DNA of 58,804 nt. It comes from a virus. Taxonomy: Duplodnaviria > Caudoviricetes. Positions 1-58,804 of this stretch are shown here, in pieces (positions within the stretch are counted from its first letter, which is position 1; each line of letters begins with the position of its first letter). The stretch lies in the IMG/VR virus record IMGVR_UViG_3300046777_001311, positions 1-58,804 of that record; one strand, written 5' to 3'. Both the position numbers and the translations under genes were made by a program. The notes beneath the pieces were generated by a model, which was not told where the DNA came from, ran no database searches, and saw only the letters and a program-made list of their open reading frames with translations.

Positions 1-113
1 TCTTCAGATACAGAATATTTCTGCATCTCTTGATCAATACGGTCTTGTGACCATCCTTCAATGGCCGCTGTTGCAGCTACATCAGCTGGCAAATAGTTGT
101 TGTTACCTTCCAT
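1..113 (-). CDS. 5' part of the gene downstream of portal (MEGNNNYLPADVAATAAIEGWSQDRIDQEMQKYSVSE...), truncated by the window edge; possibly scaffold/head-associated protein
   Basis: ATG at 113 a few nt after the portal stop; frame stays open to the window edge; position between portal and MCP in the permuted order. Confidence 0.55.
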   Translation of the reverse strand, partial: MEGNNNYLPADVAATAAIEGWSQDRIDQEMQKYSVSE

Positions 114-118
114 AGTTA

Positions 119-2428
119 TTATAAGTTACCTGATATTTCTACCTCTTTTTGCTTTTCTAAAGTTCCCTCTTGAGCAAGTTCTGCCATACGGTGTTGGTGC
201 TTCAAATCTTCCAACAACGCCTTTTGTTGGTATTCAGTAAGCATTCTACCAGTCTTAATTTGTTCAAGCGCAGCCTCAGCACGAGCCTTAGCCTCTTGAG
301 CCATCATAGCAGACTTTTGTTGCTCTTGAGCAGTTACTTGAATTGCTCTAAGTTTCTCCTCCTCCATACGTTTTCTTGAACGCTCCTCTGATAGGTTTAG
401 ATACCATGAGGCAAATTCCTCATTACCCTTTTCAAGCTCCTTCTCTATAAATAAGAAGTCACTCATTGTTATACCTATCATTCCACTCTTTCCTGCTTTC
501 ATTGACTCTGTGGCGGCTTGCAAAATAATGCGTTTACGCTCATTAGTTGGAGCAGATGTCATTGTTATCCCTAATTGCTCAAGAGTTAAGTCTTCAAATG
601 CGTTTAAAGCATTCATTCTCTCAGAGCCAATAATATGCTCGTAGTAATTCTGCACGTCTTTATCAAAGTGCATGTTAGTACGAGTTTTAAGAACAATCTT
701 TTTAGCCGCCTTTTCTTTCAATCTCATCAAAGCCTTCTTCAATGGATATAAAGCGTGATTGGTTGCGTCTACCTCAATTTGAGATATACCCAAACCTTTG
801 TCAGGATTATCAGTAGGCATAGCCGCCATAGCTGGAGTAATACCGGCTAAGTCCATAACCCTATTCATATCATCTTGCCAACATGTTAGCCACTCTTGTA
901 ATTGAGGACCGATACCACCAGGAAGTTCATTAATAGCATTGTATCCACCACCCTTATTTAAAAGGTCGGTCTTTGACTGAATGAACTGATTACCCGTTTG
1001 ACGACGAATACGAATAAGTTCTAATGGAGACATTTTACCAAATCCCATATCCATATTAGCTAATAAGCCAATATCAATGATAAGACCTTTAGGTGCTGCA
1101 CTCCATTTAGCGGCTTGCAATTTAATCCATGTCAACATCAAAGAATCAAGGTGTGGCTTCCATCTTTCAACGATAGATTTTCCAGGCACACGCTCAAAGA
1201 AGTAGGATAATACAACATTACCCTTCGTATCTCTCATCATATTCTTTTGTAAACCAAAATCGTAAACGAACTTAGTTCCAAGAATATGTTTTCCTTCATA
1301 TAAATTCTGCACGCATGTTACATCAGTCTTTCTTGTTCGACCATCAGCATACGGCTTTTTAATTTGACCAAACTCCTCCTTTCCATACACATATACGCCA
1401 TCCTTCTTTTGACGACCTGTATAGTACTCGTAATCATTTGCTTTATATTCAAAGTGAAGAACTTCAACAACAAAATCCTCCCAAATATATCTTCCAGTTA
1501 CAGGATCTTTTCTATTAAAGTTAAAGTCCTTATCGCTATAACCTTGAGTTTCGTAATAGATTCGTGCAAGATTTTCAAGGTCCATAGGTGTAGCACCCAA
1601 AGCCAAAAGCTTATCTTTAATGTCCTTAATTTGAACTCGCTCAATATGTCCTGCAAAAGCTGGCTCTTGTTCTTCATTCTCATCAATATATGCTGTTACA
1701 AATGATGCTGGATTTACAAATTTAACTCGTGTAGATCCATCATCCTCAGTATATACACGACCAACTGCAAAGTTTGTCTCAACAAGCTTTTCAGTAGTAC
1801 GCAAACGAATCTTATCCCAATCACTGATGTTAAAAGTATGCTCTACAATATCCTCCATAGCTGACTCCAATGGTAATTGGAATCCGTGATACTTCTCATA
1901 CATATTTAACTCAGACTCTGTACTTGGCGCCCAATCGTATATTACTGGCGGCAATCCAAGTTCAGCGCGAAGCGGATTTAGAATAGTATTGTCATAATAC
2001 ATTTTCCACTTCATATATTGCTTCTCGTGTTTAGCGTCTTTAGTTAAACATTCAACATTAACTTTATAGTCGCTAGACGAAAGAACTGATTTGATAACTG
2101 AAACAAACTTAGGCGCAGGACTTACAATCTCATAGCTTACGTTTGTATATGCTTTACGAGAATACTCTGTAAAGTTTCTATCGGTTTGATTCTTATCATT
2201 CTTAACTCCCAAAAACCAATCACGGTATGGGGCAGAAGATTGTCTTGCCTCAGAATAGTCAACCATCATTTGAAACCAACCGGTAGCACTATGACCAAAC
2301 AAAGTTCTACCGTTGTACCAACGAGAGTAGATAGCTTGGGCTACCTGACGTATATAGTCAAGCTGATTTTTTTGCTCTTTAGGCACATTGTCGGATGGAA
2401 ATCCGATTATTTCGCTGAATTTCAACAT
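119..2428 (-). CDS. Portal protein (crAss-like/flavobacterial podovirus type)
   Basis: About 770 aa immediately downstream of TerL; helical/coiled-coil C-terminus; ATG at 2428 preferred over TTG at 2437 because a TATATTTG promoter sits at 2435-2442. Confidence 0.8.
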   Translation of the reverse strand: MLKFSEIIGFPSDNVPKEQKNQLDYIRQVAQAIYSRWYNGRTLFGHSATGWFQMMVDYSEARQSSAPYRDWFLGVKNDKNQTDRNFTEYSRKAYTNVSYEIVSPAPKFVSVIKSVLSSSDYKVNVECLTKDAKHEKQYMKWKMYYDNTILNPLRAELGLPPVIYDWAPSTESELNMYEKYHGFQLPLESAMEDIVEHTFNISDWDKIRLRTTEKLVETNFAVGRVYTEDDGSTRVKFVNPASFVTAYIDENEEQEPAFAGHIERVQIKDIKDKLLALGATPMDLENLARIYYETQGYSDKDFNFNRKDPVTGRYIWEDFVVEVLHFEYKANDYEYYTGRQKKDGVYVYGKEEFGQIKKPYADGRTRKTDVTCVQNLYEGKHILGTKFVYDFGLQKNMMRDTKGNVVLSYFFERVPGKSIVERWKPHLDSLMLTWIKLQAAKWSAAPKGLIIDIGLLANMDMGFGKMSPLELIRIRRQTGNQFIQSKTDLLNKGGGYNAINELPGGIGPQLQEWLTCWQDDMNRVMDLAGITPAMAAMPTDNPDKGLGISQIEVDATNHALYPLKKALMRLKEKAAKKIVLKTRTNMHFDKDVQNYYEHIIGSERMNALNAFEDLTLEQLGITMTSAPTNERKRIILQAATESMKAGKSGMIGITMSDFLFIEKELEKGNEEFASWYLNLSEERSRKRMEEEKLRAIQVTAQEQQKSAMMAQEAKARAEAALEQIKTGRMLTEYQQKALLEDLKHQHRMAELAQEGTLEKQKEVEISGNL

Positions 2429-2434
2429 TATTGG

Positions 2435-2442
2435 CAAATATA
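2435..2442 (-). promoter_or_regulatory. Bacteroidota sigma-A -7 element (TATATTTG) for the portal gene
   Basis: CAAATATA on + strand, 7 nt upstream of the ATG. Confidence 0.5.
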
Positions 2443-2488
2443 TTAATCTATTACAAAATTACTATGCACTTTTTAATATTTATTCAAC

Positions 2489-4906
2489 TTAATCAAAAAA
2501 TTCAAGCAAATCATTCATTATACGAGTTGAATTTGCCTCCTGAATGTATTTAGGGAACGCACTCTTTGAGCCAAGGAGAGCCATACCTCCTGCTGAGAAC
2601 AAGTCATAATTGGTCATTTCGCTTGGGTCGTTAATCTCTAAACACTCCTCAAGAAGCTCTAAGTGGTTATCATTCTTACCAAACATTCTAATATAGTTCA
2701 TGTACTCAGTAAAGATTTGCTCCTTATCCGCCTCACCCGTATAACGACCAGGCGCAGGAACTAACTTTCCATTAGCATCAATGTCATTTAATAAATACCC
2801 CTCATAACCCCACTCTCTAAACTTCTCTATCACAATGGGTACGTTTCGTTCAGGATATACGTGTGCCCCAAATAGAAGGGCCAATTTTAGCATGTCCTCG
2901 CAATATGTATTACCATCATCAACACGAATATTGTATGTTACAACAAACTTATTTGATATCCATTGATCTAAAGGCTTTTCGGCATAGTCTGTACTTGGGT
3001 CATGCTTGTAGAATACAGCACCGCCACCATTAGACTTCCTTCTACCTTTAACGTCTCGGTTATTAAACTTAAACGGGTCACATCCAAGTATATACTTGTT
3101 TACAACTTCAGATGCAGGATACCAACTATTCTTTTCGGAATCAAAGTACTTCTTATTTCTAAAATCCTCACTTGGTAAATATGAAACAACATACTTTCCT
3201 TCAGGATCATCCGTTACAACTACATTACTTCCAAAGCCATTAGACCAATCCAATCTAACAGTTCTTGTTCTAAACAATCTATCAAACTTTAATTGATTTA
3301 TTCTGCTTCTTAATATAGAAAGGTCAAAGTTTGAGTTCTTACTTGCTTTAGAGGCGGCTTCCTGTAAAGTCCATGGGTTATCTCGAATCTCACCATTCAA
3401 ACGAAGGTCAAGACCCTTCTCCTCAAGGTCCTTACGAGTATTCATTAAGATTGTTTTAGCTCCACGTGTAACGATATTCCCTTCAAGGTTTCTGACTGGC
3501 TCCACTGGATCTTCGATGATAGAGATTCCGTACTCGTCCACACATTCGTCATACCCGTCGTATGCTGGTATGAAAAGCGTGAATAAACCGCTTGTGGTGA
3601 ATCCGTTTTCGTTTCGTTCGTCATAGTATGATGATTTAATTAGGTCAAAAAACTCCTTACCACCCCCTGCCTCAAATTCACCGAGGGTAGACGTAAACAT
3701 AGCTAATCCATTGATACGCAAACCTTGAGATAGACACTTTCTAACAACGTCCTGCCATCTTCTTGGTATTGACACCCCACTATCTCCGTGCTTACCACCT
3801 TCATCATCTAAATATGCATGAAGCTTCTGACCGTCAAATGCTCTTTCGCTAGATGCACGAGCTTCAATCCAACCATCATGACTGGCTATTCTATTCTGAG
3901 ATACACCTTGAGTTCTTGCGGCTGGATATGTGAATGACAACTTCTCTTTAGGAAAGTCAGTACCATCATGTGCCGGTTTATAGAAAAATGGAATCTTTCT
4001 CCACGGCTTAACAACCTTATCTAAATAAACGTCCTCTTTTGCCTGCCTTTCTGTAATAGATTGAATACCACCCTTTTGCTGTTTGCGTTCAGTGGTTATA
4101 CAATACAATACACAAGATGCTTGAGATGTAGCACCAATACGTCTACGTTTTGGAAATATATATCCATAGCATGTTCTGTAACCCATGTCAACAACATACT
4201 TTCCCTCATCAATATAGGCGGCTGAATATTTAGATGCAAACTCCTCGGCATTCTTAACCCTTTGGAAGAACTTCTGACGAATATCCCCATCACTTCTATA
4301 TGTAACTCTATATTTATATACCGCCTCTGTTGTTGTATAGCAGTATTTAGCAAAGAGGAATATGCGGCGATCCAAATCTCGATACCAAGGAAGTGAGTCG
4401 GGTCTGGTCTCGTTTTGAATATCCCAAAAATTTAAATAAACATAATGCCAACCATCTATATATGTTGGCTTACCATTATTGAAAAACCAATATCCTTGAT
4501 ATCGTCTTTTAATCTGTATTTGTATCCATTCAATCTCATTCTTATACTCTAAACGATTCTCCTCCAATTCAGAGTATATATCATCTTGAGTAACCGCCTC
4601 CCTCTTTTTCATTCTCTTCTTTCTGCGTATAATGTCTTGAATGTTCTTTAACTTTTCAGGTACTACCTGATGTTTAAACTTTTGATTCTTAGGGTGTAGT
4701 CCGTATCCATCTATTAATTGAACCGCCTCATCCCAAGACTTACCATAAAATGATTCAACCGAAGGCAGCTTAACCTTCAAAGTTTCAAGAACGGGATCAT
4801 CGCCATGATATACAGCGTATTCATCCTCCTTCTTATATATTTCATGATACTTACTAATTGCCAACTTCTGGGAATATTTGATTAGCTTTTGATTTTCCTG
4901 GTACAA
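2489..4906 (-). CDS. terL: Terminase large subunit
   Basis: Walker A-like KRRRIGATS, Walker B YLDDEGGK, RNaseH-like nuclease ILGCDPF and C-terminal YDLFSA; next to portal; true start may be TTG at 4864. Confidence 0.9.
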   Translation of the reverse strand: MYQENQKLIKYSQKLAISKYHEIYKKEDEYAVYHGDDPVLETLKVKLPSVESFYGKSWDEAVQLIDGYGLHPKNQKFKHQVVPEKLKNIQDIIRRKKRMKKREAVTQDDIYSELEENRLEYKNEIEWIQIQIKRRYQGYWFFNNGKPTYIDGWHYVYLNFWDIQNETRPDSLPWYRDLDRRIFLFAKYCYTTTEAVYKYRVTYRSDGDIRQKFFQRVKNAEEFASKYSAAYIDEGKYVVDMGYRTCYGYIFPKRRRIGATSQASCVLYCITTERKQQKGGIQSITERQAKEDVYLDKVVKPWRKIPFFYKPAHDGTDFPKEKLSFTYPAARTQGVSQNRIASHDGWIEARASSERAFDGQKLHAYLDDEGGKHGDSGVSIPRRWQDVVRKCLSQGLRINGLAMFTSTLGEFEAGGGKEFFDLIKSSYYDERNENGFTTSGLFTLFIPAYDGYDECVDEYGISIIEDPVEPVRNLEGNIVTRGAKTILMNTRKDLEEKGLDLRLNGEIRDNPWTLQEAASKASKNSNFDLSILRSRINQLKFDRLFRTRTVRLDWSNGFGSNVVVTDDPEGKYVVSYLPSEDFRNKKYFDSEKNSWYPASEVVNKYILGCDPFKFNNRDVKGRRKSNGGGAVFYKHDPSTDYAEKPLDQWISNKFVVTYNIRVDDGNTYCEDMLKLALLFGAHVYPERNVPIVIEKFREWGYEGYLLNDIDANGKLVPAPGRYTGEADKEQIFTEYMNYIRMFGKNDNHLELLEECLEINDPSEMTNYDLFSAGGMALLGSKSAFPKYIQEANSTRIMNDLLEFFD

Positions 4907-5525
4907 CAGCTTCTGGAGCGAACATCATATATTCTTCAGGTCTTATACCCAAGTTTTCTTGAGCTAAGAATTTAGTTATCTCATGCTCAAGAGACTTAGT
5001 TGTTTCACCCTGCATGAAACGATCTCTCGCATCACTTAACTGACGTCTAACCGTCTCAATGTTAGCTAAGTGATTCTTCTGGTCGGATGGATCTTCTGGA
5101 AGTTCAAGTTCAAGAAGATTATACAACATCTCCTCCGCACGTATCATAATAGCCCAATCTTCAGGCTGTTGTAATCTCAAAAATAATAAAATCTTTGCTC
5201 GTACATTAGAGTTTTTATTCAGAAGTATGTCATTATATGCTTGCGGATATGAACCATCTTCATGAGGTTCTACACCCAACTCTCTTAATGCCCAAGACTT
5301 TCTTTTATTTAACTGCGGATAAGCCTCAATACCGGGACTTCCTGGACTGTACATGAGTATTATATACCTCATTACAAAATCAGGCGTTATATCGCTCGGC
5401 AGGCCTATGGATTGACCAAAGATAGTAGCGTGCTGTGATAAATCATGAAATTTAAATAGAACTTGATCCGTACTTGGTATACGGTCAATCCTATATTTCA
5501 TTTTTACAAATTTACTGCTATCCAT
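4854..5525 (-). CDS. Hypothetical protein, candidate terminase small subunit
   Basis: 223 aa helical protein overlapping the TerL start; function inferred from position only. Confidence 0.45.
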   Translation of the reverse strand: MDSSKFVKMKYRIDRIPSTDQVLFKFHDLSQHATIFGQSIGLPSDITPDFVMRYIILMYSPGSPGIEAYPQLNKRKSWALRELGVEPHEDGSYPQAYNDILLNKNSNVRAKILLFLRLQQPEDWAIMIRAEEMLYNLLELELPEDPSDQKNHLANIETVRRQLSDARDRFMQGETTKSLEHEITKFLAQENLGIRPEEYMMFAPEAVVPGKSKANQIFPEVGN

Positions 5526-6240
5526 TTTTCTTAGCTATTATAGAGTGTGATTGGAAATATACAAAAGGCTCTAAAATTCTATTATAAGAAAACTCAAGGT
5601 CTATTGGATTTATTCTTCTCGTCTTTACAACCTCACCAATATTACATTCAATCTTCTTCCAATTAGATTTCAAAGGGAAGTTCTTTCTCCAATCATATTT
5701 TAAATCTCCAGATGGAGTATACACTATCTCAAACATATCAGGCTCATCTCCAACAAGAGATGTGTGGTCTAAAATAATAAATGAACTTGGAGACTCCTTC
5801 TGAACCTTTTTACAAATTAAATAGTCATTTAAAGCCAAAAACTCTTCACCCCTCTTTCTTAGAACAAGCTCCTTATACGGCAAAAGGAGTAGATTTATAA
5901 CCTCTCCATTTTCTTCATACATATAATGAAACTCATCCTCTTTGTTAGTCAAGGAAATCTTAGCAATCGCGTCCTGCGTAAACCAAACTTCATCTCCAGA
6001 TTTAACCTCAACAGGTCCGTCCCAAGAATAGTTTAATTTAGGCCAGTCAGCTTGATCACTAACAGATACAACAGTTCCGCATCTAGCAGACGCCATAATC
6101 CTAGACTCATCGCTTTTTGCTGAAAAACTAAACTTCTTTTCTCCAAGAATAAAATCTGGAGTTAATACGTATGGTATACGTACAATTACACGACCTCTAC
6201 CCGGTCTGATTTTTTCTACCTCTTCCTTATTCAGAATCAT
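5518..6240 (-). CDS. GroES/Cpn10-like protein, apparently two tandem GroES-like domains
   Basis: IRPGRGRVIVRI...GTVVSVS...VEVKSGDEVWF matches the GroES pattern; second unit ALNDYLICKKV...IGEVVK. Confidence 0.65.
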   Translation of the reverse strand: MILNKEEVEKIRPGRGRVIVRIPYVLTPDFILGEKKFSFSAKSDESRIMASARCGTVVSVSDQADWPKLNYSWDGPVEVKSGDEVWFTQDAIAKISLTNKEDEFHYMYEENGEVINLLLLPYKELVLRKRGEEFLALNDYLICKKVQKESPSSFIILDHTSLVGDEPDMFEIVYTPSGDLKYDWRKNFPLKSNWKKIECNIGEVVKTRRINPIDLEFSYNRILEPFVYFQSHSIIAKKNG

Positions 6241-6346
6241 ATAACTAATTATAAGTCAACATCTCACGTCATAATCCAATAACTTTATGTTTTTGGGTTA
6301 TTTCATAATTGTATTTTTGTTTTGCCTTACCTTCCTGTTCAGAATT

Positions 6347-6372
6347 GGCGTCACAACGGTGGCGCCTTTTTT
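6347..6372 (+). terminator. Intrinsic terminator on the + strand, opposite to the flanking genes
   Basis: GGCGTCAC-AACG-GTGGCGCC (one G-U pair, pairs properly only on +) followed by T6. Confidence 0.6.
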
Positions 6373-6374
6373 GT

Positions 6375-7253
6375 TTAATGATCCCTTAACTGAACAAAGT
6401 TAGGAATCAACATGTTTGCCATTGAACCATTTTCTGACTCAATGACATAATCAAAAGATAGTATGTAGCTGCCAATAGGTTTTGGAGGTCTACCCTTCTC
6501 AATATGATATCCAAATTCGCCATCTCCATACTCCTCCTTGTAGGCGGCTGTTCTAATGTGATGAACATATCTGTGCTTAACTGAATATCCTGATCTTGGA
6601 TTGTGTTCTAAAGATTCTTGAGAATCAATAACATGATATAGTTCGTGAACGTGACCCTGCCAAATACAATCAGCTCCAGATATCATTACCCCCATACGAT
6701 TGTTTTGGATAACACCCTTTGTAACAGGTCCTCCACCACCACTACCATGATAATATTTCATGTTAAACGCATGACTTGAATGGCTCTTATATTTCATTTG
6801 AAGTTTCCACCAACCTCCATAACCTCCAGTATAAATAGATGTCTTGTTCTTATAATTCATAAGATCAACAAATCTCTGAAGAGGGTCAGTCTCTGTATTT
6901 TTAATAATTGCCGTCTCATGGTTTCCATAACCAATCCAAGCAATGTTTTGAGCGTATGGACTCCACCAGTTAACAGCATCCTCTATTACGGCGTCCAAAT
7001 AATTATGTACATTATGTTCAGGTCTAATATCCTTCTTGCTTCTGCGAGGATCCCACTTACCCTGCATTAAACAAAAAAAATCGCCATTAATAACGATTCC
7101 CATATCCTGCTCTAATGCCATGTCTAAGTGTTTTTTCAGAATATCCCTTTTACATTTTGGGTTGTCCCAATGGATATCAGACATCATCAACCATTTTTTA
7201 TCAGAAGAGCATTCTGTAATCAAAATGTTTTTTTTGTACTTTGTAGTTATCAT
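6375..7253 (-). CDS. Calcineurin-like metallophosphoesterase
   Basis: Motifs SDIHWD, NGDFF, GNHE, YHG, GHVH. Confidence 0.85.
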   Translation of the reverse strand: MITTKYKKNILITECSSDKKWLMMSDIHWDNPKCKRDILKKHLDMALEQDMGIVINGDFFCLMQGKWDPRRSKKDIRPEHNVHNYLDAVIEDAVNWWSPYAQNIAWIGYGNHETAIIKNTETDPLQRFVDLMNYKNKTSIYTGGYGGWWKLQMKYKSHSSHAFNMKYYHGSGGGGPVTKGVIQNNRMGVMISGADCIWQGHVHELYHVIDSQESLEHNPRSGYSVKHRYVHHIRTAAYKEEYGDGEFGYHIEKGRPPKPIGSYILSFDYVIESENGSMANMLIPNFVQLRDH

Positions 7254-7549
7254 TAGTTGTATTTAAATTTACCAAGATCCTTTACATACTTTCCGTATGC
7301 TATAGAAATCTCTTTGGCATTTCCCTTCACTATTATGTAGTTATTTGTAATCAAGTAAAGCATTGACCTTCTTTCTGAGTATCCATTTTCACTTACATCA
7401 TGTGATATATATGAAATATCATCCATTCTAATGTACGATGGAACCCATTGCATAGACCTGGAATCTGAAAATTCCCCGTCAGAAGACACCTCCATAAGAA
7501 CGTAGCAATTCAAAAGACCATTTTCATCTATGAAGAAATCTTTACTCAT
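7253..7549 (-). CDS. Hypothetical protein
   Basis: ORF; start moved to ATG 7549 (MSKDFF) because the upstream part overlaps a terminator. Confidence 0.6.
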   Translation of the reverse strand: MSKDFFIDENGLLNCYVLMEVSSDGEFSDSRSMQWVPSYIRMDDISYISHDVSENGYSERRSMLYLITNNYIIVKGNAKEISIAYGKYVKDLGKFKYN

Positions 7550-7599
7550 GCTGGTAAATTTACTAAAGGTCACAACTACAATAACAAAATTGTTAATAT

Positions 7600-7625
7600 A
7601 AAAAATAAAAGGGGCCGAAGCCCCT
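7600..7625 (-). terminator. Intrinsic terminator after the SSB gene
   Basis: Minus strand AGGGGC-TTCG-GCCCCT followed by a T-rich tract. Confidence 0.85.
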
Positions 7626-7630
7626 CTCAA

Positions 7631-7984
7631 TTAAAATGGTAAATCATCATCACCTTCTGATACCGCCTCCTGTTTTGGCGCTATCTTGCTACTCTTTTGT
7701 TGAGGAGCCGCCTCTTTAACTTCAATACCATACACATTCAATGATGTATAGTATTTACCATTATACTCTTTAGAACGAATGTTAAACTTAATGTTTGAAA
7801 CATCACCAATAGTCGGCTTTGGAGTTGAATCCAAAGATTTTCCGCCTAACGTAAATGCGTAAACATCCTTGTAGACTGTTCCGTTAACATCTCTTTCTGT
7901 CTCGACAACGAACTCAACGAAGTCGAATTGTCCGCGAGTCTGAAGCTCGCTGACAGCTACCACTTTTCCTGTAATATTAAACAT
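7631..7984 (-). CDS. Single-stranded DNA-binding protein, DUF3127/OB-fold type
   Basis: ITGKVVAV...FNIRSKEYNGKYYTSLNVY core with acidic tail GDDDLPF; ATG at 7984. Confidence 0.8.
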   Translation of the reverse strand: MFNITGKVVAVSELQTRGQFDFVEFVVETERDVNGTVYKDVYAFTLGGKSLDSTPKPTIGDVSNIKFNIRSKEYNGKYYTSLNVYGIEVKEAAPQQKSSKIAPKQEAVSEGDDDLPF

Positions 7985-7999
7985 GTAATTAATTTTTAA

Positions 8000-8030
8000 C
8001 AAATATAAAACTTTATTCTACATTGTCAAA
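8000..8030 (-). promoter_or_regulatory. Bacteroidota promoter driving ssb (-33 TTTG, -7 TATATTTG)
   Basis: CAAATATA 8000-8007 and CAAA 8027-8030, 19-nt spacer. Confidence 0.7.
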
Positions 8031-8067
8031 TATTTTTTATTAACAAATACATTGTTGATAGATTATC

Positions 8068-8097
8068 TTGACTTTTTATTTTGTGATTGTATATTTG
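8068..8097 (+). promoter_or_regulatory. Bacteroidota promoter driving the replication operon, divergent from the ssb promoter
   Basis: TTG 8068-8070 and TATATTTG 8090-8097, 19-nt spacer. Confidence 0.75.
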
Positions 8098-8111
8098 CCA
8101 TGTCGAAAGGC

Positions 8112-8200
8112 AGTTAGAGTAGCAGCTAACTAAAGAAATTTAAATAGCCCTGTGATTTAGGACGTGTCTGCTACCACTCCTAAGTTACAGGGTTTATTTT
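8112..8200 (+). ncRNA. Structured 5' leader: two hairpins with complementary loops; the second is terminator-like
   Basis: AGTTAG/CTAACT stem with loop GTAGCAG (8119-8125); long stem 8146-8194 with loop CTGCTAC (8168-8174); T-rich tail. Confidence 0.6.
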
Positions 8201-8207
8201 TAAAACT

Positions 8208-8984
8208 ATGCAAAATACAGGTCAAATCGTAAGAGCTAAGAGTGAAAAGGATTTCACTTTAATTAGCAACAAGCTTCTTCAAGATTGTTCTATGTCTTTT
8301 GAAGAAAAGGGTATGTTAGTGTTTCTATTAAGCCTGCCTGAGGATTGGGTTTTATACAAATCAAATCTGCACGAGAAAACAAACCAGCCAAAGGGTACTG
8401 TTGATCGTGTTTTTAAGCTGCTTCAAGATAAGGGGTACATTGTAAGTGTCAGGGTAATTGATGAGAAAACAAAGGTTTTCCAAGGTTGGAATCATGTGGT
8501 TTATGAAAGCCCGACTACGGAGGATAGCCGACATCGACAAACGCCGGAGTCGGAGAATGCCGATATCGGTCAAACTGCCCCTATACAAATACACAGTATT
8601 ACAAATACACATATAAACAAAACAAAGAAAGAAAATATAAAAAGAAAGAAAGTTGATTTTGAGCCGCCTACTCTTGATGAAGTTAAAAGATACTTTATAG
8701 AAAACGGATACTCACCAATCAAAGGGGAGCAGGCTTTCAACTACTACTCAAGTTCAAACTGGGTAGATAAAAATAACAAGCAGGTTCTTAATTGGAAATT
8801 GAAAATGCAAATGTGGTTTAAGCCTGAGGATAAGATAGATGTTTCAAAGATGGCTTTTGAAGTTGAGAACCCTGAAAGCTATGAGGGTTACAACAAGTGG
8901 CTGCACGTGGACCCAAAATACACCAAGTCGCTGGACGAAAAAAATATATGGAGATACAAAGCAAAACCAATCGGATTTAAATAA
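8208..8984 (+). CDS. Phage replication initiator (replisome organiser/lambda-O-like architecture)
   Basis: N-terminal FTLISNKLLQD...SFEEKGML wHTH-type region; linker carrying iterons; C-terminal FEPPTLDEV...FNYY...NWK module; upstream of primase-helicase. Confidence 0.7.
   Translation: MQNTGQIVRAKSEKDFTLISNKLLQDCSMSFEEKGMLVFLLSLPEDWVLYKSNLHEKTNQPKGTVDRVFKLLQDKGYIVSVRVIDEKTKVFQGWNHVVYESPTTEDSRHRQTPESENADIGQTAPIQIHSITNTHINKTKKENIKRKKVDFEPPTLDEVKRYFIENGYSPIKGEQAFNYYSSSNWVDKNNKQVLNWKLKMQMWFKPEDKIDVSKMAFEVENPESYEGYNKWLHVDPKYTKSLDEKNIWRYKAKPIGFK
8511..8660. repeat. Putative replication origin: four palindromic CCG-N4-CGG iterons followed by an A-rich tract
   Basis: CCGACTACGG 8511, CCGACATCGA 8528, CCGGAGTCGG 8544, CCGATATCGG 8560 (spacing 17,16,16); A-rich 8580-8660. 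Confidence 0.65.
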
Positions 8985-8985
8985 T

Positions 8986-9195
8986 ATGGAAAACGCAAAG
9001 CAAATGGCAATCAATCTTGTAGACAGCCACTACAAAAAAATCACATCAATAGCAGATGATGATGCCGCCTACAAACAGGCGATAGAACACGCGCTAATCA
9101 CATGTGACACCGTTCTGGACAATACGAATAACCTACTTGTCCGAGAGAACTTTTTAATGTATCAAAAAATATACGAGGAGATTAAAAAATTATGA
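8986..9195 (+). CDS. Hypothetical protein
   Basis: ATG 8986 right after the initiator stop; coupled to the next ORF. Confidence 0.6.
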   Translation: MENAKQMAINLVDSHYKKITSIADDDAAYKQAIEHALITCDTVLDNTNNLLVRENFLMYQKIYEEIKKL

Positions 9196-9410
9196 CAACA
9201 CCGAGACAAAAGGCTATCGAACTAATTAGTAAATTAGGATTTCAAAGCGCCAAGTTGGTAGCCTCCAACATGACCTACGAGTTAGGATTATTAGCGCTAA
9301 CAGCAGACACAAAAGAGCATTCTGATGAAATAAAGGACAGAAGATTCTATTGGGACACAGTATTTGACATAATCAAAAAGGAATGGCATCAGAGAAAATT
9401 ATCAATTTAG
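9192..9410 (+). CDS. Hypothetical protein
   Basis: ATGA overlap with the previous ORF. Confidence 0.6.
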   Translation: MTTPRQKAIELISKLGFQSAKLVASNMTYELGLLALTADTKEHSDEIKDRRFYWDTVFDIIKKEWHQRKLSI

Positions 9411-11098
9411 AAAATAGAAAGACCTACATCGTAAACGCAGATCGTGTAGGTGAAAATTCTATGCCGTGTCCTGTATGCTCTCAAGACAGAAAGAAGAAGG
9501 ATGTTAAGTGCATGTCTTTCAATACAGTAGAGGGTGTAGGTAAATGTAATCATTGCGGCGCCCGATTTGTTAGGAAGAATGAGGACCGCGAGACACCAAG
9601 ATACGTGAGACCTGTACTACCATCAAATGTAACATCACTACCGGATAGACTTGTTGAATGGTTCAAGGAGAGGGGCATATCATCATCTACACTAATCGAC
9701 TTCAAGATTACGCATGGTAGACAGTTCTTCCCACAAGTATCTAAGGAGCGTAACTGCATAAACTTCAACTACTTCAGAAATGAGGACCTGATTAACGTGA
9801 AGTACAGGGACGCAGAAAAGAACTTCAGGCTTGTAAAGGATGCCGAACTAATTCTATATAATCTGGACAGCATAGACCAAAAATATGTTGTAATCACAGA
9901 GGGGGAGATAGATGCCATGTCCTACCACGAGGTAGGTGTTAAATCCGTAGTATCTGTTCCAAATGGAGCCTCAAAGAACAACCGTCTGCAATATATTGAC
10001 AACTGTATAGACGAGCTTGACGGAGTGGAAAGGATATATATAGCAACCGATGATGATGAGCCAGGAAGAGTTCTTCAAGAGGAGATAGCGAGACGATTAG
10101 GAAAGGAGAGGTGTAGACGTGTATCATTCTTTGGTAAGAAGGATGCGAACGAACTTTTGATAGCTGATCCATTAATGCTACCCAAGACATTGGAAGCCGC
10201 CGAAGAGTACCCCCTTGAAGGAGTGGTAACAGTAGATAATCTATCTGAAGATATATGGAGACTTAGAAGGGATGGTTTAAAGAGGGGTTGTGATATATCT
10301 ATAGACGAGTTCAATGACCTGCTAACATTTGTCCCTGGTTATGTTACAGGGGTAACAGGAATACCAAACCACGGTAAGTCGGAGTTCCTAGATCAGATTA
10401 TAGTTGACCTATCCGTAAAGCACGATTGGAGATTTGGAATATTCTCGCCTGAGAACTACCCACTTCAACTGCACTTTGCAAAGTTGGCAAGCAAGCTACT
10501 CGGAGTGTCCTTTAACGAGACAAATGACGCTCAAATCATATCGGCTATGAACTACTGCCGTGACAACTTCTTCTACATAGTACCGGAGGAGGATAATAGC
10601 CTCGATTCAATAATAGAACACGCTAAGAACCTTGTAAAGAGGTACGGCATAAACGCAATCGTTATAGACGCGTGGAATAAGCTTGACCACAACTACGTAG
10701 GTACAGAAACACAGCACATATCCAAAGAACTCGATAAGCTTATATCATTCTGCCGTAAGTATAGCGTACACGCCTTCGTTGTAGCACACCCAACTAAAAT
10801 GTCAAGAGACCCAAAGACACAAGCGTATAACGTGGCGACACTATATGACATGGCTGGATCCGCCCACTTCTACAACAAGATGGATAACGGTATATCCGTA
10901 TACCGAGAGTTCTTCCCCGATGGATCCTCACAGCCGCAAATCTATGTTCAAAAGGTAAAGTTCAAACATTGGGGGCAACAGGGTAGCGTAACACTACAAT
11001 ACGATGTTCCAACAGGTAGATATTATTTTTTTGGAAAAAGAGATAGAAGTTCTTATATTAGCAACGAATTTATCCACAAACAGGAATTAGATCTATGA
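9383..11098 (+). CDS. DNA primase-helicase (T7 gp4/Twinkle-like)
   Basis: Zn finger CPVC...CNHC, TOPRIM ITEGEIDAMS and TDDDEPG, SF4 Walker A GIPNHGKSE, IDAWN, VAHP. Confidence 0.92.
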   Translation: MASEKIINLENRKTYIVNADRVGENSMPCPVCSQDRKKKDVKCMSFNTVEGVGKCNHCGARFVRKNEDRETPRYVRPVLPSNVTSLPDRLVEWFKERGISSSTLIDFKITHGRQFFPQVSKERNCINFNYFRNEDLINVKYRDAEKNFRLVKDAELILYNLDSIDQKYVVITEGEIDAMSYHEVGVKSVVSVPNGASKNNRLQYIDNCIDELDGVERIYIATDDDEPGRVLQEEIARRLGKERCRRVSFFGKKDANELLIADPLMLPKTLEAAEEYPLEGVVTVDNLSEDIWRLRRDGLKRGCDISIDEFNDLLTFVPGYVTGVTGIPNHGKSEFLDQIIVDLSVKHDWRFGIFSPENYPLQLHFAKLASKLLGVSFNETNDAQIISAMNYCRDNFFYIVPEEDNSLDSIIEHAKNLVKRYGINAIVIDAWNKLDHNYVGTETQHISKELDKLISFCRKYSVHAFVVAHPTKMSRDPKTQAYNVATLYDMAGSAHFYNKMDNGISVYREFFPDGSSQPQIYVQKVKFKHWGQQGSVTLQYDVPTGRYYFFGKRDRSSYISNEFIHKQELDL

Positions 11099-11628
11099 TT
11101 AAGGAACTGACATCAATGGTTAAGCCACACATGGTAAACCAATTCTTAGAAACAATCATCAATAACGAATACGATAAAATAAAAGACGAAGCTATGGAAA
11201 TGCTTGAAGAGATACGCTGCAACATTGATGTTAAGCTGCATATCAAAATGTTTATGGAGGTTACACTCTCATGTTGCGCTGACGCATTTGGAACTACAGC
11301 CGATGAAATTCGAAGCCGCAATAGACGAAGCCACATAATAGACGCCAAAAGAGCCTACATGTGGATTGTAAAGGTATCAACAGGATGCACGCACAGATTC
11401 ATTAGCGACAACCTAGAGATGCACCACTCATCTGTTATACACCACCTCAACACAGTAGAGGCTTACCTAATGTATAACCCCGACTTTAAAACAAAACTCA
11501 ACTCTATCGTAACCGACTTAAAAAGAGTTGGATACACAGAGCCATCAGAGCAATTTGTTAACCATGTTAATAAAGCGGAGCAAAGAAAGAGAAGAAATAG
11601 GGATCGAATAAATAAGAACCGGTTGTAA
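11095..11628 (+). CDS. Stand-alone DnaA C-terminal (domain IV) HTH DNA-binding protein
   Basis: TTADEIRSRNRRSHIIDAKRAYMWI...ISDNLEMHHSSVIHHLNTV mirrors DnaA domain IV (S.xR...ARxxAMY...RDHTTVxHA). Confidence 0.7.
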   Translation: MIKELTSMVKPHMVNQFLETIINNEYDKIKDEAMEMLEEIRCNIDVKLHIKMFMEVTLSCCADAFGTTADEIRSRNRRSHIIDAKRAYMWIVKVSTGCTHRFISDNLEMHHSSVIHHLNTVEAYLMYNPDFKTKLNSIVTDLKRVGYTEPSEQFVNHVNKAEQRKRRNRDRINKNRL

Positions 11629-11633
11629 ATTTG
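11626..11633 (+). promoter_or_regulatory. -7 promoter element TAAATTTG
   Basis: Matches TAnnTTTG just upstream of the 50-aa ORF. Confidence 0.45.
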
Positions 11634-11654
11634 TAGGTTCTAAAACTTACAAAT

Positions 11655-11807
11655 ATGGATATCAATAACCTAAATTTTCTCAAGTCACAAATCAAAGCGT
11701 TCCACCCAAATTGGTCGGAGCAGCAGGTAGAAATGGAAGCCATCAAAATAATAAACTCTCCAGACGATGAAGAGGATGATGATGGATGTTTATATTGTGG
11801 TTCATAA
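11655..11807 (+). CDS. 50-aa acidic peptide ending in CxxCGS (not in the supplied ORF track)
   Basis: MDINNLNFLKSQIKAFHPNWSEQQVEMEAIKIINSPDDEEDDDGCLYCGS*; A-rich leader and upstream -7 element. Confidence 0.7.
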   Translation: MDINNLNFLKSQIKAFHPNWSEQQVEMEAIKIINSPDDEEDDDGCLYCGS

Positions 11808-12013
11808 CTTATTAGCTCCGTTGGCCAGGAGATCGTAAAACACAGAATGCCTCTTGAATCGTACCAGCTGTACTATTATGGTATAGACGAACTCAATGCA
11901 CACTATCTGTTCTCATCGTATAGGAGATAGAGTTAGCCTTCTTGATGTCATTTAAAAAGGTTGACAGCTTGGAAAGACAGCCACCTTCGGGTGTGACCTT
12001 AAAACTAAATAAC

Positions 12014-12544
12014 ATGAGCAAGCACGCGAGTCTGCCATATCACATATACATCAATGTAAACAACGCCTTCCTAGGACCAAATGTGCCAAAAGGAACAACC
12101 AGAGGTATTGTCCATGCTGTTTACGGAAGAGAGTATCAAGTACTTCTGTTCCACGTCATGCTTGAAAGTGGTGCTAATTGGAGTGGACTTCCTATTCAGG
12201 CTATCTCAACTACAGATAACTTTGACCTAGATCACCACGCTCTAATGCCTTGGAAGGTTATGGGTGAGGATATAGACGTAGTTGAATTTAAATATTTAGA
12301 AGGATTACAGGTAAATACAAGAGCCGGTATTGGTAGACACACAGGAATAATAGTAGACTGGAAGGATGGATACTCAAGATATCAATCAGAACACAAGCCG
12401 CTAAACCTAATCATCCTAAACCAAGGTCAGATATGTTTGATGCCAAATAACTACTGTACATACGAAGATAAGCACTTTACAGAAGAGTCGGCAAAGGAGA
12501 ATCTCAAACACTACAGACGTGGCGATGAAATATACTGGGAATAA
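12014..12544 (+). CDS. Hypothetical protein
   Basis: ORF with ATG 12014 (MSKHASLP) after an A-rich leader. Confidence 0.7.
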   Translation: MSKHASLPYHIYINVNNAFLGPNVPKGTTRGIVHAVYGREYQVLLFHVMLESGANWSGLPIQAISTTDNFDLDHHALMPWKVMGEDIDVVEFKYLEGLQVNTRAGIGRHTGIIVDWKDGYSRYQSEHKPLNLIILNQGQICLMPNNYCTYEDKHFTEESAKENLKHYRRGDEIYWE

Positions 12545-12554
12545 AATATAAGTT

Positions 12555-12788
12555 ATGGAAAACAAGAAGCAAACCTCGGTAGATGTCCTATTCGAAATAC
12601 TATGGGAAACCCCAAAAGATAAATGGGAGTGGAATGCCGTACTCAAGAAGGTAAAGGAGTTGCACAAGGAGGAGATAAGAATTGCATATATGGATGGAGC
12701 GTTTGAAAAAATTAGGCATTTAGATGGTAAAGAATTTATGATGCCAACGGATTACTACAACGAAACATTTGGAGGTAACAATGAGTAA
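12555..12788 (+). CDS. Hypothetical protein (KQTxV...HKEEI...YYNETF type small phage protein)
   Basis: ORF in operon. Confidence 0.65.
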   Translation: MENKKQTSVDVLFEILWETPKDKWEWNAVLKKVKELHKEEIRIAYMDGAFEKIRHLDGKEFMMPTDYYNETFGGNNE

Positions 12789-13023
12789 GGTAATAATAGA
12801 ATTTGACCGAGTAGAAGAGGCAGAAGAACTCCGTACAGCCCTCGATGGACACAAGTACAAAATGCTCCTCTGGGAACTCGACCAAAAACTCCGTAGCGTC
12901 TCAAAGTACGGATCTGCTATAAGAGGGTCAGGACAAGCAACCCCGGAACAAATGGATGTGTGTGCCGACATACGAGAACTCCTCAGAGAAATGCTCCAAG
13001 AAGATAATCTAACAATAGAGTAA
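12781..13023 (+). CDS. Hypothetical protein
   Basis: ORF with ATG 12781; last gene before the long non-coding region. Confidence 0.65.
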   Translation: MSKVIIEFDRVEEAEELRTALDGHKYKMLLWELDQKLRSVSKYGSAIRGSGQATPEQMDVCADIRELLREMLQEDNLTIE

Positions 13024-13152
13024 GTCACAATATAGTCTTACATTTCAGTCATAAGGTCAAAATATAGGCTTACGGTATTAGATATCATACAATTTTTTAA
13101 TGTAATAAACTTGACATTCTTGTCTCAAATATCTACTATACTTGCGACAGCC

Positions 13153-13203
13153 ATTGTGGAAAATAATCACCAGAATCAAGCTTATTGTGGAAAATAATCC
13201 ACA
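13153..13203. repeat. Direct repeat ATTGTGGAAAATAATC x2 containing DnaA-box-like 9-mers
   Basis: TGTGGAAAA (rc TTTTCCACA, fits TTWTNCACA) at 13155 and 13186, 31 nt apart; TAATCCACA at 13195. Confidence 0.5.
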
Positions 13204-13436
13204 AAAGGGTATCGGAAACTTATAGATTGTCAAATTAAGTAAAATATGATAGACAAATAGATTTGATGTTAAAGAATGGACATCAAAGATGAACTTCAAG
13301 TTTCCTATACCATTTCGTTGACGCCAACAAGATGGTTAGCAGTCCCAACCAACCGTAGACACATAGTCGACACACACCCCCCCCACCAACAAACCAAAAT
13401 AGCCCAAGCGTGGAACACGCAGTCAAAATATATCCC

Positions 13437-13452
13437 CGTTTCACGTGGAACA
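13437..13452. promoter_or_regulatory. parS: parS site 1 (CGTTTCACGTGGAACA)
   Basis: 15/16 match, read on the minus strand, to TGTTNCACGTGAAACA. Confidence 0.75.
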
Positions 13453-13500
13453 GCAGAACGTAACAGAACATAGTGTGGAGGGGGTCATATATACATCCGG

Positions 13501-13638
13501 AGTGTACATATCGGTGGGCAAACCGCGTTTTTGCGAAAGGGGTGGGTCTCTAGTTAGTGTACGTTTCACACTAACCTTAGTGTACATTGTACACATACAT
13601 ATTGTACATTTTACAATAACCTTAGTGTATGCTGTACA
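13501..13638. repeat. Cluster of AGTGTA / TAACCTTAGTGTA repeats with an inverted repeat
   Basis: TAACCTTAGTGTA at 13572 and 13617; GTTAGTGT/ACACTAAC inverted repeat 13553-13575; further TGTACA units. Confidence 0.6.
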
Positions 13639-13647
13639 CTTTCTTCG

Positions 13648-13777
13648 TTATTTAGATTCATTCTAAATTAGGACTGCATATTGCAAATGTCAATTTATTT
13701 TTGTATGGCAGTTTGCTATAGTGAAAAAAGTTGACATTTCCAAATTTCACAGCTTATTTATACTCATTCTAAATTAG
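13648..13777. promoter_or_regulatory. Two 19-bp palindromic operator-like boxes (Fur-family-like)
   Basis: ATTTAGATTCATTCTAAAT 13650-13668 and ATTTATACTCATTCTAAAT 13756-13774, within 24-bp direct repeats. Confidence 0.5.
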
Positions 13778-13939
13778 CAGAAAATTTGCTTTTGTCATTT
13801 TTATTTCGTATTCGTGCGCGCGCGGGAATACCTATTACAAAGAATAGAGGGCAAAAGTGGTAATACAAATTTATTTCGCTGATAATCAATCATTTAGATA
13901 CGAGTCGAAAAAAACAGATAAAAAAAAATGCAAAAATAG

Positions 13940-13971
13940 TTGACTTTACTATTTCAATCGCCGTATCATTG
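13940..13971 (+). promoter_or_regulatory. Candidate early promoter
   Basis: TTG 13940-13942 and TATCATTG 13964-13971 (one mismatch to TAnnTTTG) after an A-rich UP-like tract. Confidence 0.4.
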
Positions 13972-14124
13972 CAGGGCCAATAGGGAATAAACGTATTCAG
14001 ATTGACAAGGTGAAAAAAAAGACATTAAGAAAAAAGGGACATGTGCCTAATAGGATAACTATGCCCTTGTGGAGACCACACGTAAAACGGAACTTAATGG
14101 GATAACTATGTAAATTTTAAAGCT

Positions 14125-14328
14125 ATGAATATAATAGATTCGGCATCGGTATACTATGCACAACCCGATGCACGTAAACAAGTGCATAAAGTTGGACGAA
14201 TTACGCGAACACATAAGAAAATTTGGGTGCAAAATGCACGTGAGGTAAGTTTCAATGCCGTTTGTAAGGTAATTGAAAAAAGTGAACGTGCACAAAAGCA
14301 ACGTGATGTGAGACGTGCGAAGCGTTAA
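14125..14328 (+). CDS. Small basic hypothetical protein, first early gene
   Basis: ATG with A/T-rich leader; Arg/Lys-rich 67 aa. Confidence 0.5.
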   Translation: MNIIDSASVYYAQPDARKQVHKVGRITRTHKKIWVQNAREVSFNAVCKVIEKSERAQKQRDVRRAKR

Positions 14329-14329
14329 T

Positions 14330-14345
14330 TGTTCCACGTGGAACA
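14330..14345. promoter_or_regulatory. parS: parS site 2 (TGTTCCACGTGGAACA)
   Basis: Perfect 16-bp palindrome of parS type, intergenic. Confidence 0.85.
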
Positions 14346-14430
14346 TTGAATTTAGCAACGGCTAAATGTAACTATATATTAGCATAGTGGAGGCCACACT
14401 ATAAACGGACGAATAGTAAACAAGGTACAT

Positions 14431-14446
14431 TGTTTCACGTGAAACA
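14431..14446. promoter_or_regulatory. parS: parS site 3 (TGTTTCACGTGAAACA)
   Basis: Exact canonical chromosomal parS consensus, intergenic. Confidence 0.9.
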
Positions 14447-14553
14447 TTGGTGCATATTCCTTAGTGGGATAGGTCTATACTTTGGCGGCTTCAAAGTTGC
14501 AAGGTGTAGGTTTAGGTACTATGCTACGCTGAAACCAATTTAAATTTCATACA

Positions 14554-14886
14554 ATGAAACAAGTATCTTTTGTATTAACGCAAGAAAACGATGTTAAATT
14601 TTACTTGCGTGGAACTTTCGAGTTCGAGGGTCAAGACGTTCAAAACGAAGTCTTTTTCCGTATCGTTAAATTCATGGAACGTGTAAAGCGTTTCAAGATG
14701 AAAACAAATTTCAAGTTCGGTAAAAAGTTTACCGTTGACATGAAAGTTGACGGGAAAACGTACCGAAGTACCGACCTATTCTTTGAGTTCGATGATTCAG
14801 GAACTGACTTCAAAGGTGGCATACGTCTTAATAAGAACAACACCTTTCGTCTACATGAGGTTTTAACTGAAATGGTTGAATCTTAA
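14554..14886 (+). CDS. Hypothetical early protein
   Basis: 110-aa ORF followed by a terminator. Confidence 0.75.
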   Translation: MKQVSFVLTQENDVKFYLRGTFEFEGQDVQNEVFFRIVKFMERVKRFKMKTNFKFGKKFTVDMKVDGKTYRSTDLFFEFDDSGTDFKGGIRLNKNNTFRLHEVLTEMVES

Positions 14887-14906
14887 TTGGCGGCTATTCA
14901 AAATTC

Positions 14907-14929
14907 AAGGGGGCTTCGTGCCCCTTTTT
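14907..14929 (+). terminator. Intrinsic terminator
   Basis: GGGGC-TTCGT-GCCCC followed by TTTTT. Confidence 0.8.
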
Positions 14930-14952
14930 CATTCACTAAAACTTAACGTAAA

Positions 14953-15129
14953 ATGATTACTCTCACAGTGCTCTCAGTTTTATTCACCATTTTATGTACA
15001 ATCAAAGTACAAAAGCAAAAAAGGTACGGACAATTTTCAATAGATAGCGGTTGGTATTTCGCTCAACTCATGAGTTTAGGATTCATAATCTCAATGGCTG
15101 TAGTGGCTATACTCGCTTACCTACCATAG
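14953..15129 (+). CDS. Small membrane protein, 58 aa (not in the supplied ORF track)
   Basis: MITLTVLSVLFTILCTIKVQKQKRYGQFSIDSGWYFAQLMSLGFIISMAVVAILAYLP*; two hydrophobic segments. Confidence 0.65.
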   Translation: MITLTVLSVLFTILCTIKVQKQKRYGQFSIDSGWYFAQLMSLGFIISMAVVAILAYLP

Positions 15130-15145
15130 TGTTCCACGTGAAACA
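15130..15145. promoter_or_regulatory. parS: parS site 4 (TGTTCCACGTGAAACA)
   Basis: 16/16 match to TGTTNCACGTGAAACA, starting immediately after a stop codon. Confidence 0.9.
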
Positions 15146-15175
15146 TAAAAAAGTATAACCATAAAAACAAACAAC

Positions 15176-15379
15176 GTGAAAAATCTAATCAATCAATTCT
15201 TAGTAGTGTTGCTATATGCAATGCTATTTGCGTTCACATACGCATCAATTTGCGGCTTAATCGCCCTAATATTTTGGACAAGCTACATAAGTGTGGCAAC
15301 TTATCCAGCTTCGATACTCATACTCATGGTGTCGGTTATATGTGTTGGATGTTACAAACTTTGTGAACTTAAATTCTAA
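15176..15379 (+). CDS. Small membrane protein
   Basis: GTG start after an A-rich leader; two hydrophobic segments. Confidence 0.65.
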   Translation: MKNLINQFLVVLLYAMLFAFTYASICGLIALIFWTSYISVATYPASILILMVSVICVGCYKLCELKF

Positions 15380-15383
15380 AGCA

Positions 15384-15557
15384 ATGAAAAAAGTAAACTT
15401 CTATGTAGTCATGTACCTATTAGCCATGACTTTTGCGGCTGCGTGTTTAACGTGTTGCACACCATCAAAGAGTTCTGTTAACCCATGCGAGCACTTTGTA
15501 AACAAGGGGCATAAACAAAATGCCCATGACCTGCTACCATATCATAGAAACAATTAA
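15384..15557 (+). CDS. Small lipoprotein
   Basis: MKK + hydrophobic stretch + lipobox-like LTCC; ATG 15384. Confidence 0.6.
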   Translation: MKKVNFYVVMYLLAMTFAAACLTCCTPSKSSVNPCEHFVNKGHKQNAHDLLPYHRNN

Positions 15558-15568
15558 AATCAAATAAC

Positions 15569-16816
15569 ATGGAAGAAGAAAAAACTCCAGAAACAATCCT
15601 CCTATACAACGGAGAAGAAGTCAGCACCGACACAACAACGGGTTGCTTTGACTATGGTCAATATCAAGGCCAACTATACGCCAATGGTGATGATGATGTT
15701 ATCATCTTGACAAGTGGTGATACATGTCACCGCGATGATGATTGGCACACCACAAATTGCGGTGATACATTCCACGAAGATGAACAGGACAGCCTTGACA
15801 TAATCTATGCGGACTATGATGGTGAGTACGCCTATTCATCAGATTGTACCTATGGTATAGTAGACCGTAGGGGTCATGAGGGGTATTGGTTAGACACATA
15901 TCATGACCATGAAGCCGTATATTCAAATAGAGATAGCACTCATTTCATTGACTCACAAGTAGCACGTGAACATGACTACATCTTTGATGATAATCAAGAC
16001 GATTGGGTACACATAGATGATTATGAGGGTGATAATGATGATGATGAGGGTGAGGATACGTCCTCTTATGTTAAGTCATATCATGGCTATTCAAGACAGT
16101 TTGTTTGTGACTCTTCGGCGGCTTGGAAGTTTGGTGTCGAGGTCGAGAAGGAGGACTGCGATGCTAAGACCATGGAGTACCCCGATACTATATACAACGC
16201 TGTCAAGTGGTGTAAAGAATCGGACGGGTCTCTCAATGACTACTCTGGCTTTGAGTTGGTGTCGCCCGTGTATGACCTCATGGACAAGGATACTTGGTTG
16301 CGTGACTTTTCACACCCACTTATCGAACCGCTACTCAATGCTAAACATAGTTCATCATGTGGTGGTCACATCCACATATCATCAAGTATGTATACACCTG
16401 ATGAGATTATGTTAGGACTTAGCGGCTTCCTACCTATACTGTACAGCCTTTACAAGAGACGTATGTTTGCCGACTACGCACGTACTAAGAAGAAGTATCA
16501 GTACCTAACTGAGAAAACTAAGAGGGCGAGTGTATATGTGCAAGATAGGACTTGTGAGTTCCGTATCTTCCCTGCTGTACGTAGTAAGGATAACTTGATA
16601 TGGCGGCTTGACCTACTACGCATCTTCATTGACAACTTCAATGCCTCTGAGCGTGATGTCCTCAAGATGTTGTGTAATACATCACACCCCCTTCATATTC
16701 ATATCAAGAATATGGTTGGTGATGATAAAATGACTGAGAAGATTGATGAGTTCATCGGCTTCAGTAAGACGTGGAATAACTTTAATTTAGATAATGACGA
16801 TAAAACAATCAAATAA
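15569..16816 (+). CDS. Amidoligase (COOH-NH2 ligase type 2) with an acidic N-terminal extension
   Basis: FGVEVE, DGSL, GFELVSP, CGGHIHIS, CEFRIF motifs. Confidence 0.85.
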   Translation: MEEEKTPETILLYNGEEVSTDTTTGCFDYGQYQGQLYANGDDDVIILTSGDTCHRDDDWHTTNCGDTFHEDEQDSLDIIYADYDGEYAYSSDCTYGIVDRRGHEGYWLDTYHDHEAVYSNRDSTHFIDSQVAREHDYIFDDNQDDWVHIDDYEGDNDDDEGEDTSSYVKSYHGYSRQFVCDSSAAWKFGVEVEKEDCDAKTMEYPDTIYNAVKWCKESDGSLNDYSGFELVSPVYDLMDKDTWLRDFSHPLIEPLLNAKHSSSCGGHIHISSSMYTPDEIMLGLSGFLPILYSLYKRRMFADYARTKKKYQYLTEKTKRASVYVQDRTCEFRIFPAVRSKDNLIWRLDLLRIFIDNFNASERDVLKMLCNTSHPLHIHIKNMVGDDKMTEKIDEFIGFSKTWNNFNLDNDDKTIK

Positions 16817-16818
16817 TT

Positions 16819-17721
16819 ATGTGCATAGCAATCTTAAACCCTGAAGATGTTACTCTTGATAAGAGTGTTCTTCGCACGTGTTGGGACAATAACACGGATG
16901 GAGCTGGTATTCTATACGTAGATGGCGGCGTCCTAAAAACACACAAGGAGATGTCTAACTTTGATTCATTCTATGATGAGTATCTACGTATACGTAGTGC
17001 TCACAAGGAGTCTCAAGTAGTCATACACTTCCGTATATCTACACATGGCAAGGTCAATGAGACTAACTGCCACCCATTTATTGTAGATGATTATTGGGGT
17101 TTTGTGCATAACGGTATCATATCCAATGCACCACACCATGCTGATTACAGCGACACCTATATGTTTAATCAAGAGGTACTTCAAAAGCTACCTAAGGATT
17201 GGTTATTCAATGACGCCATCTATGAACTTGTTGTAGGTTACATTGGCTCATCTAAGTTGCTGTTTCTTAATGCCGACAACGATGCCTATATTCTTAACGA
17301 AGATATGGGTGTGTGGGACTTAGGCTGTTGGTTTAGTAACAAGACGTACAAAGAGTCACGCTACTTTGACTATGGCGGTAAGCAGGTATGGAAGTCGGCG
17401 GCGACCCCTACTATCACCTCCTCCTCTACTACTAAAGATTATTCTACTAAGTGGTGGGACCGTAATGATTACTCACCTAAGTGGGAGTGGGATGATAAGA
17501 AAAAAGATTATGTTAACAAGTCGGCGGCTGCGGATGTTTTTGATGATGAGGATGTGGATGTGGACAACTACCCATACGCCGAGTGGCCGACTGATGCGTC
17601 TGAGTTATTCATAGACACTTGCGATGGCTGTGATTCTCCAGAGGTGCTTGTCGCCTACGATACATCATACAACGCTTGCCTATGTAAAAGCTGCCACGAT
17701 GATTTGTACACACCCTTTTAA
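16819..17721 (+). CDS. Class II (Ntn) glutamine amidotransferase
   Basis: N-terminal Cys (MCIAI), NxDGAG, HFRISTHG, NCHPF, HNGII, SDT. Confidence 0.9.
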   Translation: MCIAILNPEDVTLDKSVLRTCWDNNTDGAGILYVDGGVLKTHKEMSNFDSFYDEYLRIRSAHKESQVVIHFRISTHGKVNETNCHPFIVDDYWGFVHNGIISNAPHHADYSDTYMFNQEVLQKLPKDWLFNDAIYELVVGYIGSSKLLFLNADNDAYILNEDMGVWDLGCWFSNKTYKESRYFDYGGKQVWKSAATPTITSSSTTKDYSTKWWDRNDYSPKWEWDDKKKDYVNKSAAADVFDDEDVDVDNYPYAEWPTDASELFIDTCDGCDSPEVLVAYDTSYNACLCKSCHDDLYTPF

Positions 17722-17731
17722 CACATGAGTT

Positions 17732-18004
17732 ATGACAAAAGACCAACTGATGCAATGGTGGTTAAAACCACATGAGTATGTAAGATACAGGAGGGCATTG
17801 AGAGATAACTACGCTACTCATTATACAAATTATCTTCAAAGATTTGATGCATACCTATCTGCTGAACTTCATGGTGATTGCGATTATAGGCATGAGTTTT
17901 ATTCTTTAATAGATCAATTTGCATGGCGTAATTCTAAAGAGGGTCATGACTATTGGAGTTGCATATCAGAAAGACGTAGGCCTCTTGGAACTCAAACTAA
18001 ATAG
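17732..18004 (+). CDS. Hypothetical protein
   Basis: ORF in the early operon. Confidence 0.6.
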   Translation: MTKDQLMQWWLKPHEYVRYRRALRDNYATHYTNYLQRFDAYLSAELHGDCDYRHEFYSLIDQFAWRNSKEGHDYWSCISERRRPLGTQTK

Positions 18005-18006
18005 AT

Positions 18007-18321
18007 ATGAATAAGATGATTTGTCAATTAGGTTTTACCTCTACGATGTATGAAACTACATCGTGGGGTAAACAACTAAGGGTAGAGGTTACATGTTTAG
18101 CTGACTTCTATCTTCTATCAGGCACTGTTAGTAGTGGTCACATGTATGTAGAGTTACATACTGATTATAATAATCAAGTGTTTGATATTGGGTTGTATAC
18201 ATTGGATGGGCGGCTGTCCGATTTTGATGGGGTAAAAGAACTTCCCCGACCAATCATAGACCACATGCATGAATACATGGGCGTTGATTGTAGTAAGCAA
18301 ATAGTTCTATTAGAATCTTAA
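18007..18321 (+). CDS. Hypothetical protein
   Basis: ORF in the early operon. Confidence 0.6.
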   Translation: MNKMICQLGFTSTMYETTSWGKQLRVEVTCLADFYLLSGTVSSGHMYVELHTDYNNQVFDIGLYTLDGRLSDFDGVKELPRPIIDHMHEYMGVDCSKQIVLLES

Positions 18322-18332
18322 ACTTTATTAAC

Positions 18333-18467
18333 ATGACTCCAGAAGAGAAAAAAGAAATTGTAGAATGCTACATTGAGGATTTTATTATGTACCTAACATC
18401 TGACGATAAGTTAAGAGATAGATACTACTCCGCCCTTCAAGATTACATGAAAGAAGTTTACCAATAA
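18333..18467 (+). CDS. Small hypothetical protein, 44 aa (not in the supplied ORF track)
   Basis: MTPEEKKEIVECYIEDFIMYLTSDDKLRDRYYSALQDYMKEVYQ*; fills the gap between ORFs. Confidence 0.55.
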   Translation: MTPEEKKEIVECYIEDFIMYLTSDDKLRDRYYSALQDYMKEVYQ

Positions 18468-18475
18468 TTAGAAAG

Positions 18476-18853
18476 ATGAACTACGATACATTCCTTATGC
18501 ACAAAGTCTTAATAGACGATGGTGTTTCAGTCAACAATGTTATGTTTGAATCACTACCTTATGATGAGCAGTTCGATATAATTGAAGAATTATTCAGCGG
18601 CTTCGAGGCTTCTGGTTTCAATGTACCTGAGATAGACCTACTCACATGTCTCAAGAACTATGTATATGCAAGTAAGTTTTGTCTAACATACGGCAATCAA
18701 ACATACGAACTTGAGGTAGACGTAACTAACTATGAGTTTAATAACCTATACGCACACGTTATGTCAGGCGAGTTTTCTAACCACCCATGTGGTGAGACTC
18801 TATACAAGATAATTAATGGCAAGATAAAAATAAAGGAGGTTGACAATGCCTAA
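18476..18853 (+). CDS. Hypothetical protein
   Basis: ORF in the early operon. Confidence 0.6.
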   Translation: MNYDTFLMHKVLIDDGVSVNNVMFESLPYDEQFDIIEELFSGFEASGFNVPEIDLLTCLKNYVYASKFCLTYGNQTYELEVDVTNYEFNNLYAHVMSGEFSNHPCGETLYKIINGKIKIKEVDNA

Positions 18854-19334
18854 CTGGTGTAGAAATGACGTTTACTTCTCAGGTAACAACTTACACAAGG
18901 TAGAAAAGTTGTTCGATGATTTAATCAAAGAGCAAAATGAGACGAGGCTTGGTGTCCGACCTGATTGGAAGGTAATGTCTAAGAAGGATTGTCTATTCAT
19001 GTTTGAGATATACAAGAATGATTCAGGACATTATTCATTCGATAGCAGGTGGGCTCCTGCACATGAGACTATGTTTTATATTGGGCGGCGTTTCAAAATT
19101 GCATTCAGCATGAGCTACGATGAGTGTGGTATGGGGTTGTATGGTCAGTATACGTTTGACCCATCACAACCCAACATTCTAATGTCTAAAGATGCTTCCA
19201 ATATAAACTATGAGTATGATGAATACTTTGATATGTACACATACAATGGTGATAAGTATGAATCCATGTATGACTTTTTAGATAATGTATTAGAATCACA
19301 AGAACCCTCACCAATAATAATGATCAGCACATGA
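18846..19334 (+). CDS. YubB/DUF1281 ferredoxin-like fold protein
   Basis: Characteristic N-terminal MPNWCxN, FDSRWAP and YDECGMGLYG motifs. Confidence 0.65.
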   Translation: MPNWCRNDVYFSGNNLHKVEKLFDDLIKEQNETRLGVRPDWKVMSKKDCLFMFEIYKNDSGHYSFDSRWAPAHETMFYIGRRFKIAFSMSYDECGMGLYGQYTFDPSQPNILMSKDASNINYEYDEYFDMYTYNGDKYESMYDFLDNVLESQEPSPIIMIST

Positions 19335-19519
19335 GAAAAGTTTCAGGAGTTATAATGATTGTATCATCCTTTGCTATTACACTGGCAACGCTATTTATGT
19401 TAGCGGCTTTCGAGTATAATACTTTAAGGGATGCTTCAATCTACACATTCCTTGTGGTATCATCCATAGGAATATTATCAGCAATCGTTTTAGCAATCTA
19501 TGATATAAATAAGTTATGA
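19331..19519 (+). CDS. Small membrane protein
   Basis: Two hydrophobic helices. Confidence 0.6.
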   Translation: MRKVSGVIMIVSSFAITLATLFMLAAFEYNTLRDASIYTFLVVSSIGILSAIVLAIYDINKL

Positions 19520-19770
19520 AGATAGAACCTGTATGGGCATGCTCCTTTCACTTTTGTAGAAAGGAATGCTCGAAAGACTTAAAAGAAGTTGGGGATTGTA
19601 TGTGTCACAATATGAATTGGGACAAGGCTAATAAGCCTGATGGATATGCTAACCTTCCTGTTAGTACAACCATAGTATTACAACCTGGAGAGATAAACTC
19701 TGAGAAAAAACGCAAGGCAAGATTAACAAACAAAGTAGTATTAAGACCTTATGGAAGCAAAAAAACCTAA
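19516..19770 (+). CDS. Hypothetical Cys-containing protein
   Basis: ATGA coupling; several Cys near the N-terminus. Confidence 0.5.
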   Translation: MKIEPVWACSFHFCRKECSKDLKEVGDCMCHNMNWDKANKPDGYANLPVSTTIVLQPGEINSEKKRKARLTNKVVLRPYGSKKT

Positions 19771-19906
19771 GTACATCTGCGTGATGTCAAGTACCGAGCA
19801 GGGTATCAAAAGAGAAAAGATTAACTATAATGACTGGTCTATCATGGTACGCCAAGAGACAGACAGTTATTATGGAATCGTAAAAGATTATAAATCAGTT
19901 AGTTAA
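19751..19906 (+). CDS. Small hypothetical protein, 51 aa (not in the supplied ORF track)
   Basis: MEAKKPKYICVMSSTEQGIKREKINYNDWSIMVRQETDSYYGIVKDYKSVS*. Confidence 0.5.
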   Translation: MEAKKPKYICVMSSTEQGIKREKINYNDWSIMVRQETDSYYGIVKDYKSVS

Positions 19907-19933
19907 TTGTTGTTTGATTGTTTATTGGTTAAA

Positions 19934-19983
19934 TAATAAGGGTGGGTGTATGTTGTTGATTGTCATACACTTACCCCTTATTA
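19934..19983 (+). terminator. Long hairpin ending the early operon (terminator or sRNA 3' end)
   Basis: TAATAAGGGTGGGTGTATG...CATACACTTACCCCTTATTA, with G-U pairs on +. Confidence 0.55.
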
Positions 19984-20043
19984 GACTTATTAGTTAAACA
20001 TATCAAACATTAGAATACATTGTAAACAAACACGTTAAATCAA

Positions 20044-20286
20044 ATGAAAAAAACAGTTCTATGTGGCGAGTTAGCCGTAAAAGAGTATGTCGCTGGAGAT
20101 ATGCCAAAGGTAAAAGAGTATATCAAATCAGGTGAGGCAAGAGTGTTAGACATAACTATGTCAACAACCTTAGACTCTATAATAGATGATATAAGAGGTT
20201 GGTTCGACTTTATCTTAATCGTAGGTAAAGATGCGGAAGATTTATTAACTTTCCATTACAAATTGTTGAAAGAAAATGAACAATAA
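20044..20286 (+). CDS. Hypothetical protein
   Basis: ORF with A-rich leader. Confidence 0.6.
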   Translation: MKKTVLCGELAVKEYVAGDMPKVKEYIKSGEARVLDITMSTTLDSIIDDIRGWFDFILIVGKDAEDLLTFHYKLLKENEQ

Positions 20287-20288
20287 AT

Positions 20289-20319
20289 TTTGGAAAATAA
20301 AATAGTAAACATATATTTG
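20289..20319 (+). promoter_or_regulatory. Bacteroidota promoter (-33 TTTG, -7 TATATTTG)
   Basis: TTTG 20289-20292 and TATATTTG 20312-20319, 19-nt spacer. Confidence 0.7.
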
Positions 20320-20323
20320 CATT

Positions 20324-20515
20324 ATGAACTTAATAGAATTTATACATAAGAACATAGACATAATTTCACTGTCTGAGATATCAAGACAAGCTGATATTGA
20401 ACGTAGTAAGTTACACAAAAACGTATACGCTGGAAGGCTATCTGATAGAGATGCTGCACGTATAAAAGAAATACTAATCAATCTTCAAAAGGATATAGAA
20501 TCTATTGAAGGCTAA
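20324..20515 (+). CDS. Small HTH (Cro/XRE-like) DNA-binding protein
   Basis: SLSEISRQADIERSKLHKNV fits an HTH pattern; 63 aa. Confidence 0.6.
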   Translation: MNLIEFIHKNIDIISLSEISRQADIERSKLHKNVYAGRLSDRDAARIKEILINLQKDIESIEG

Positions 20516-20732
20516 GGTATTGCAAAGGGCACAACTCGTAGTGAGTTGGTTCGCCAAAAGAAATAGGGATCCAAAGAATACAGCAAAGGTATACTTTCCA
20601 TTTGAATATAGAAAGATGATGCGTGTCTTTAGAGATAGCTGTTTCTCTTTCACTGAGGATGATATATCCAAGTGGGAGGAGCTAATCAGAATATTAACCG
20701 CCCAAGAAAGGGCAACTAAAAAACAAAAATAA
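20505..20732 (+). CDS. Hypothetical protein
   Basis: ORF with TTG start overlapping the previous gene. Confidence 0.5.
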   Translation: MKAKVLQRAQLVVSWFAKRNRDPKNTAKVYFPFEYRKMMRVFRDSCFSFTEDDISKWEELIRILTAQERATKKQK

Positions 20733-20734
20733 AA

Positions 20735-21016
20735 ATGGAAAAGTTCGACCTACCATCAGAGTCAGCCATGAGTTTTGGAATGGCTAAAACAGAGTTTGTT
20801 CAAATGATGTTGTTGTTTAACCCACATCGTAGCAACGATGATATTAAGAAATCATTCAATGAGATATGCGAGATGTTCAGCAATACTCTTATTGATGATA
20901 TTCTAAATGACCTAAGAGCATACGAGAAGTTTGAAGAAATGGTTAAATCAGTAAACGATTTTAAAGAAAATGAAAAGGAAAGCGAAGAGAGTGCAAGTTC
21001 GGAAACCAACGATTAA
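20735..21016 (+). CDS. Hypothetical protein
   Basis: ORF in operon. Confidence 0.6.
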   Translation: MEKFDLPSESAMSFGMAKTEFVQMMLLFNPHRSNDDIKKSFNEICEMFSNTLIDDILNDLRAYEKFEEMVKSVNDFKENEKESEESASSETND

Positions 21017-21320
21017 AAGGTTATCGAGAGCTGATAAGATACGCCAGGCATACGAACTAAAGAAAAGAGTTCAAGATGCCTTGATACTTGCAGGTCTTGA
21101 CATTAATCAGAAGTATATGCCATACGCTAAGTTGTTTGAACTATTGTATGTGTCTATTGAACCTGATGTTAATGAGAGACGTGTTAGACTTAGGCGTATT
21201 ATTAGCGGCGTTCCAAAGTTAGAGGACGCCTTTTGGGTAGAGATACTATACAGGTACTGCTCAGAAATAGGAAAGGTATCAGAGCATTATTGCTCATTTG
21301 AATTTCAATCTAAGTTTTAA
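20970..21320 (+). CDS. Hypothetical basic protein
   Basis: ORF coupled to the exonuclease gene. Confidence 0.55.
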   Translation: MKRKAKRVQVRKPTIKRLSRADKIRQAYELKKRVQDALILAGLDINQKYMPYAKLFELLYVSIEPDVNERRVRLRRIISGVPKLEDAFWVEILYRYCSEIGKVSEHYCSFEFQSKF

Positions 21321-22177
21321 TGGAAGATTACAGACAATTAGATGGGGTAAACTACTCATCACTAAAGCTTTATCACAGAAGCCCACTACACTACAAGCAC
21401 TACATTGAGAATCCTTCAGAGTCTACTGAGGCTCAGAAGTTAGGTACATTAGTACACACGTTAGTCCTTGAGCCGCATAAGTTTGAACAGGAGTATACAG
21501 TATTCAATCCTAATGACAGACCTAACACCGCAGCCGATTTCAGAAATGCTGAGAACAAGTTATGGAAACAGGTTATCATCGAGGAGGCGGCTAATCATGG
21601 TCGTATGGTTATCGACTCAGAGACCTTTGATAAGGCTAATGGTATGGCTAAGAATGTACTTAGGATACCTGCTGTTCAGAAACTATTAGCATCGGCTGAG
21701 ATTGAATCAGGTATACAATGGACAGACCAAATGACTGGAGTGTTATGTAAGGGTAAGCCTGATGGCTACAATAAATCTACACGAGTTGTATTTGATTTAA
21801 AGACTACCATATCAGCACACCCTACAGACTTTCAAAGGTCTATATGGAACTATCGTTACCACGAGCAGGCGGCGTTCTATGTTAATGGTCTCAATGCTAT
21901 ACACGGTGATGGTACATTCAAGAGATTCATATTCATAGCTGTTGAGAAGGATGCGCCATACGCTGCATCAATCTTCATGCTTGCTGAATCAGCACTTAAT
22001 GTAGGATGGATTACATGTCAATCGCTACTCAATATGCACAAGCAATGCTCTGATTCTAATAATTGGTCATATCAATATGACATACTATCTCAGCATAGCT
22101 CTGGTGTTATTGACATGGATCTACCCGACTTCGCCTATATGAAGGCGGAAAATGATGAACTAACTAATCAATTCTAA
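21320..22177 (+). CDS. RecE/exonuclease VIII-like PD-(D/E)XK nuclease (DUF3799 type)
   Basis: GTLVHTLVLEP, CKGKPD, DLKTT, YHEQAAFY, FIFIAVEKDAPY; adjacent to RecT. Confidence 0.85.
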   Translation: MEDYRQLDGVNYSSLKLYHRSPLHYKHYIENPSESTEAQKLGTLVHTLVLEPHKFEQEYTVFNPNDRPNTAADFRNAENKLWKQVIIEEAANHGRMVIDSETFDKANGMAKNVLRIPAVQKLLASAEIESGIQWTDQMTGVLCKGKPDGYNKSTRVVFDLKTTISAHPTDFQRSIWNYRYHEQAAFYVNGLNAIHGDGTFKRFIFIAVEKDAPYAASIFMLAESALNVGWITCQSLLNMHKQCSDSNNWSYQYDILSQHSSGVIDMDLPDFAYMKAENDELTNQF

Positions 22178-22178
22178 T

Positions 22179-22988
22179 ATGAATAAAGCTGTAGAAATTA
22201 AAAAGTTCGAGAGCCAAGTAAAGGCTTATGAGGACACTATCTCTAAACTCGTTGGTACTAAGTATGGTATTACACCTGATGAGTTTGCTATGTCAGTTAT
22301 GACGGCTGTGAAAAAAACGCCTAAGCTATTAAACTGTGACAGAGGGTCACTGTTTGCTTCGGTTCTTTTATCAGCCGAGTTAAAGCTACCATTCAATACC
22401 CCGTCTGGTTTTGCCTACATCATACCCTATGGTAATGAGGCGCAATTCCAATTAGGGTATAAGGGTTTGGTGGAGATTGCATATAGAAACCCAAGAGTTA
22501 AGTCAGTGTATGCAGGTGTTGTATATACTGATGAGGTTGAACAGGGTAGATTTAAATACTCAAGAGGTGTAAATGTAACATTAGAACATGACCCAATACT
22601 TAACAGAACAAAAGAACAGGACGATGCTAAGGAAGTTTATTGCGCCTATGGTATCGTTAAGCTTGAAGGTACTGACCCTATCATTGAAGTACTTGACTTT
22701 AATCAGCTATCTAAGATTAAGAAGTTGAGTAAGGCTGGCGGCTCGCAATCAAGTCCATACAACAATGGAACTGATGTCGCTGATTGGATGTTTAAGAAGG
22801 CGGCTATCAAACAATGCCTCAAGACTGTACCTAAGCAGGGTGTACCTGAGATTGGCATGGCTGTGGAAATTGATGATAAGCTATCCGTTGGAGGCAAGGC
22901 TATCATAACAGATGATGGCGTAGATATACAAGACGTTGACTTTATAGAAAAGACAGGAGCTAAAGACGAAATATTTAACGAACTATGA
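22179..22988 (+). CDS. recT: RecT-family single-strand annealing protein
   Basis: PKLLNCDRGSL, GFAYIIPY, AQFQLGYKGLVEIAYR, WMFKKAAIKQ. Confidence 0.9.
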   Translation: MNKAVEIKKFESQVKAYEDTISKLVGTKYGITPDEFAMSVMTAVKKTPKLLNCDRGSLFASVLLSAELKLPFNTPSGFAYIIPYGNEAQFQLGYKGLVEIAYRNPRVKSVYAGVVYTDEVEQGRFKYSRGVNVTLEHDPILNRTKEQDDAKEVYCAYGIVKLEGTDPIIEVLDFNQLSKIKKLSKAGGSQSSPYNNGTDVADWMFKKAAIKQCLKTVPKQGVPEIGMAVEIDDKLSVGGKAIITDDGVDIQDVDFIEKTGAKDEIFNEL

Positions 22989-23410
22989 AGATTACCTTAA
23001 CCCCCGAAGAGTACGGCAGTTGCCATTTGATTATGGCTAACAAGCTGTACTTAAACAAGGAGGCCGACATAAAACAAATTGTCGCCTCCTACTCTTTCTG
23101 TAAATGGCAGAACATCTTCTTTAATCAACTTGACGATACAGCAGAGCATGCTGTAATCTTCTCAGGCAAGAAGATTCTGTTCTACATATCCAATGATGAT
23201 CACATGTCATTTGACATAAGTCAAGCTAAGAAGATTGACGGTGATATTGTTGTACTCACACGTGTACACAATGACCACGTTGATTTTGTCGGCTATGCAA
23301 AAGTGTCTGACATATATGTTTGGGAGAATGTTAGAATAACTGGAGACCTTTCGAAAGAGGTTACTATCACCCTTAATGATTTACATAAATTCAAAGAAGA
23401 TGTCGGATGA
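22985..23410 (+). CDS. Hypothetical protein
   Basis: ORF with ATGA coupling. Confidence 0.6.
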   Translation: MKITLTPEEYGSCHLIMANKLYLNKEADIKQIVASYSFCKWQNIFFNQLDDTAEHAVIFSGKKILFYISNDDHMSFDISQAKKIDGDIVVLTRVHNDHVDFVGYAKVSDIYVWENVRITGDLSKEVTITLNDLHKFKEDVG

Positions 23411-23615
23411 ACAAATTAAAATGGGTAGCATGATGCTACACAGAGGTCACAGGTTGTTTAGATACAACACAAAGACCACAGAGCTTTCCGTTTGCACAAG
23501 TTATGAGATTGATGATAACGGAAATAAAAAAGTCGTAGTAGAACAGGATTGCATCTACATTATGGCTTTAAATGAAAGAAATGCAATCCGTAAACTTAAA
23601 AACTTATCAAAATGA
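23400..23615 (+). CDS. Hypothetical protein
   Basis: ORF, ATG 23400. Confidence 0.6.
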   Translation: MSDEQIKMGSMMLHRGHRLFRYNTKTTELSVCTSYEIDDNGNKKVVVEQDCIYIMALNERNAIRKLKNLSK

Positions 23616-23881
23616 TTATTGCACTTGTTTTAGGCGGCTTAGTATTAAGCGCATCACTTTATTTCAATTACAGATTATATTCTCAGTTGACTACTCTTGA
23701 AGAATACCTATTTCTTAAAGAGGCTGTGCGAGAGGCTAACTTAACTATTCAAAGAGGTCTTAACAAAGCTTCTAATGTAAAAAGAAAGCCAGGACGTCCA
23801 AGAAAGACAGAGATTATTGTTACACCTGCTAAAAAACGTGGACGTCCAAGAAAGACGGAAACTAATAACAAGAGGAAGTAG
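23612..23881 (+). CDS. Membrane-anchored protein with two AT-hook motifs
   Basis: N-terminal hydrophobic helix; KRKPGRPRK and KKRGRPRK. Confidence 0.65.
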   Translation: MIIALVLGGLVLSASLYFNYRLYSQLTTLEEYLFLKEAVREANLTIQRGLNKASNVKRKPGRPRKTEIIVTPAKKRGRPRKTETNNKRK

Positions 23882-23882
23882 T

Positions 23883-24224
23883 ATGAAGGATGAAGAAAAG
23901 ATAAAGGTTCTTAATCTTCTTATGTGGTTACAGGTAAGCATATATGCTATTGATGAGTGTGAGCCAATTAATTGGTTCTACACTCGTCAAACCAAGCAGC
24001 TAATAAAGAGATTAGTTGAAACCATTCAAAAGGAACATGGTCCGGTTATTAAAGCCTTGTGGGATACCGATGGTGTTCAAATGCCCGATGTAACTAAAGC
24101 GATAGACAAATTCGCTTCTCAGTTATCAAATACTGACTACTATAAACTTCCAGACGTAACAAGATTAATTGAAATGTATAACAATGGTGAGATGGAAAGG
24201 TATTTCATACACCCAAAAAAATAA
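23883..24224 (+). CDS. Hypothetical protein
   Basis: ATG 23883 (MKDEEK). Confidence 0.6.
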   Translation: MKDEEKIKVLNLLMWLQVSIYAIDECEPINWFYTRQTKQLIKRLVETIQKEHGPVIKALWDTDGVQMPDVTKAIDKFASQLSNTDYYKLPDVTRLIEMYNNGEMERYFIHPKK

Positions 24225-24230
24225 AGTAAT

Positions 24231-24479
24231 ATGACACCAGCAGGAGGAATGATCAAAGTATCACCAATTTTAATTGACAAATCAAAGTCACCACTATTCA
24301 CAAACAACGCACCTGAGTATTCATCTTTAGGAAAAATAGTAGAGATGGGTCCAGATGTTGAAGGATTTACAGTAGGTCAGGTAATAGTTTACAATGCTAA
24401 GCTATTAGTTATAGCTACTGAAAACAACGAAAAGTTCGGTTATATCCATCAGGATAAAGTCGAAGCCGTATACGAATAA
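24231..24479 (+). CDS. Second GroES/Cpn10-like protein
   Basis: 82 aa: PAGGMIKV...LGKIVEMGPDVEGFTVGQVIVY...YIHQDKVEAV follows the GroES pattern. Confidence 0.6.
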   Translation: MTPAGGMIKVSPILIDKSKSPLFTNNAPEYSSLGKIVEMGPDVEGFTVGQVIVYNAKLLVIATENNEKFGYIHQDKVEAVYE

Positions 24480-24770
24480 TTATTTTTTAGAGCTTCTACC
24501 ACCCTTGCCATTACGCGCACGGTTGGTAGAGGCTTTTTCTTTTACAACTCTTCCAGACTTAGTATGGCTCATATCTTTGCCATCACCATTTCCATAAGTC
24601 TTTGCCTTTTTATTGGCGGCGTTCAATTCTGAACGATACTTACGTCTCTCAGGAGTAGAATGATACTCCTTATTGTAGGCGTTCTTTTTATCTCGCGCAG
24701 TCTTATTTTCTTGAAAGTACTTTGCTGATTCTGATTTACCCTTTTTTGTGCCGGCTAATTTGTTTCTCAT
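24480..24770 (-). CDS. Small basic protein, possibly a degenerate HNH-like fold
   Basis: GDGKDMSHTK...STNRARN resembles a truncated HNH; own promoter at 24775-24782. Confidence 0.55.
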   Translation of the reverse strand: MRNKLAGTKKGKSESAKYFQENKTARDKKNAYNKEYHSTPERRKYRSELNAANKKAKTYGNGDGKDMSHTKSGRVVKEKASTNRARNGKGGRSSKK

Positions 24771-24873
24771 AACGCAAATATAACTACGTAACTAATTGAT
24801 TTAGTGAAAAAAAGTTCAATTTGTTGAATGTGTTATGCTACTTTCTATGTACTTTAGCTTAAACAATATTATT

Positions 24874-24975
24874 ATGAAAGGACGTATTAACCCCAACGCT
24901 TTAGTTAAAAGTGTTAAAAAAGGAAGCAAGCCTTCTCCTAAAAGTGGCTCTAAGAAAAAATACGGATGTAAATAA
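24874..24975 (+). CDS. 33-aa Lys-rich peptide (not in the supplied ORF track)
   Basis: MKGRINPNALVKSVKKGSKPSPKSGSKKKYGCK*. Confidence 0.55.
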   Translation: MKGRINPNALVKSVKKGSKPSPKSGSKKKYGCK

Positions 24976-24977
24976 TT

Positions 24978-25238
24978 ATGGCATACGGAAAGAAACCAAT
25001 GGCTAAGAAAGCTGCTGCTAAGAAAGCCCCTGCAAAAAAGAAAAAAGTTATTTCTAAAAGAGTAGCTAAAAAAGCCGCTAAGAAAGCTCCTATCAAAAAA
25101 TCAGCAATTAAGACAGCTATGAAACAAGAGCGTCCTATGCCTGTTCCTCAAGCGTCTCCTATGGCAGGAGGCCCTATGGGTGGAATGATGGGAGGAGGAG
25201 GAATGATGGGTGGTGGTGGATATGGAGGAATGATGTAA
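24978..25238 (+). CDS. Histone-H1-like Lys/Ala-rich protein with a Gly/Met-rich tail
   Basis: KKAAAKKAPAKK repeats; C-terminus PMGGMMGGGGMMGGGGYGGMM. Confidence 0.7.
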   Translation: MAYGKKPMAKKAAAKKAPAKKKKVISKRVAKKAAKKAPIKKSAIKTAMKQERPMPVPQASPMAGGPMGGMMGGGGMMGGGGYGGMM

Positions 25239-25582
25239 TGGCTCACAGTCCAGAACATATCAAGAACCTACTTAAAAAGTATGGATTGAGTGGTGTCAAT
25301 AAACCTAAAAAGACACCATCTCATCCTACTAAAAAGGGTATGGTACTCGCTAAAGATGGAGAAAAGGTTAAGCTTATCCGTTTTGGCGACCAAAAGATGG
25401 GTCATAACTACTCAGCGGAGGCTCGTAAATCATTTAAATCTCGCCACGCTAAGAATATAGCTAAAGGTAAAATGAGTGCCGCATATTGGGCTGATAAAGC
25501 TTTTTGGGCAGGTCCTAAGGGTGATAAGAAAAGTCCACCTAAATCACAGAAGGTTGTTAAAGGTATAAAGAGAAGAAAATGA
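25238..25582 (+). CDS. Small basic phage protein
   Basis: KLIRFGD...ARKSFKSRH...SAAYWA; TAATG coupling. Confidence 0.7.
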   Translation: MAHSPEHIKNLLKKYGLSGVNKPKKTPSHPTKKGMVLAKDGEKVKLIRFGDQKMGHNYSAEARKSFKSRHAKNIAKGKMSAAYWADKAFWAGPKGDKKSPPKSQKVVKGIKRRK

Positions 25583-25770
25583 AGAAGCCTGTAAAGAAAT
25601 CAGCAAGTAAAGTAAATCAAGCCGGTAACTATACAAAGCCAGGCATGAGAAAATCTTTATTCAATAAGATTAAGGCTGGTTCAAAAGGCGGAGATCCTGG
25701 GGAGTGGAGTGCCAGAAAAGCACAAATGCTTGCTCGTGAATATAAAGCTAAAGGTGGAGGATATAAGTAA
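25579..25770 (+). CDS. Small basic protein (N-terminal half of a DUF5872-like family)
   Basis: NYTKP...GGDPGEWSARKAQMLAREYKAKGGGY. Confidence 0.65.
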   Translation: MKKPVKKSASKVNQAGNYTKPGMRKSLFNKIKAGSKGGDPGEWSARKAQMLAREYKAKGGGYK

Positions 25771-26042
25771 TGGCATTAGCTAAGTCACAACAAAGTCTAA
25801 AGAATTGGACTAAGCAAGATTGGCAAACCTCAGGTACTCATGCTAATAAAAAGAAGGGGTCTTCAAAAGAGGTTAAGTCAGAAGGGAAGAAAAGGTATTT
25901 GCCTAAGGCGGCTTGGGATTCATTAAGTTCAGGAGAGAAGGCGGCTACCAATAAGGCTAAAGCAAAAGGTAATAAGTCGGGTAAACAATTTGTATCCCAA
26001 CCAAAGAACATAAAAGAAAAAACCAAAAAATATAGAAAATGA
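25770..26042 (+). CDS. Small basic protein (C-terminal half of a DUF5872-like family)
   Basis: SQQSLKNWTKQDWQT...RYLPKAAWDSLS...GKQFVSQPK. Confidence 0.65.
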   Translation: MALAKSQQSLKNWTKQDWQTSGTHANKKKGSSKEVKSEGKKRYLPKAAWDSLSSGEKAATNKAKAKGNKSGKQFVSQPKNIKEKTKKYRK

Positions 26043-26476
26043 ACAAAAGTATTTTAAGCTTTGAAAAGGAGCGTATCTTAGTTAGCTGTAAAGAAGGTGT
26101 AGAACAAGACGTTCCTCAACCTATTTTAGCCACATGCTTTAGAATAGAAACAATACCATATTGTGATGGTGAGTATTATGCTAATCCATTAACAGCCGAC
26201 CAGGTATATAATTTTAATGATGGTATGTATACATACATTAGAGAATATATTAAAACTCAATGGTCGACATATTGGTATGAATCAAATCAAGCTGACCCAT
26301 ATTATAACCCAAGACCTGATGGTTGGGTCTACTTAGAAAGTGTAGACACTGAAATTGACACTGTATTTAATAAAGTTGAAGGTGGATATACATCAGCAAG
26401 TCTTTACACATTATCTGCTCGTATTGTATTTTATAATGACGACAACTTCCCTTCAACATCTCCATCAGGAGTATAA
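26039..26476 (+). CDS. Hypothetical protein
   Basis: ORF with ATGA coupling. Confidence 0.6.
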   Translation: MNKSILSFEKERILVSCKEGVEQDVPQPILATCFRIETIPYCDGEYYANPLTADQVYNFNDGMYTYIREYIKTQWSTYWYESNQADPYYNPRPDGWVYLESVDTEIDTVFNKVEGGYTSASLYTLSARIVFYNDDNFPSTSPSGV

Positions 26477-26530
26477 ATAAATTTGCTTATTAACTAAACC
26501 CGATGTATATTGCATTGGGTTTTTTTATTT

Positions 26531-26857
26531 ATGGAAGGAAGGAAAATAAAGTTCTTTAATCAGGATGATTATCACCATCATGGTGGCGGCGTTCTTGATT
26601 TCGATCTCCATGGTCAGAATGGGGTATTCCTATCTTTTGGTACAGACTCAAACTCTGAGGGTCCGGTAACTATTGCTATTGTTCATGATGATAACGGTGT
26701 TGTATACTACATTCACCCTGAATGGATGAAGTTTGTAGATTCTAACAAGGAGTATATTTCATTAAAGATAAATGAGATAATTGATGAGTACATACCAAAG
26801 GCGCTTTTAATAGATGCTAAAGCCGAAGTAAACGCTATTCTAAAAAAGTATCTATGA
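26531..26857 (+). CDS. Hypothetical protein
   Basis: ATG 26531 (MEGRK). Confidence 0.6.
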   Translation: MEGRKIKFFNQDDYHHHGGGVLDFDLHGQNGVFLSFGTDSNSEGPVTIAIVHDDNGVVYYIHPEWMKFVDSNKEYISLKINEIIDEYIPKALLIDAKAEVNAILKKYL

Positions 26858-27180
26858 ACAAAGTTCCTGTAAAACCAATATCAATCAACAAAGCATACAG
26901 AGGCGGCAGACGATTTAAAACTAAAGACTATATAAACTTTGAAAAGCTTAGCATGCCTTTGATAAAAAAGGTAAAGCTACCAACTGGAGTTGTGGGTCTA
27001 AATCTTGAATTTGGATTTAGTAATAAGGCTCAAGACGTTGACTCATGTGTTAAAATGTCAATAGACGTCCTACAAAAGAAGCTTGGATTTAATGACAAGA
27101 TTATATACCACCTATATGTGAAGAAGGTAATTGTAAAGAAGGGCGAAGAGTATTGGTCCTTTGAATTTTTCTCAGCGTAA
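26854..27180 (+). CDS. rusA: RusA-like Holliday junction resolvase
   Basis: PISINKAYRG, DVDSCVKMSIDVL, FNDKII motifs. Confidence 0.75.
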   Translation: MNKVPVKPISINKAYRGGRRFKTKDYINFEKLSMPLIKKVKLPTGVVGLNLEFGFSNKAQDVDSCVKMSIDVLQKKLGFNDKIIYHLYVKKVIVKKGEEYWSFEFFSA

Positions 27181-27190
27181 ATTAAACAAC

Positions 27191-27436
27191 ATGAATAGTA
27201 GTATTATCCAATCAATCATTGACGATTTAGAATCTCGTGAAAAAAAGGGTCTTGAGACCTATGGTACAACCGTTGACAGAAACGATCTTACACAAGATGA
27301 GTGGATGCAACATCTATATGAAGAGCTGTTAGACTCAGCTGTATATCTAAAAAAGCTTATGCACATGAACAGCTCTATTCAGTCAGAAGTTTTAAGAATG
27401 CAAGACGCCTTAGACCAACTTAAAAAAAGAATGTAA
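27191..27436 (+). CDS. All-alpha NTP pyrophosphatase-like (MazG superfamily) small protein
   Basis: KGLETYGTTVDR...WMQHLYEELLDSAVYL pattern. Confidence 0.55.
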   Translation: MNSSIIQSIIDDLESREKKGLETYGTTVDRNDLTQDEWMQHLYEELLDSAVYLKKLMHMNSSIQSEVLRMQDALDQLKKRM

Positions 27437-27437
27437 T

Positions 27438-27830
27438 ATGAATGACATTATAAAAAACGTACTATCTTTCAATAAGTCTTTTGAATTACCTATTAGAACC
27501 AAGCCGCAATTAATAAGTCAAGATGAGTATAAACTACAATACAACCTTCTTAAAGAGGAGGTTGATGAATATCTACAAGCTTGTAATGATGATGATATCA
27601 TTGGTGTTTCAGACGCTCTTGGGGATATTCTTTATATTCTTATTGGCGTTTGCATTAGGCATGGTCTACATGATAAGATACATGATATCTTTGATGAAAT
27701 ACACAGGTCAAACATGACCAAACTTGTCAATGGAAAACCAGTTTATAATGAATCTGGTAAGGTTATGAAGTCTAAGAACTATGAGGTTCCCAATCTATAC
27801 CCTATTATATTCCCTGACAAGGCTGAATAA
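27438..27830 (+). CDS. MazG/PRA-PH-like nucleoside triphosphate pyrophosphohydrolase
   Basis: EEVDEY, DALGDILY, EIHRSNMTK, GKVMK. Confidence 0.85.
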   Translation: MNDIIKNVLSFNKSFELPIRTKPQLISQDEYKLQYNLLKEEVDEYLQACNDDDIIGVSDALGDILYILIGVCIRHGLHDKIHDIFDEIHRSNMTKLVNGKPVYNESGKVMKSKNYEVPNLYPIIFPDKAE

Positions 27831-27901
27831 AATGTTAACTTCTGTTTCCCTATGTTGATTTATGGCGGCTTCCATTTTGTAGATTTGAGAAAACAAATGC
27901 T

Positions 27902-28159
27902 ATGAAAATCACAGAGGATGTTCTTGATGAATTGGGATTTAAAAAGAACTACGTAGACAATGGAGCCTACTTTTATGAGTATATCATATCATCAGCCGAT
28001 GAATGGAACCCACTATATTTAGTTACTCTTGAAGTTAGTGATGAGACTGATGGATTTTGGACGGTTTGTCTATGTGATAATGAGTCAATTAAGTGGGTGG
28101 ATTCCAGGAGATTACACGTATTTGTAAAAAATTTGCAAGAAGCTTGCGAAACTGAATAA
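27902..28159 (+). CDS. Hypothetical protein
   Basis: ORF preceded by TAGATTTG at 27880-27887. Confidence 0.6.
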   Translation: MKITEDVLDELGFKKNYVDNGAYFYEYIISSADEWNPLYLVTLEVSDETDGFWTVCLCDNESIKWVDSRRLHVFVKNLQEACETE

Positions 28160-28174
28160 TATATATTATATTTG
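28144..28174 (+). promoter_or_regulatory. Bacteroidota promoter in front of a short non-coding transcript
   Basis: TTG 28144-28146 and TATATTTG 28167-28174, 20-nt spacer. Confidence 0.6.
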
Positions 28175-28179
28175 TATTG

Positions 28180-28252
28180 CTATTCTATATAGCTGCTTTG
28201 TTATTTGTTTGATTGATTGATTTAAGTATAGGGGTTTCGGCCCCTATATTTA
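28180..28252 (+). ncRNA. Candidate ~70-nt U-rich sRNA ending in a strong hairpin
   Basis: Promoter, then U/G-rich body, then AAGTATAGGGGT-TTCG-GCCCCTATATTT. Confidence 0.45.
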
Positions 28253-28266
28253 ATTATACCAACACC

Positions 28267-28707
28267 ATGAAATGTCAAGCCACAGAATGTTTCTGTACCG
28301 ACTTCAATAGAAGGTTCTGCAAAAACTACAGGAACGATAAGAAACCAAAAAAGAAATCTACACTTCAGACTAAGAGAAAGCCTACTGGTGAGATGGAGCT
28401 GTTTAAAAAGCTGTGGGAGGAAAGACCTCATGTATGCTTTGTATCCGGTGATACCATAAGATTTTCCCCACATGTATTCTTCCATATATTAGGGAAGGGT
28501 GCTTTTGAAAAGTATAGATTGAATCCTAAAAACATCATATTTGTTAAGCCTGAATACCATGATGATTGGCACAACATGACAAGGGCTGAACTACTCCAAA
28601 AGGATTGTGATTGGCAGAAGGTGTTTGATATGTATGATGAGCTAAAGAAAAGCTACATACAACAGCTTAGAGAAGAATTAATAATATACCGCCCAAAAAA
28701 GAAATAG
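28267..28707 (+). CDS. HNH/NinG-like nuclease-fold protein
   Basis: N-terminal Cys cluster; CFVSG...HILGKG...LNPKNI...YHDDWH. Confidence 0.55.
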   Translation: MKCQATECFCTDFNRRFCKNYRNDKKPKKKSTLQTKRKPTGEMELFKKLWEERPHVCFVSGDTIRFSPHVFFHILGKGAFEKYRLNPKNIIFVKPEYHDDWHNMTRAELLQKDCDWQKVFDMYDELKKSYIQQLREELIIYRPKKK

Positions 28708-29101
28708 GTATACCAGCTATAGTAGCTACCTTCCAAGCCTTCTTTCTTCTTGTTTGTTTCTCCACCTCTTTATTGGCGGCTTCCAAATCTATGGTTAGCT
28801 GTTTATTTACATCGGTTATCATACCATTATTATCCTTTAGTAAAAGGATTGCTTTACTTTGATCGGATATTATAGATGTGTTTACGCTATCTTTCTTGAG
28901 TAGCATGTTTCTATCCTTTTCTAAATACAACATTCTATAGAACGTCATATTAAGAAGCATAGCCTGATATCCATTAACGACTATAGAAGTATCCTGATTT
29001 CCAGAGACTGTCGATTTGTTTAAGGTTGTCTGACAAGTTGCTGGCATGCACGCTATCATTAGCATTGACAGAACTAATAATATAATTGTTATACGTTTCA
29101 T
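28667..29101 (-). CDS. Lysis accessory protein (spanin-like; signal/lipobox, coiled coil, C-terminal TM)
   Basis: MKRI + hydrophobic stretch + MIAC; overlaps the upstream spanin-like gene; last gene of the lysis cassette. Confidence 0.5.
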   Translation of the reverse strand: MKRITIILLVLSMLMIACMPATCQTTLNKSTVSGNQDTSIVVNGYQAMLLNMTFYRMLYLEKDRNMLLKKDSVNTSIISDQSKAILLLKDNNGMITDVNKQLTIDLEAANKEVEKQTRRKKAWKVATIAGIPISFLGGILLILL

Positions 29102-29342
29102 AGTTGTTTACTCTATTGGTTTCTATATTCTTAATCTCCTGCTTACTCTTGTTTATATTAGCATATAGGGTGTCAAGTTTTTTGTTGTTATCTTCTATCT
29201 TAGATTGTAGAGGACCTAAATCTACAGTTTCTGGTTTAGGAAATGTTTGATTGAATTGAACGATGATTATAAATATCAACATCAATACAAGTACTGAGTA
29301 CTTTACATCATCATTAATTTTCTTCTTGATTGGATTTTCCAT
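28974..29342 (-). CDS. Inner-spanin-like protein
   Basis: N-terminal TM plus coiled coil, downstream of holin. Confidence 0.5.
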   Translation of the reverse strand: MENPIKKKINDDVKYSVLVLMLIFIIIVQFNQTFPKPETVDLGPLQSKIEDNNKKLDTLYANINKSKQEIKNIETNRVNNYETYNNYIISSVNANDSVHASNLSDNLKQIDSLWKSGYFYSR

Positions 29343-29565
29343 TGTCTTTAGATTTATATCTTGTAAAAATAGATTCTATAACTGTCAACCCTAAGCCACC
29401 ACCAGCAATAACAAGAAGCCCCTCAAACATATAATCAGGGCACTGATATGGAGTAAAAGTAGCTATGTAGGCAAATGATATACATACTAATAATGATACA
29501 AGGGCAGATACCCTTTTTGTTGAAGCATCGCCCTCGCTACTTAATAGTGATTTAAGCCATTTCAT
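29314..29565 (-). CDS. Holin-like protein
   Basis: 83 aa, two TM helices, STKRV motif, charged C-terminus; next to the lysin. Confidence 0.6.
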   Translation of the reverse strand: MKWLKSLLSSEGDASTKRVSALVSLLVCISFAYIATFTPYQCPDYMFEGLLVIAGGGLGLTVIESIFTRYKSKDNGKSNQEEN

Positions 29566-30119
29566 TATTCAAAATCAGTTTCATTAAATAGAATGTACGA
29601 GAAGTATTTTACACCGCTATTCTTACATGCAGTCATAAATTCCTCGTATTGTTTTGGATTGTTACGAACTTGACAACCTGCTGACCATTTATCTATAATA
29701 GAGCTGATAAACTTTGGGTTTGCTCTATGGTGATTGATACCATATATTCCTCTTATAGGCTTACCCATCTGTTCGCTTTTATCATCTCTGTCAGTATCTC
29801 TATATACATCAACAGGAGCATACTGAACAAGAGCTTCGTATTGCCCCTTATGTTTTCCTAAAACCCAACAATTTAGATGTTGACCTTCAGCAAGAACTGC
29901 ACAACCCTTAGGGTTCATCCATTGTTTCAACCAATGCACACCTGGATTAGTTGTACCGGTATGCCATACTAACTTATCCCCATCTACCCAACCTAATAGG
30001 TCGTCAAATGAATTGGGTTTATCCTCTTTACTTCTTATTGATACTAATTGGAATGGTAACCATTTGTAACCTTTTTTGGCGGCTGCCGCTTTAACCTCTT
30101 CTATTGTATATTTTTTCAT
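29565..30119 (-). CDS. Putative endolysin with a YkuD/L,D-transpeptidase-like catalytic motif
   Basis: GINHHRA...KWSAGCQV (H...SxGC); in the lysis cassette. Confidence 0.65.
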   Translation of the reverse strand: MKKYTIEEVKAAAAKKGYKWLPFQLVSIRSKEDKPNSFDDLLGWVDGDKLVWHTGTTNPGVHWLKQWMNPKGCAVLAEGQHLNCWVLGKHKGQYEALVQYAPVDVYRDTDRDDKSEQMGKPIRGIYGINHHRANPKFISSIIDKWSAGCQVRNNPKQYEEFMTACKNSGVKYFSYILFNETDFE

Positions 30120-30313
30120 GGTAGAAAACTTATTATTTCATTTGAATTTGTACATAGAGTTCCATTGATTGTGCATTCATTTCCTATAAAAGCATATACA
30201 CCTCCACCCATAAACACATGAACACACATATCATCAATCCTTTCATAAGATTCATACTGATATTCAGAACCTCTATAAGTAATAATATCTCTGTTAATTT
30301 CTATGTAATCCAT
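30116..30313 (-). CDS. Small hypothetical protein (possible fibre chaperone)
   Basis: Coupled downstream of the fibre gene. Confidence 0.5.
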   Translation of the reverse strand: MDYIEINRDIITYRGSEYQYESYERIDDMCVHVFMGGGVYAFIGNECTINGTLCTNSNEIISFLP

Positions 30314-32226
30314 TATGCTTTATTTACTTGAACGTGAATAAATGAACTTCGTGATGTATCAGCAGTAGAACCATTTTGAACTGCAACGATTATATATTGG
30401 TCAACTGTCCAATCTATATTATTTGTACTTACGGCTATTGTAAGCGATGTATTATCGTCTGCATTTACGTTAGCATTACCTGCCATTGTTTCGGTATTGG
30501 TAGTGGTTTTAACCGCTAGAGTTCTATTGTATTGAAAATATACTCCAGGTGCTGCTGCTGCTGCTGAGGTAGCAATAAGCGACCCCCCAATAGCTGCTGA
30601 TGTATTTACATACATTCTTGTAACAAGAGTACCTGCTGTACCTGATTTTCTTACACGAGTTTTAACAATAATAATATCACCAACTGCAACGGTATTTGCA
30701 GGTATTAAAACAGATGAAGTTAATGTGCTTGTAGTTGTACCAGTTACACCTGTACCATCGGCTACAGTTTGTTTATTTATTGTAGCTCCGCTAGTGGCAA
30801 TAGTAAAGTTGGGGTATGTCCCAGATGTAGATATACCTACACCTCCTGTTAAAGAAACAGTTTGGTCTGGGGCTGAGTTAGTGACAATAGGTACTGTTGT
30901 TGTTCCCCCTATTGATATTCCTGTGCCTGCTGATAAGGAAGTTACTTTATTATTAAATGTACTCCAATCGGTAGAGCTTAATTTACCTGTATTTACAGAA
31001 GATGCAATCGGAACATTAAAAGTATGTGTTGTTCCTGCTGAACTTATTGCAAAGTCTGTTCCGCTTGTTCCAGTTGCAAAAGTTTGAACAGCACCTGTTA
31101 AACCATTTAAAGCAGTCATTCCTGTTCCTGCCATTATCCCTGATTGTTGGGTAGCTGTTAATATAACAGATGCCGTAGATGGTGGGGGAGATCCCGCAGG
31201 GTAATATTCCATTGATACATGAACATGGTCTGTCGTACTCCAAATTAATTCATAATAGTCCCCTCCAACTACATCTAACAAATAATTCCAAGACACTATA
31301 TTGTGACCATTTGTAGACCCATGTTTATTAGGTACAGATATAAACCCAGAAGATCCAGGAACGTCAACTCCATTTAATCTAAGCCAAATAGTGACATCTT
31401 GTAAAGAAGTATCTGAATTTTGAAACTGAGATGAGAATTGAAGATTATAAACACCTGTATTTGCAAATGTAATTCGAGTTAAATTAGTTCCATTAGTAAC
31501 AACGGTTACTCCATTTGACAAATCAACTGTATTAAAAATCATAGCTACACCAACATTCGATGCAGGTGCTGATTGAGTGTTATTATCTTGGAATGCTCCA
31601 TAATAACCTGTTGGAGTTGGAGCTGTATTACTACCCCATTTAAGACCTGTAGATGTTGTGCTATCCGCTATGAGAACTTGAGTATCTAAACCTACAGGAA
31701 GCCTAGCATCCACCGTAGAATTTCTAGTGTATAAGTCCCCCTTTGTAGTAAGAGGTGAAACACTACCAGACATTAATGCTTGATAAGCTGCACCATCCCA
31801 TACATAAGCCTGTGGAACAGACATATCAATATATATAACACCACTCTGACCGGTTGCAGGGAATGAGGCAAAGTTTGGATACTCTGCTACTACACCTCCA
31901 ATTATAGTAGCCCCACCATTTTTATTTACAAGAGCATATTGTACTATATCCTTGTATACTGTATTTAGCTTAGATGTATAGGTGGCGGCGTTGTAAAATT
32001 GCTGGCTGAGAGCAGTATACGTCAAATTAAACGTAGCTCCTGAAAGGGATTGTAATAGATTTACAGAGAAGGTTACTGATATATCATCACCACTCATTAC
32101 AATATTAGCACCGATAACCTTACAACCATTTAGGTTCTGAAGGTTAGTCAGGAGGACACCATTAACGTCAAAGAACGATACAGTTCCATTTCCGTTAATA
32201 TATATACTACTAGGATTTATAGTCAT
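30313..32226 (-). CDS. Tail fibre / receptor-binding protein
   Basis: T/G/S-rich; PLTTKGDL and GKLSSTDWSTFNNK fibre motifs; jelly-roll-like central domain. Confidence 0.75.
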   Translation of the reverse strand: MTINPSSIYINGNGTVSFFDVNGVLLTNLQNLNGCKVIGANIVMSGDDISVTFSVNLLQSLSGATFNLTYTALSQQFYNAATYTSKLNTVYKDIVQYALVNKNGGATIIGGVVAEYPNFASFPATGQSGVIYIDMSVPQAYVWDGAAYQALMSGSVSPLTTKGDLYTRNSTVDARLPVGLDTQVLIADSTTSTGLKWGSNTAPTPTGYYGAFQDNNTQSAPASNVGVAMIFNTVDLSNGVTVVTNGTNLTRITFANTGVYNLQFSSQFQNSDTSLQDVTIWLRLNGVDVPGSSGFISVPNKHGSTNGHNIVSWNYLLDVVGGDYYELIWSTTDHVHVSMEYYPAGSPPPSTASVILTATQQSGIMAGTGMTALNGLTGAVQTFATGTSGTDFAISSAGTTHTFNVPIASSVNTGKLSSTDWSTFNNKVTSLSAGTGISIGGTTTVPIVTNSAPDQTVSLTGGVGISTSGTYPNFTIATSGATINKQTVADGTGVTGTTTSTLTSSVLIPANTVAVGDIIIVKTRVRKSGTAGTLVTRMYVNTSAAIGGSLIATSAAAAAPGVYFQYNRTLAVKTTTNTETMAGNANVNADDNTSLTIAVSTNNIDWTVDQYIIVAVQNGSTADTSRSSFIHVQVNKA

Positions 32227-32992
32227 TTATAAGCAGTTCTATTTCTTCGTCAGTAGCGGCAAAGCAAAACAAAATTAGTGAAGAATAGCCCTGTTTAAAC
32301 ATGGTAGTTTCAAACTCTTTTTCACCTAATCCTATAGTTCTCAATCTACTATGTATTTTTTCGGCTTCTAAAGATGAACGTCGGGACTCGTGATTTACAA
32401 CTTGCTGATTCTCAACCCTCTTTGCCGGTCTTTTATCCTGCCTTGATATTATAACTTTCTCGTTAGGGAATACGAAATCAGCCAGCTTATTCTTAGTTAA
32501 TCTCTCACCTTTATCAGACAGAGACTCCTTATAGGCTTTAACATCAGATGTATCAATACCCCTTTTCTCCATCTCCTTTATTGCAAAATCAACGTCTGGA
32601 GAGGAAAGTATATCCCTTTTAGACCATGTGTTTTCAGAAAAAGATGTGTAGGATTCATTACTATCATCAAAAGATACATCAACTCCTATTTCGTTTAGAC
32701 ATTGAATTAAACCACACAGCTCTGCACGAATCATAGAGTCCATATCTCTACCAATTCTTGGCGACATTCCAAGTTGGTCATAATACTTAAACTCCTCCCA
32801 CTTTTCATCAACCAAATTCAATTCAATAACTCGACATTCAACCTCGCAAAAATCTGATTTTAACTTTCTTGATATAATGTCAATTTCATATTTAACGTAT
32901 GAAGAGCATAGATTAAACGTGATAAAATTTCTCACGTGCATTAGAGACTCCTGCTCAGGAGTGAATGGGCTGCCTATACCTAATTTTAACAT
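32210..32992 (-). CDS. Hypothetical protein
   Basis: 260-aa ORF in the late operon. Confidence 0.65.
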   Translation of the reverse strand: MLKLGIGSPFTPEQESLMHVRNFITFNLCSSYVKYEIDIISRKLKSDFCEVECRVIELNLVDEKWEEFKYYDQLGMSPRIGRDMDSMIRAELCGLIQCLNEIGVDVSFDDSNESYTSFSENTWSKRDILSSPDVDFAIKEMEKRGIDTSDVKAYKESLSDKGERLTKNKLADFVFPNEKVIISRQDKRPAKRVENQQVVNHESRRSSLEAEKIHSRLRTIGLGEKEFETTMFKQGYSSLILFCFAATDEEIELLINDYKS

Positions 32993-33202
32993 TTACTTTT
33001 TCTTGAAATGCTTTCTATATAACATGACCATAGTCATAACAGCTACTCCGATAGAACATAGCAAAGATACTATTTTAAGTATCCATTCTATGCTGTCCAT
33101 CCAAGCAGGTACGGCTAAGAATATACTGGCTACTAAGCCTGATATACCCTTTTGAACCGTATCGTTGTTAGCAAAGTCTGTAAGTATATTGTCTAATTTC
33201 AC
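32993..33202 (-). CDS. Small membrane protein (second holin-like)
   Basis: Two TM segments, basic C-terminus. Confidence 0.5.
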   Translation of the reverse strand: MKLDNILTDFANNDTVQKGISGLVASIFLAVPAWMDSIEWILKIVSLLCSIGVAVMTMVMLYRKHFKKK

Positions 33203-33249
33203 AATGCTAATTTATTGACTAATATCAATACACATATTATATATATGCG

Positions 33250-36200
33250 TTAATTTTTCAGTTCATTATATAGCATGTTTCTATACTCCTGCATAGATGA
33301 AACACCAAGCATTTTCAACTGCTCATCATTAAATTCTTGGATGTATATGTCCAAGTTAGATATCTTATTACCATTAATATCATAAGAGGCTCTCATACCT
33401 GGTGTATTCCTTAACTTAACATCTATCTTATCTACCAAATCTCCAAAAGGAACACCTATAGATTGCAAAGCCGATGCGTGGTCAGCAATTTTAAACTGCG
33501 CCTTCATAAGATTCTTATTAGCATTATGAATGTCTAATACACTCTTTTGAAGTTGATCTCTTTCGTACTTTCTATCTCCAGTTCCTTTTGACTTCTCAAA
33601 TTCATTTTTATATTTCATCTTAGCCTGATAAATATCGTCAAGGTTATCCTGTATCTCAGGTACATACTCGGACTGAAGCTTTCTTGAAAAGGAGTTTAGA
33701 TTGTTAATCTTAGTCTTTTTGAAACCCGTTAAGTTGGTAAACAATATATCCGACTGTGTCTTAGCACCCTTATCAAACTCAGGAACTACTGAACTTGCAT
33801 TATATAATTGACTTCCCATTGTGACAATACCTGGGGCGACATTGTTTAATAGGTATGCAGAAATACCAGACCATATCATATCTCCCGTACCATCCTCCTC
33901 ATAAATTTGCTTACCAGTTACAGGGTCTAAATTATTAACTGCGCTTAAAATAATACCACTTATAGCCTCTTGACCAAAGAATGGTTCAGCCAAAACAGAA
34001 GCCACTGCTAATGCAGATGATTCATCCATATCATAATTCTCTGTCCTTGTAAATGCATTATATGCTTTTGACAAAATACCCCATGGGTTGATAAAGTCAA
34101 GATTGTAGAATGATGTTTGTTCTGAATCAGTACCTGATGGATCTATTATTCGGTTGTCATACTTAGCAAAATCAGGAGATGAATAGTATAACACTCTATC
34201 CAATTCCTCTTCTGGCGGCTCCAAACCTAATCCGCGTACTACGGCTCCTAATAATTGAGCACCATAAACTCCACCCAATCCTGTTAATGAACCAACAATA
34301 CTTGAAAAAGCTAACAATCTTCTTGCTCCAAAATAGGACTGCCAGTAGTTGCCATTTTTAGCACCATCTCTAATATCTCTAACAGCCATTCTTGGTATAG
34401 TCACAGATGTTCTCATAGACTCAGATGCAAACGTAGGGAATGTACCTAACAATGGAGATTCTGATAGCCTCTTAACTGCTTGAGGAGCCATATCATAACA
34501 GATGTTAGTCTGTCTGTATCTTTCTGCGGCTAATTGGAATATCTCTTCATTACTAAGCTTATCGCCAAACATCAATCTAGTTTCAGCTAACTCACATGAA
34601 AATTGTGTGATACGCCAAATGTTATCCATAAACTCATAAAGAGCTAATGAACTTGATTTGATTTTTGATGGTATATTCTTTATTATGTCAAGAACAGTCT
34701 TATTATCGTACAATGCCTGAACATCTGAGTCATATATTTTCTTTGCAGAACCATATACTTGAGCTCTTAACTCAGCACTAATACCTGAGTTTAAAATACC
34801 ATACTCAGTCAATATATTGTTAAACTCACTTGGAGAACCAACCATTTCTCTCCAGGCGTTTATCATACCTTTAGGCAAATTAGCCACACCGGACAATGCC
34901 CTACCATTTGCTAATGGTATAAATATGTTTGATACAAAGTTTCTTATAGTAGTCATTGGGGACAACGCTGTCTTTCCAAGCTTCCACCATCCTGCTATCT
35001 CTCTTAAAACCTGTATTTTTGTTGAATATTCGCTATTCCTTATTAGGTCTGCTATTTCAGGAGATGTATATATTCCGTTTAGAGGATGAAACTTATTATC
35101 TGAAAATATAGCTTCATTATATCTACCTGTTGGTTTATCAAAAAACACTTTATTTCTACCAATATCATTAAGCTTTTGAAGGAATCTCTTATTCTCCACA
35201 TACTTAATCATATTTTCCATAGTATGGAAATACTTTGTCAAAGGGTCGGTATGCTCACCTAAGAATGCTCTTAACTCAGCAGGTAGGTCCTTACGAGCTT
35301 TTGATATAAAATCATCAACTACTTTAACTCCAGTACTTGTGTCTGTTGCAAAATCATCAGTACCTCTGTCAGATAGAGCAGCATACTCTTTTAACTTCAA
35401 GTCTATCTCTCTATCAGTAATGGGATAACCTGCGTTTTGTTTTATGTAGTTTACGGCGGCTTGGTATATTCGCTGCATCTCAGGGCTTCTACCAGATTGT
35501 TGAGTAAATGGAGTAGCCATTCCTTTAGGGAACATCTTCTTATTCCAAGCACCATTCTTAAATGCAGCGTATGTTCTTGTCATATACACCCCCAAATTCT
35601 GGCTAATGGTAGCGCTAATTTGGCTGTTAGGGTCGTTTATAATACCATTTACAGTTGCTGACATTCCATCAATATCTCTACGTAGAGATTGCAATATTTT
35701 AGCAAACTCTCTTGCATTAGTTCTGTTTTTAGAACCCATAGGTAAAGAACGCTCCCATGTATTCCTAAAATCATTCATGCTAATCTGACCCTCCATATAA
35801 AGACTAGCGTCCCTTAAAAACTCCGCCTGTCTTGATTTCGTTAAAGACTTCAATACAGGTTTGGCTGCCTTTCTAAATTGATACACCTTGTCCTTAATTC
35901 TACGCATGTCTGCATCAATTTTCCTACCCCTCTTTTCCATTAACCTCTTTATATCTCCTTGATCTCCAGATTTAAACCAGTATTGGAATAATGATTTTGC
36001 ATTTGTAAATCTTTGAGGAACAAGAGTATTAGCTATAAATTTAACCGTCTTACCTCTATCATCTTTAGGTGCTAAACGTCTAACTAATCTATCTAAATAC
36101 CCTGCATTTTCGTAGTCGCTAAGAAGCGCACCATCTATTGATATAGCAGCATTTTTAGGATCCTCAATATTGTCAATCTCTTGACTTGTAATATCGGATA

Positions 36201-36969
36201 TTGGCTTATTACCCATCAATGACCTTGAAACAATATCACCATACTCCTCTACGGTCATGTTTAAAATATCTACCTTCTTACTCATGCCAAAAAACTTGTT
36301 TAAGAAGTTATTTAGCATCTCTCTTATTTTAGATACTATACTTTTTTGAGAGCGTCTTTCGGCGGCTTCCGAAATTGCCGATGCTGCTGCTCTTTGAAGT
36401 ATTTGTTCCTGAGTCAAAGGTGGATACCCTTGATTCTGCATATTCTGATCAGCAATTATGGATTCAGCTTCATAATCAGTGCCCCTTACAGTTTCTATAA
36501 TTTGATTATACAAGGCTTGATCCTTGTATTTAGCAAGCTCCATCCAAACGTATCCAAGACCGGACATCTTTGCGTTTTCAGCAAATGCTGATGATGGGTC
36601 CACTAAAATTTCACCACCAAAATATATAGCTGTAATATTACCTGATGGGTCTGTAATTCTAACAGCATCAGGGTAGTTAACAAGAGCAAAGTCAAAATCC
36701 TGTTGATCTGCTTTTATGTTTACATTAGGAAGAGAGAGTAGGTTTAATGATACCTGTGCTGAATTTCTATTATTACTGGAAGGGTTGTTAAATGTTACAT
36801 TTCTTTTTGCTTTTACTTGCTCTTTTGCTCTAACCCCATCTTGAGGAACGACACTTGGCAATTCAACACCAACCTTGTCAGCGAATTTATTAAAATCCCC
36901 TGCAAGGATAGAGGCTTTTATATCCTCCTCGGTATACTCCCTTCCGTTAAAATAATATTTACAAGCCAT
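33250..36969 (-). CDS. Large internal virion/ejection protein
   Basis: 1239 aa, helical, in the podovirus internal-protein position. Confidence 0.6.
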   Translation of the reverse strand: MACKYYFNGREYTEEDIKASILAGDFNKFADKVGVELPSVVPQDGVRAKEQVKAKRNVTFNNPSSNNRNSAQVSLNLLSLPNVNIKADQQDFDFALVNYPDAVRITDPSGNITAIYFGGEILVDPSSAFAENAKMSGLGYVWMELAKYKDQALYNQIIETVRGTDYEAESIIADQNMQNQGYPPLTQEQILQRAAASAISEAAERRSQKSIVSKIREMLNNFLNKFFGMSKKVDILNMTVEEYGDIVSRSLMGNKPISDITSQEIDNIEDPKNAAISIDGALLSDYENAGYLDRLVRRLAPKDDRGKTVKFIANTLVPQRFTNAKSLFQYWFKSGDQGDIKRLMEKRGRKIDADMRRIKDKVYQFRKAAKPVLKSLTKSRQAEFLRDASLYMEGQISMNDFRNTWERSLPMGSKNRTNAREFAKILQSLRRDIDGMSATVNGIINDPNSQISATISQNLGVYMTRTYAAFKNGAWNKKMFPKGMATPFTQQSGRSPEMQRIYQAAVNYIKQNAGYPITDREIDLKLKEYAALSDRGTDDFATDTSTGVKVVDDFISKARKDLPAELRAFLGEHTDPLTKYFHTMENMIKYVENKRFLQKLNDIGRNKVFFDKPTGRYNEAIFSDNKFHPLNGIYTSPEIADLIRNSEYSTKIQVLREIAGWWKLGKTALSPMTTIRNFVSNIFIPLANGRALSGVANLPKGMINAWREMVGSPSEFNNILTEYGILNSGISAELRAQVYGSAKKIYDSDVQALYDNKTVLDIIKNIPSKIKSSSLALYEFMDNIWRITQFSCELAETRLMFGDKLSNEEIFQLAAERYRQTNICYDMAPQAVKRLSESPLLGTFPTFASESMRTSVTIPRMAVRDIRDGAKNGNYWQSYFGARRLLAFSSIVGSLTGLGGVYGAQLLGAVVRGLGLEPPEEELDRVLYYSSPDFAKYDNRIIDPSGTDSEQTSFYNLDFINPWGILSKAYNAFTRTENYDMDESSALAVASVLAEPFFGQEAISGIILSAVNNLDPVTGKQIYEEDGTGDMIWSGISAYLLNNVAPGIVTMGSQLYNASSVVPEFDKGAKTQSDILFTNLTGFKKTKINNLNSFSRKLQSEYVPEIQDNLDDIYQAKMKYKNEFEKSKGTGDRKYERDQLQKSVLDIHNANKNLMKAQFKIADHASALQSIGVPFGDLVDKIDVKLRNTPGMRASYDINGNKISNLDIYIQEFNDEQLKMLGVSSMQEYRNMLYNELKN

Positions 36970-37447
36970 TTGCTAACTCTTGATCAAAGATAATTAAACC
37001 ACAAGTATCACCGTTTATTACGGCTAATCTAGCTGAATAATCACCATATAATCCAGCCGACTTTCTCTGAATCTCTATAAACTCTAATAGTATTTGCTGA
37101 CAAGTTGGATCAGCAGTTTTATAAAAATCAGTATAGAACTCTAATAGTGACACCTCACTTTCATAAGCAACCTCAATGGCATCTACAATACCTTCAATCT
37201 TTTCATCACATTTATCAATCATAGGCATCTCTGCTAACACGCCTACATCATTTAAGAAGTCGGCTATCTTTTGATAATGTTCTACCTCCTCCTCGCTCTC
37301 ATGCTTGAAAAACTTATACGACCCAAGATAACCCAAGACCTGAAGCTGATTAGCAATATGGCGATATAGGTGAGATACATACATCTCTTGATATAAAGCT
37401 TGATTGAATTTATCAATGCAATCATTTGAAATTAAAGCGTTTTTCAT
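36959..37447 (-). CDS. Ferritin-like protein
   Basis: QEMYVSHLY, ESEEEVEH, AYESE, EIQ ferroxidase-site pattern; ATG 37447 overlaps the upstream stop (TAATG). Confidence 0.85.
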   Translation of the reverse strand: MKNALISNDCIDKFNQALYQEMYVSHLYRHIANQLQVLGYLGSYKFFKHESEEEVEHYQKIADFLNDVGVLAEMPMIDKCDEKIEGIVDAIEVAYESEVSLLEFYTDFYKTADPTCQQILLEFIEIQRKSAGLYGDYSARLAVINGDTCGLIIFDQELANGL

Positions 37448-40400
37448 TATAGTCCACAAATTTTAGTTATTCCTAACTGGTTTATAATAGTTTCAAAGTT
37501 ATCATTTATTTCCTTAGCTTTCATATAAAGTTCTCCAAAGTTTTCACGATTTTGCTGTTCCATCCTCTGACGAGCTAATCCCCTCTTGTTAGATATAACA
37601 TCCATCTCTTTGAATATCTTTCCACCATCCTTTCTTATCTGATCTCTCCTAAGAACATCTTCGGTAGATTCAAGTGTCTGACCATATAGTCTTTCTAAAT
37701 ATGGTGTTTCAGAGCGTTTGGCGGCGTTCCGAGCTTCGGTCTCGCCAACCATATTCCAATAGTCCTTATGAGCCGCTGAATAAACAGCATATTCGTTTAT
37801 CTTAGATATAGCAAAGTTGACGTCATTAGAATCTAATTTCTGTATTTGGTCCGGTCTGAAAACAGCCTTTAGTAAAGCTTCTGGATTATTGCCGTATTGA
37901 GATTTATCATAATTTCCATTATATATATCCATTAAGCTAACTCCATTATCAGCCATTACCTGTATATCAATAACGCCGTAATTAATAGAATCTTCTACGC
38001 TGTTACCAACTAATGTGAGTCCTGGTATTTTATACACATCTTGAGAACGCTTGATTCTATCTTGCATCATCTCTACATTACCACCATTCTCAAATCCCTC
38101 TTGATCTTGTATGTAGTGTTGTATCTCATGAATCAAAACCTTCTGAACTTCATCTATACCTACTTGATTTATTATCTTTGGATTTAAAGATACCAATCCT
38201 CTAGCAATGTCTAACTGACCATAAGCTTCTGATTGAAGGCTATCATCTAATTCAAAGTATAAATCCTCTATGTATGGATACGCCTTTTGTAGCTCTCCAA
38301 AGTTTAATATTTCTGATAACGGAATAGCTGGCGGCTTCGTTTCAAATCGGTCACTGATTCCCTGGCTTTGATTGTACCCCTTAACAACTAATCTAAAGTC
38401 GTTCTCATCTTGTAAATCATCCTTCAATGTTACATTTGGATACTCATATCTCCATTTTCCATCAGCTCCCATCTCCCAACCGGTAGCCCTCTTAATGTCT
38501 GTTGATGGCCTATTGTTGGAAGCCATAAGTTTAGCCGTTTCTAAATCCTTTTGAGCAACTTTATCATTTGCATTTTCAATACCCCTCTCACCTACTATTT
38601 GCTCTTTTGACTTAACTTGCTGCTTAGCCTTTATATCTCTTGCTATAACTGCTCTATAATTATCTTCAGTAGCAACTTCTCCTTCAGCATAAACTATAGA
38701 AACTAATCCACCATTATCATATTCGGCTATTGAATACAAAGACCCATCTTCATTGTACGATTTAAAAACACCCTGTTTTTCACCTTCAACAAATTCACCA
38801 ATTCCTTCTAACTGGCCATTTTCATGATATGTTTTTTTAACTCCTTGTAATTCTCCATCTAAATAATTAGATTCTTCTTCTAACTGGCCATTTTCATGAT
38901 ATGCTTTAGTAGGTCCGTTTGGCATCCCATCAAAATAATTTCGCTCATAATTTAATTGGCCATTAGGATAATAAGATCTTTTTAAACCTTCAATATTACC
39001 CTCGTCATTATAAGTAGCTATTGATTCTAACTGACCATTATCATGATAATATTCAACAGTTCCAGATGGAACATAATCTCTAAGCGAAAATTTACTTTTT
39101 AATTGACCATTTCGGTGATATTCAATCTCATCATAACTACCTTTATTAAATGAAATATATATTTTTTCTGATGCTAAAACGCCATCTCTATAAAAGTATT
39201 TTTCATCATAACCAACATCAAATGTATATCTCTTTTCAAACTCTAAAGACCCATCTTCATAATAACCTCTTTTAGTTCCGTTTACAGAGTTTTCAGAATA
39301 TGGTGTAGATAATCTTAATTTACCATCAGGATAATATACCAACTCCTCTCCATTTAATTTTCCATTAGACCAATTTGAGCTAACTTTTAATGTGCCATTT
39401 TCATAATATTCTTTTGAAAGTCCATCTCTAACTCCATCTTTTAAACTCTCCTCTCTTATTAAAGTTCCATCACTAGTCCACTCCTCTTCTTTTGTTTTTG
39501 TCTTTCTAAATATATTACCACTATCTACAATAGAACCATCTTCAGAGTATTCAACTACTTGCTTTTTACCATCTCCAATATTTTTATTTGAAGGAATGCC
39601 TTGATGTGGATCGTCTTGTCTATCCCACCATTCATCCATAGTTGTTGCGCTTGCACAAAAGGCTGTTAATTTACCGTTGTCAAAAGCAATTTTCTTAGGT
39701 ATTCTATTATATTTATTAATCCATAAACTCCAAGCGTTTTCTAATGATCCGGCTGTTCTTGCTGCTATGCACCATGGATTTGCCTTTTCTCCAAAATGAG
39801 TATCAATAATTCTTCTAACGGCAGCTTGACCCTCTTTGGTATTATCAACATCATATACTGTTATATTAGTTCCAGGTATAGTCTTTTTGTTAGAAAACTC
39901 TTTTATAGAGTCTGGATTAATAGGCTTCTCTTTAATTGTATCTTTAAACTTTTCAATAAGTTCTATTGGATTATTATATGAGAATGGATCTATTTTATTT
40001 TTAGTAGCAACTCTTTCAGCCTCTACTACTTTATAACCATCTTCTGGCAGTATTAAATGTGAATTGTTTATATAGTGAAAAGCAAGTTTTTCAAGTTTAG
40101 GATTGCCTTGACCATTCTGTGAATTTTCTTCTCCAAACTTTTCAACTTCAGATATAACACTATCTATCAGTCCCTGCTGAACAAGATCTGGTCTTTTCTT
40201 TTCCAATAATCTCTTATACTCCTCCTTCTTTTTGTTTGATATCTGTTGTTTAGAAGATACTGTATTTGAAATGTAATTTTCTAATTCATTTTCAGACATA
40301 GGTTCTTCTTTTTCCCTACTTTCAACTATTTCAGGTTGAGATATTGCTTCAGGCTTTGGTGTTGCGGTCTCCCTCTCAATAATTCTTGATTCTGAAGGCG

Positions 40401-43400
40401 CTTGACCAAATCTATCTTGAAGACCTCTGATTTTAGATTGCAATCCAGACACATCTCTACCTGTAGACATAGTTAACGCAACACTATTAAAGAAGTCAAC
40501 TAAAGCCTGTGTCTTTGCATTAGATTTAAATGGCACTACATTACCCTTTGTAATTCTTGATACAAAGTTGTTTATCAATGTCATTAACTTTTGAAGAATA
40601 GACGGCTCTATTTTCCCTCTATTTTCAGTCAATCGGGCGGCTAGTTGAACTAAATATTCCTCCGATTTAACATCATCCTCATACCCCTCCTGATTTGCAA
40701 AGTCATTAAGCTTCTTGTTTTCACTTTCAGATAGCAACTTTGAAACTCTATCCTTAAACTCTTCAAATAAAACAGGGTTATCACCAAATGCTTTTGCTAA
40801 TATAGCGTGTGTTAATTCATGAGGAGTTGTAGTACCATCCGCCTTAGATAAATCAACATGGACGCCAATCACATTTCCATTACCGTCCAATATAATAGCA
40901 CCTGCCTGAGATAGTTTTTTACCCTGAGCTTCAGTAGCTAATTCATACTCCTCTGTATTTTCGTGAAGATAAACCTTTAGGCCTGGATATATCTTTTTAA
41001 TAGCCTCAATAGCTACCGCAGCAGAACTTATTAAATTTCTCTTTTTACTATCACTTTTGTTCTTCTTTAATAGCTCATTCTTCCTTTTGTTGTTGTATTC
41101 ATTCCCTTCAAGAAGTTGCTGTCCTAAGTCGCTTTCGGCGGCTTGCTGAGTTTTAGGTTGCTCTTTAACCTCCTCCTCTTTAGCAGCCTCTACTTTAGGA
41201 GCCGCCTTAGTATAAGGAATCTCAACATTATTCTCCGTTACAATCTCATCAAATACTACATCAAATAGAGCCTGTGGTGCTGGACCAACTTCCTGTTTAG
41301 CTATTTCAATCCCAATATCAATAGACAAATCAGTGTCCATTATCCCTAAAACAGAACCATTTGGAAGAGTTATCTGAGCAGATGTTGTAACACCCTTTTT
41401 ATTTACAGATTCTACACCTGCAAATTTAGAATCTCTATTTGTAACAGCTGCCTCTCCAATAACTACAGATTTAGGCTGTTGTCTACCTACCTTATTAGGT
41501 ACAAATACGTAGTTTCCATCCTCAATTTTTAACTTTCCAGCTCTACCATTATAGGTTACATCTATTGATTCTTCTGCGGCTGTTCTGAGGGGGATTGTTG
41601 CTCGCTCATTTTTTGCTTGAGTCTTTGGAGTAGTTCCAGTTGCAACTGCTTGGGTAGTTGTGCGAGTTTCAGTTCTTGTTCCAAGTTCATAATCTTGTAT
41701 TTTTTGTAATCTATTTTCAATAGGTAGTGACATTTGAGCCTTTTGCTCAGCAGATAAATTTGGATTTGAATCAATATCGTTTAATAGCTCATATAAACTA
41801 TCCTCCGCTTGTTTTCTCTCCTCATCATTAATCGGCTCTATTTTTTCAATTTTAGCCTCTACATTATCTACTACCTCTAATGTTCTATTTAAAACGTCAG
41901 AACCTACTTTTTCCTTACCTTCTTCAGTAGTTACTTGAGTTTCTGTTTTAGCAGATGTAGGTGCGGTAGATTGAGTACCTTCTAAAGCAGCTAGTTCTGC
42001 ATCATACTTAGCATTGATTAATTTTTCAGCTTTTGGTATTATTGCAGTAGTTACATAATCTAATGCTTCTTGTCTTGTTTTAAATTCTTCTGATAAAGCC
42101 GTACTATTTGAAAAACCTGTGCTACTTTGTTTATTAGGTAAAGAAACAACTACTCCAAAAGTTCCATCTGGTCTTTGTACAATATCAACATCAATAGATT
42201 CTGATTCTAAATTATATCCACCATATTCTATTTTATTTTTACTTAACTCTTCCCGTCTTCTTCTTTCTATTTCGGCAGCAGCTTTATTTCTATCCCCTAC
42301 TTTCCCTTTACCTTCTTCGGTAGTGACTTGAGGTTCTGCTTGGGGTGTTCCTTCCTCCACTTGTTGGCCAACTGCGGCTTCTGGCTGTACAGGAACTTGA
42401 CCTGTTTCTGACTCTTGAATGGCATAATTTTCTGTATTTGGGTGTAAAAATGATAATCTAAAATCATTATTCTTTAATGATTTGTCAATATACTCTTTTG
42501 CTTTATTTGAAATTTCTGTTTTTTGATCATCAGTAAAATCAAGGTCAGACCTAACTTCAATATTATAAGACCCATCTGAATTAACCATTACATTTCTAAC
42601 TCCTAGACCCATCAACACATCATCGTTATATGGAACAGCTTTATCTGAACCATAATCCAATTTACCAGTTAAATATAAATTGATTCTTTCATCAATACCT
42701 GCTAATTCATCTTTTACAGAAGGGAGATCTACTCCTAACTGCCTCATGTTGTCCTGTATATTTTTCTTTCTATAAGCTAATGATACAATCATATCTTGAT
42801 TAGCCTTTGTTAGATTGTTAAATCCAGGTATAGAATTTAGACCTTCAACAACTGAACTTATTCCTTTTAAGTCTTTTTCTAATTGCTTATATGCATCATC
42901 ACCTGGGTTCATTCCAAATGACTCTGTTTTTTCTATTATAGAAAGAACATCCTTCCAATTTCTGCCTAAATATGACAGGTTTTCCATTTGAGTTCGACTT
43001 AGCGGCCTTGCAGATTTGAAAGCCGCCATAGTTCCACCGGTTAAAAACCCTGCTAATGCATTATCATAATATGGTTTAATTTGCCATGCATCTTTAAATG
43101 GTATTGCCGCATCAGATGGGCTATTACCTCTTGCATAGCTAACCATATCATTTTGGCTATATATAGTATTGCCTAAATCCTTAGAAATATCAACACCAAG
43201 TTGACCTATAACCTCTTCAAAAGCTTCTTTACCACCTTGTTCAACAACACCTTTAGTTGCCTTTCCAAAATATTTTAAAGCTTCTTCACTTATTTTGCTT
43301 AATGGAATATTTGCACGATACATAGATATAATCCCAGCTGTTCTAAATGGATTGGCTCTAACTAAATCGTAATCGTTAACAACCTGCTCAGCTAATGCTT

Positions 43401-45603
43401 GTAGTGACGCTGAAACGGTAGCTACTTCAGAAGCATCATCTTGACTAAGACCAGCTCTTAAAGCTTCATCATAAGCTTGAGCCTCCATCATTAAAAAAGC
43501 ACCTCCAAAGTTTGTAGCAAATCTTCCTGCGGCTGCCAATTTACCAGCTCCTGAAAATGTTTTAGCAGCTATACTACCTGGTATAGCAAAAGCTCCAACA
43601 CTACCTAAACCACTACTTGTTATATCTATTAATTTAGCTACTGTTGGAAGATCGTCTATTTGACCATCTCCGTCAATATCTTGACCTGAATATCCATACA
43701 AATAATCTCTATCATTTTGATAGGTTTGTAATCCATAATACATTCTATCAGTCCATCCATAACCATCTCCTAATTCAATTAATTCAGCTAATGGCTTTAA
43801 TGATTTACCGGTCTCAAGAACAACCATATCTGTAAAATGCTTCCAAGCATTAGGCGCTGCGTATGCTAAAGAACCTAAAACAGGATTTTCAGTAACCCAT
43901 CTTTGTCTATTTGCCGCCTCAGTAGCTGTTTTTTGGTCTATTTCCTTTAATCCAGAAAATGAATTGTAGTTGTTATATTGAGATAAACTCAATTTCTCCT
44001 TCATAGAATATCTATCTAAATCGGATTGAGTTACACCGTATTCATTAGATATATTTTGAAGCCTTGATTTTAATTCCTGCTCTTTAGATTTTAAAGACTT
44101 TAACTGAGATTGAGCCTCATCATAACTTATAGCTCCTGACTTATATTTCTCAGCAATCTTATTTACATTACTATTAAGGACGTCAAAATCATTTATTATG
44201 GGCTGACTGTCTCTAATGTATCTCTTAACATCATTAGTACTTGCATACATCTTATCCAAAAACGGAGCTGAATATACCTGCATAGCTTCAGATCTAAGTT
44301 TTCTTAAAAATTCTTGATCTGATTTATCTACAACACTAAATACATCTTTATCACTTGATTTTCCGCTAATATAATTTTCAGCATTGTAGCCATTCTCTTG
44401 TAAATACTTACTATAATCATCCCACCCATTAAAACCAGCATCTTTTATATCCTTCATTATCTCATTGTATCTTTCAAAATACTCTTGAGCCTTTTCAGGA
44501 TCTGTTTTTGATAGGGCGTTTATATATGTGTAATCTAAATTTACTAATGAAGCAGCTCTTTTTGCATTCAATTCCTCCTTTTTAGAATTATATTCATCAG
44601 CACTTATAGCACCCTTTTGATAATCATCTTCAAGACCATATAACTCAGAATCATAATTGTAAAAATCTTGAACGCCCATAGACTGGAATATTGTCATATT
44701 CTTATCGTCCTTTTGGCGATTAACAATCTTATTTTGAAGCTCTAATTGCTGCTTGGTATTTTGAATCCAATCAGAGTTTTCTTTCTTTAACTGAGCAGCA
44801 AATTCATTAGAAGGAACCCATTCTTTTACCTGCTTTGTACCACCACCTCTAACAACAGTTTTACCTGACTTTTCATCATACTCAGTATACTGAGGCTCAA
44901 CAATAGTCTTTATTTCCCATTTGCCATTAGGGTCTACTCTTTTAGGGTCATAATTACCCTTGTTTATTTGATCTAATGTATATGTAGCTGTATTTACAGC
45001 GGCTACCGGTTTTTTAGTTTCAACACCTAAAGATTCAAATGAATAGCCACCTTTAGATTTTATATCTGAAACAATCGAATTGTAGTTGTTTAATAAATTT
45101 AATAGCTGCTTTTGAGCTTCTGGATCAGATTCAGACTTTTTTAACTCATCAATATAACTGTTTAATTCAGATTCTGTTTTGAAAGATTGCTCTCCAAATT
45201 TTGAAGTGTCAACCTTTTTATCTTGAAACATGATAGACTTGACTTCCTCTTCTTTAGAAGGTTCGGCTTGAGGCTGAAGGCTAGCTCTACCCTTTTCAGC
45301 CTTTTCTTTAGCCCATTTAAAGCCATCAAATCCACTATCTTCTTGGGAAGGCTCTGAGCCACTTGATGGTTGGGTTTGACTTGAGCCATAAGGCAAGCTC
45401 GGTCCAGTACCCTCTTTTTTTTTTACGGATGATTCAAAATCTGAATAGTTTTTCCCTAAACTTCCTTCTCCACCTACAGACTTATAAACTAAAGACCTGT
45501 AATTACCATCGTTTTGAATTTTATTACTAAAAGCTTGAAAAGAACCAAAAGTTTTTTGACCTCCGTATGAATTGTAAAGATCAATTAAATATTTTTCATC
45601 CAT
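37447..45603 (-). CDS. Giant polyvalent internal virion protein (two HExxH metallopeptidase motifs, LPD23-like domain, MORN/YwqK-type repeats, PWC domain)
   Basis: HELTH; NPWCI; many YHENGQL repeats (about 38700-39480); ATGWEMGADGKWRYE; HEIQHYIQDQEGFENGGN; GETEARN. Confidence 0.75.
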   Translation of the reverse strand: MDEKYLIDLYNSYGGQKTFGSFQAFSNKIQNDGNYRSLVYKSVGGEGSLGKNYSDFESSVKKKEGTGPSLPYGSSQTQPSSGSEPSQEDSGFDGFKWAKEKAEKGRASLQPQAEPSKEEEVKSIMFQDKKVDTSKFGEQSFKTESELNSYIDELKKSESDPEAQKQLLNLLNNYNSIVSDIKSKGGYSFESLGVETKKPVAAVNTATYTLDQINKGNYDPKRVDPNGKWEIKTIVEPQYTEYDEKSGKTVVRGGGTKQVKEWVPSNEFAAQLKKENSDWIQNTKQQLELQNKIVNRQKDDKNMTIFQSMGVQDFYNYDSELYGLEDDYQKGAISADEYNSKKEELNAKRAASLVNLDYTYINALSKTDPEKAQEYFERYNEIMKDIKDAGFNGWDDYSKYLQENGYNAENYISGKSSDKDVFSVVDKSDQEFLRKLRSEAMQVYSAPFLDKMYASTNDVKRYIRDSQPIINDFDVLNSNVNKIAEKYKSGAISYDEAQSQLKSLKSKEQELKSRLQNISNEYGVTQSDLDRYSMKEKLSLSQYNNYNSFSGLKEIDQKTATEAANRQRWVTENPVLGSLAYAAPNAWKHFTDMVVLETGKSLKPLAELIELGDGYGWTDRMYYGLQTYQNDRDYLYGYSGQDIDGDGQIDDLPTVAKLIDITSSGLGSVGAFAIPGSIAAKTFSGAGKLAAAGRFATNFGGAFLMMEAQAYDEALRAGLSQDDASEVATVSASLQALAEQVVNDYDLVRANPFRTAGIISMYRANIPLSKISEEALKYFGKATKGVVEQGGKEAFEEVIGQLGVDISKDLGNTIYSQNDMVSYARGNSPSDAAIPFKDAWQIKPYYDNALAGFLTGGTMAAFKSARPLSRTQMENLSYLGRNWKDVLSIIEKTESFGMNPGDDAYKQLEKDLKGISSVVEGLNSIPGFNNLTKANQDMIVSLAYRKKNIQDNMRQLGVDLPSVKDELAGIDERINLYLTGKLDYGSDKAVPYNDDVLMGLGVRNVMVNSDGSYNIEVRSDLDFTDDQKTEISNKAKEYIDKSLKNNDFRLSFLHPNTENYAIQESETGQVPVQPEAAVGQQVEEGTPQAEPQVTTEEGKGKVGDRNKAAAEIERRRREELSKNKIEYGGYNLESESIDVDIVQRPDGTFGVVVSLPNKQSSTGFSNSTALSEEFKTRQEALDYVTTAIIPKAEKLINAKYDAELAALEGTQSTAPTSAKTETQVTTEEGKEKVGSDVLNRTLEVVDNVEAKIEKIEPINDEERKQAEDSLYELLNDIDSNPNLSAEQKAQMSLPIENRLQKIQDYELGTRTETRTTTQAVATGTTPKTQAKNERATIPLRTAAEESIDVTYNGRAGKLKIEDGNYVFVPNKVGRQQPKSVVIGEAAVTNRDSKFAGVESVNKKGVTTSAQITLPNGSVLGIMDTDLSIDIGIEIAKQEVGPAPQALFDVVFDEIVTENNVEIPYTKAAPKVEAAKEEEVKEQPKTQQAAESDLGQQLLEGNEYNNKRKNELLKKNKSDSKKRNLISSAAVAIEAIKKIYPGLKVYLHENTEEYELATEAQGKKLSQAGAIILDGNGNVIGVHVDLSKADGTTTPHELTHAILAKAFGDNPVLFEEFKDRVSKLLSESENKKLNDFANQEGYEDDVKSEEYLVQLAARLTENRGKIEPSILQKLMTLINNFVSRITKGNVVPFKSNAKTQALVDFFNSVALTMSTGRDVSGLQSKIRGLQDRFGQAPSESRIIERETATPKPEAISQPEIVESREKEEPMSENELENYISNTVSSKQQISNKKKEEYKRLLEKKRPDLVQQGLIDSVISEVEKFGEENSQNGQGNPKLEKLAFHYINNSHLILPEDGYKVVEAERVATKNKIDPFSYNNPIELIEKFKDTIKEKPINPDSIKEFSNKKTIPGTNITVYDVDNTKEGQAAVRRIIDTHFGEKANPWCIAARTAGSLENAWSLWINKYNRIPKKIAFDNGKLTAFCASATTMDEWWDRQDDPHQGIPSNKNIGDGKKQVVEYSEDGSIVDSGNIFRKTKTKEEEWTSDGTLIREESLKDGVRDGLSKEYYENGTLKVSSNWSNGKLNGEELVYYPDGKLRLSTPYSENSVNGTKRGYYEDGSLEFEKRYTFDVGYDEKYFYRDGVLASEKIYISFNKGSYDEIEYHRNGQLKSKFSLRDYVPSGTVEYYHDNGQLESIATYNDEGNIEGLKRSYYPNGQLNYERNYFDGMPNGPTKAYHENGQLEEESNYLDGELQGVKKTYHENGQLEGIGEFVEGEKQGVFKSYNEDGSLYSIAEYDNGGLVSIVYAEGEVATEDNYRAVIARDIKAKQQVKSKEQIVGERGIENANDKVAQKDLETAKLMASNNRPSTDIKRATGWEMGADGKWRYEYPNVTLKDDLQDENDFRLVVKGYNQSQGISDRFETKPPAIPLSEILNFGELQKAYPYIEDLYFELDDSLQSEAYGQLDIARGLVSLNPKIINQVGIDEVQKVLIHEIQHYIQDQEGFENGGNVEMMQDRIKRSQDVYKIPGLTLVGNSVEDSINYGVIDIQVMADNGVSLMDIYNGNYDKSQYGNNPEALLKAVFRPDQIQKLDSNDVNFAISKINEYAVYSAAHKDYWNMVGETEARNAAKRSETPYLERLYGQTLESTEDVLRRDQIRKDGGKIFKEMDVISNKRGLARQRMEQQNRENFGELYMKAKEINDNFETIINQLGITKICGL
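41903..42332. repeat. 37-bp imperfect direct repeats (32/37) flanking an in-frame cassette
   Basis: 41903-41939 and 42296-42332, 393 nt apart; both encode QVTTEEGKxKVG. Confidence 0.75.
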
Positions 45604-45617
45604 ATCTATGTGTTTTA

Positions 45618-47003
45618 TTAATCAGCTCTTAACGCCTTTCTTGTTTCTTCATCAACATTTAATTCAGTGCCACCTATATTAAAATAATTATGAGTAGGTC
45701 TACCTTCACTTTTGTTAATTTGATTAGCAGTACTACTCAAATCTAAACCATAAAGACTTTTTAATATAAGATCATTTTCTTGTGTTACTGGAACATAAAT
45801 ATCCGAAAGTTCTTTATAAGTGACAGTGTATTTACCACCACCCATATCTGTAATCTCAACATCATCGTAATCATCTGAATTTTCAAAAGCCAACGCCTCA
45901 TCTTCACTAGAAACAACTTTTTTTCGTTCTTCACCAACTTTTTTACCTTTTATTGACCATCCTCCTGGTTTTCCCGCAAAAGGCATACCGCTATACTCAA
46001 ATGTAACAGGCTTTACTTTAATATACTCACCATTATATTCATAGTCCTCAGCAGGCAATGACTTTTTATTAATACTTGCTGCTATCACATCAATAAATTT
46101 ATCACCAGCACCAAACTCATTAATTCTCTTACCCTCTATTTCTAATTTTGGTTTTGTATATCCATAAGTACCTCCACCTCCACTCATAGGAGCACGAGCT
46201 ACATCTTTAACATAAAACGCTTTAAGTTCATCATCGTAAGCATTAATCATAGCCTCTTTATTCATAGAGCCATCTGCGTTATCTTTATACCAACCATTTT
46301 CCAAACCTTCATTATACATCTCCATTTTTCTGTATTCTGGAAGGTTGTTAAACGCGGCTTCTACGGCTTGTCTGTTTTTCTTTTCTAAAGTTTGAGTTTT
46401 AAGCCCAGACTGCTCCTCTTTTGACATATTAGTTCTTAAATACTTCAAGAAGTCAAATTCTTGACCTGGTCTATTATGTGTTATGAACTCAAAACGATCT
46501 TCAATAGTCTTTAAGTTATCAAAATCCTTAATCCACTGATTTACAACAGTCTGATCATACTTGTCTCTATCCCTTAATTCAGGCAATAGTTTAGTAAACA
46601 TATCGTATGTAGTCAAATTCATATTAGATAAAGCTTGAAGCTCAAGCTTTTTTCTATCTACATTTCTTTGATATAAAGGACTTGAAACGTCTTTTCCCTG
46701 TATGCGAGCTGTAATCAATTCATCTCTAAGCTCATTTAACTTAGAATCAATTTGCTCTACAGCTCTATCCCATTTTGTATCCGCTTTTAGTTCTAATAAC
46801 TCCTTCTCAAGGGCGGCGTCCTTTAATTTAGATTGCTCCTCCTTCTGCTTTAATTTTTTCTCCTCAAAAGCAAGTTGGTTATTTAAAGCTCCGGCTAATA
46901 TATCTATAGGCTTTGTATTCGGAGTAAAAACAAAAGCCTCTCCTTGACCAACTTGCATACCCTGTTCAAAAGGGTTTCCGTTCATATTGTATTGTTCAGC
47001 CAT
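45618..47003 (-). CDS. Internal virion/ejection protein
   Basis: 461 aa with coiled-coil N-terminus, between the muzzle and the giant protein. Confidence 0.55.
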   Translation of the reverse strand: MAEQYNMNGNPFEQGMQVGQGEAFVFTPNTKPIDILAGALNNQLAFEEKKLKQKEEQSKLKDAALEKELLELKADTKWDRAVEQIDSKLNELRDELITARIQGKDVSSPLYQRNVDRKKLELQALSNMNLTTYDMFTKLLPELRDRDKYDQTVVNQWIKDFDNLKTIEDRFEFITHNRPGQEFDFLKYLRTNMSKEEQSGLKTQTLEKKNRQAVEAAFNNLPEYRKMEMYNEGLENGWYKDNADGSMNKEAMINAYDDELKAFYVKDVARAPMSGGGGTYGYTKPKLEIEGKRINEFGAGDKFIDVIAASINKKSLPAEDYEYNGEYIKVKPVTFEYSGMPFAGKPGGWSIKGKKVGEERKKVVSSEDEALAFENSDDYDDVEITDMGGGKYTVTYKELSDIYVPVTQENDLILKSLYGLDLSSTANQINKSEGRPTHNYFNIGGTELNVDEETRKALRAD

Positions 47004-48127
47004 TATCTAATTGTATAACCTGGATATCTTTGTTTTAAATAACCTATATAAGACTGGCCTTCTGCATTATTTACAAATCCTTTAGGCAGATATATTGTTT
47101 TATTTGCATCATCGTAAACAAGCTGATTTTGTTGATTGACAAAATTTGGATTGTTTACTTTATCATTCATTAAATATGGACCTAAATTAGAATTAAATCC
47201 ATTATTTACATACGGAAATAATGAAGCTTGATTCTCAACTTGATTGTTATATGATCTAACAACACCCGTGTTAATATTAAACTCTGGATTTTCAGTATCT
47301 AAAGGACCATTCAACGATTGGTTAGGTACATTTTGATTTAAGTATGGAAATAAAGATGCTAATGCATTATCAGGTAATGTATTCATCTCACCACCCGTAG
47401 GGGCTAAAACACCTGTACTAACAGAAGCATCTGACTGAGCAACTTGTGGATTTACAGTTTGATTTGTATTTTGACCTTGATTAGAACCACCACTTAACAT
47501 ACTTCTATATGCATCAAGTTTCATTTGTTCTAACTCCTTTTGGTTTGCAAATTGCTTACCCATCAAGTCCATATTCTGATTAAATGCAATATTTGTAGCT
47601 ACGCCTTGACCAATAGCACCTAAAGCATTTTGAAGGTTTTGTTTAGCGGCTGTGTCTCTTGCAAGTCGAGCAGCAGATTCAGCTTGGAATTTTTGTAATT
47701 CATCTTGCTGAATACGAGCTTCTTGAGCAGCATAATTGTTTAAACCTGAAGTTAAAGATGAAAGCCTACTCACATAATCCTTCCCAGCTGAAATATCTAA
47801 ATCAGATAAGGCCATACCCCTCTTCATATTTAAATCAGCAATAGCACTCATCTTATCTGTAAGGCTACCACCTGCATTTCTAACGCCTGTTATAGCATTG
47901 TTTATACTCTGATCTATCTTATTTATTGCGGCTTCGTAACCCATAGGATTTCGATTTGAAGCCAATGTTCTCTGTATACCTAAAGCCTCTTTTGCAGATT
48001 CAGGTATTGATAAGTCAGGACGAGTTAAATCCTCCTCACCAAGAGACTTACCAAACTGAACTCCAGACTGTATAAGCGCTGGAGCAGAAGATAATAGTGA
48101 TGCTAATATTACTGGTGGTATAGGCAT
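47003..48127 (-). CDS. Internal virion/ejection protein
   Basis: Hydrophobic N-terminus, A/G/Q/N-rich; first gene after the muzzle. Confidence 0.55.
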   Translation of the reverse strand: MPIPPVILASLLSSAPALIQSGVQFGKSLGEEDLTRPDLSIPESAKEALGIQRTLASNRNPMGYEAAINKIDQSINNAITGVRNAGGSLTDKMSAIADLNMKRGMALSDLDISAGKDYVSRLSSLTSGLNNYAAQEARIQQDELQKFQAESAARLARDTAAKQNLQNALGAIGQGVATNIAFNQNMDLMGKQFANQKELEQMKLDAYRSMLSGGSNQGQNTNQTVNPQVAQSDASVSTGVLAPTGGEMNTLPDNALASLFPYLNQNVPNQSLNGPLDTENPEFNINTGVVRSYNNQVENQASLFPYVNNGFNSNLGPYLMNDKVNNPNFVNQQNQLVYDDANKTIYLPKGFVNNAEGQSYIGYLKQRYPGYTIR

Positions 48128-48191
48128 ATTTCTTGCAAATTAAACATTAATAAGTTAATTATCAATAGCAAACTTACAAAAGTTTTAACAA

Positions 48192-51100
48192 TTATATTAA
48201 CGCTGGACTAGGAACAAATACTACTTTGGCAGAGAATAATACTACTTTCTTATCCGTATTCTGGCTTATAGTGTGTTCAAAAGCGTATCCACGTAATTGT
48301 CTACCGTTTTGTAGAGCCAATGCTGTTGTTGCTAAATATGGGTCGGCTACGTTAGTGTTAAGTTTATCCCTCAAATAAGCCGCCCAATAATACCCCTCCT
48401 TCAAAGATAGTAGAGTAGATGGCATCTCCGTTTCCATAATTGGATAGGACTCATTCTCATAGGTCTTAACAGAATCTACATTAAACACAGCATTTGATCT
48501 TAAACCAAGAGTTAAAGGTCTCTTAATCAATGTTCCTGATTCATTCATAACAAATGTCACCGACTGAGTTTTTTGCAAGCCGTAAAACTCTAACTCATCA
48601 CCCTCATTATGAACATATAGCTGACCATTAGCATTCCAAGACACATTCACAACACCAAGAGTTTCAGCCCACATTGGATTGTAGTCAACCATTGTTATCC
48701 ATCTATTTCTTAAATATGAGAATACTACACCCTCAGTTTCTCTTGGTCTTTCAGTACCATCTTTAAAACCAAAGAAGCACGTATACTCCATATTACTTTC
48801 ATCAATCATTGATGTAACATCATATTCTGTAGTGTCAGCTGTTATTTCAGTTGCTTTATTAGATGTCCAATAATTGAATTTATATTGACCACTTGATATA
48901 TCAGACTGACCATTAGATGATGTCTTAATGAAGGCTCCTGTATACAAGTCAAAGTAGAATAGTTCACCCTCAATTAACTGAACACTTCCTGGATGAACAG
49001 TTCCAAATAGGCTATCGTATGGATTTACACCACCGAAAACCTTATCTGTGTATGCTAACTGACCTGAACCATCACCACCTGTAGCGTATGACTTTTGTAT
49101 ATATATTGAAGTCTCCTTTCTATTTTGAAGCGCCTTTAATGTATACCCAACCTGCTTTAATCTATTGATTGAACCAAAATTGTCATTTAAGTACAGGCTG
49201 TTTCCAAGACCTTCAAATGAAGACAATCCATTTATAAAACTATTCTGCACGTATGGAAGTGAGTGTATTACACTTGATGTTAGATTGCGTCTTTTTGCAT
49301 TAATATCATCAAGACCAAATCTACCCAATCCATGACTGTCTGATTTGTAGTAGTCGCTATAACTGTAATCCTCAACCCAGTAGTAACCGGTCATTGGACT
49401 CACATTAAATAAATCTTGATTATATAATAAATAATAACCTGTTGAACTAACTCCTCCAGTTCCACCTAAGAAATAATACACCTTGTTTATAGCGGCTGTT
49501 TGAACCTCTCTATAAAGCCTAAATAAAACACCTGCCTCGGTATTAGCTATACCTGGAAAGTCATTAAATGTGTCAAATATAGGCTCCTCGTAACCAGTAA
49601 AATAATTTCTAGCCCTTACATACACATCTCCGTAATCTAAGTCAATTATTGCCGGCTGCAAAGCTGTTTGATCTTGTGTATTTCCAGCGTGAGTTCTATT
49701 TGCAGTATGCGGATTTAAAATAACATATCCCTCATTATAATTTTCAGACGGGTCTTGTATTTCATACCAAATCTCATCATCCTCCTGTGGTTTTGGAGTA
49801 TATATTTCAACTAAGGCGCCAACAAATCCACTAATACCGTCAAATATTTGAGAGTAGTCAAATTGAGCTACTATAATTGCTTCTGATGGACCATAACCTC
49901 TATCTACTCCACCTGCTGGCTCGTATTCAAGTATTTCTGTTTCGTAATATACATCACAATATTCTGGCTGCTCATATCCTGCTGTTGATGGTGGGTTAGG
50001 CTGTATTACAGGAGCTTTTGCAACAAACCTAACTATATCACCTTTTTGTGGTGTATGATTTATACTTGTGCCCTTATATCTATTTGTATAGAAATTTTCC
50101 AAAGACATTTTAAATGTAAAACCATCTTGTAAAACTTCCATGTACATTATAGACCTTTGTTGAAAATTAATCATTAACTCATCCTTTTTCACAAGGATTT
50201 GATAATGAGTGGCCCATTCAGGAGGCGTGTGATTTATTTCAACTTGGGCTTTAACAGTATATGGATTTCCAGGCTGAGTCAAAAATGATAAATCCTCGTT
50301 AGCAGGAAATGGCACATCTAATTGTAAAGGAATAATTTGAGATGCCTTATACTGAACTGATCCAGATCTTAAACCTCTGTCGTAATATTGTATGCCAAAT
50401 ACTTTAGTAGAACCCTTTTTAAGTGATTTAACACATTTGTTTTCTCTTAATATTTTACACTGATGAACATATATTGTTCCATCACCTTGACCTGTCCAAT
50501 AATCAGGTACATCAAGATAAATATTACCAGCAGTAGTTCCATTAACAGTATTTGGTATTCCATCAGCTATAAGTGATAATGAAACTGAATTAGCTAAATT
50601 TAGCAACTTATCTACAGGGTTTCCAACATAAGCTATATCAGCTGCTGTAACTTTATAATAGTAGTTTATTAATGAAGATGGACCCGTTGTTAAATCATAC
50701 AATGGGAATACAATTAAATCCCCCTCCACAAATTCAAACGTAAAGAAGAAGTCGGTTGCAGATGTAAAATGTATAAAACAACCAGTACCTGTTACTTGTC
50801 CAAATGGGTCTATTTCCCAAGGCTGAGAGTTATTTGATTGATTACCAATAACAACTTCATTAATATATGGTCTTGCTAAATAGTCTACGTTCTCAAGATT
50901 TGCCGTTATAGACATGTCTATGTTCTCCAACAAATCATAGTCAGCATAATAGTTTCCGTATGTAATACTATTATTTGATATTATCTCTTGACATTTAGCC
51001 ACTTGTGGCATTGAGTCGTAGTTGTATTGTGTGGCGGCTGCTGGTTTGGTAGCTACGTTACCATCATAAATAACGGTAGAAATAACCTCGTCAGTAACAA

Positions 51101-52025
51101 GAGCCTGCTCTTTATCTATCTCTTGAAATATAGACCAAGCTCCATTCTCTCCAACTCTTACAGCAAATCGTATTTTAGTAACGTCATACTGACCGGTGTA
51201 GTAATTTATAATTATCTCATTATCAGTGAGTGGAGCTTCTGTATCTCTACCAGAAACGTATTCATTCGTATTGCTAAACGGTTGATTTGAAATCATCGAC
51301 CATTTAGACTCCTCATTGTTATTATATACGTACTGATATCTAAATTGATATTGCTTACCATATAACTTATTAAAGCTTTTGTTTAAGTTAGTTTGATAGG
51401 CGGCTAATGGTTTATATGTAGGGGGACACTTTAAAGCGTCCATTGTGTGAAATGAATGGTCTATTGTATCAAAAGCTTCTACTGGGTATCCATCAGGATC
51501 TAAACCAGCAGTAGCCATATACTTAATAGCTTTTGGTATATCTATTTTACGAGGAGGGTTAAATTGCAATACACCGTTTCCATCATAAAGAAAATCATCA
51601 AAATAACCATCTGTCCAATAAAGTAAATCATCAACTACATTGGTGTGGTATATTTTATGGTCAATTTGAAAGTTTAACGCCTCACCTGCATTTCCTACGG
51701 CTAAATTTCCTAATACAAGAGTAATTACACTTGTATTTATATCAAAAGACCATATTGTATGAAGGTTATTTGAATTATGTACAAAATATATTATAGAATT
51801 ACCTTTAATCCATTTAGCACTTCCAATAACTGTATTTACACCAGCAGGAAGGTTTAAATTATTAACTAAAAGATTTCCAGGCATTGACTCTAAAGCCCCT
51901 TGGTTCTGAGACTCTGCCGAACCTGAACGGCAATAGGTAGACATTCTATAGTCCCCATTTTGAATTAAACGAGGATCATCATCGGTATTGATACCGTTTA
52001 TAAATAATATATCTTTTGCTTCCAT
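48192..52025 (-). CDS. Tail muzzle/stabilisation protein (P22 gp10-like role)
   Basis: 1277 aa; N-terminal GINTDDDPRLIQNGDYR, LLYWTDG...NPPRKI, FRYQY...ESKWS. Confidence 0.75.
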   Translation of the reverse strand: MEAKDILFINGINTDDDPRLIQNGDYRMSTYCRSGSAESQNQGALESMPGNLLVNNLNLPAGVNTVIGSAKWIKGNSIIYFVHNSNNLHTIWSFDINTSVITLVLGNLAVGNAGEALNFQIDHKIYHTNVVDDLLYWTDGYFDDFLYDGNGVLQFNPPRKIDIPKAIKYMATAGLDPDGYPVEAFDTIDHSFHTMDALKCPPTYKPLAAYQTNLNKSFNKLYGKQYQFRYQYVYNNNEESKWSMISNQPFSNTNEYVSGRDTEAPLTDNEIIINYYTGQYDVTKIRFAVRVGENGAWSIFQEIDKEQALVTDEVISTVIYDGNVATKPAAATQYNYDSMPQVAKCQEIISNNSITYGNYYADYDLLENIDMSITANLENVDYLARPYINEVVIGNQSNNSQPWEIDPFGQVTGTGCFIHFTSATDFFFTFEFVEGDLIVFPLYDLTTGPSSLINYYYKVTAADIAYVGNPVDKLLNLANSVSLSLIADGIPNTVNGTTAGNIYLDVPDYWTGQGDGTIYVHQCKILRENKCVKSLKKGSTKVFGIQYYDRGLRSGSVQYKASQIIPLQLDVPFPANEDLSFLTQPGNPYTVKAQVEINHTPPEWATHYQILVKKDELMINFQQRSIMYMEVLQDGFTFKMSLENFYTNRYKGTSINHTPQKGDIVRFVAKAPVIQPNPPSTAGYEQPEYCDVYYETEILEYEPAGGVDRGYGPSEAIIVAQFDYSQIFDGISGFVGALVEIYTPKPQEDDEIWYEIQDPSENYNEGYVILNPHTANRTHAGNTQDQTALQPAIIDLDYGDVYVRARNYFTGYEEPIFDTFNDFPGIANTEAGVLFRLYREVQTAAINKVYYFLGGTGGVSSTGYYLLYNQDLFNVSPMTGYYWVEDYSYSDYYKSDSHGLGRFGLDDINAKRRNLTSSVIHSLPYVQNSFINGLSSFEGLGNSLYLNDNFGSINRLKQVGYTLKALQNRKETSIYIQKSYATGGDGSGQLAYTDKVFGGVNPYDSLFGTVHPGSVQLIEGELFYFDLYTGAFIKTSSNGQSDISSGQYKFNYWTSNKATEITADTTEYDVTSMIDESNMEYTCFFGFKDGTERPRETEGVVFSYLRNRWITMVDYNPMWAETLGVVNVSWNANGQLYVHNEGDELEFYGLQKTQSVTFVMNESGTLIKRPLTLGLRSNAVFNVDSVKTYENESYPIMETEMPSTLLSLKEGYYWAAYLRDKLNTNVADPYLATTALALQNGRQLRGYAFEHTISQNTDKKVVLFSAKVVFVPSPALI

Positions 52026-52771
52026 TAGCGTATATTAAATCCACTTCCCCCGTAAATAGTATCCATCACCTCGTCAACAACAGGACCTTTAGCTAATATA
52101 TTAGCATCCCATAATGTATCTTTGTATTGACGCTCCTTATCCTTAGCCATATTAGCTAATTCAGGCTTCAACTCACACATTTGCCAAAGTAGATAGTTTC
52201 TAAAAGGTTCAATATATGCCTGAGGAACTAATGTAGATCCACAAACATCCTTACCAGAACTTAGGTATTCTATTACAGCTTTACCTGTTGGAAGAGCTTC
52301 TACAAATTGAATGTATCTCTCCGCCTCATTAACTCTGTAATAGTTTATATTAAAACCACCTCCAGCTGTATATAATGGACCGTAATATGTACCATTATAA
52401 AATCCTTCGGCTATCCAAAATCCACTGCCGATAGAAGCTGATTCAGCCTCTGCAATATCATTGCAAATATCAGGAGTATTGTTTAAAGCAATAGTATTAT
52501 CAATACCCAACGTCCATAACCTATTACCAATTTGATATGCCACCTTTGTATATCTAATATAATCGCTAGGCATCGGCCATATCTTTGTATTTGCATTTAC
52601 ATTAACATGAGCAGATACCACAGATGGCATCTCGTAACCTCTAAGCTTTTCTTGATAAAATTCCAAAGCCAACTGCTCAACCCACTCATAGTCACTTGTG
52701 GTATAGCCAAAGTTTTTCATTCGGCTTATTGCTGACATTGTAACGTATGTTATGTTCTTAATTGGATCCAT
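52025..52771 (-). CDS. Tail ring/tubular protein
   Basis: WPMPSDYIRYTKV motif; immediately upstream of the muzzle gene. Confidence 0.6.
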   Translation of the reverse strand: MDPIKNITYVTMSAISRMKNFGYTTSDYEWVEQLALEFYQEKLRGYEMPSVVSAHVNVNANTKIWPMPSDYIRYTKVAYQIGNRLWTLGIDNTIALNNTPDICNDIAEAESASIGSGFWIAEGFYNGTYYGPLYTAGGGFNINYYRVNEAERYIQFVEALPTGKAVIEYLSSGKDVCGSTLVPQAYIEPFRNYLLWQMCELKPELANMAKDKERQYKDTLWDANILAKGPVVDEVMDTIYGGSGFNIR

Positions 52772-53364
52772 TATTTAGCCGGCTGTGTTGGTTTATCTGT
52801 ATCTGGTACGTTGTTGTTATATGTCTCTCCAGGTTTTATTCCTGCTTGCTGTATCAACTGAACAACCATTTGAAAGATAATAGACTCCTTACCTGGCAAA
52901 CTGATGAAGGCATCATCGTCCATTGAATTAGGATTTGGTATCATTTCAACTGTTATATTTTCAGTTGGAGTTCCATTAAAGTATAATTTACTACCTTGTA
53001 GGTATGTAGTTGTAAAACAAGTTTGCGGCTTGATAATATTCATGATGTGATTCTCAATCGTACCCATTCTTGTTGGGTAAAAGCAACCGTCAGAACCACT
53101 AACATAAGTTATGCTATCGCTACCCATTAAAGGTGTAACCGGCAAATTCACATAATATCTTGGAGAAACACCCTGTCTTTGTAATTCATAAGGAACAGAT
53201 GTATCCCTCTTACCATTCTCACTCTTATATGCTAAATCAGTATAAACAAGACCAACCAAATAGGCAATTACTTGATATGGGTATTTACCCTTTATATCAT
53301 CAGTTACATCATCGCCTGCTAGACGATTCTGTATCAATTCCACCATTTGACGTTTAGTAATCAT
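52771..53364 (-). CDS. Tail ring/adaptor protein
   Basis: Size and position in the ring-protein cluster; YYVNLP motif. Confidence 0.5.
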   Translation of the reverse strand: MITKRQMVELIQNRLAGDDVTDDIKGKYPYQVIAYLVGLVYTDLAYKSENGKRDTSVPYELQRQGVSPRYYVNLPVTPLMGSDSITYVSGSDGCFYPTRMGTIENHIMNIIKPQTCFTTTYLQGSKLYFNGTPTENITVEMIPNPNSMDDDAFISLPGKESIIFQMVVQLIQQAGIKPGETYNNNVPDTDKPTQPAK

Positions 53365-54083
53365 TATTGACCTTTATTTATATCTAATGTCTGCAAGTTA
53401 AATGCAGATTGAATGTTAATAGTAAAGTATTTTACAATTAATTCCACAAGGTTGTAGTGAACAGATTCGGGCCATTCAAATTCAACGCTTTCGCTTGGTG
53501 TTCCTGCTGGTAGAACCGAGCTGTTTTGATGAACCGTTCCAGGAGGTAGATAAAATATCTCGCTGTTTACAATGTCGTAATCAAATACAGGGTCAACAGG
53601 TCTACGTAAATATGAAAATATTATGTTGTTAACACCAATAGGGCGTACAAGCCATTTATTATTTTGTATCACGGCTATAGGACGCTCTAAAGATGGTGCT
53701 AATATATCTGTTCCTAATCTATAACCAAAGTCAGCCTGATTTAAAAACTCAATAGGTCTAACCTTTTCTATAGCTCCATCACACTCATTTACATATTGAG
53801 TATAGGATGATCTAACATAATAATAGTAATCTTCAGGTATATCCATGTACCCAAATGAATCTAGCTGTAAAGGGACAGATGTACTATCTCCTATAGTCTT
53901 TACAAATGGAAGCAAATCATCAGTTATCTCTCTCTTCTCCTCAAAAACTTTGAGCAAATCATTGATCTGCTCTAAGTTAATCCACTTTATTGCCTCGTTA
54001 TAATTTCTAGGAGTAATATAACCACCATACTGGTCTTTACCAAGTTGATTATAAACCTTGTCTAATATTTCTCCTAAATTCAT
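53364..54083 (-). CDS. Tail ring/adaptor protein
   Basis: GGYITPRNYN, IPEDYYY, YLRRP, FEWP motifs typical of crAss-type ring proteins. Confidence 0.6.
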   Translation of the reverse strand: MNLGEILDKVYNQLGKDQYGGYITPRNYNEAIKWINLEQINDLLKVFEEKREITDDLLPFVKTIGDSTSVPLQLDSFGYMDIPEDYYYYVRSSYTQYVNECDGAIEKVRPIEFLNQADFGYRLGTDILAPSLERPIAVIQNNKWLVRPIGVNNIIFSYLRRPVDPVFDYDIVNSEIFYLPPGTVHQNSSVLPAGTPSESVEFEWPESVHYNLVELIVKYFTINIQSAFNLQTLDINKGQ

Positions 54084-54087
54084 ATAA

Positions 54088-54864
54088 TTAAGAATAAATT
54101 CTAACCTCTATGCTTGCGTAATAAATTGCGTTGTTAGCTAAAACTCCAGATGAGTTATATGATCTAATTAATATGTAATTATTTCCATCATACCAAGCTT
54201 CAACAGAACCACCAGGAGCAAAAACGCTAGTTCCATTTTGAATAAAAACAGCAACTTTATCAGTTGGCACTCCTGCTAAACTTGTAAATGTTAATTTATA
54301 AACACCTGCTGATACATATTGAGTTGACGCAGTCCCTAAATCATTTTCTAATTCAAAATTTATAGAAGGTGCTGATGCTCCTATTTGTGTTATGCTACCA
54401 ACGAATTTAGTATACAACTGAACAGCTGATGCGCCTTGAGGTCCTGTAGGTCCTTGAACACCCTGAGGTCCTTGAGCACCTTGAGATGCAAGTAATGCCC
54501 AATTAGTAGTGTCCACATCTGGAGCCAATATAGATGGCCCAACAGGATTTAGACAAAACCAAGAAGCTCCTGCGTATCCTACAGCATCATCTGCAACATA
54601 AGTACCTGTAGTAGACCATGCACCCTGCCAATTTAATCCAGCAGGACCTACGGGGCCAATAGGACCAGCAGGACCTTGTACACCTTGTGGACCGGCAGGA
54701 CCAGCAGGGAGTATAGATGCGAAATTTGAAACAGATATAATGTTTCCACTATTTGGACTATTAACATCAACTAAGTTTACATAAGTATCTGATGGTGATG
54801 TTATACTTTGCCTTTGTATATTAGGCGCATTTTTTCTTAAATAAAACCAGTTTTGAATCGGCAT
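54088..54864 (-). CDS. Collagen-like fibre protein with a small Trp-rich carbohydrate-binding-like module
   Basis: GXY repeats flanking NWQGAW...Y...DAV.Y.GASWFC...NWALLA. Confidence 0.7.
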   Translation of the reverse strand: MPIQNWFYLRKNAPNIQRQSITSPSDTYVNLVDVNSPNSGNIISVSNFASILPAGPAGPQGVQGPAGPIGPVGPAGLNWQGAWSTTGTYVADDAVGYAGASWFCLNPVGPSILAPDVDTTNWALLASQGAQGPQGVQGPTGPQGASAVQLYTKFVGSITQIGASAPSINFELENDLGTASTQYVSAGVYKLTFTSLAGVPTDKVAVFIQNGTSVFAPGGSVEAWYDGNNYILIRSYNSSGVLANNAIYYASIEVRIYS

Positions 54865-54882
54865 GTTTTTATATTTTTTAAA

Positions 54883-56916
54883 TTATGATAAATCAACTCC
54901 ATATACTAATGCACCTCCATTTATAGGATCTAATATTCCATCAGATAACACTCCACCTGAGTTGTATGTGTATATTTGTATATATCCGTTTGATGAGAAG
55001 TAATATTTGTAATATCCATAAGATGGATCTAATTGAACTACATCATACCCACTTGCAGGAGATAGTGAAACAAAGTTACTTGGAGTTGGGTTAGTTGAAT
55101 CGTAAATAACATATTGACCTACACCACTTCTTAAAAATGTATCGTAGTTAAAGTTTGTTGTATTCCAAAATACATTTAAAACAGGGTCTGACGTTCCTGT
55201 TTGATTTATTAAACCATAGAAGGCTTTAGCGCCTGCTGCTGAAATACCTTGAGGTCCCTGTGGGCCTTGTGGTCCAACAGGCCCTTGTGCACCAGTTGGT
55301 CCTTGTGGGCCTGGATCTCCTTGTGGTCCTTGAGCACCAACTGCACCATCTAAACCAGCAGGTCCTTGTGGTCCAACAGCTCCTTGTGAAGCTAAAAGCG
55401 CCCAGTTTGTAGGATCTGTATCAGGTGTTGAAGCAGATGGTCCAACAGGGTTAATACAGAACCAAGAAGCTCCGTTATATGCAACTGCATCATCCACTAC
55501 ATAAACACCACTTGGACTCCATGTTCCTTGCCAGTTCAACCCAGCAGGTCCAACAGGTCCTTGAGGTCCGGCAGGTCCAGTAGCTCCTGTTGCACCAGTA
55601 GCTCCAGCAGGACCAGTAGGTCCAGTAGCTCCTGCAACACCTTGAGGACCAGCAGGTCCGGTAGCTCCAACAGGTCCAACAATTTGAGGTATAGCATCTA
55701 TCTCTGCCTGCAAATTACTTATTTCAACAAGAAGCTGTTCAAAGATAGAAGTACCATCTTGAGATGCGTTATCCACCCAAGCAGGAGTGTCTTCTCCAGA
55801 ACAACAATCACAACCACATTCAACACCACTTGCGTTGAGTAATTCAACCATAGCGTTGTAATAGTTTGTGTATTGATCGTAATCACCACAAGCTTGAGCC
55901 TCTTTTGCTAATGGATATAATAATGATATTCCATCAACGTATTTTGTATATGGGCTTGATGTTCCACATCCTAAAGCAGCCATGTGCTTTACATATAGAG
56001 CATCAATACAATCTCTTATAGAGCAAAGAGTTCCTACGCATGTAACTTGAAACTCTTTTGAGAAATCAATGTTATCAGCAATACTTAATCCATCAACTTG
56101 GGTTATAGCGGCTGTAACAGATAAATTTGTTGTCCATGTTCCGGTAGCTAACTCAGATAAAGCCAAGTTAGGAAGTGTAGTTGTTTGTGGATTAACTACA
56201 GGTACAGGAACAAGACCATTAGGATAATATGCACTAATCTCGCGATCAATAGGCGTCCAAGACCCATAAGCAGTTGAGTCTGTAAATTCAATAGTTCCAA
56301 ACTGAGTAGCTTGACAATCATATACAGCTGTTATGTTAGGTTCTACACGAGTACAACCTGAATATGTATATGATAAATTATTAGCACGATTTACAATAAA
56401 GCTAAGACCACAATCCCCATCCGTAATTAAGCTTTCTGCAACAGTGATTGTAGTTATACCTGCAATATAAGTAACAGAAACAACAGTCTTGGACCCATTA
56501 TTTGCACCACCTGAATTTAAAACTATATTATCTCCTGATTGTAGAACATTAGATAAATCAGTTACGTTAGATGTAATAGTATTTACACCAGTAGTTGTAG
56601 CCCATCCTGTTGTAGAAAAATAATTAAAATTTGCAGTATATGTCAAGTTGTACACGCCATTTACAATCTCACCATTCATTACAGGTAGGTTGTATGCAGG
56701 GCTTATAATAGAACCTGCTGAAATATTAATTGGCGGCGTTACGGTATTGGTTTCAGAAACAAAAGCTACACCAGTAGGACCTGTCATTACAATAAGACCC
56801 TTTGTTGTAACAAGTGATGTATTTACACCTTGACCGGTATATGTAGTTTCATCTTTAACAACGACTGTATTGTTGTTTACATTAAAGGTTGTTAAAATGT
56901 CAAATGTAATAGGCAT
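54883..56916 (-). CDS. Virion structural protein with Cys-rich hub-like region and collagen-like fibre
   Basis: CGCDCC; long GXY runs; same Trp-rich module as the neighbour; ATG 56916. Confidence 0.7.
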   Translation of the reverse strand: MPITFDILTTFNVNNNTVVVKDETTYTGQGVNTSLVTTKGLIVMTGPTGVAFVSETNTVTPPINISAGSIISPAYNLPVMNGEIVNGVYNLTYTANFNYFSTTGWATTTGVNTITSNVTDLSNVLQSGDNIVLNSGGANNGSKTVVSVTYIAGITTITVAESLITDGDCGLSFIVNRANNLSYTYSGCTRVEPNITAVYDCQATQFGTIEFTDSTAYGSWTPIDREISAYYPNGLVPVPVVNPQTTTLPNLALSELATGTWTTNLSVTAAITQVDGLSIADNIDFSKEFQVTCVGTLCSIRDCIDALYVKHMAALGCGTSSPYTKYVDGISLLYPLAKEAQACGDYDQYTNYYNAMVELLNASGVECGCDCCSGEDTPAWVDNASQDGTSIFEQLLVEISNLQAEIDAIPQIVGPVGATGPAGPQGVAGATGPTGPAGATGATGATGPAGPQGPVGPAGLNWQGTWSPSGVYVVDDAVAYNGASWFCINPVGPSASTPDTDPTNWALLASQGAVGPQGPAGLDGAVGAQGPQGDPGPQGPTGAQGPVGPQGPQGPQGISAAGAKAFYGLINQTGTSDPVLNVFWNTTNFNYDTFLRSGVGQYVIYDSTNPTPSNFVSLSPASGYDVVQLDPSYGYYKYYFSSNGYIQIYTYNSGGVLSDGILDPINGGALVYGVDLS

Positions 56917-56938
56917 ACTCTTAGGTTTGTACAAAACT

Positions 56939-56968
56939 AAAAAAGGTAGCCGAACTAACGACTACCTT
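56939..56968 (-). terminator. Intrinsic terminator
   Basis: Minus strand AAGGTAGTCG-TTAGTT-CGGCTACCTT running into a T tract. Confidence 0.75.
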
Positions 56969-57007
56969 CTAAACTATTTATTCTACTCAGTTAAAAAGTA
57001 ATTGACA

Positions 57008-57964
57008 TTACTTTGAGTACTTCTCAATAATTGATTGTAATTCAGCATCTTGAGACACCTTCTCAATCAAATTAAAGATCTCCTCATCTTCTGATGAACC
57101 TTCAATCTTGCAAATTGACTTTGGCTTACCACCTGTCTTAATCTTCCAATCTGCACCATCGCTGTAGATTTTAGTTTCATCAATTAATGACGATATTTTA
57201 TTCTTCAAGCTTGTAGTTTCAACAACTCTTTCAACTGTAGGAGCCTCTGTGAATTTAGGCTTTTCTACAGGAGCTAAATTTGATTTTAATTCTACATACT
57301 TAGCATAAGCTCTTTGAGATGATGAAATGTTGTCAAATAGACGTATACGGTCTACCTTCTCTTCATTTCTAACATCTAATCCAAGCTTTGGCATAATGTG
57401 CTTAACAACCTCGTATGATACACGAGTTCCTTCAATAAGAATCTCATCTTCAATCTTACGGCGGCTTGCGATATTATCCCATTTAGAAATAACCTCTACT
57501 TCTGGAATTACAAACGAAAAATCTGCATTATCTCTTTTGTAAGAGCAATCGTTGTTTGAAAACTCAGGACAGTAAAACCACAAAAATATAAGTAGTTCTA
57601 AATCTGTTTTTGGAGCAAGTTTAGTATTGTGAGCTAACTTCAAATTTAAATTATTAAATCTGAAATCACCACCTGAAAAAGTAGGTGCTGTCTTTGAATA
57701 AACAACCTCAACTTTAAATCCATCCTCTACATCATATCCAATAGACTTAATACCTTTTGGAACTGGTGGGATAGATCTCATTCCAACTCTAGCGTCTCCG
57801 CCTGGTTTAAATAAATCCACATTACGCATTCTATGTTTAGCATAATTAAACATAATTGGTAGTGGATTTTCTTTCCTAAAAAATGATGGGAATTTGTGTT
57901 TTAGGATTTCTACATGACCTTGTAGATCCTCTTTTGTTAACCTTTTGCCTTCTCTGTATAACAT
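57008..57964 (-). CDS. Hypothetical protein downstream of MCP (possible capsid cargo protein)
   Basis: 318 aa; function inferred from position only. Confidence 0.55.
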   Translation of the reverse strand: MLYREGKRLTKEDLQGHVEILKHKFPSFFRKENPLPIMFNYAKHRMRNVDLFKPGGDARVGMRSIPPVPKGIKSIGYDVEDGFKVEVVYSKTAPTFSGGDFRFNNLNLKLAHNTKLAPKTDLELLIFLWFYCPEFSNNDCSYKRDNADFSFVIPEVEVISKWDNIASRRKIEDEILIEGTRVSYEVVKHIMPKLGLDVRNEEKVDRIRLFDNISSSQRAYAKYVELKSNLAPVEKPKFTEAPTVERVVETTSLKNKISSLIDETKIYSDGADWKIKTGGKPKSICKIEGSSEDEEIFNLIEKVSQDAELQSIIEKYSK

Positions 57965-57978
57965 TGTTTTATAATTTT

Positions 57979-58016
57979 AAAAATTAAAGGGTGGAGGCTC
58001 ATCACCTCCAACCCTT
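57979..58016 (-). terminator. Intrinsic terminator after MCP
   Basis: AAGGGTGGAGG/CCTCCAACCCTT hairpin with a T-rich tail on the minus strand. Confidence 0.7.
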
Positions 58017-58035
58017 ATATTATAGTGATGTAGGA

Positions 58036-58804
58036 TTATACATACATCAAACCACACTGCTCAATCTTGAACCAGTCGAAACCGAATTGAGTCAACATGT
58101 AAACTACATAGTTGTCATTTGGTCCCAAGCGACGTGGAGAAGCAGCTCCATCATCCCATACTTTCATGAAACGATCTTCACCGTCCATTGATTTGTATGC
58201 AAGTTCTACGCAGTTACGCATTACACCTTGAGCGTCAGCAGACTTCTCAGCAGGAATGAAGAATCCGTAGTCAGCAAACTTAGCGTTTGATACAGCTCCG
58301 AACATTACTGGGTCATAAGACAAGTCGAATGACTTTAAGTGTAAGTTCTTACCGTTCAAAGTAATAGTGCTGAATGCGAATGTAGACATCATTGTTTCGA
58401 AATCAGTGTTGTTTCCGAAGATAACTTTAGCACCCTCTTGACGAGTAGACGCGATGTTTACGTTGTTAGTGTAGCTCAACAACTCTTGTTCAGCAGCTAC
58501 ATATAGGTCTTTTGATAACAATCCCATAAGGTCTGTTCCAACCCAGTTAGCTTTCAAACCATTTACAAGGTTGTAGAAATCATCAACCAAAGTTGCAGCA
58601 GTCCAAGCTTCTTGAACAGCGCGATCTTTGAATGTTTCAACCATACCCTTAGTAGTACTTGGCTGACCTGAAGCAGTTGTAGTGTCTCCGTAAACCATAG
58701 CACCAACTAATCCCAACAAGTGACGATATTCGTGTTGAGCAAACAAGTGTGTGTGGAATCCTTTTAAAGACTTTCCATCATCCATCATTACAGGATACAA
58801 CTTG
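58036..58804 (-). CDS. Major capsid protein, C-terminal part (5' end outside the window)
   Basis: TTKGMV, FAFSTITLNG, C-terminal VYMLTQFGF HK97-like ending; codon choice typical of a highly expressed gene; followed by a terminator. Confidence 0.7.
   Translation of the reverse strand, partial: KLYPVMMDDGKSLKGFHTHLFAQHEYRHLLGLVGAMVYGDTTTASGQPSTTKGMVETFKDRAVQEAWTAATLVDDFYNLVNGLKANWVGTDLMGLLSKDLYVAAEQELLSYTNNVNIASTRQEGAKVIFGNNTDFETMMSTFAFSTITLNGKNLHLKSFDLSYDPVMFGAVSNAKFADYGFFIPAEKSADAQGVMRNCVELAYKSMDGEDRFMKVWDDGAASPRRLGPNDNYVVYMLTQFGFDWFKIEQCGLMYV

What the first reader, a model, noticed from the sequence alone, without database searches (positions are those of the whole stretch)
511..57470. Genome-wide polarised GGCGGCT/AGCCGCC motif that flips at ~13.5 kb and ~7 kb: a Chi-like element
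Seen (by-eye counts): from 14.4 to 57.5 kb, GCGGC occurs about 50 times on + versus about 10 for GCCGC. From 7.7 to 12.4 kb the ratio reverses (about 7 GCCGC versus 1). From 0.5 to 6.6 kb it is again mostly GCGGC. Orientation is independent of coding strand: + genes at 8-13 kb and 14-28 kb have opposite polarity, and - genes at 29-58 kb keep the + form. It occurs in different frames (Ala-Ala, Gly-Gly, Trp-Arg-Leu, Ser-Gly-Phe) and in intergenic DNA (about 14484, 14889, 27864). It is densest just right of the non-coding gap (about 14 copies in 14.4-19.4 kb). Established: Chi sites (E. coli GCTGGTGG, B. subtilis AGCGG) are short, over-represented, polar and attenuate RecBCD/AddAB approaching from the 3' side. 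Inference: with linear ends near 13.5 kb, (A)GCCGC(C) faces an exonuclease entering from either end and flips near the internal origin. The phage may have saturated itself with the host Chi to protect its ends and feed RecET recombination, which would also reveal a candidate Bacteroidota Chi. A translocase-orienting (KOPS-like) or primase-site role is the alternative.
Basis: partly seen in the sequence, partly recalled or inferred. Interest (0 to 1): 0.8.

Follow-up and report, generated by a model that had tools for sequence, protein, structure and literature searches.

The report
Strand-polar GCGGC motif in a phage
An uncultured freshwater phage carries about 70 copies of the short word GGCGGCT all pointing away from a non-coding gap beside its replication genes, whichever way the genes run; this marks a direction-reading DNA process, probably replication priming or nuclease control.

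Summary
Exact counts on the + strand are GCGGC 63 and GCCGC 21. The ratio is 8:3 in 1-7 kb, 1:7 in 7-13.5 kb, 26:4 in 13.5-28.5 kb and 28:7 in 28.5-58.8 kb. The excess survives synonymous-codon shuffling with z of 5 to 17. It is the top hit of an unbiased scan for words polar in both gene orientations. At Ala-Ala dipeptides the codon choice reverses with gene orientation.

The trait is shared by close relatives (TerL at least 86% identical). It is absent from sister phages. Sites turn over fast. One switch is sharp and conserved, and lies in the repeat-rich gap beside the replication module.

The word is neither enriched nor polar in the candidate host genomes I sampled. The host is unknown.

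The phage encodes a T7 gp4-like primase-helicase with a zinc ribbon. My best reading is a replication-polar signal diverging from an origin in the gap, most likely preferred priming sites on the lagging-strand template (0.35). A Chi-like role remains possible (0.28).

The parts
14485..58804 (+). Right arm, first part. GCGGC(K) sites are mostly on the + strand (54 versus 11 between 14.4 and 57.5 kb). The arm crosses + genes (14.5-28.7 kb) and - genes (28.7-58.8 kb).
1..6548 (+). Right arm continued across the contig ends (portal, TerL and packaging genes on the - strand). Sites are mostly on the + strand (8 versus 3).
7707..12401 (-). Left arm. Sites are on the - strand (7 versus 1). It covers the initiator, the primase-helicase and downstream genes.
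12545..14553 (.). Non-coding, repeat-rich gap holding the sharp - to + switch (last - site 12397, first + site 14485). It contains direct repeats at 13153-13206, 13555-13639 and 13648-13777, a 61-nt inverted repeat at 13650-13774, and AT-rich stretches. It is hypervariable between strains. I propose it as the origin.
13155..13203 (.). Cluster of three DnaA-box-like 9-mers, each one mismatch from TTATCCACA. It is not conserved in relatives, so it is weak evidence.
13439..15143 (.). Four copies of the palindrome TTYCACGTGRAA (starts 13439, 14332, 14433, 15132). They flank the switch here and in relatives L162, L163 and L170. Probably operator sites.
9383..11098 (+). T7 gp4-like primase-helicase. 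It has a Cys4 zinc ribbon (CPVC...CNHC, residues 29-58), a Toprim domain and a DnaB_C domain.
8208..8984 (+). DnaD-like replication initiator or helicase loader.
11095..11628 (+). Protein with a DnaA C-terminal helix-turn-helix domain.
21320..22988 (+). Recombination module: a PD-(D/E)XK exonuclease (RecE/exonuclease VIII-like, 21320-22177) and RecT (22179-22988).
119..4906 (-). Portal (119-2437) and large terminase (2489-4906). The packaging operon starts near 8.0 kb, inside the fuzzy + to - switch zone (6.5-9.6 kb).

Best explanation
GGCGGC(T/G), with core GCGGC, is a DNA-level signal selected on one strand. That strand is the lagging-strand template, which has the same sequence as the nascent leading strand, on both sides of an origin in the 12.6-14.5 kb gap.

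From the gap, one fork would run right through the early genes, the late genes and the packaging genes. The other would run left through the roughly 5-kb replication module. The two arms end in a fuzzy zone at about 6.5-9.6 kb. That zone could be a terminus, or the physical ends of a linear genome replicated as T7 is from an origin near one end.

The phage's T7 gp4-like primase-helicase travels 5' to 3' on exactly that strand. Its zinc ribbon reads short template words. I propose the word is its preferred priming site. By analogy (inferred, not shown), T or G at the 3' side would be the uncopied base and the primer would start pppGCC.

A G+C-rich word is rare in a 37% G+C genome. Selection has therefore raised it about four-fold on the template strand only, to about one per 830 bases.

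Shown: the polarity, the selection at DNA level, the lineage specificity, the sharp switch in the gap, and the domain make-up of the primase-helicase. Inferred: the origin, the fork directions, and the primase as reader.
For: 1. Selection acts on DNA, not on protein.
- Excess persists under synonymous shuffles.
- At Ala-Ala, the first codon is GCC in 29 of 77 cases against 91 of 780 elsewhere, in genes where the word must be antisense. It is GCG in 10 of 18 cases against 16 of 193 in early genes, where the word must be sense.
- Six of 7 intergenic sites follow the polarity.

2. Polarity is tied to the genome, not to transcription.
- It is the top word in both gene orientations.
- In relative L163, nine consecutive - sites cross ORFs of both strands. 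Twelve consecutive + sites then follow. The switch is flanked by the same palindromes as in the window.

3. The switch lies beside the initiator and primase-helicase genes, in a gap full of direct and inverted repeats.

4. Enrichment is uniform along the genome: 3.3 to 6 fold in all four gene blocks. Spacing is more even than random: CV 0.76 against 0.98, P = 0.013, largest gap 3083 bases.

5. Only 9 of 35 sites are shared with G001, against 15.8% identity of background 5-mers. Density and polarity are nevertheless kept.

6. A phage-intrinsic reader fits the distribution.
- The word is not enriched or polar in sampled candidate hosts.
- The trait is limited to the clade whose primase is at least 77% identical.
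- Between clades with and without the trait, the zinc-ribbon region is 49-51% identical, against 68-69% for the helicase domain.
- The sister clade has no convincing polar word of its own.

7. The primase-helicase matches solved T7 gp4 structures and has CxxC...CxxC, Toprim and DnaB_C.
Against: - No origin, fork direction or terminus is shown.
- The known T7 gp4 sites show no strand polarity in T7 itself: 140 versus 139 right of its origin. There is therefore no precedent.
- Known primases read about three bases. A 5 to 7 base preference would be unusual.
- The full 7-mer is also somewhat above expectation in the minority orientation (3 versus 0.3 and 3 versus 0.5).
- The second switch is fuzzy, and mixed in relatives L007-L011.
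- Third-position base skews do not show a replication signature.
- The DnaA-box-like cluster in the gap is not conserved.
- Faster divergence of the zinc ribbon is weak evidence, because such domains may diverge fast in any case (my assumption, not checked).
- A Chi-type word on the leading-strand sequence would have exactly the same geometry.
Confidence: 0.35

Rival explanations
1. Chi-like site. The word, on one of its two strands, is recognised by the host's AddAB or RecBCD-type helicase-nuclease. It would turn degradation of phage DNA ends or broken forks into recombination.

There are two geometries. In (a), GGCGGCT is active and sits on the leading-strand sequence away from an origin in the gap, as Chi does in bacterial chromosomes, and faces ends at about 7-8 kb.
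For: - The word is short, asymmetric, over-represented and polar.
- The 7-mer density is 36 per 58.8 kb, one per 1.6 kb. Chi-rich phage LLS has one per 1.86 kb with 20:3 orientation, and MD8 has 32:0 (PMC12315714, passages seen).
- Raw density is highest next to the gap: 14 sites in 14.4-19.4 kb here, and 9 and 12 sites within 3.6 kb on either side in L163. This resembles the terminal clustering in LLS.
- The core contains GCGG, as do the Firmicute AddAB Chi words (recalled from memory, not from a call).
- The Chi of Bacteroides AddAB was unknown in 2010 (PMC2887965, passages seen).
- Fast site turnover with kept density fits a distributed signal.
Against: - The word is not enriched or polar in any sampled Bacteroidia genome.
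  - Flavobacterium: 69:81, Markov 150 versus 157, 4 GGCGGCT in 365 kb.
  - Bacteroidaceae: rank 144 of 174 polar 5-mers.
  - Five genomes with the highest counts are 53-57% G+C, and the word is unexceptional there.
  - In the places listed (the first 100 rows of each genome; 50 for G008), no contig of G007, G008, G252, G439, G170 or G164 showed a one-strand bias.
- None of 456 sampled genomes I judged likely to be low in G+C, taking the reversed-word control count as a rough proxy, approaches the phage's density. G+C itself was measured in seven genomes only.
- The phage has a RecE/RecT module. In lambdoid phages, Chi-rich genomes are those without Rec modules (abstract).
- The sister clade has no polar word.
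- After correction for base composition, enrichment does not decay with distance from the gap.
- Geometry (b) needs a C-rich Chi, unlike all the known Chi words I recall.
Confidence: 0.28
2. Another polar signal for a DNA-tracking or strand-specific machine. Candidates are a KOPS-like guide steering a translocase toward the convergence zone at about 7-8 kb, which lies just upstream of the packaging operon. Another is strand-specific nicking sites as in T5-like phages. A third is loading sites for a phage single-strand DNA protein.
For: - The 5' to 3' direction of the G-rich word converges on 6.5-7.7 kb from both sides. This is next to the start of the packaging operon.
- Polarity is independent of genes.
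- The reader protein could be one of the clade-specific genes of unknown function, such as 14554-14886 or 18007-18321, which gave no family match.
Against: - The density of one per 0.8 kb is far above what I recall for KOPS.
- No FtsK-like gene, nickase or other candidate reader was found.
- No precedent known to me for terminase guidance by polar words.
Confidence: 0.17
3. No function. The pattern is a by-product of mosaic history plus context-dependent mutation or codon-pair bias. For example, the 8-12.6 kb module may have been acquired in the opposite orientation.

Alternatively it could be avoidance of inversely oriented Type III restriction sites.
For: - The 8-12.6 kb block has odd codon usage: third-position A exceeds T and C exceeds G, unlike the other three blocks.
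- The gap region is a mosaic hot spot.
- One-orientation site sets are a known escape from Type III enzymes (recalled, T7 and EcoP15I).
Against: - The majority orientation is enriched 3 to 6 fold. The minority orientation is not depleted. Restriction avoidance predicts the opposite.
- Codon choice at one dipeptide reverses with gene orientation.
- Polarity is kept in G001 at mostly different positions.
- The sharp switch recurs in diverged relatives.
Confidence: 0.08

Closest known systems
Chi-rich lambdoid phages (LLS, MD8; Zheng et al. 2025, PMC12315714; abstract and passages seen)
   Same: A short asymmetric word at about one per 1.6-1.9 kb, with strong orientation bias, in a phage genome.
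   Different: - There the word is the host's known Chi, all sites share one orientation, they cluster at one end, and the phages lack Rec modules.
- Here the word is not enriched in sampled candidate hosts.
- Here the polarity is bipolar with a sharp internal switch.
- Here the enrichment is uniform and a RecE/RecT module is present.
Bacterial replichore-polar words (Chi, KOPS and architecture-imparting sequences)
   Same: The word lies on the leading-strand sequence on both sides of a switch point, independent of gene strand.
   Different: - The replicon is only 60 kb.
- The arms are very unequal (about 5 kb and about 52 kb).
- The density is about ten times higher.
- The trait is specific to one lineage.
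T7 gp4 primase recognition sites (5'-(G/T)GGTC, GTGTC; recalled from memory)
   Same: The phage encodes a gp4-like zinc-ribbon primase-helicase. That enzyme reads the strand on which the word is enriched. A 3' flanking base is constrained (T or G in 64 of 69 majority sites).
   Different: In T7 these sites are not strand-polar (140:139). No primase site has been reported as a genome-wide polar excess. My literature search returned 6 papers, of which I saw titles and abstracts only; none reports one.
Mycobacteriophage stoperators (recalled from memory)
   Same: Many copies of an asymmetric word dispersed over a phage genome in one orientation.
   Different: Stoperators follow the direction of transcription. 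This word does not.

Membership tests
Chi (crossover hotspot instigator) | Short asymmetric word, over-represented in the genome that carries it | tested here: met
   GCGGC 84 versus 50 Markov-expected, z 7.0. Codon-shuffle z of 5 to 17.
Chi (crossover hotspot instigator) | Orientation bias relative to DNA ends or replication direction | tested here: met
   69 of 84 sites follow a bipolar scheme. Ends and origin are not mapped.
Chi (crossover hotspot instigator) | The same word is frequent and replichore-polar in the host chromosome | tested here: inconclusive
   Not met in any genome I sampled. The class-wide counts do not suggest it either. The host is unknown.
Chi (crossover hotspot instigator) | Recognised by RecBCD or AddAB, with attenuation of the nuclease | not testable with these tools
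   Needs a biochemical assay with the host enzyme.
Chi-rich phage class of Zheng et al. 2025 | No phage recombination module | tested here: not met
   RecE-like exonuclease and RecT at 21320-22988.
gp4-type primase recognition site | The phage encodes a primase-helicase with a zinc-binding domain, Toprim and a DnaB-like helicase | tested here: met
gp4-type primase recognition site | Sites lie on the lagging-strand template | tested here: inconclusive
   True only if the origin is in the gap, which is inferred from the switch, the repeats and the neighbouring genes. No replication data.
gp4-type primase recognition site | Primers start at the word | not testable with these tools
   Needs a priming assay or primer mapping.
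gp4-type primase recognition site | Known sites show a polar excess in the model phage | tested here: not met
   T7: 140 versus 139 right of the origin.
KOPS-type translocase guide | Polar word converging on a resolution or target site, read by an FtsK-like motor | tested here: inconclusive
   Convergence at 6.5-7.7 kb. No FtsK-like gene was found among the proteins scanned.
Type III restriction evasion | One orientation of the site is depleted | tested here: not met
   The minority orientation is at expectation and the majority is enriched.

The most novel reading that the evidence does not exclude
A phage lineage has rebuilt its whole genome around the template preference of its own gp4-like primase. 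A G+C-rich priming word is kept at about one per 830 bases on the lagging-strand template only. Origin, fork directions and replication mode could then be read from the sequence alone. This would be the first genome-wide 'primase-site skew'. The alternative bold reading is that the word is the unknown Chi of a freshwater Bacteroidota host.
Probability: 0.3. Interest if true: 0.78.

Novelty: new variant of a known kind. Interest (0 to 1): 0.62.

Why it matters
Polar, over-represented words are how cells and some phages tell DNA-tracking machines which way they are going. In phages the only documented case I found is host Chi in lambdoid phages that lack recombinases.

This case is a bipolar array with a sharp internal switch. 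It sits in a phage that has its own recombinase and its own primase-helicase. The word is not special in the candidate hosts I sampled.

If the primase reads it, this gives a sequence-only way to find origins and replication modes in uncultured phages, and a new kind of selection on phage genomes. If host AddAB reads it, it names the first candidate Chi for Bacteroidota. Either way it makes a concrete biochemical test possible.

Tried and rejected
**Host identification failed**
- No tRNA genes.
- No nucleotide match in cultured phages.
- No prophage relative found with a TerL alignment.
- A 20-kb DNA search of 401 genomes of the Flavobacterium family gave only short weak matches and no spacer-like hit.

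**Physical ends could not be mapped**
- All 24 runs were stored as contigs, not raw reads.
- Laid contigs show no pile-ups of ends. One contig bridges 1-9026 and runs beyond position 1.

**Artefact caught**
- The place lists suggested one-strand runs in several bacterial genomes (G252, G280, G309, G335, G435).
- Full lists and real sequence (GGCGGCT 6 versus 4 within the coding masks of 400 kb) showed this came from listing order and truncation.
- I withdrew that lead.

**Reversed-word control is unreliable**
- TCGGCGG is itself almost absent from many genomes.
- 'Motif far above control' was therefore not evidence for the motif.

**Sister-clade word TAGCAA**
- It is 55:11 in G002 and 30:8 in G005.
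- It is mostly explained by codon context, with z of 2.7 and 1.2.
- G005 is 92% identical to G002, so it is not independent.

**Other leads dropped**
- Mononucleotide third-position skews gave no replication signal.
- The DnaA-box-like cluster is unique to the window.
- Clade-specific proteins gave no informative family.
- Type III restriction avoidance was rejected, because the pattern is enrichment and not depletion.
- A transcription-relative model (antisense everywhere except the early genes) was rejected. In L163 the nine - sites cross ORFs of both strands.
- Supplements of papers were not consulted. Supplemental tables of PMC12315714 may hold Chi counts for phages with Rec modules that bear on the comparison.

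Full report
**What the window is.** The window is a whole virus record (G000, 58,804 bases). It is classed as linear, and CheckV estimates 89% completeness.
- Relatives have about 1.8 kb between the homologues of the last gene and the portal gene, so a small piece is probably missing between the contig's ends. A contig from another sample runs beyond position 1.
- The genes form four blocks:
  - A: - strand, 119-8002, with portal, large terminase and packaging genes.
  - B: + strand, 8208-12544, with a DnaD-like initiator, a primase-helicase and a DnaA-HTH protein.
  - A gap at 12.6-14.5 kb.
  - C: + strand, 14554-28707, with small early genes, an amidoligase/amidotransferase pair, a RecE-like exonuclease and RecT.
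  - D: - strand, 28667-58800, with structural genes including a 2718-residue protein.
- The DNA occurs in freshwater metagenomes of 15 studies.
- The only cultured phages with a detectable TerL relative (26-28% identity, 87 records) infect Flavobacteriia.

- Overall, GCGGC is 63 and GCCGC is 21 on the + strand.
- By segment the ratios are 8:3 (1-7 kb), 1:7 (7-13.5 kb), 26:4 (13.5-28.5 kb) and 28:7 (28.5-58.8 kb).
- There are 14 + copies in 14.4-19.4 kb.
- Intergenic copies lie at 14485, 14890 and 27865.
- The consensus is G-GCGGC-K. G precedes the core in 44 of 69 majority sites. T or G follows it in 64 of 69.

**It is not a coding artefact.** Four results show this.
- Under 1000 synonymous shuffles per gene block, the majority orientation is 3.3 to 6 fold above expectation in all four blocks, with z of 4.6 to 7.7 for the 5-mer and up to 16.8 for the 7-mer. 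The minority orientation is at expectation.
- I scanned all 4- to 6-mers for words skewed the same way in - genes (A and D) and in + genes (C). GCGGC comes first at k=5 (36:11, 26:4, and 1:6 in B). GCGGCT comes first at k=6.
- At Ala-Ala dipeptides in blocks A, B and D, the first codon is GCC in 29 of 77 cases, against 91 of 780 Ala codons before other residues (p = 4e-8). In block C it is GCG in 10 of 18 cases, against 16 of 193 (p = 3e-6). The same dipeptide is therefore spelled oppositely depending on which DNA strand must carry the word.
- Six of 7 intergenic sites obey the polarity.

**It is a lineage trait under selection for density, not for position.**
- Relatives found through TerL and through the primase split into two groups.
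- Contigs with TerL at least 86% identical and primase at least 77% identical carry the excess and the polarity. These are G001, L001-L013, L022 and L160-L170.
- In G001, GCGGC is again the top 5-mer (86 versus 51, z 6.7). It is polar in both gene classes (35:19 and 25:4) and is confirmed by shuffles (17 versus 7.0 and 34 versus 12.9).
- Contigs with TerL 83-85% identical (G002-G005) do not carry it. GCGGCT there is 9:8, 3:4, 3:3 and 2:5, against 36:17 in G001.
- Phages whose primase is 39-47% identical do not carry it either (0 to 0.4 sites per kb).
- Between G000 and G001, only 9 of 35 alignable sites are shared. The reverse count is 9 of 33. Background 5-mer identity is 15.8%. Eight of the 26 lost sites differ only synonymously.
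- On the long arm, 62 sites have a mean gap of 830 bases. The CV is 0.76 against 0.98 for random placement (P = 0.013), and the largest gap is 3083 bases.

**Geometry.**
- One switch is sharp. In the window the last - site is at 12397 and the first + site at 14485.
- In L163 (primase 78% identical), nine consecutive - sites are followed by twelve consecutive + sites. Those nine cross ORFs of both strands. The switch is flanked by the same TTYCACGTGRAA palindromes as in the window. L162 behaves likewise.
- The gap holds several direct repeats, a 61-nt inverted repeat and AT-rich stretches. It is hypervariable between strains.
- A cluster of three DnaA-box-like words at 13155-13203 is unique to the window, so it is weak evidence.
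- The other switch, at 6.5-9.6 kb, is fuzzy, and is mixed in L007-L011.
- The G-rich word points away from the gap on both sides and converges near the start of the packaging operon.
- By the rule quoted in PMC12315714, Chi must lie on the strand whose 3' end is at the nuclease's entry end. A G-rich Chi would therefore face ends near 7-8 kb.
- After allowing for base composition or codon content, enrichment does not fall with distance from the gap.

**Candidate hosts.** I reached Bacteroidota genomes with a 16S probe and counted the 7-mer in 401 genomes sampled across the class and in 55 named genomes.
- In the named Flavobacteriia genomes it is rare (about 20 to 200 per genome) and similar to the reversed-word control.
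- In a 365-kb Flavobacterium contig (32.5% G+C, one replichore by GC skew), GCGGC is 69:81. It is at Markov expectation (150 versus 157) and ranks 605 of 1024. GGCGGCT occurs 4 times, which is 0.011 per kb against 0.61 per kb in the phage.
- In 400 kb of a Bacteroidaceae chromosome, the polar words are G/T-rich and GCGGC ranks 144 of 174.
- The genomes with the highest counts (G170, G173, G239, G164, G351) are 53-57% G+C. There the 5-mer is under-represented by the Markov model (z -2 to -3 in the four samples) and the 7-mer is ordinary.
- Place lists for G007, G008, G252, G439, G170 and G164 (the first 100 rows of each; 50 for G008) show no contig-wide polarity.
- Apparent one-strand runs in the lists were a listing artefact.
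- The real host is unknown. This weakens the host-Chi reading but does not refute it.

**Mechanism.**
- The primase-helicase has a CxxC...CxxC zinc ribbon, a Toprim domain and a DnaB-like helicase domain. Its only solved relatives are T7 gp4 structures.
They move 5' to 3' and use the zinc ribbon to pick short template words whose 3' base is not copied.
- If the origin lies in the gap, the word is on that template on both arms. A G+C-rich word that is rare in 37% G+C DNA would need selection to stay frequent there and nowhere else.
- This reading explains several features together: one-strand enrichment, uniform density, even spacing, turnover, lineage specificity and the lack of a host signal.
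- It also fits the absence of a counterpart word in the sister clade. That clade's zinc-ribbon region is only 49-51% identical, against 68-69% for the helicase domain.
- Against it, the known T7 sites are not polar in T7 (140:139), and a 5 to 7 base preference is unusual.
- A Chi-like word on the leading-strand sequence has identical geometry, and has a phage precedent in LLS and MD8. Those phages lack Rec modules, and their word is the host's.

**Odds and rating.**
- Primase reading: 0.35.
- Chi-like: 0.28.
- Another polar signal: 0.17.
- No function: 0.08.
- The broader statement, that this is a selected, replication-oriented polar signal diverging from the gap, I put near 0.6.

The phenomenon is real, clean and unusual for a phage, but its reader is not identified. 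I rate it a new variant of a known kind, with interest 0.62.

Noticed in passing
window 15569-17721: Adjacent genes carry an Amidoligase_2 domain (weak, E 1.3e-4) and a class-II glutamine amidotransferase domain. Homologues occur in G001, G003 and L163. From memory, such pairs have been linked to hypermodified bases in phage DNA.
   Followed up: no
window 13439, 14332, 14433, 15132: The palindrome TGTTCCACGTGGAACA and its variants occur four times around the gap. Near-identical 23-29-base matches to the copy at 14326-14354 recur in more than a dozen genomes of the sampled Flavobacterium family. This may be an operator for a host-type regulator, and a weak hint at the host family.
   Followed up: partly
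bacterial genomes; G170 (L229-L248): The 7-mer TCGGCGG/CCGCCGA is almost absent (0-5 copies) from roughly one in six sampled Bacteroidia genomes. It occurs 0 times in 399 kb of G170 at 53% G+C. This is a strong word avoidance of unknown cause.
   Followed up: partly
window 37447-45603: A 2718-residue protein in the structural block has MORN repeats, a 'large polyvalent protein' domain (LPD23) and a weak SprT-like match.
   Followed up: no
window 12000-15400: This region is a strain-variable hot spot. Contigs from four samples show many skips, replacements and loose ends here, with small indels at 13375-13452.
   Followed up: no
window ends (1 and 58804): The record is probably short by about 1.8 kb between the gene at 58036-58800 and the portal gene. 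Relatives carry that much there, and a contig of run X4 extends about 2.3 kb beyond position 1.
   Followed up: partly
G002 and G005 (L027-L030, L037-L038): TAGCAA is skewed 55:11 and 30:8 on one strand. Codon shuffles explain most of it (z 2.7 and 1.2).
   Followed up: yes
G239:C1:1-100000 (L258-L262): GGCGGCT is 23 versus 57 on the two strands of a 100-kb stretch of a 57% G+C Bacteroidia genome. Gene orientation was not controlled.
   Followed up: no
window 8208-12544: The replication block has third-position composition unlike the rest of the genome: A exceeds T and C exceeds G. This suggests a separate history for the module.
   Followed up: no

Follow-up and report, generated by a model that had tools for sequence, protein, structure and literature searches.

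An uncultured phage that looks lytic has four chromosomal-type parS sites in its main control region, which is non-coding. The sites are conserved at the same place in close relatives and match a word that most sampled genomes of the likely host class carry, and a search of the record gave no partition gene. From this sequence pattern it is fairly probable that host ParB loads on the control region via the four sites, and that the phage borrows the ParB of its host. The window analysed is the whole of IMG/VR record IMGVR_UViG_3300046777_001311 (58,804 nt, 89% complete), in which 11095-15145 comprises the end of the replication module and the control region. The host probably belongs to Bacteroidota and is of Flavobacteriia type: Shine-Dalgarno motifs are seen ahead of 3 of 42 gene starts (background 8%), conservation extends to a promoter element of the TAnnTTTG type, and all 86 of the named TerL matches are Flavobacteriaceae phages. 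A six-frame search of the 89%-complete record found no integrase, and a search of the record for lysogeny or plasmid-maintenance genes found none; the resolvase search gave a single sub-threshold match (11.3 bits) within the primase gene, which was taken as chance. A DNA search of cultured phage records with 11000-15200 gave no match.

The parS sites and their conservation

The sequence-only reading of this DNA had reported four parS sites, and all four are confirmed here, together with a partial copy:

13402..13417, unstranded: relic parS with only the right half retained, aligned with a full parS in relative L007 (alignment A3)
13437..13452, unstranded: parS A, CGTTTCACGTGGAACA, 1 mismatch
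14330..14345, unstranded: parS B, exact, beginning 2 nt past a stop codon
14431..14446, unstranded: parS C, exact, a perfect palindrome
15130..15145, unstranded: parS D, exact, following the stop codon of the 58-aa ORF at 14953..15129

All four have the form of the chromosomal-type 16-bp inverted repeat TGTTNCACGTGAAACA. Compared with the parS word TGTTNCACGTGNAACA, three sites have no mismatch and one has a single mismatch, and all 14 fixed positions are matched at three sites. Four such words were observed where 0.11 were expected by chance, a count reached in none of 100 shuffles. Every site is non-coding and outside the conserved ORFs (a 65-aa ORF overlapping parS A is lost in L004), and the cluster, three exact words and one near-exact word within 1.7 kb, lies 2.3-4 kb downstream of the primase-helicase, amid iteron-like repeats.

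Relatives were found with the primase-helicase (9383..11098) as query, and the eleven close ones have primases 77-100% identical to it. Six of the eleven reach the syntenic position; five of these carry two to four parS words there, and the contig of the sixth ends inside a parS. The contigs of four others end before the region, while L012 stops 2.4 kb past the last shared ORF, short of the region. Two adjacent parS sites are present in L007 and L014 at the position of the 13402..13417 relic. Among orthologous sites the 16-bp cores are 96.5% identical (386/400) and the 20-bp flanks 34% (339/1000), with variation confined to position 1 and two positions that are also variable in host words. No parS within 1 mismatch was found in 19 loci of distant relatives, in three records that are 98-100% complete, in Flavobacterium phage elemoE, or in MW202828. 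That distant relatives manage without parS, which is restricted to one clade, counts against a reading by host ParB.

The exact parS word is present in 69 of 101 sampled genomes of Bacteroidia, the likely host class (68 of 100 without the unpublished genome G093), while a reversed control word is present in 1 of 101. There is one copy in 35 genomes, two in 28, three in five, and twelve in one. Each of the five Bacteroidia genomes checked encodes one ParB. In all five draft genomes examined for arrangement the parS cluster is on another contig than dnaA and parB, so an "oriC-like" arrangement is not readable from the hosts. The exact word also occurs in at least 119 IMG/VR stretches, a count that may include prophage or ParB-encoding contigs.

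The control region and other proposed host signals

The sites are set among replication genes, promoter-like elements, repeats, and small ORFs:

8208..8984, plus strand: replication initiator / DnaD-like helicase-loader protein (PHROGs phrog_186, 4707, 270, and 428, E 1e-14 to 7.5e-9)
9383..11098, plus strand: primase-helicase, Toprim + DnaB_C (Pfam Toprim_2 7.6e-12, DnaB_C 1.5e-6)
11095..11628, plus strand: stand-alone DnaA domain-IV-like HTH protein, from profiles and predicted fold; its start overlaps the primase-helicase stop
13111..13146, plus strand: promoter-like site P1 (TTGACA, 17 nt, TACTAT, then TAtaCTTG), 10/12 matches in a consensus scan, kept in L004; putative function
13153..13206, plus strand: direct repeat pair, core GTGGAAAATAATC, spacing 31 bp (repeat family D4)
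13459..13549, unstranded: strongly conserved non-coding blocks (alignment A3)
13555..13639, unstranded: iteron-like TGTACA-rich 40-nt repeats (family D2), retained in L004 and to some extent in L006
13651..13773, unstranded: 17-bp palindrome (TTTAGAATnATTCTAAA type) in two copies, one on either side of back-to-back TTGACA boxes (families D3 and I1)
13884..13896, plus strand: IHF-consensus match, judged chance
13940..13969, plus strand: promoter-like site P3, whose second element in relatives is TAtgTTTG
14125..14328, plus strand: 67-aa basic ORF of no known family; unrelated small ORFs in its place in L004 and L006
14554..14886, plus strand: 110-aa ORF directly downstream of the parS B/C pair, kept in L004, L007, and L013
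14953..15129, plus strand: 58-aa hydrophobic ORF

With its promoters, operator-like palindromes, and iteron-like repeats, the control region is a likely origin, and the 13555..13639 repeats are a candidate for the origin or for a regulator array. GC skew changes sign at ~8 kb and ~28.7 kb, where gene strand changes too, and follows gene strand only. The TAtgTTTG element of P3 in relatives corresponds to the Bacteroidota -7 consensus. The conserved block after parS A (13459..13549) gave no consensus RNA structure (-1.9 kcal/mol, one covarying pair), and neither Rfam (E up to 1) nor a tRNA scan gave a match in the region. No Pfam, PHROG, or NCBIfam family matched the 110-aa ORF; its highest Atlas feature score does not exceed 0.77, its model is of low confidence, only five close homologues were found, and no function is assigned to it.

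A protein consisting of DnaA domain IV only had been proposed at 11095-11628, and Pfam, NCBIfam, family profile, and fold match all bear this out. The ORF scores 32.9 bits against Pfam Bac_DnaA_C (cut-off 31.5), NCBIfam DnaA models match it over their last ~120 positions only, and its family profile finds residues 338-434 of Thermotoga maritima DnaA (E=1.2e-4). The AF2 model (pLDDT 78.5) has its best fold matches in the DnaA-DBD/DNA complexes 3pvp and 1j1v (TM by target 0.85-0.87, rmsd 1.4 A). By family profile above the curated cut-off and by predicted fold, the product is a DnaA domain IV, to which the phage protein adds its own N-terminal helices and a basic tail; it shares fold and Pfam family with the domain in PDB 1j1v and 3pvp. 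However, at 177 aa it has neither the AAA+ domain III nor domains I-II of DnaA, and was rejected as a full DnaA initiator. All 11 close relatives and none of the 19 distant ones have it. The protein is a phage product and not a host reader; together with the paired 13-bp repeats it is a phage-specific part, and it may be speculated that the two are a DNA-binding protein and its site.

The sequence-only reading had also proposed that the phage presents its DNA as host chromosome, through DnaA boxes, IHF and Fur sites, and a polarity switch of a Chi-like motif in addition to parS. The repeats that it placed at 13155-13203 are real: 23-nt direct repeats at 13153-13175 and 13184-13206 contain a conserved 13-bp pair at 13156 and 13187, whose core GTGGAAAATAATC occurs in exact form only twice in the whole window and is kept in L004, L007, L013, and L014 and diverged in L006. 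They are not consensus DnaA boxes, however, and their box-like letters change in L004, L006, L007, and L014. With TTATNCACA as the DnaA-box consensus, there is no exact box in 13000-15200; ten one-mismatch boxes are present there, where local shuffles give 4.0 +/- 1.8 (ten is reached in 1 of 300), and other 2.2-kb windows of the record reach nine. An oriC-type DnaA-box cluster was rejected for the region, with no exact box and box-like letters that vary among relatives. The IHF match at 13884-13896 is present but at chance level, with 11 matches in the window against 7.1 +/- 2.5 expected. When related phages were compared, as had been suggested, the parS sites proved conserved at the syntenic place, whereas the exact IHF match was kept in one of four aligned genomes. 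For Fur, the query was the 19-bp Fur consensus; no site in the region came within five mismatches of it, and the lone six-mismatch match overlaps the repeat at 13159. The conserved palindrome pair at 13651 and 13757, with more than six mismatches to this consensus, is not Fur-like. The Chi-like motif had not been named; a scan of all 5-8-mers for strand-polarity switches gave none convincing at 13-15 kb, where the sole candidate was CGAAGC (split 6 vs 7), and k-mer switches were found at 21-35 kb. Of the proposed signals, parS alone stands as a probable host-read cis-site, and the "oriC mimic" synthesis overreaches.

Candidate readers of the sites and alternative explanations

Six-frame searches of the 89%-complete record gave no match to ParB_N, HTH_ParB, or ParA-type AAA_31 (PF02195, PF17762, PF13614), and ParB_N was not found in any of five related records that are 32-54% complete. 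A self-encoded ParABS system of phage or plasmid type was rejected, there being no parA or parB gene beside the centromere sites. Since neither gene was found, host ParB is the only plausible reader of the sites, though 11% of the genome may be absent from the record, and one of the many unannotated small ORFs could encode a ParB-like reader too divergent for the Pfam models. Loading at parS, closure as CTP clamps, and sliding are established features of ParB biology. In this case host ParB dimers would load at the four phage sites, form CTP clamps, and spread by sliding into the neighbouring kilobases, so that a partition complex would be assembled on phage DNA. Replicating phage genomes could then be positioned or segregated by host ParA, and possibly SMC, while the cells are still dividing, and the complex would also pull ParB off the host chromosome. 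Counting against this, the benefit of segregation to a lytic phage is not evident, because no lysogeny or plasmid-maintenance gene was found. A more far-reaching version, offered only tentatively and rather doubtful, is that the clade persists as a segregating episome (carrier state) in dividing Flavobacteriia, its host-strength parS cluster beside the origin being treated by ParB, ParA, and SMC as a small chromosome, and the DnaA-IV-like protein on the paired repeats acting as origin-side control. If true, the clade would have a minimal module of "borrowed chromosome identity", and Bacteroidota phages a general means of persisting without lysogeny.

The sites may also serve above all to draw host ParB off the host origin, together with SMC loading and ParA control, as a form of takeover rather than to segregate the phage, although this seems unlikely. 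The cluster exceeds the parS number of 100 of the 101 sampled host-class genomes, which have three or fewer, phage copies would outnumber host sites after replication, and the lack of detected lysogeny and plasmid genes fits as well; but a short lytic cycle would presumably gain little from disturbed chromosome segregation. The cis evidence is identical for this explanation and for segregation by host ParB, so use and titration of ParB are not separable by it. It is improbable that a phage function, such as a small-ORF regulator or a terminator, uses the 16-bp palindromes as operators or RNA hairpins and that their likeness to parS arose by convergence. Sites B and D do begin directly past stop codons, site B was flagged as terminator-like, and several adjoining small ORFs have no known family. 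However, convergence would have to account for the matches at every fixed position in three sites and for variation that follows the host-variable positions apart from position 1, and the sites are conserved, unlike the small ORF upstream of B and C. The RNA hairpins are also weak (-1.8 to -9.3 kcal/mol, z -0.3 to -1.9) and none has a U-tract; a terminator reading was ruled out by this weakness.

Two further explanations are very hard to sustain. A composite oriC mimic read jointly by host DnaA, IHF, Fur, RecBCD/Chi, and ParB, the full model of the sequence-only reading, could draw on the real parS sites, the modest enrichment of one-mismatch DnaA boxes, and the adjoining replication genes, but the exact box is absent, the DnaA-like letters vary, the IHF and Fur matches are at chance level, and the region has no polarity switch. 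Equally remote is a passive relic, in which origin-proximal host DNA was captured once and parS has no function in the phage. Restriction to one clade would agree with such a capture, but the cores are far better conserved than their flanks, the sites lie between phage ORFs in conserved order, and a BLAST search of 13000-15200 against 201 Bacteroidia genomes gave only 23-58-bp matches in eight genomes (E >= 9e-8). The best of these is on an 81.6-kb contig, G003:C2, which resembles another phage and has 3 of 51 window proteins in common. Borrowing of host ParB is retained as the preferred reading.

Comparison with known systems

Chromosomal ParABS consists of parS, CTP clamps of ParB/Spo0J, ParA, and SMC loading. 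The phage sites resemble this system in having the identical 16-bp word, clustered in few copies as in the Bacteroidia genomes above, but they are on a 59-kb virus, a replicon without parAB genes. The ParABS systems of the plasmid-prophages P1 and N15 and of mycobacteriophages have their own ParA, ParB, and parS sequences and maintain the phage as an episome. Centromere sites on a phage genome are common to these and to the present phage, but neither ParA nor ParB is encoded here. Outside the phi29 group, no account of orphan host-type parS came up in a literature search.

Orphan host parS on a phage is known in principle from phi29, so the expectation of the sequence-only reading that such a combination might be undescribed does not hold. 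The phi29 genome has five parS sites used by host Spo0J and carries Spo0A sites as well, for segregation and host-physiology sensing, and both phi29 and Nf have host-type parS with Spo0J-dependent spore entrapment (PMC2731898, citing Meijer et al. 2005). The present phage is like phi29 and Nf in being of lytic type, without its own ParB or ParA, and with several copies of host chromosomal parS. It differs from phi29 in that no second host-factor site comparable to that of the physiological regulator Spo0A could be shown, and from both phages in that its four sites are grouped within 1.7 kb next to the replication module and its host is probably a non-sporulating member of Bacteroidota; spore entrapment therefore cannot be the payoff here. 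If host ParB truly loads on these sites, the strategy of phi29 would not be a curiosity of Bacillus and sporulation, but a more widespread means by which phages that lack lysogeny genes are positioned, segregate, or persist in dividing cells, or disarm the organisation of the host chromosome, and it would bear on the unexplained long-term coexistence of Bacteroidota and virulent phages.

parS cluster and its conservation

As the sequence-only reading had claimed, the phage carries four copies of parS, the 16-bp bacterial chromosomal centromere word read by ParB; 0.11 copies are expected by chance, and none of 100 shuffles reaches four.

parS sites in the window
13402-13417, relic parS retaining just the right half, aligned to a full site in the relative L007
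13437-13452, parS A, 1 mismatch
14330-14345, parS B, 0 mismatches
14431-14446, parS C, 0 mismatches
15130-15145, parS D, 0 mismatches

Conserved ORFs overlap none of the four sites, and the 65-aa ORF covering parS A has lost its start in the related locus L004. With the primase-helicase as query, 30 IMG/VR loci were recovered: 11 close relatives at 77-100% identity and 19 distant ones at 39-47%. In the close group, the parS words number four in each of L004, L006, and L007, three in L013 and two in L014 up to the contig end, and the end of L011 falls within a parS word; the contigs of L005, L008, L009, and L010 end short of the region, as does that of L012, 2.4 kb past the last shared ORF. Close relatives keep the elements in one order, starting with the paired repeats and parS A (two copies in L007 and L014); non-coding blocks and a variable small ORF come next, ahead of parS B and C, a 110-aa ORF family, and lastly parS D. 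Between orthologous sites, identity is 386/400 (96.5%) in the 16-bp cores and 339/1000 (34%) in the 20-bp flanks, so selection is acting on the parS words as such. A site within one mismatch is absent from all 19 distant loci, and likewise from Flavobacterium phage elemoE, MW202828 and three distant records taken whole (98-100% complete). The cluster is a gain specific to this clade. Elsewhere in IMG/VR, the viral contig L168 (116,662 bases) has 11 exact parS words inside ~4 kb, and several ~11-kb contigs (L150, L171, L182) have paired words at either end.

Gene layout and the control region

The record (58,804 bases, linear, estimated 89% complete, taken whole as the window) has leftward genes at 119-8002 and from 28667 on, with a rightward block at 8208-28707 between them. 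PHROGs and Pfam, in a scan leaving out the structural ORFs from 32210 onward, assign a portal, large terminase, SSB, RecE-like exonuclease, RecT, MazG, an endolysin-like protein, and two replication genes.

Replication genes (PHROGs, Pfam)
8208-8984, rightward, replication initiator/DnaD-like loader
9383-11098, rightward, primase-helicase

No integrase turned up in six-frame family searches of the whole record, nor any resolvase above chance. The structural module includes a 2718-aa ORF (37447-45603). A gene pair at 15569-17721, kept in L004, L006, and L007, encodes an Amidoligase_2-like protein of 415 aa with an acidic N-terminus and, after it, a protein resembling class-II glutamine amidotransferases. 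By primase offset, several related contigs (L004, L005, L009) start close to the left end of the window (1-400), no more than a few hundred bases away; this may reflect the physical end of the genome or a break that recurs in assembly.

The proposed DnaA domain-IV-only protein is borne out. The start of ORF 11095-11628 overlaps the primase-helicase stop, and its product scores 32.9 bits against Pfam Bac_DnaA_C (cut-off 31.5), matches NCBIfam DnaA models over the last ~120 positions only, and has an AF2 model (pLDDT 78.5) closest to the DnaA-DBD/DNA complexes 3pvp and 1j1v. A five-member family profile aligns to Thermotoga maritima DnaA 338-434 (E=1.2e-4), and the segment MHHSSVIHHLNTV, invariant across the family, aligns to the recognition-helix portion of DnaA. 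Against 1.84 billion representatives the profile has 578 matches at E<=1e-3; among the best 150, 142 have 232 aa or fewer and the other 8 are longer than 300 aa, so stand-alone domain-IV-like proteins are common in metagenomes. All 11 close relatives have the ORF, and none of the 19 distant ones does.

Two 23-nt repeats, at 13153 and 13184, lie directly downstream of a promoter-like site. Their core, GTGGAAAATAATC, occurs as two copies 31 bp apart in L004, L007, L013, and L014 and is diverged in L006. The letters resembling a DnaA box are not those that stay conserved: TGTGGA at the start changes to AGTGGA, and the second copy's TAATCCACA is unique to the window. Exact DnaA boxes are absent from 13000-15200; one-mismatch boxes number 10 there, against 4.0 +/- 1.8 in local shuffles (1/300 reach 10), and other 2.2-kb windows of the record reach 9. 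The repeats described as DnaA-box-like are real as a pair, but their DnaA-box character is not upheld. A possible role for them is as binding site of the DnaA-IV-like protein; since the two co-occur within a single clade, this co-occurrence is no independent evidence.

The remaining host-type signals fare less well. The window has 11 IHF consensus matches where 7.1 +/- 2.5 are expected, and the proposed site at 13884 is exact in just 1/4 aligned genomes. For the supposed Fur-like palindromes, no site in the region comes within 5 mismatches of the Fur consensus. Conserved palindromes at 13651 and 13757, on either side of back-to-back TTGACA boxes, look like operators of a phage switch. For the Chi-like polarity switch, a scan of all 5-8-mers with >=12 occurrences places the flip of strongly skewed oligomers at 21-35 kb, where gene strand also flips, and leaves a single candidate 6-mer (split 6 vs 7) near 14.3-14.9 kb; GC skew reverses at ~8 and ~28.7 kb.

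Non-coding blocks at 13459-13549 (CAGAACATAGTGTGGAGGGGGTC...) and 13813-13832 are conserved above nearby coding DNA in the four genomes compared, include a CGCGCGCGGGAATACCT island within AT-rich DNA, and match no explanatory RNA structure or Rfam family. Iteron-like repeats occur at 13555-13639, with none comparable around the initiator gene. What lies here is a conserved and elaborate control region, probably the origin as well, to which the host-type parS cluster is an addition. The oriC-like chromosome mimic first proposed is confirmed in part as an observation and supported in part as an interpretation: across close relatives the parS cluster is conserved, but the IHF match and DnaA-box letters vary.

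A non-coding 58-bp element (13296-13353), present also in L007 and L011, has 81% identity to G003:C2:2884-2941, part of a Bacteroidia MAG contig of 81.6 kb (loci L236-L240). Three of 51 window proteins have matches on that contig: the endolysin-like protein and the C-terminal part of a 637-aa protein (59% identity), which lie at its opposite ends, plus a 135-aa ORF. It resembles another phage, perhaps a circular one, that was binned with the Bacteroidia genome and has a lysis and receptor-type module in common with the window. L007 has a 337-aa ORF (6486-7499) inserted between the repeats and a shared 80-aa ORF; by its N-terminus it is a candidate DNA cytosine-5 methyltransferase.

Probable host and proposed reader of the phage parS

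The host is inferred to be a Flavobacteriia-type member of Bacteroidota because Shine-Dalgarno motifs precede 3/42 gene starts, the same as background (8%), the large terminase matches Flavobacteriaceae phages, and a promoter element conserved among relatives, TAtgTTTG, matches the Bacteroidota -7 consensus. The terminase matched 87 phage records at 26-28% identity, and all 86 named ones are Flavobacteriaceae phages (Flavobacterium 68, Cellulophaga 15, Tenacibaculum 2, Maribacter 1).

In a sample of 101 genomes of the class to which a Bacteroidia MAG belongs, the exact parS word occurs in 69 (68/100 without the unpublished G093), and the reversed control word in one. Copies number one in 35 genomes, two in 28, three in 5, and twelve in 1, mostly clustered within 0.05-2 kb. 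Each of five genomes checked has a single ParB and a single DnaA; since these draft assemblies place parB and dnaA on different contigs from the parS cluster (5/5), a position next to oriC is not claimable for the class. In the genome with twelve words, seven form an array of 99-bp period (G078:C24:13202-13810).

ParB_N, HTH_ParB, and ParA-type AAA_31 profiles have no match in six frames of the 89%-complete record, nor does ParB_N in five related records (32-54% complete). The words might instead serve a role internal to the phage, which is argued against by weak RNA hairpins and variable neighbouring ORFs. Host ParB is the simplest reader of the phage parS. From general ParB biology, ParB clamps would spread from these sites, ParA could position the phage DNA, and SMC might be loaded or ParB titrated there.

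Comparison with known systems

Phage phi29 has five host parS sites and Spo0A boxes on its genome, and its entry into the prespore uses Spo0J, according to PMC2731898; the principle of host parS on a phage is therefore already known. A literature search found no orphan host-type parS on phages beyond phi29/Nf, and PMC10286716 and PMC12704722 concern phage-encoded ParB-like proteins and not orphan sites. What is new here, in contrast to phi29, is the non-sporulating lineage of the inferred host together with a tight four-site parS cluster adjoining the replication module.

Follow-up and report, generated by a model that had tools for sequence, protein, structure and literature searches.

In the plasmid-prophages P1 and N15, ParA and ParB are phage-encoded, and the site sequences are likewise their own and non-chromosomal. 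For chromosomal parS the classic survey is said to be that of Livny et al. from 2007, and the primary paper on phi29 and Spo0J is reportedly that of Meijer et al. from 2005; Spo0A boxes make up the second half of the phi29 strategy. Our scan of the phi29 genome recovered four exact copies of TGTTTCACGTGGAACA and one copy with three mismatches. According to one study, phi29 is a virulent phage without ParB that has five reported parS sites and uses them via the host protein Spo0J to segregate its own DNA, trapping the genome in the prespore (PMC2731898). A second report describes parS-like copies in SGI1 that bind the ParB of IncC plasmids and destabilise the helper plasmid (PMC10954446). Full texts, a scope that lies mostly outside subscription journals, yielded no precedents other than the phi29 family and SGI1, and earlier reports are possible. 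The concept is therefore already known from phi29 in Bacillus, and the novelty that the first-pass annotation of the present DNA had implied for parS in cis without ParB does not stand against that precedent (PMC2731898; our check of the phi29 sequence); here the concept would appear in a probable Bacteroidota, non-sporulating host.

We analysed a stretch of 58,804 bp, hereafter the window, which is an IMG/VR virus record from a freshwater phage of ~60 kb. The parS consensus TGTTNCACGTGNAACA has four matches in the window (three exact and one with a single mismatch), all within 1.7 kb, and upstream of them a replication module opens with the gene at 8208 to 8984. The features of the region are as follows.

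8208 to 8984, plus strand: replication-initiator/DnaD-like protein (phrog_186, 4707 and 270; E values of 1e-9 to 1e-16)
9383 to 11098, plus strand: primase/helicase with Toprim and DnaB_C (Pfam/PHROG)
11095 to 11628, plus strand: 177-aa protein with a predicted DnaA domain-IV fold (fold search)
13139 to 13206, plus strand: conserved non-coding block with a 23-nt direct repeat (copies at 13153 to 13175 and 13184 to 13206)
13409 to 13417, no strand: half-site CGTGGAACA, 20 nt upstream of site 1
13437 to 13452, no strand: parS site 1, CGTTTCACGTGGAACA, one mismatch (position 1 is C, not T)
13464 to 13494, plus strand: 31-nt element CAGAACATAGTGTGGAGGGGGTCATATATAC, 12 nt downstream of site 1, almost invariant in 5 of 5 aligned phages
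13555 to 13841, no strand: repeat-rich non-coding stretch with repeats and a palindrome
14125 to 15379, plus strand: small variable genes among sites 2 to 4 (14125 to 14328, 14554 to 14886, 14953 to 15129, 15176 to 15379)
14330 to 14345, no strand: parS site 2, TGTTCCACGTGGAACA, a perfect palindrome that begins 1 nt past the TAA of the ORF at 14125 to 14328
14431 to 14446, no strand: parS site 3, TGTTTCACGTGAAACA, a perfect palindrome, intergenic
15130 to 15145, no strand: parS site 4, TGTTCCACGTGAAACA, which begins immediately past the TAG of the ORF at 14953 to 15129
15569 to 16816, plus strand: Amidoligase_2-like gene, directly downstream of the site cluster
16819 to 17721, plus strand: class-II glutamine amidotransferase-like gene, adjoining the Amidoligase_2-like gene

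Judged by sequence, the four window sites are canonical chromosomal-type parS. All those that the first-pass annotation had placed at 13437, 14330, 14431 and 15130 were recovered, and the rest of the window holds no further match to TGTTNCACGTGNAACA at ≤1 mismatch; dinucleotide-preserving shuffles of the window gave no match at all (0 of 100). Relaxing the threshold to ≤3 mismatches raised the count to 13 against 2.4 expected, the nine extra matches being scattered and without the complete CACGTG core or arms. The ORF map agrees that the sites lie outside credible genes and that two of them, sites 2 and 4, follow a stop codon by 0 to 1 nt, and the juxtaposition of site 4 with a stop codon recurs in one relative (L007). 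Site 1 is surrounded by a 1.1-kb stretch with short mechanical ORFs only (e.g., 13276 to 13473), and alignment of this stretch among relatives shows indels, as in non-coding DNA; the C at position 1 of site 1 is also found at the homologous place in relatives.

The window is nearly the whole phage genome. A contig of 99% identity (L038) bridges the two ends of the window, positions 58804 and 1, with 1,706 bp of intervening sequence. Within this gap, one gene encodes an acidic scaffold-like protein (387 aa) and another contributes the N-terminus of a virion protein (466 aa). Six-frame searches of the record gave no match to PF02195 (ParB_N), PF17762 (HTH_ParB) or PF13614 (AAA_31, ParA-type); no partition protein or integrase emerged when 70 window ORFs and the capsid ORF that spans the gap were scanned against Pfam or PHROG, and no ParB_N was found in the records of five relatives. 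The earlier remark that no ParA, ParB or integrase was in view thus extends, through profile and ORF-level scans, to the whole genome, and the concern that a par gene might sit in the missing part falls away, the gap holding only scaffold and capsid genes. A recognisable repressor or integrase was not found in the genome, nor anything indicating a carrier state or lysogeny; the phage also encodes RecT and a terminase. The first-pass annotation had further assigned the site cluster to a probable first-entering or early end, which is unfounded, the assemblies being circularly permuted and the genome having no known physical end.

Two to five sites each, in the same relative place, are found in seven further records of related phages, giving eight independent site-bearing records with the window included; the sites are thus neither unconserved nor positionally random among relatives, as they might have been had the original idea been wrong. 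Two to four sites are present in each of the five close relatives whose sequence continues downstream of the primase for at least 4.1 kb, and the relatives G335 and G334 have five and two. A comparison of 18 non-redundant sites, taken from five records of related phages, shows no variation at 13 of the 14 specified positions; the exception, position 1, has T in 12 sites and C in 6, and of the N positions one takes only C or T and the other only A or G, the same as in bacterial sites. The flanks of these sites show no conservation, although the 16-mer is constant. Site spacing and the intervening or neighbouring genes vary between relatives, and the four small genes in 14125 to 15379, none of which has a Pfam or PHROG family, come and go while the sites stay. 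The Amidoligase_2-like and glutamine amidotransferase-like genes are present in all assessable site-bearing relatives and were not found in G333. This complete and syntenic relative has no sites at all, from which we conclude that the sites are an accessory and dispensable trait rather than core to this phage type; likewise, neither G331 nor G332 has one over 7 to 8 kb downstream of the shared replication genes. Of the cultured phages examined, the closest is Flavobacterium phage elemoE, with no site in the 50 of its 60 kb that were scanned, and a DNA search of window positions 12000 to 17000 against cultured phage records gave no match. Contigs of four sequencing runs set against the window reveal a mosaic population in which block ends coincide with site boundaries, a coincidence that counts for little because joints at low likeness are unreliable. 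Whether window proteins occur together with the sites was also compared between close and distant loci anchored on the primase; this does not discriminate, since the distant clade has only the primase in common.

These data bear directly on the reading that the palindromes have no selected function and are captured host origin-proximal DNA, an assembly chimera, or chance RNA hairpins or terminators. A simple terminator scan does pick out site 2, as a hairpin with T-rich sequence behind it, and two sites abut stop codons, but the eight independent site-bearing records speak against such an origin, and in 9 of the 18 sites position 5 is C and position 12 is A, which breaks hairpin pairing with no compensatory changes, so that what is conserved is the sequence itself. 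Rfam gave no match at E ≤1 on 12500 to 15700, and a tRNA scan found no tRNA. The segment matched only 3 of 301 Bacteroidota genomes, over just 25 to 40 bp each, which disposes of the suggestion that the segment is a chimeric host oriC fragment. We regard this reading as close to refuted and give it hardly any credence.

The host is probably a member of the Bacteroidota. Shine-Dalgarno-like motifs precede only 2 of 45 starts, Bacteroidota account for 12 of the first 13 listed primase relatives in cellular assemblies, and the named cultured-phage terminase matches are all phages of Flavobacteriia (86 of 86, at 26 to 28% identity). Sequencing runs with phage sequence came from freshwater, lake, estuary or other metagenomes, and among the runs listed there was no isolate run naming a host and no RNA run. 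Exact copies of TGTTNCACGTGNAACA occur in 61 of 81 sampled Bacteroidota genomes (one copy in 22, two in 32, three in 4, four in 2 and five in 1), a reversed-motif control matched 0 of 81, and ParB_N is present in 80 of 81. The supposition that the host lineage uses this parS is thereby supported for the phylum, of which the actual host is a probable member; because 20 of the 81 genomes have no exact site, the true host might use a parS variant. A scan of 12500 to 16000 listed 23 sigma-70 promoter-like sites (12.3 expected) and 8 terminator-like sites (2.3 expected), with a consensus that is probably unfit for a Bacteroidota host. The Bacteroidota -7 box is TAnnTTTG, and this word is denser in intergenic DNA (2.7 per kb) than in coding DNA (1.3 per kb), an excess too weak to serve as evidence since the AT-richness of intergenic DNA could account for it; none of these words overlaps a parS site.

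The sites adjoin the replication module and the stretch at 13555 to 13841, a candidate origin or regulatory region with iteron-like 40-nt direct repeats (13555 to 13594 and 13600 to 13639), an inverted repeat with 61-nt arms (13650 to 13774) and a GC palindrome (13798 to 13841). The 177-aa protein at 11095 to 11628, which occurs in 9 of 9 close loci, is modelled as a DnaA domain IV: the top matches in the fold search, 3pvp and 1j1v, are complexes with DNA (target TM 0.83 to 0.87, rmsd 1.4 Å), with weak Foldseek E values of 6e-3 to 4e-2, and a PDB sequence search with it gave nothing at E ≤0.01, so that the assignment comes from the fold search only. The placement of the array beside a probable origin and next to a protein of DnaA domain IV only may hint at a small module that copies how the host arranges the surroundings of its oriC. 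It also raises the possibility that the palindromes and half-sites are origin or operator boxes for a phage-encoded binder, either this protein or one of the small conserved proteins without annotation, such as those encoded at 9192 to 9410, 11655 to 11807, 12555 to 12788 and 12769 to 13023, with the parS identity incidental or a form of ParB-excluding mimicry. The DnaA-box consensus is TTATCCACA, with the relaxed form TTWTNCACA, and the half-site TGTTCCACA differs from it at only two positions. Half-sites are kept beside site 1, CGTGGAACA being retained in L007 and L009 and replaced in L010 and L017 by two half-sites of the TGTTCCACA type; five non-site heptamers fall in 11.7 to 14.7 kb against 0.6 expected, in an interval picked post hoc. 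Two DnaA-box words lie in the 23-nt direct repeat (13153 to 13206), each copy of which includes TGTGGAAAA, a sequence that on the opposite strand reads as the DnaA-box-like word TTTTCCACA, and one lies at 11070, just upstream of the DnaA-C gene.

Other observations fit such a binder poorly. G333, G331 and G332 retain the DnaA-C homologue (profile E values of 1e-17 to 1e-20) yet have no full site, and they hold 0, 1 and 3 heptamers, respectively, in the 7 to 8 kb downstream. A monomer of DnaA domain IV recognises an asymmetric 9-mer, which leaves an invariant 16-bp palindrome with a fixed half overlap unexplained, and the window has no excess of the relaxed DnaA-box word (9 against 8.4 expected). 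Moreover, the same 16-mer occurs in unrelated viral lineages, including phi29, that have no proteins in common with this phage, and the small ORFs show no HTH or ParB-like family. The half-sites also fit ParB, since ParB of Pseudomonas aeruginosa is described as binding half-parS heptamers (PMC10419367). We therefore consider this explanation improbable, although the half-sites and the adjacent protein leave room for it; were the phage to encode the binder, the predicted DnaA domain-IV protein would be the first choice, and relatives show that it can occur apart from the sites.

Clustered sites are also present in other viral sequences. Among the matches listed, 22 of 119 IMG/VR stretches with the motif have two or more sites, ParB_N was found in 0 of the 20 multi-site stretches tested, and these stretches share almost no proteins with this phage; a common trans-factor would therefore most simply be the host's. 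At least 36 of 64 sites in the other loci are intergenic, a lower bound because the crude greedy ORF map over-calls coding sequence through spurious ORFs and labels even window sites 1 and 2 as coding. Orphan arrays may thus be carried by this probable Bacteroidota phage and by at least a dozen unrelated IMG/VR lineages without ParB_N. Only tentatively do we extend this to the view that orphan host-type parS arrays are a widespread and repeatedly acquired phage trait, not bound to sporulation, that would act through the host's ParB-CTP clamp, and via it ParA and SMC, in positioning, inheritance or compaction, or alternatively would outcompete the host's one or two sites.

Four host-type centromeres without a ParB of its own mean that the phage most likely borrows that of its host. 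We favour, as somewhat better than an even prospect, the reading that the palindromes are genuine parS kept in cis, bound by host ParB and serving the positioning or inheritance of the phage. Host ParB would bind the phage sites as it does the one or two on the host chromosome, close into CTP clamps, spread across the adjacent early/replication region and link the phage DNA to its recruits, ParA and SMC. The phage genome might then be positioned and inherited alongside the host origin region while lysis is delayed, a counterpart in a non-sporulating host of the phi29/Spo0J strategy. The proposal in the first-pass annotation that the phage carries a host-type centromere to load host ParB is borne out as regards the sites, which are canonical and conserved in a phage without ParAB, and by the fit to the host phylum; binding by ParB is a step that we infer from these. 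The purpose, above all, is put forward by analogy, since no integrase or recognisable repressor was found in the genome and it has no pointer to a carrier state or lysogeny; the purposes listed in the first-pass annotation, among them segregation, SMC loading, silencing and titration, are all candidates on these data.

Binding by host ParB could instead amount to a takeover, in which the replicating phage array soaks up ParB and breaks up the host's partition complex and, at oriC, the loading of SMC, an effect that would resemble the incompatibility of the SGI1 parS mimics on IncC plasmids. In its favour, the phage has three exact and one near-exact site (five in G335) where 54 of 81 Bacteroidota genomes have one or two, and the DnaA domain-IV-only protein could disturb host initiation, fitting a wider attack on replication and segregation. 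ParB is non-essential in many bacteria, so titration may bring the phage little, and the complete relative G333 manages without sites. The SGI1 copies do bind plasmid ParB and destabilise the helper plasmid (PMC10954446), whereas phi29, the sole studied case, segregates its own DNA with its sites (PMC2731898). We judge titration to be unlikely.

If host ParB does load on the phage, the phi29 strategy would not be limited to spore-formers, and phages without lysogeny genes would have a general route by which to tie their DNA to the host segregation machinery. This would bear on how "virulent" phages persist in slow-growing natural populations (carrier state or pseudolysogeny). Clustered canonical parS without parB would then be a signature searchable in viromes, and the phage a natural system in which to study the action of the ParB-CTP clamp on foreign DNA.

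Set against the known systems, the phage is like P1 (ParAB-parS) and N15 (SopAB) in combining extrachromosomal phage DNA with centromere sites, but it encodes neither ParA nor ParB, as plasmid-prophages of that type do, and its sites have the chromosomal consensus. With SGI1 it shares reliance on cis sites only and on the ParB of another replicon; SGI1, however, is an integrative mobilisable island that exploits the ParABS of a helper plasmid rather than a chromosomal one, and it adds a small protein, Sci, of which we identified no counterpart in this phage (PMC10954446). Chromosomal parS of Bacteroidota offers the identical 16-mer, the same C/T and A/G choices and small clusters within ~2 kb, whereas here the cluster is on a phage, has three exact and one near-exact site (only one or two in 54 of 81 genomes) and has no parAB nearby. 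Compared with phi29, a 19-kb protein-primed podovirus of Bacillus with sites spread over 8 kb and partly intragenic, this phage is unrelated and much larger (~60 kb), encodes a primase/helicase, RecT and a terminase, and has its sites clustered within 1.7 kb beside the replication module. Bacteroidota are not known to form endospores, so the known purpose of the phi29 sites, entrapment in the endospore, cannot apply as such, a conclusion that is probable rather than certain because the host assignment is itself probable. The phage resembles phi29 in its makeup: both are virulent, both lack ParA and ParB, each has a site that begins directly past a stop codon (in phi29 it is the gene 16 stop, at 17243), and both, as read from their sequences, carry several host-type parS 16-mers with no ParB of their own.

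The window carries four matches to the parS-type motif TGTTNCACGTGNAACA at no more than one mismatch and no fifth, and none of 100 dinucleotide-preserving shuffles contained even one, which bears out the first-pass annotation in its claim of four canonical parS sites here and none elsewhere. They lie downstream of a replication module and directly upstream of a gene pair:

8208-8984, initiator/DnaD-like protein (replication module)
9383-11098, primase/helicase (replication module)
11095-11628, + strand, stand-alone DnaA domain-IV protein of 177 aa (Pfam PF08299, 32.9 bits), directly after the primase/helicase
13437, parS site 1, within a 1.1-kb stretch (13030-14120) with short mechanical ORFs only
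14330, parS site 2, starting 1 base past the stop of ORF 14125-14328
14431, parS site 3, intergenic
15130, parS site 4, starting immediately past the stop of ORF 14953-15129
15569-17721, + strand, Amidoligase_2-like and class-II glutamine amidotransferase-like genes, directly downstream of the four-site array

At up to three mismatches the whole window gave 13 matches, where 2.4 were expected and no shuffle exceeded 7; the nine extra ones, at two or three mismatches, are degenerate and scattered (3458, 10342, 15444, 20452, 23818, 30742, 31066, 38776, and 39058), and this excess could represent weak sites or a composition effect missed by the shuffles. Juxtaposition with a stop codon is common to sites 2 and 4, the homologue of site 4 in the related phage L007, and an exact parS of phi29 (17243-17258 in L235, genome EU771092) that immediately follows gene 16 as annotated. 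Site 2, unlike sites 1, 3, and 4, is followed after 5 nt by an inverted repeat, ATTTAGC-N4-GCTAAAT (14350-14367), which may resemble KorB operator half-sites.

The virus appears to lack any partition system of its own. Six-frame searches of the IMG/VR virus record, which the window spans in full (58,804 bp) and which CheckV rates 89% complete, gave no match to ParB_N, HTH_ParB, or ParA-type AAA_31, and scans with Pfam or PHROG, covering 70 ORFs of the window plus the capsid ORF that spans the gap, recovered no integrase, no classical repressor, and no partition protein. A contig of 99% identity (L038) bridges positions 1 and 58804 through 1,706 bp, which encode an acidic scaffold-like protein of 387 aa and the N-terminal part of a virion protein of 466 aa; the genome is therefore ∼60.5 kb, its assemblies are circularly permuted, and the gap hides nothing relevant. 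The earlier observation that no ParA, ParB, or integrase gene is visible therefore extends genome-wide. PD-(D/E)XK nuclease and RecT genes lie farther along the window, and the late genes are of the ordinary kind (terminase, portal, virion proteins, tail fibres, and endolysin). Among the virion genes is a 2,718-aa ORF (37447-45603, - strand) with no PHROG family; Flavobacterium phage elemoE and MW202828.1 have structural genes of similarly huge size.

We compared 30 primase-anchored IMG/VR loci, 11 with primase identity of at least 77% and 19 with 39 to 47%. All five close loci with at least 4.1 kb downstream (L007, L009, L010, L016, and L017) carry two to four sites each, 2.7 to 5.4 kb past the primase; the other six end 313 to 3,884 bp past it and were left out of the count. 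Eight of the distant loci (39 to 47% identity) extend 6 kb or more past the primase, and all eight lack a site at up to one mismatch; the distant loci have only the primase in common with the window. Intermediate relatives found through the capsid gene include two with sites (five in G335 and two in G334) and three with none (G331, G332, and G333, the last 66 kb and rated complete). In a set of 18 non-redundant sites drawn from five records, 13 of 14 specified positions are invariant, position 1 being T in 12 and C in 6; the free positions are C/T only and A/G only, and the flanks are unconstrained. Because nine of these sites have C at one free position and A at the other, breaking hairpin symmetry, it is the DNA sequence and not an RNA structure that is conserved. 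The genes between sites vary from relative to relative, and in contigs from four runs of four studies blocks of likeness begin or end at 13436, 14330, 14446, and 15130, which offers weak support. When the 2.2-kb segment was compared with 301 Bacteroidota genomes, only three matches of 25 to 40 bp came up, one of them site 3 itself; a captured or chimeric host fragment, such as the oriC piece that the first-pass annotation had considered, is therefore all but ruled out.

Site 1 lies in a conserved non-coding region (13139-13841) with a 23-nt direct repeat containing DnaA-box-like words, a C-rich run, and half-sites. Two further blocks here are conserved, a 31-nt element (13464-13494) that hardly varies and a TTTTGCGAAAGGGGTGG block; the other features are iteron-like repeats, a GC palindrome, and an inverted repeat of some length. 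No Rfam family matches the region, which on these sequence features is a candidate origin.

Several observations concern the probable host. Only 2 of 45 gene starts have an SD-like motif ahead of them, Bacteroidota account for 12 of the first 13 cellular-assembly relatives listed for the primase (41 to 46% identity), and all 86 named cultured-phage matches of the terminase, at only 26 to 28% identity, are phages of Flavobacterium, Cellulophaga, Tenacibaculum, or Maribacter; the phage was present in sequencing runs from freshwater and other aquatic metagenomes. Of 81 sampled Bacteroidota genomes, 61 contain the exact 16-mer (one copy in 22, two in 32, three in 4, four in 2, and five in 1), mostly with copies within ∼2 kb of one another, while a reversed control pattern matches none of the 81; ParB_N is present in 80. 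Since 54 genomes hold just one or two copies, the phage array is at the upper end of the range on the chromosomes sampled. We consider it likely that host ParB binds the sites, and with less assurance we lean, by analogy, toward the joint reading that host ParB, once bound, would position the phage DNA and secure its inheritance while lysis is delayed. Titration of host ParB by the array is a live rival.

Another live rival is that the sites are bound not by host ParB but by a phage-encoded protein, the main candidate being the 177-aa DnaA domain-IV protein, which has only five homologous clusters, every one from the same phage group. Its model (pLDDT 78.5) is closest to 3pvp and 1j1v, both complexes of DnaA domain IV with DNA (target TM 0.83 to 0.87, rmsd 1.4 Å; Foldseek E-values weak), conserved DnaA-box-like half-sites adjoin site 1, and heptamers outside the sites are locally dense (a 3-kb interval, picked post hoc, has 5 where 0.6 are expected). 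Binding of half-parS heptamers by ParB is described in Pseudomonas aeruginosa (PMC10419367), so half-sites are no argument against ParB. Moreover, the DnaA-C homologue (profile E 1e-17 to 1e-20) and the primase (61 to 65%) persist in G333, G331, and G332, yet the 7 to 8 kb downstream lacks a full site in all three and has just 0, 1, and 3 heptamers, respectively. Because these site-less relatives still carry it, the protein is separable from the sites, and the array is an accessory element within a variable early region. G333 is syntenic with the window over structural and replication genes (terminase 85%, portal 72%) and has no detectable homologues of nearly all of 11.6-19.3 kb. The amidoligase/amidotransferase pair, present in every assessable site-bearing relative (L007, L009, L010, G334, and G335) and not found in G333, may simply share a variable segment with the sites. 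The DnaA domain-IV protein itself may act in competition with host DnaA or else mark the phage's origin. An exact TTATCCACA box lies at 11070, 17 nt upstream of its start; homologues occur in G331 to G334, and MW202828.1 has a small gene annotated 'dnaA'.

An IMG/VR scan for the exact motif returned at least 119 stretches (L049 to L167), 22 of the 119 having two or more sites among the matches listed. ParB_N was found in none of 20 multi-site stretches tested among those listed (L053 and L134 left out), six of them records rated at least 90% complete. The multi-site stretches listed share almost no proteins with the window phage; they include three that are phi29-like by annotation (L067, L133, and L166, with Phi29_MCP, gp9 knob, and Gp16), small PolB/Gp16 viruses (L130, L081, and L136) whose sites are near a terminus, and unrelated phages of 60 to 116 kb (L150/G106, L086/G008, and L083/G110).

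The core of the first-pass proposal, that the phage probably hijacks host ParB, is sound; the idea is not new in kind, because phi29 and SGI1 are already reported to exploit a foreign ParB through parS. What is new is a phage lineage carrying host-type parS, a probable host phylum that does not sporulate, and a tight parS cluster adjoining the replication module, with a hint that orphan parS arrays recur across many viral lineages. According to PMC2731898, phi29 has five parS sites for the Spo0J of its host and uses the host's machinery for segregation to become entrapped in the spore; EU771092 holds four exact copies and one at three mismatches. Our phage resembles phi29 in bearing host-type parS on a phage genome, with no ParB of its own, but differs in that spore entrapment cannot be the purpose in its probable, non-sporulating host phylum. 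SGI1, according to PMC10954446, likewise bears parS mimics, through which it uses and disturbs a ParABS system that in that case belongs to the IncC plasmid.
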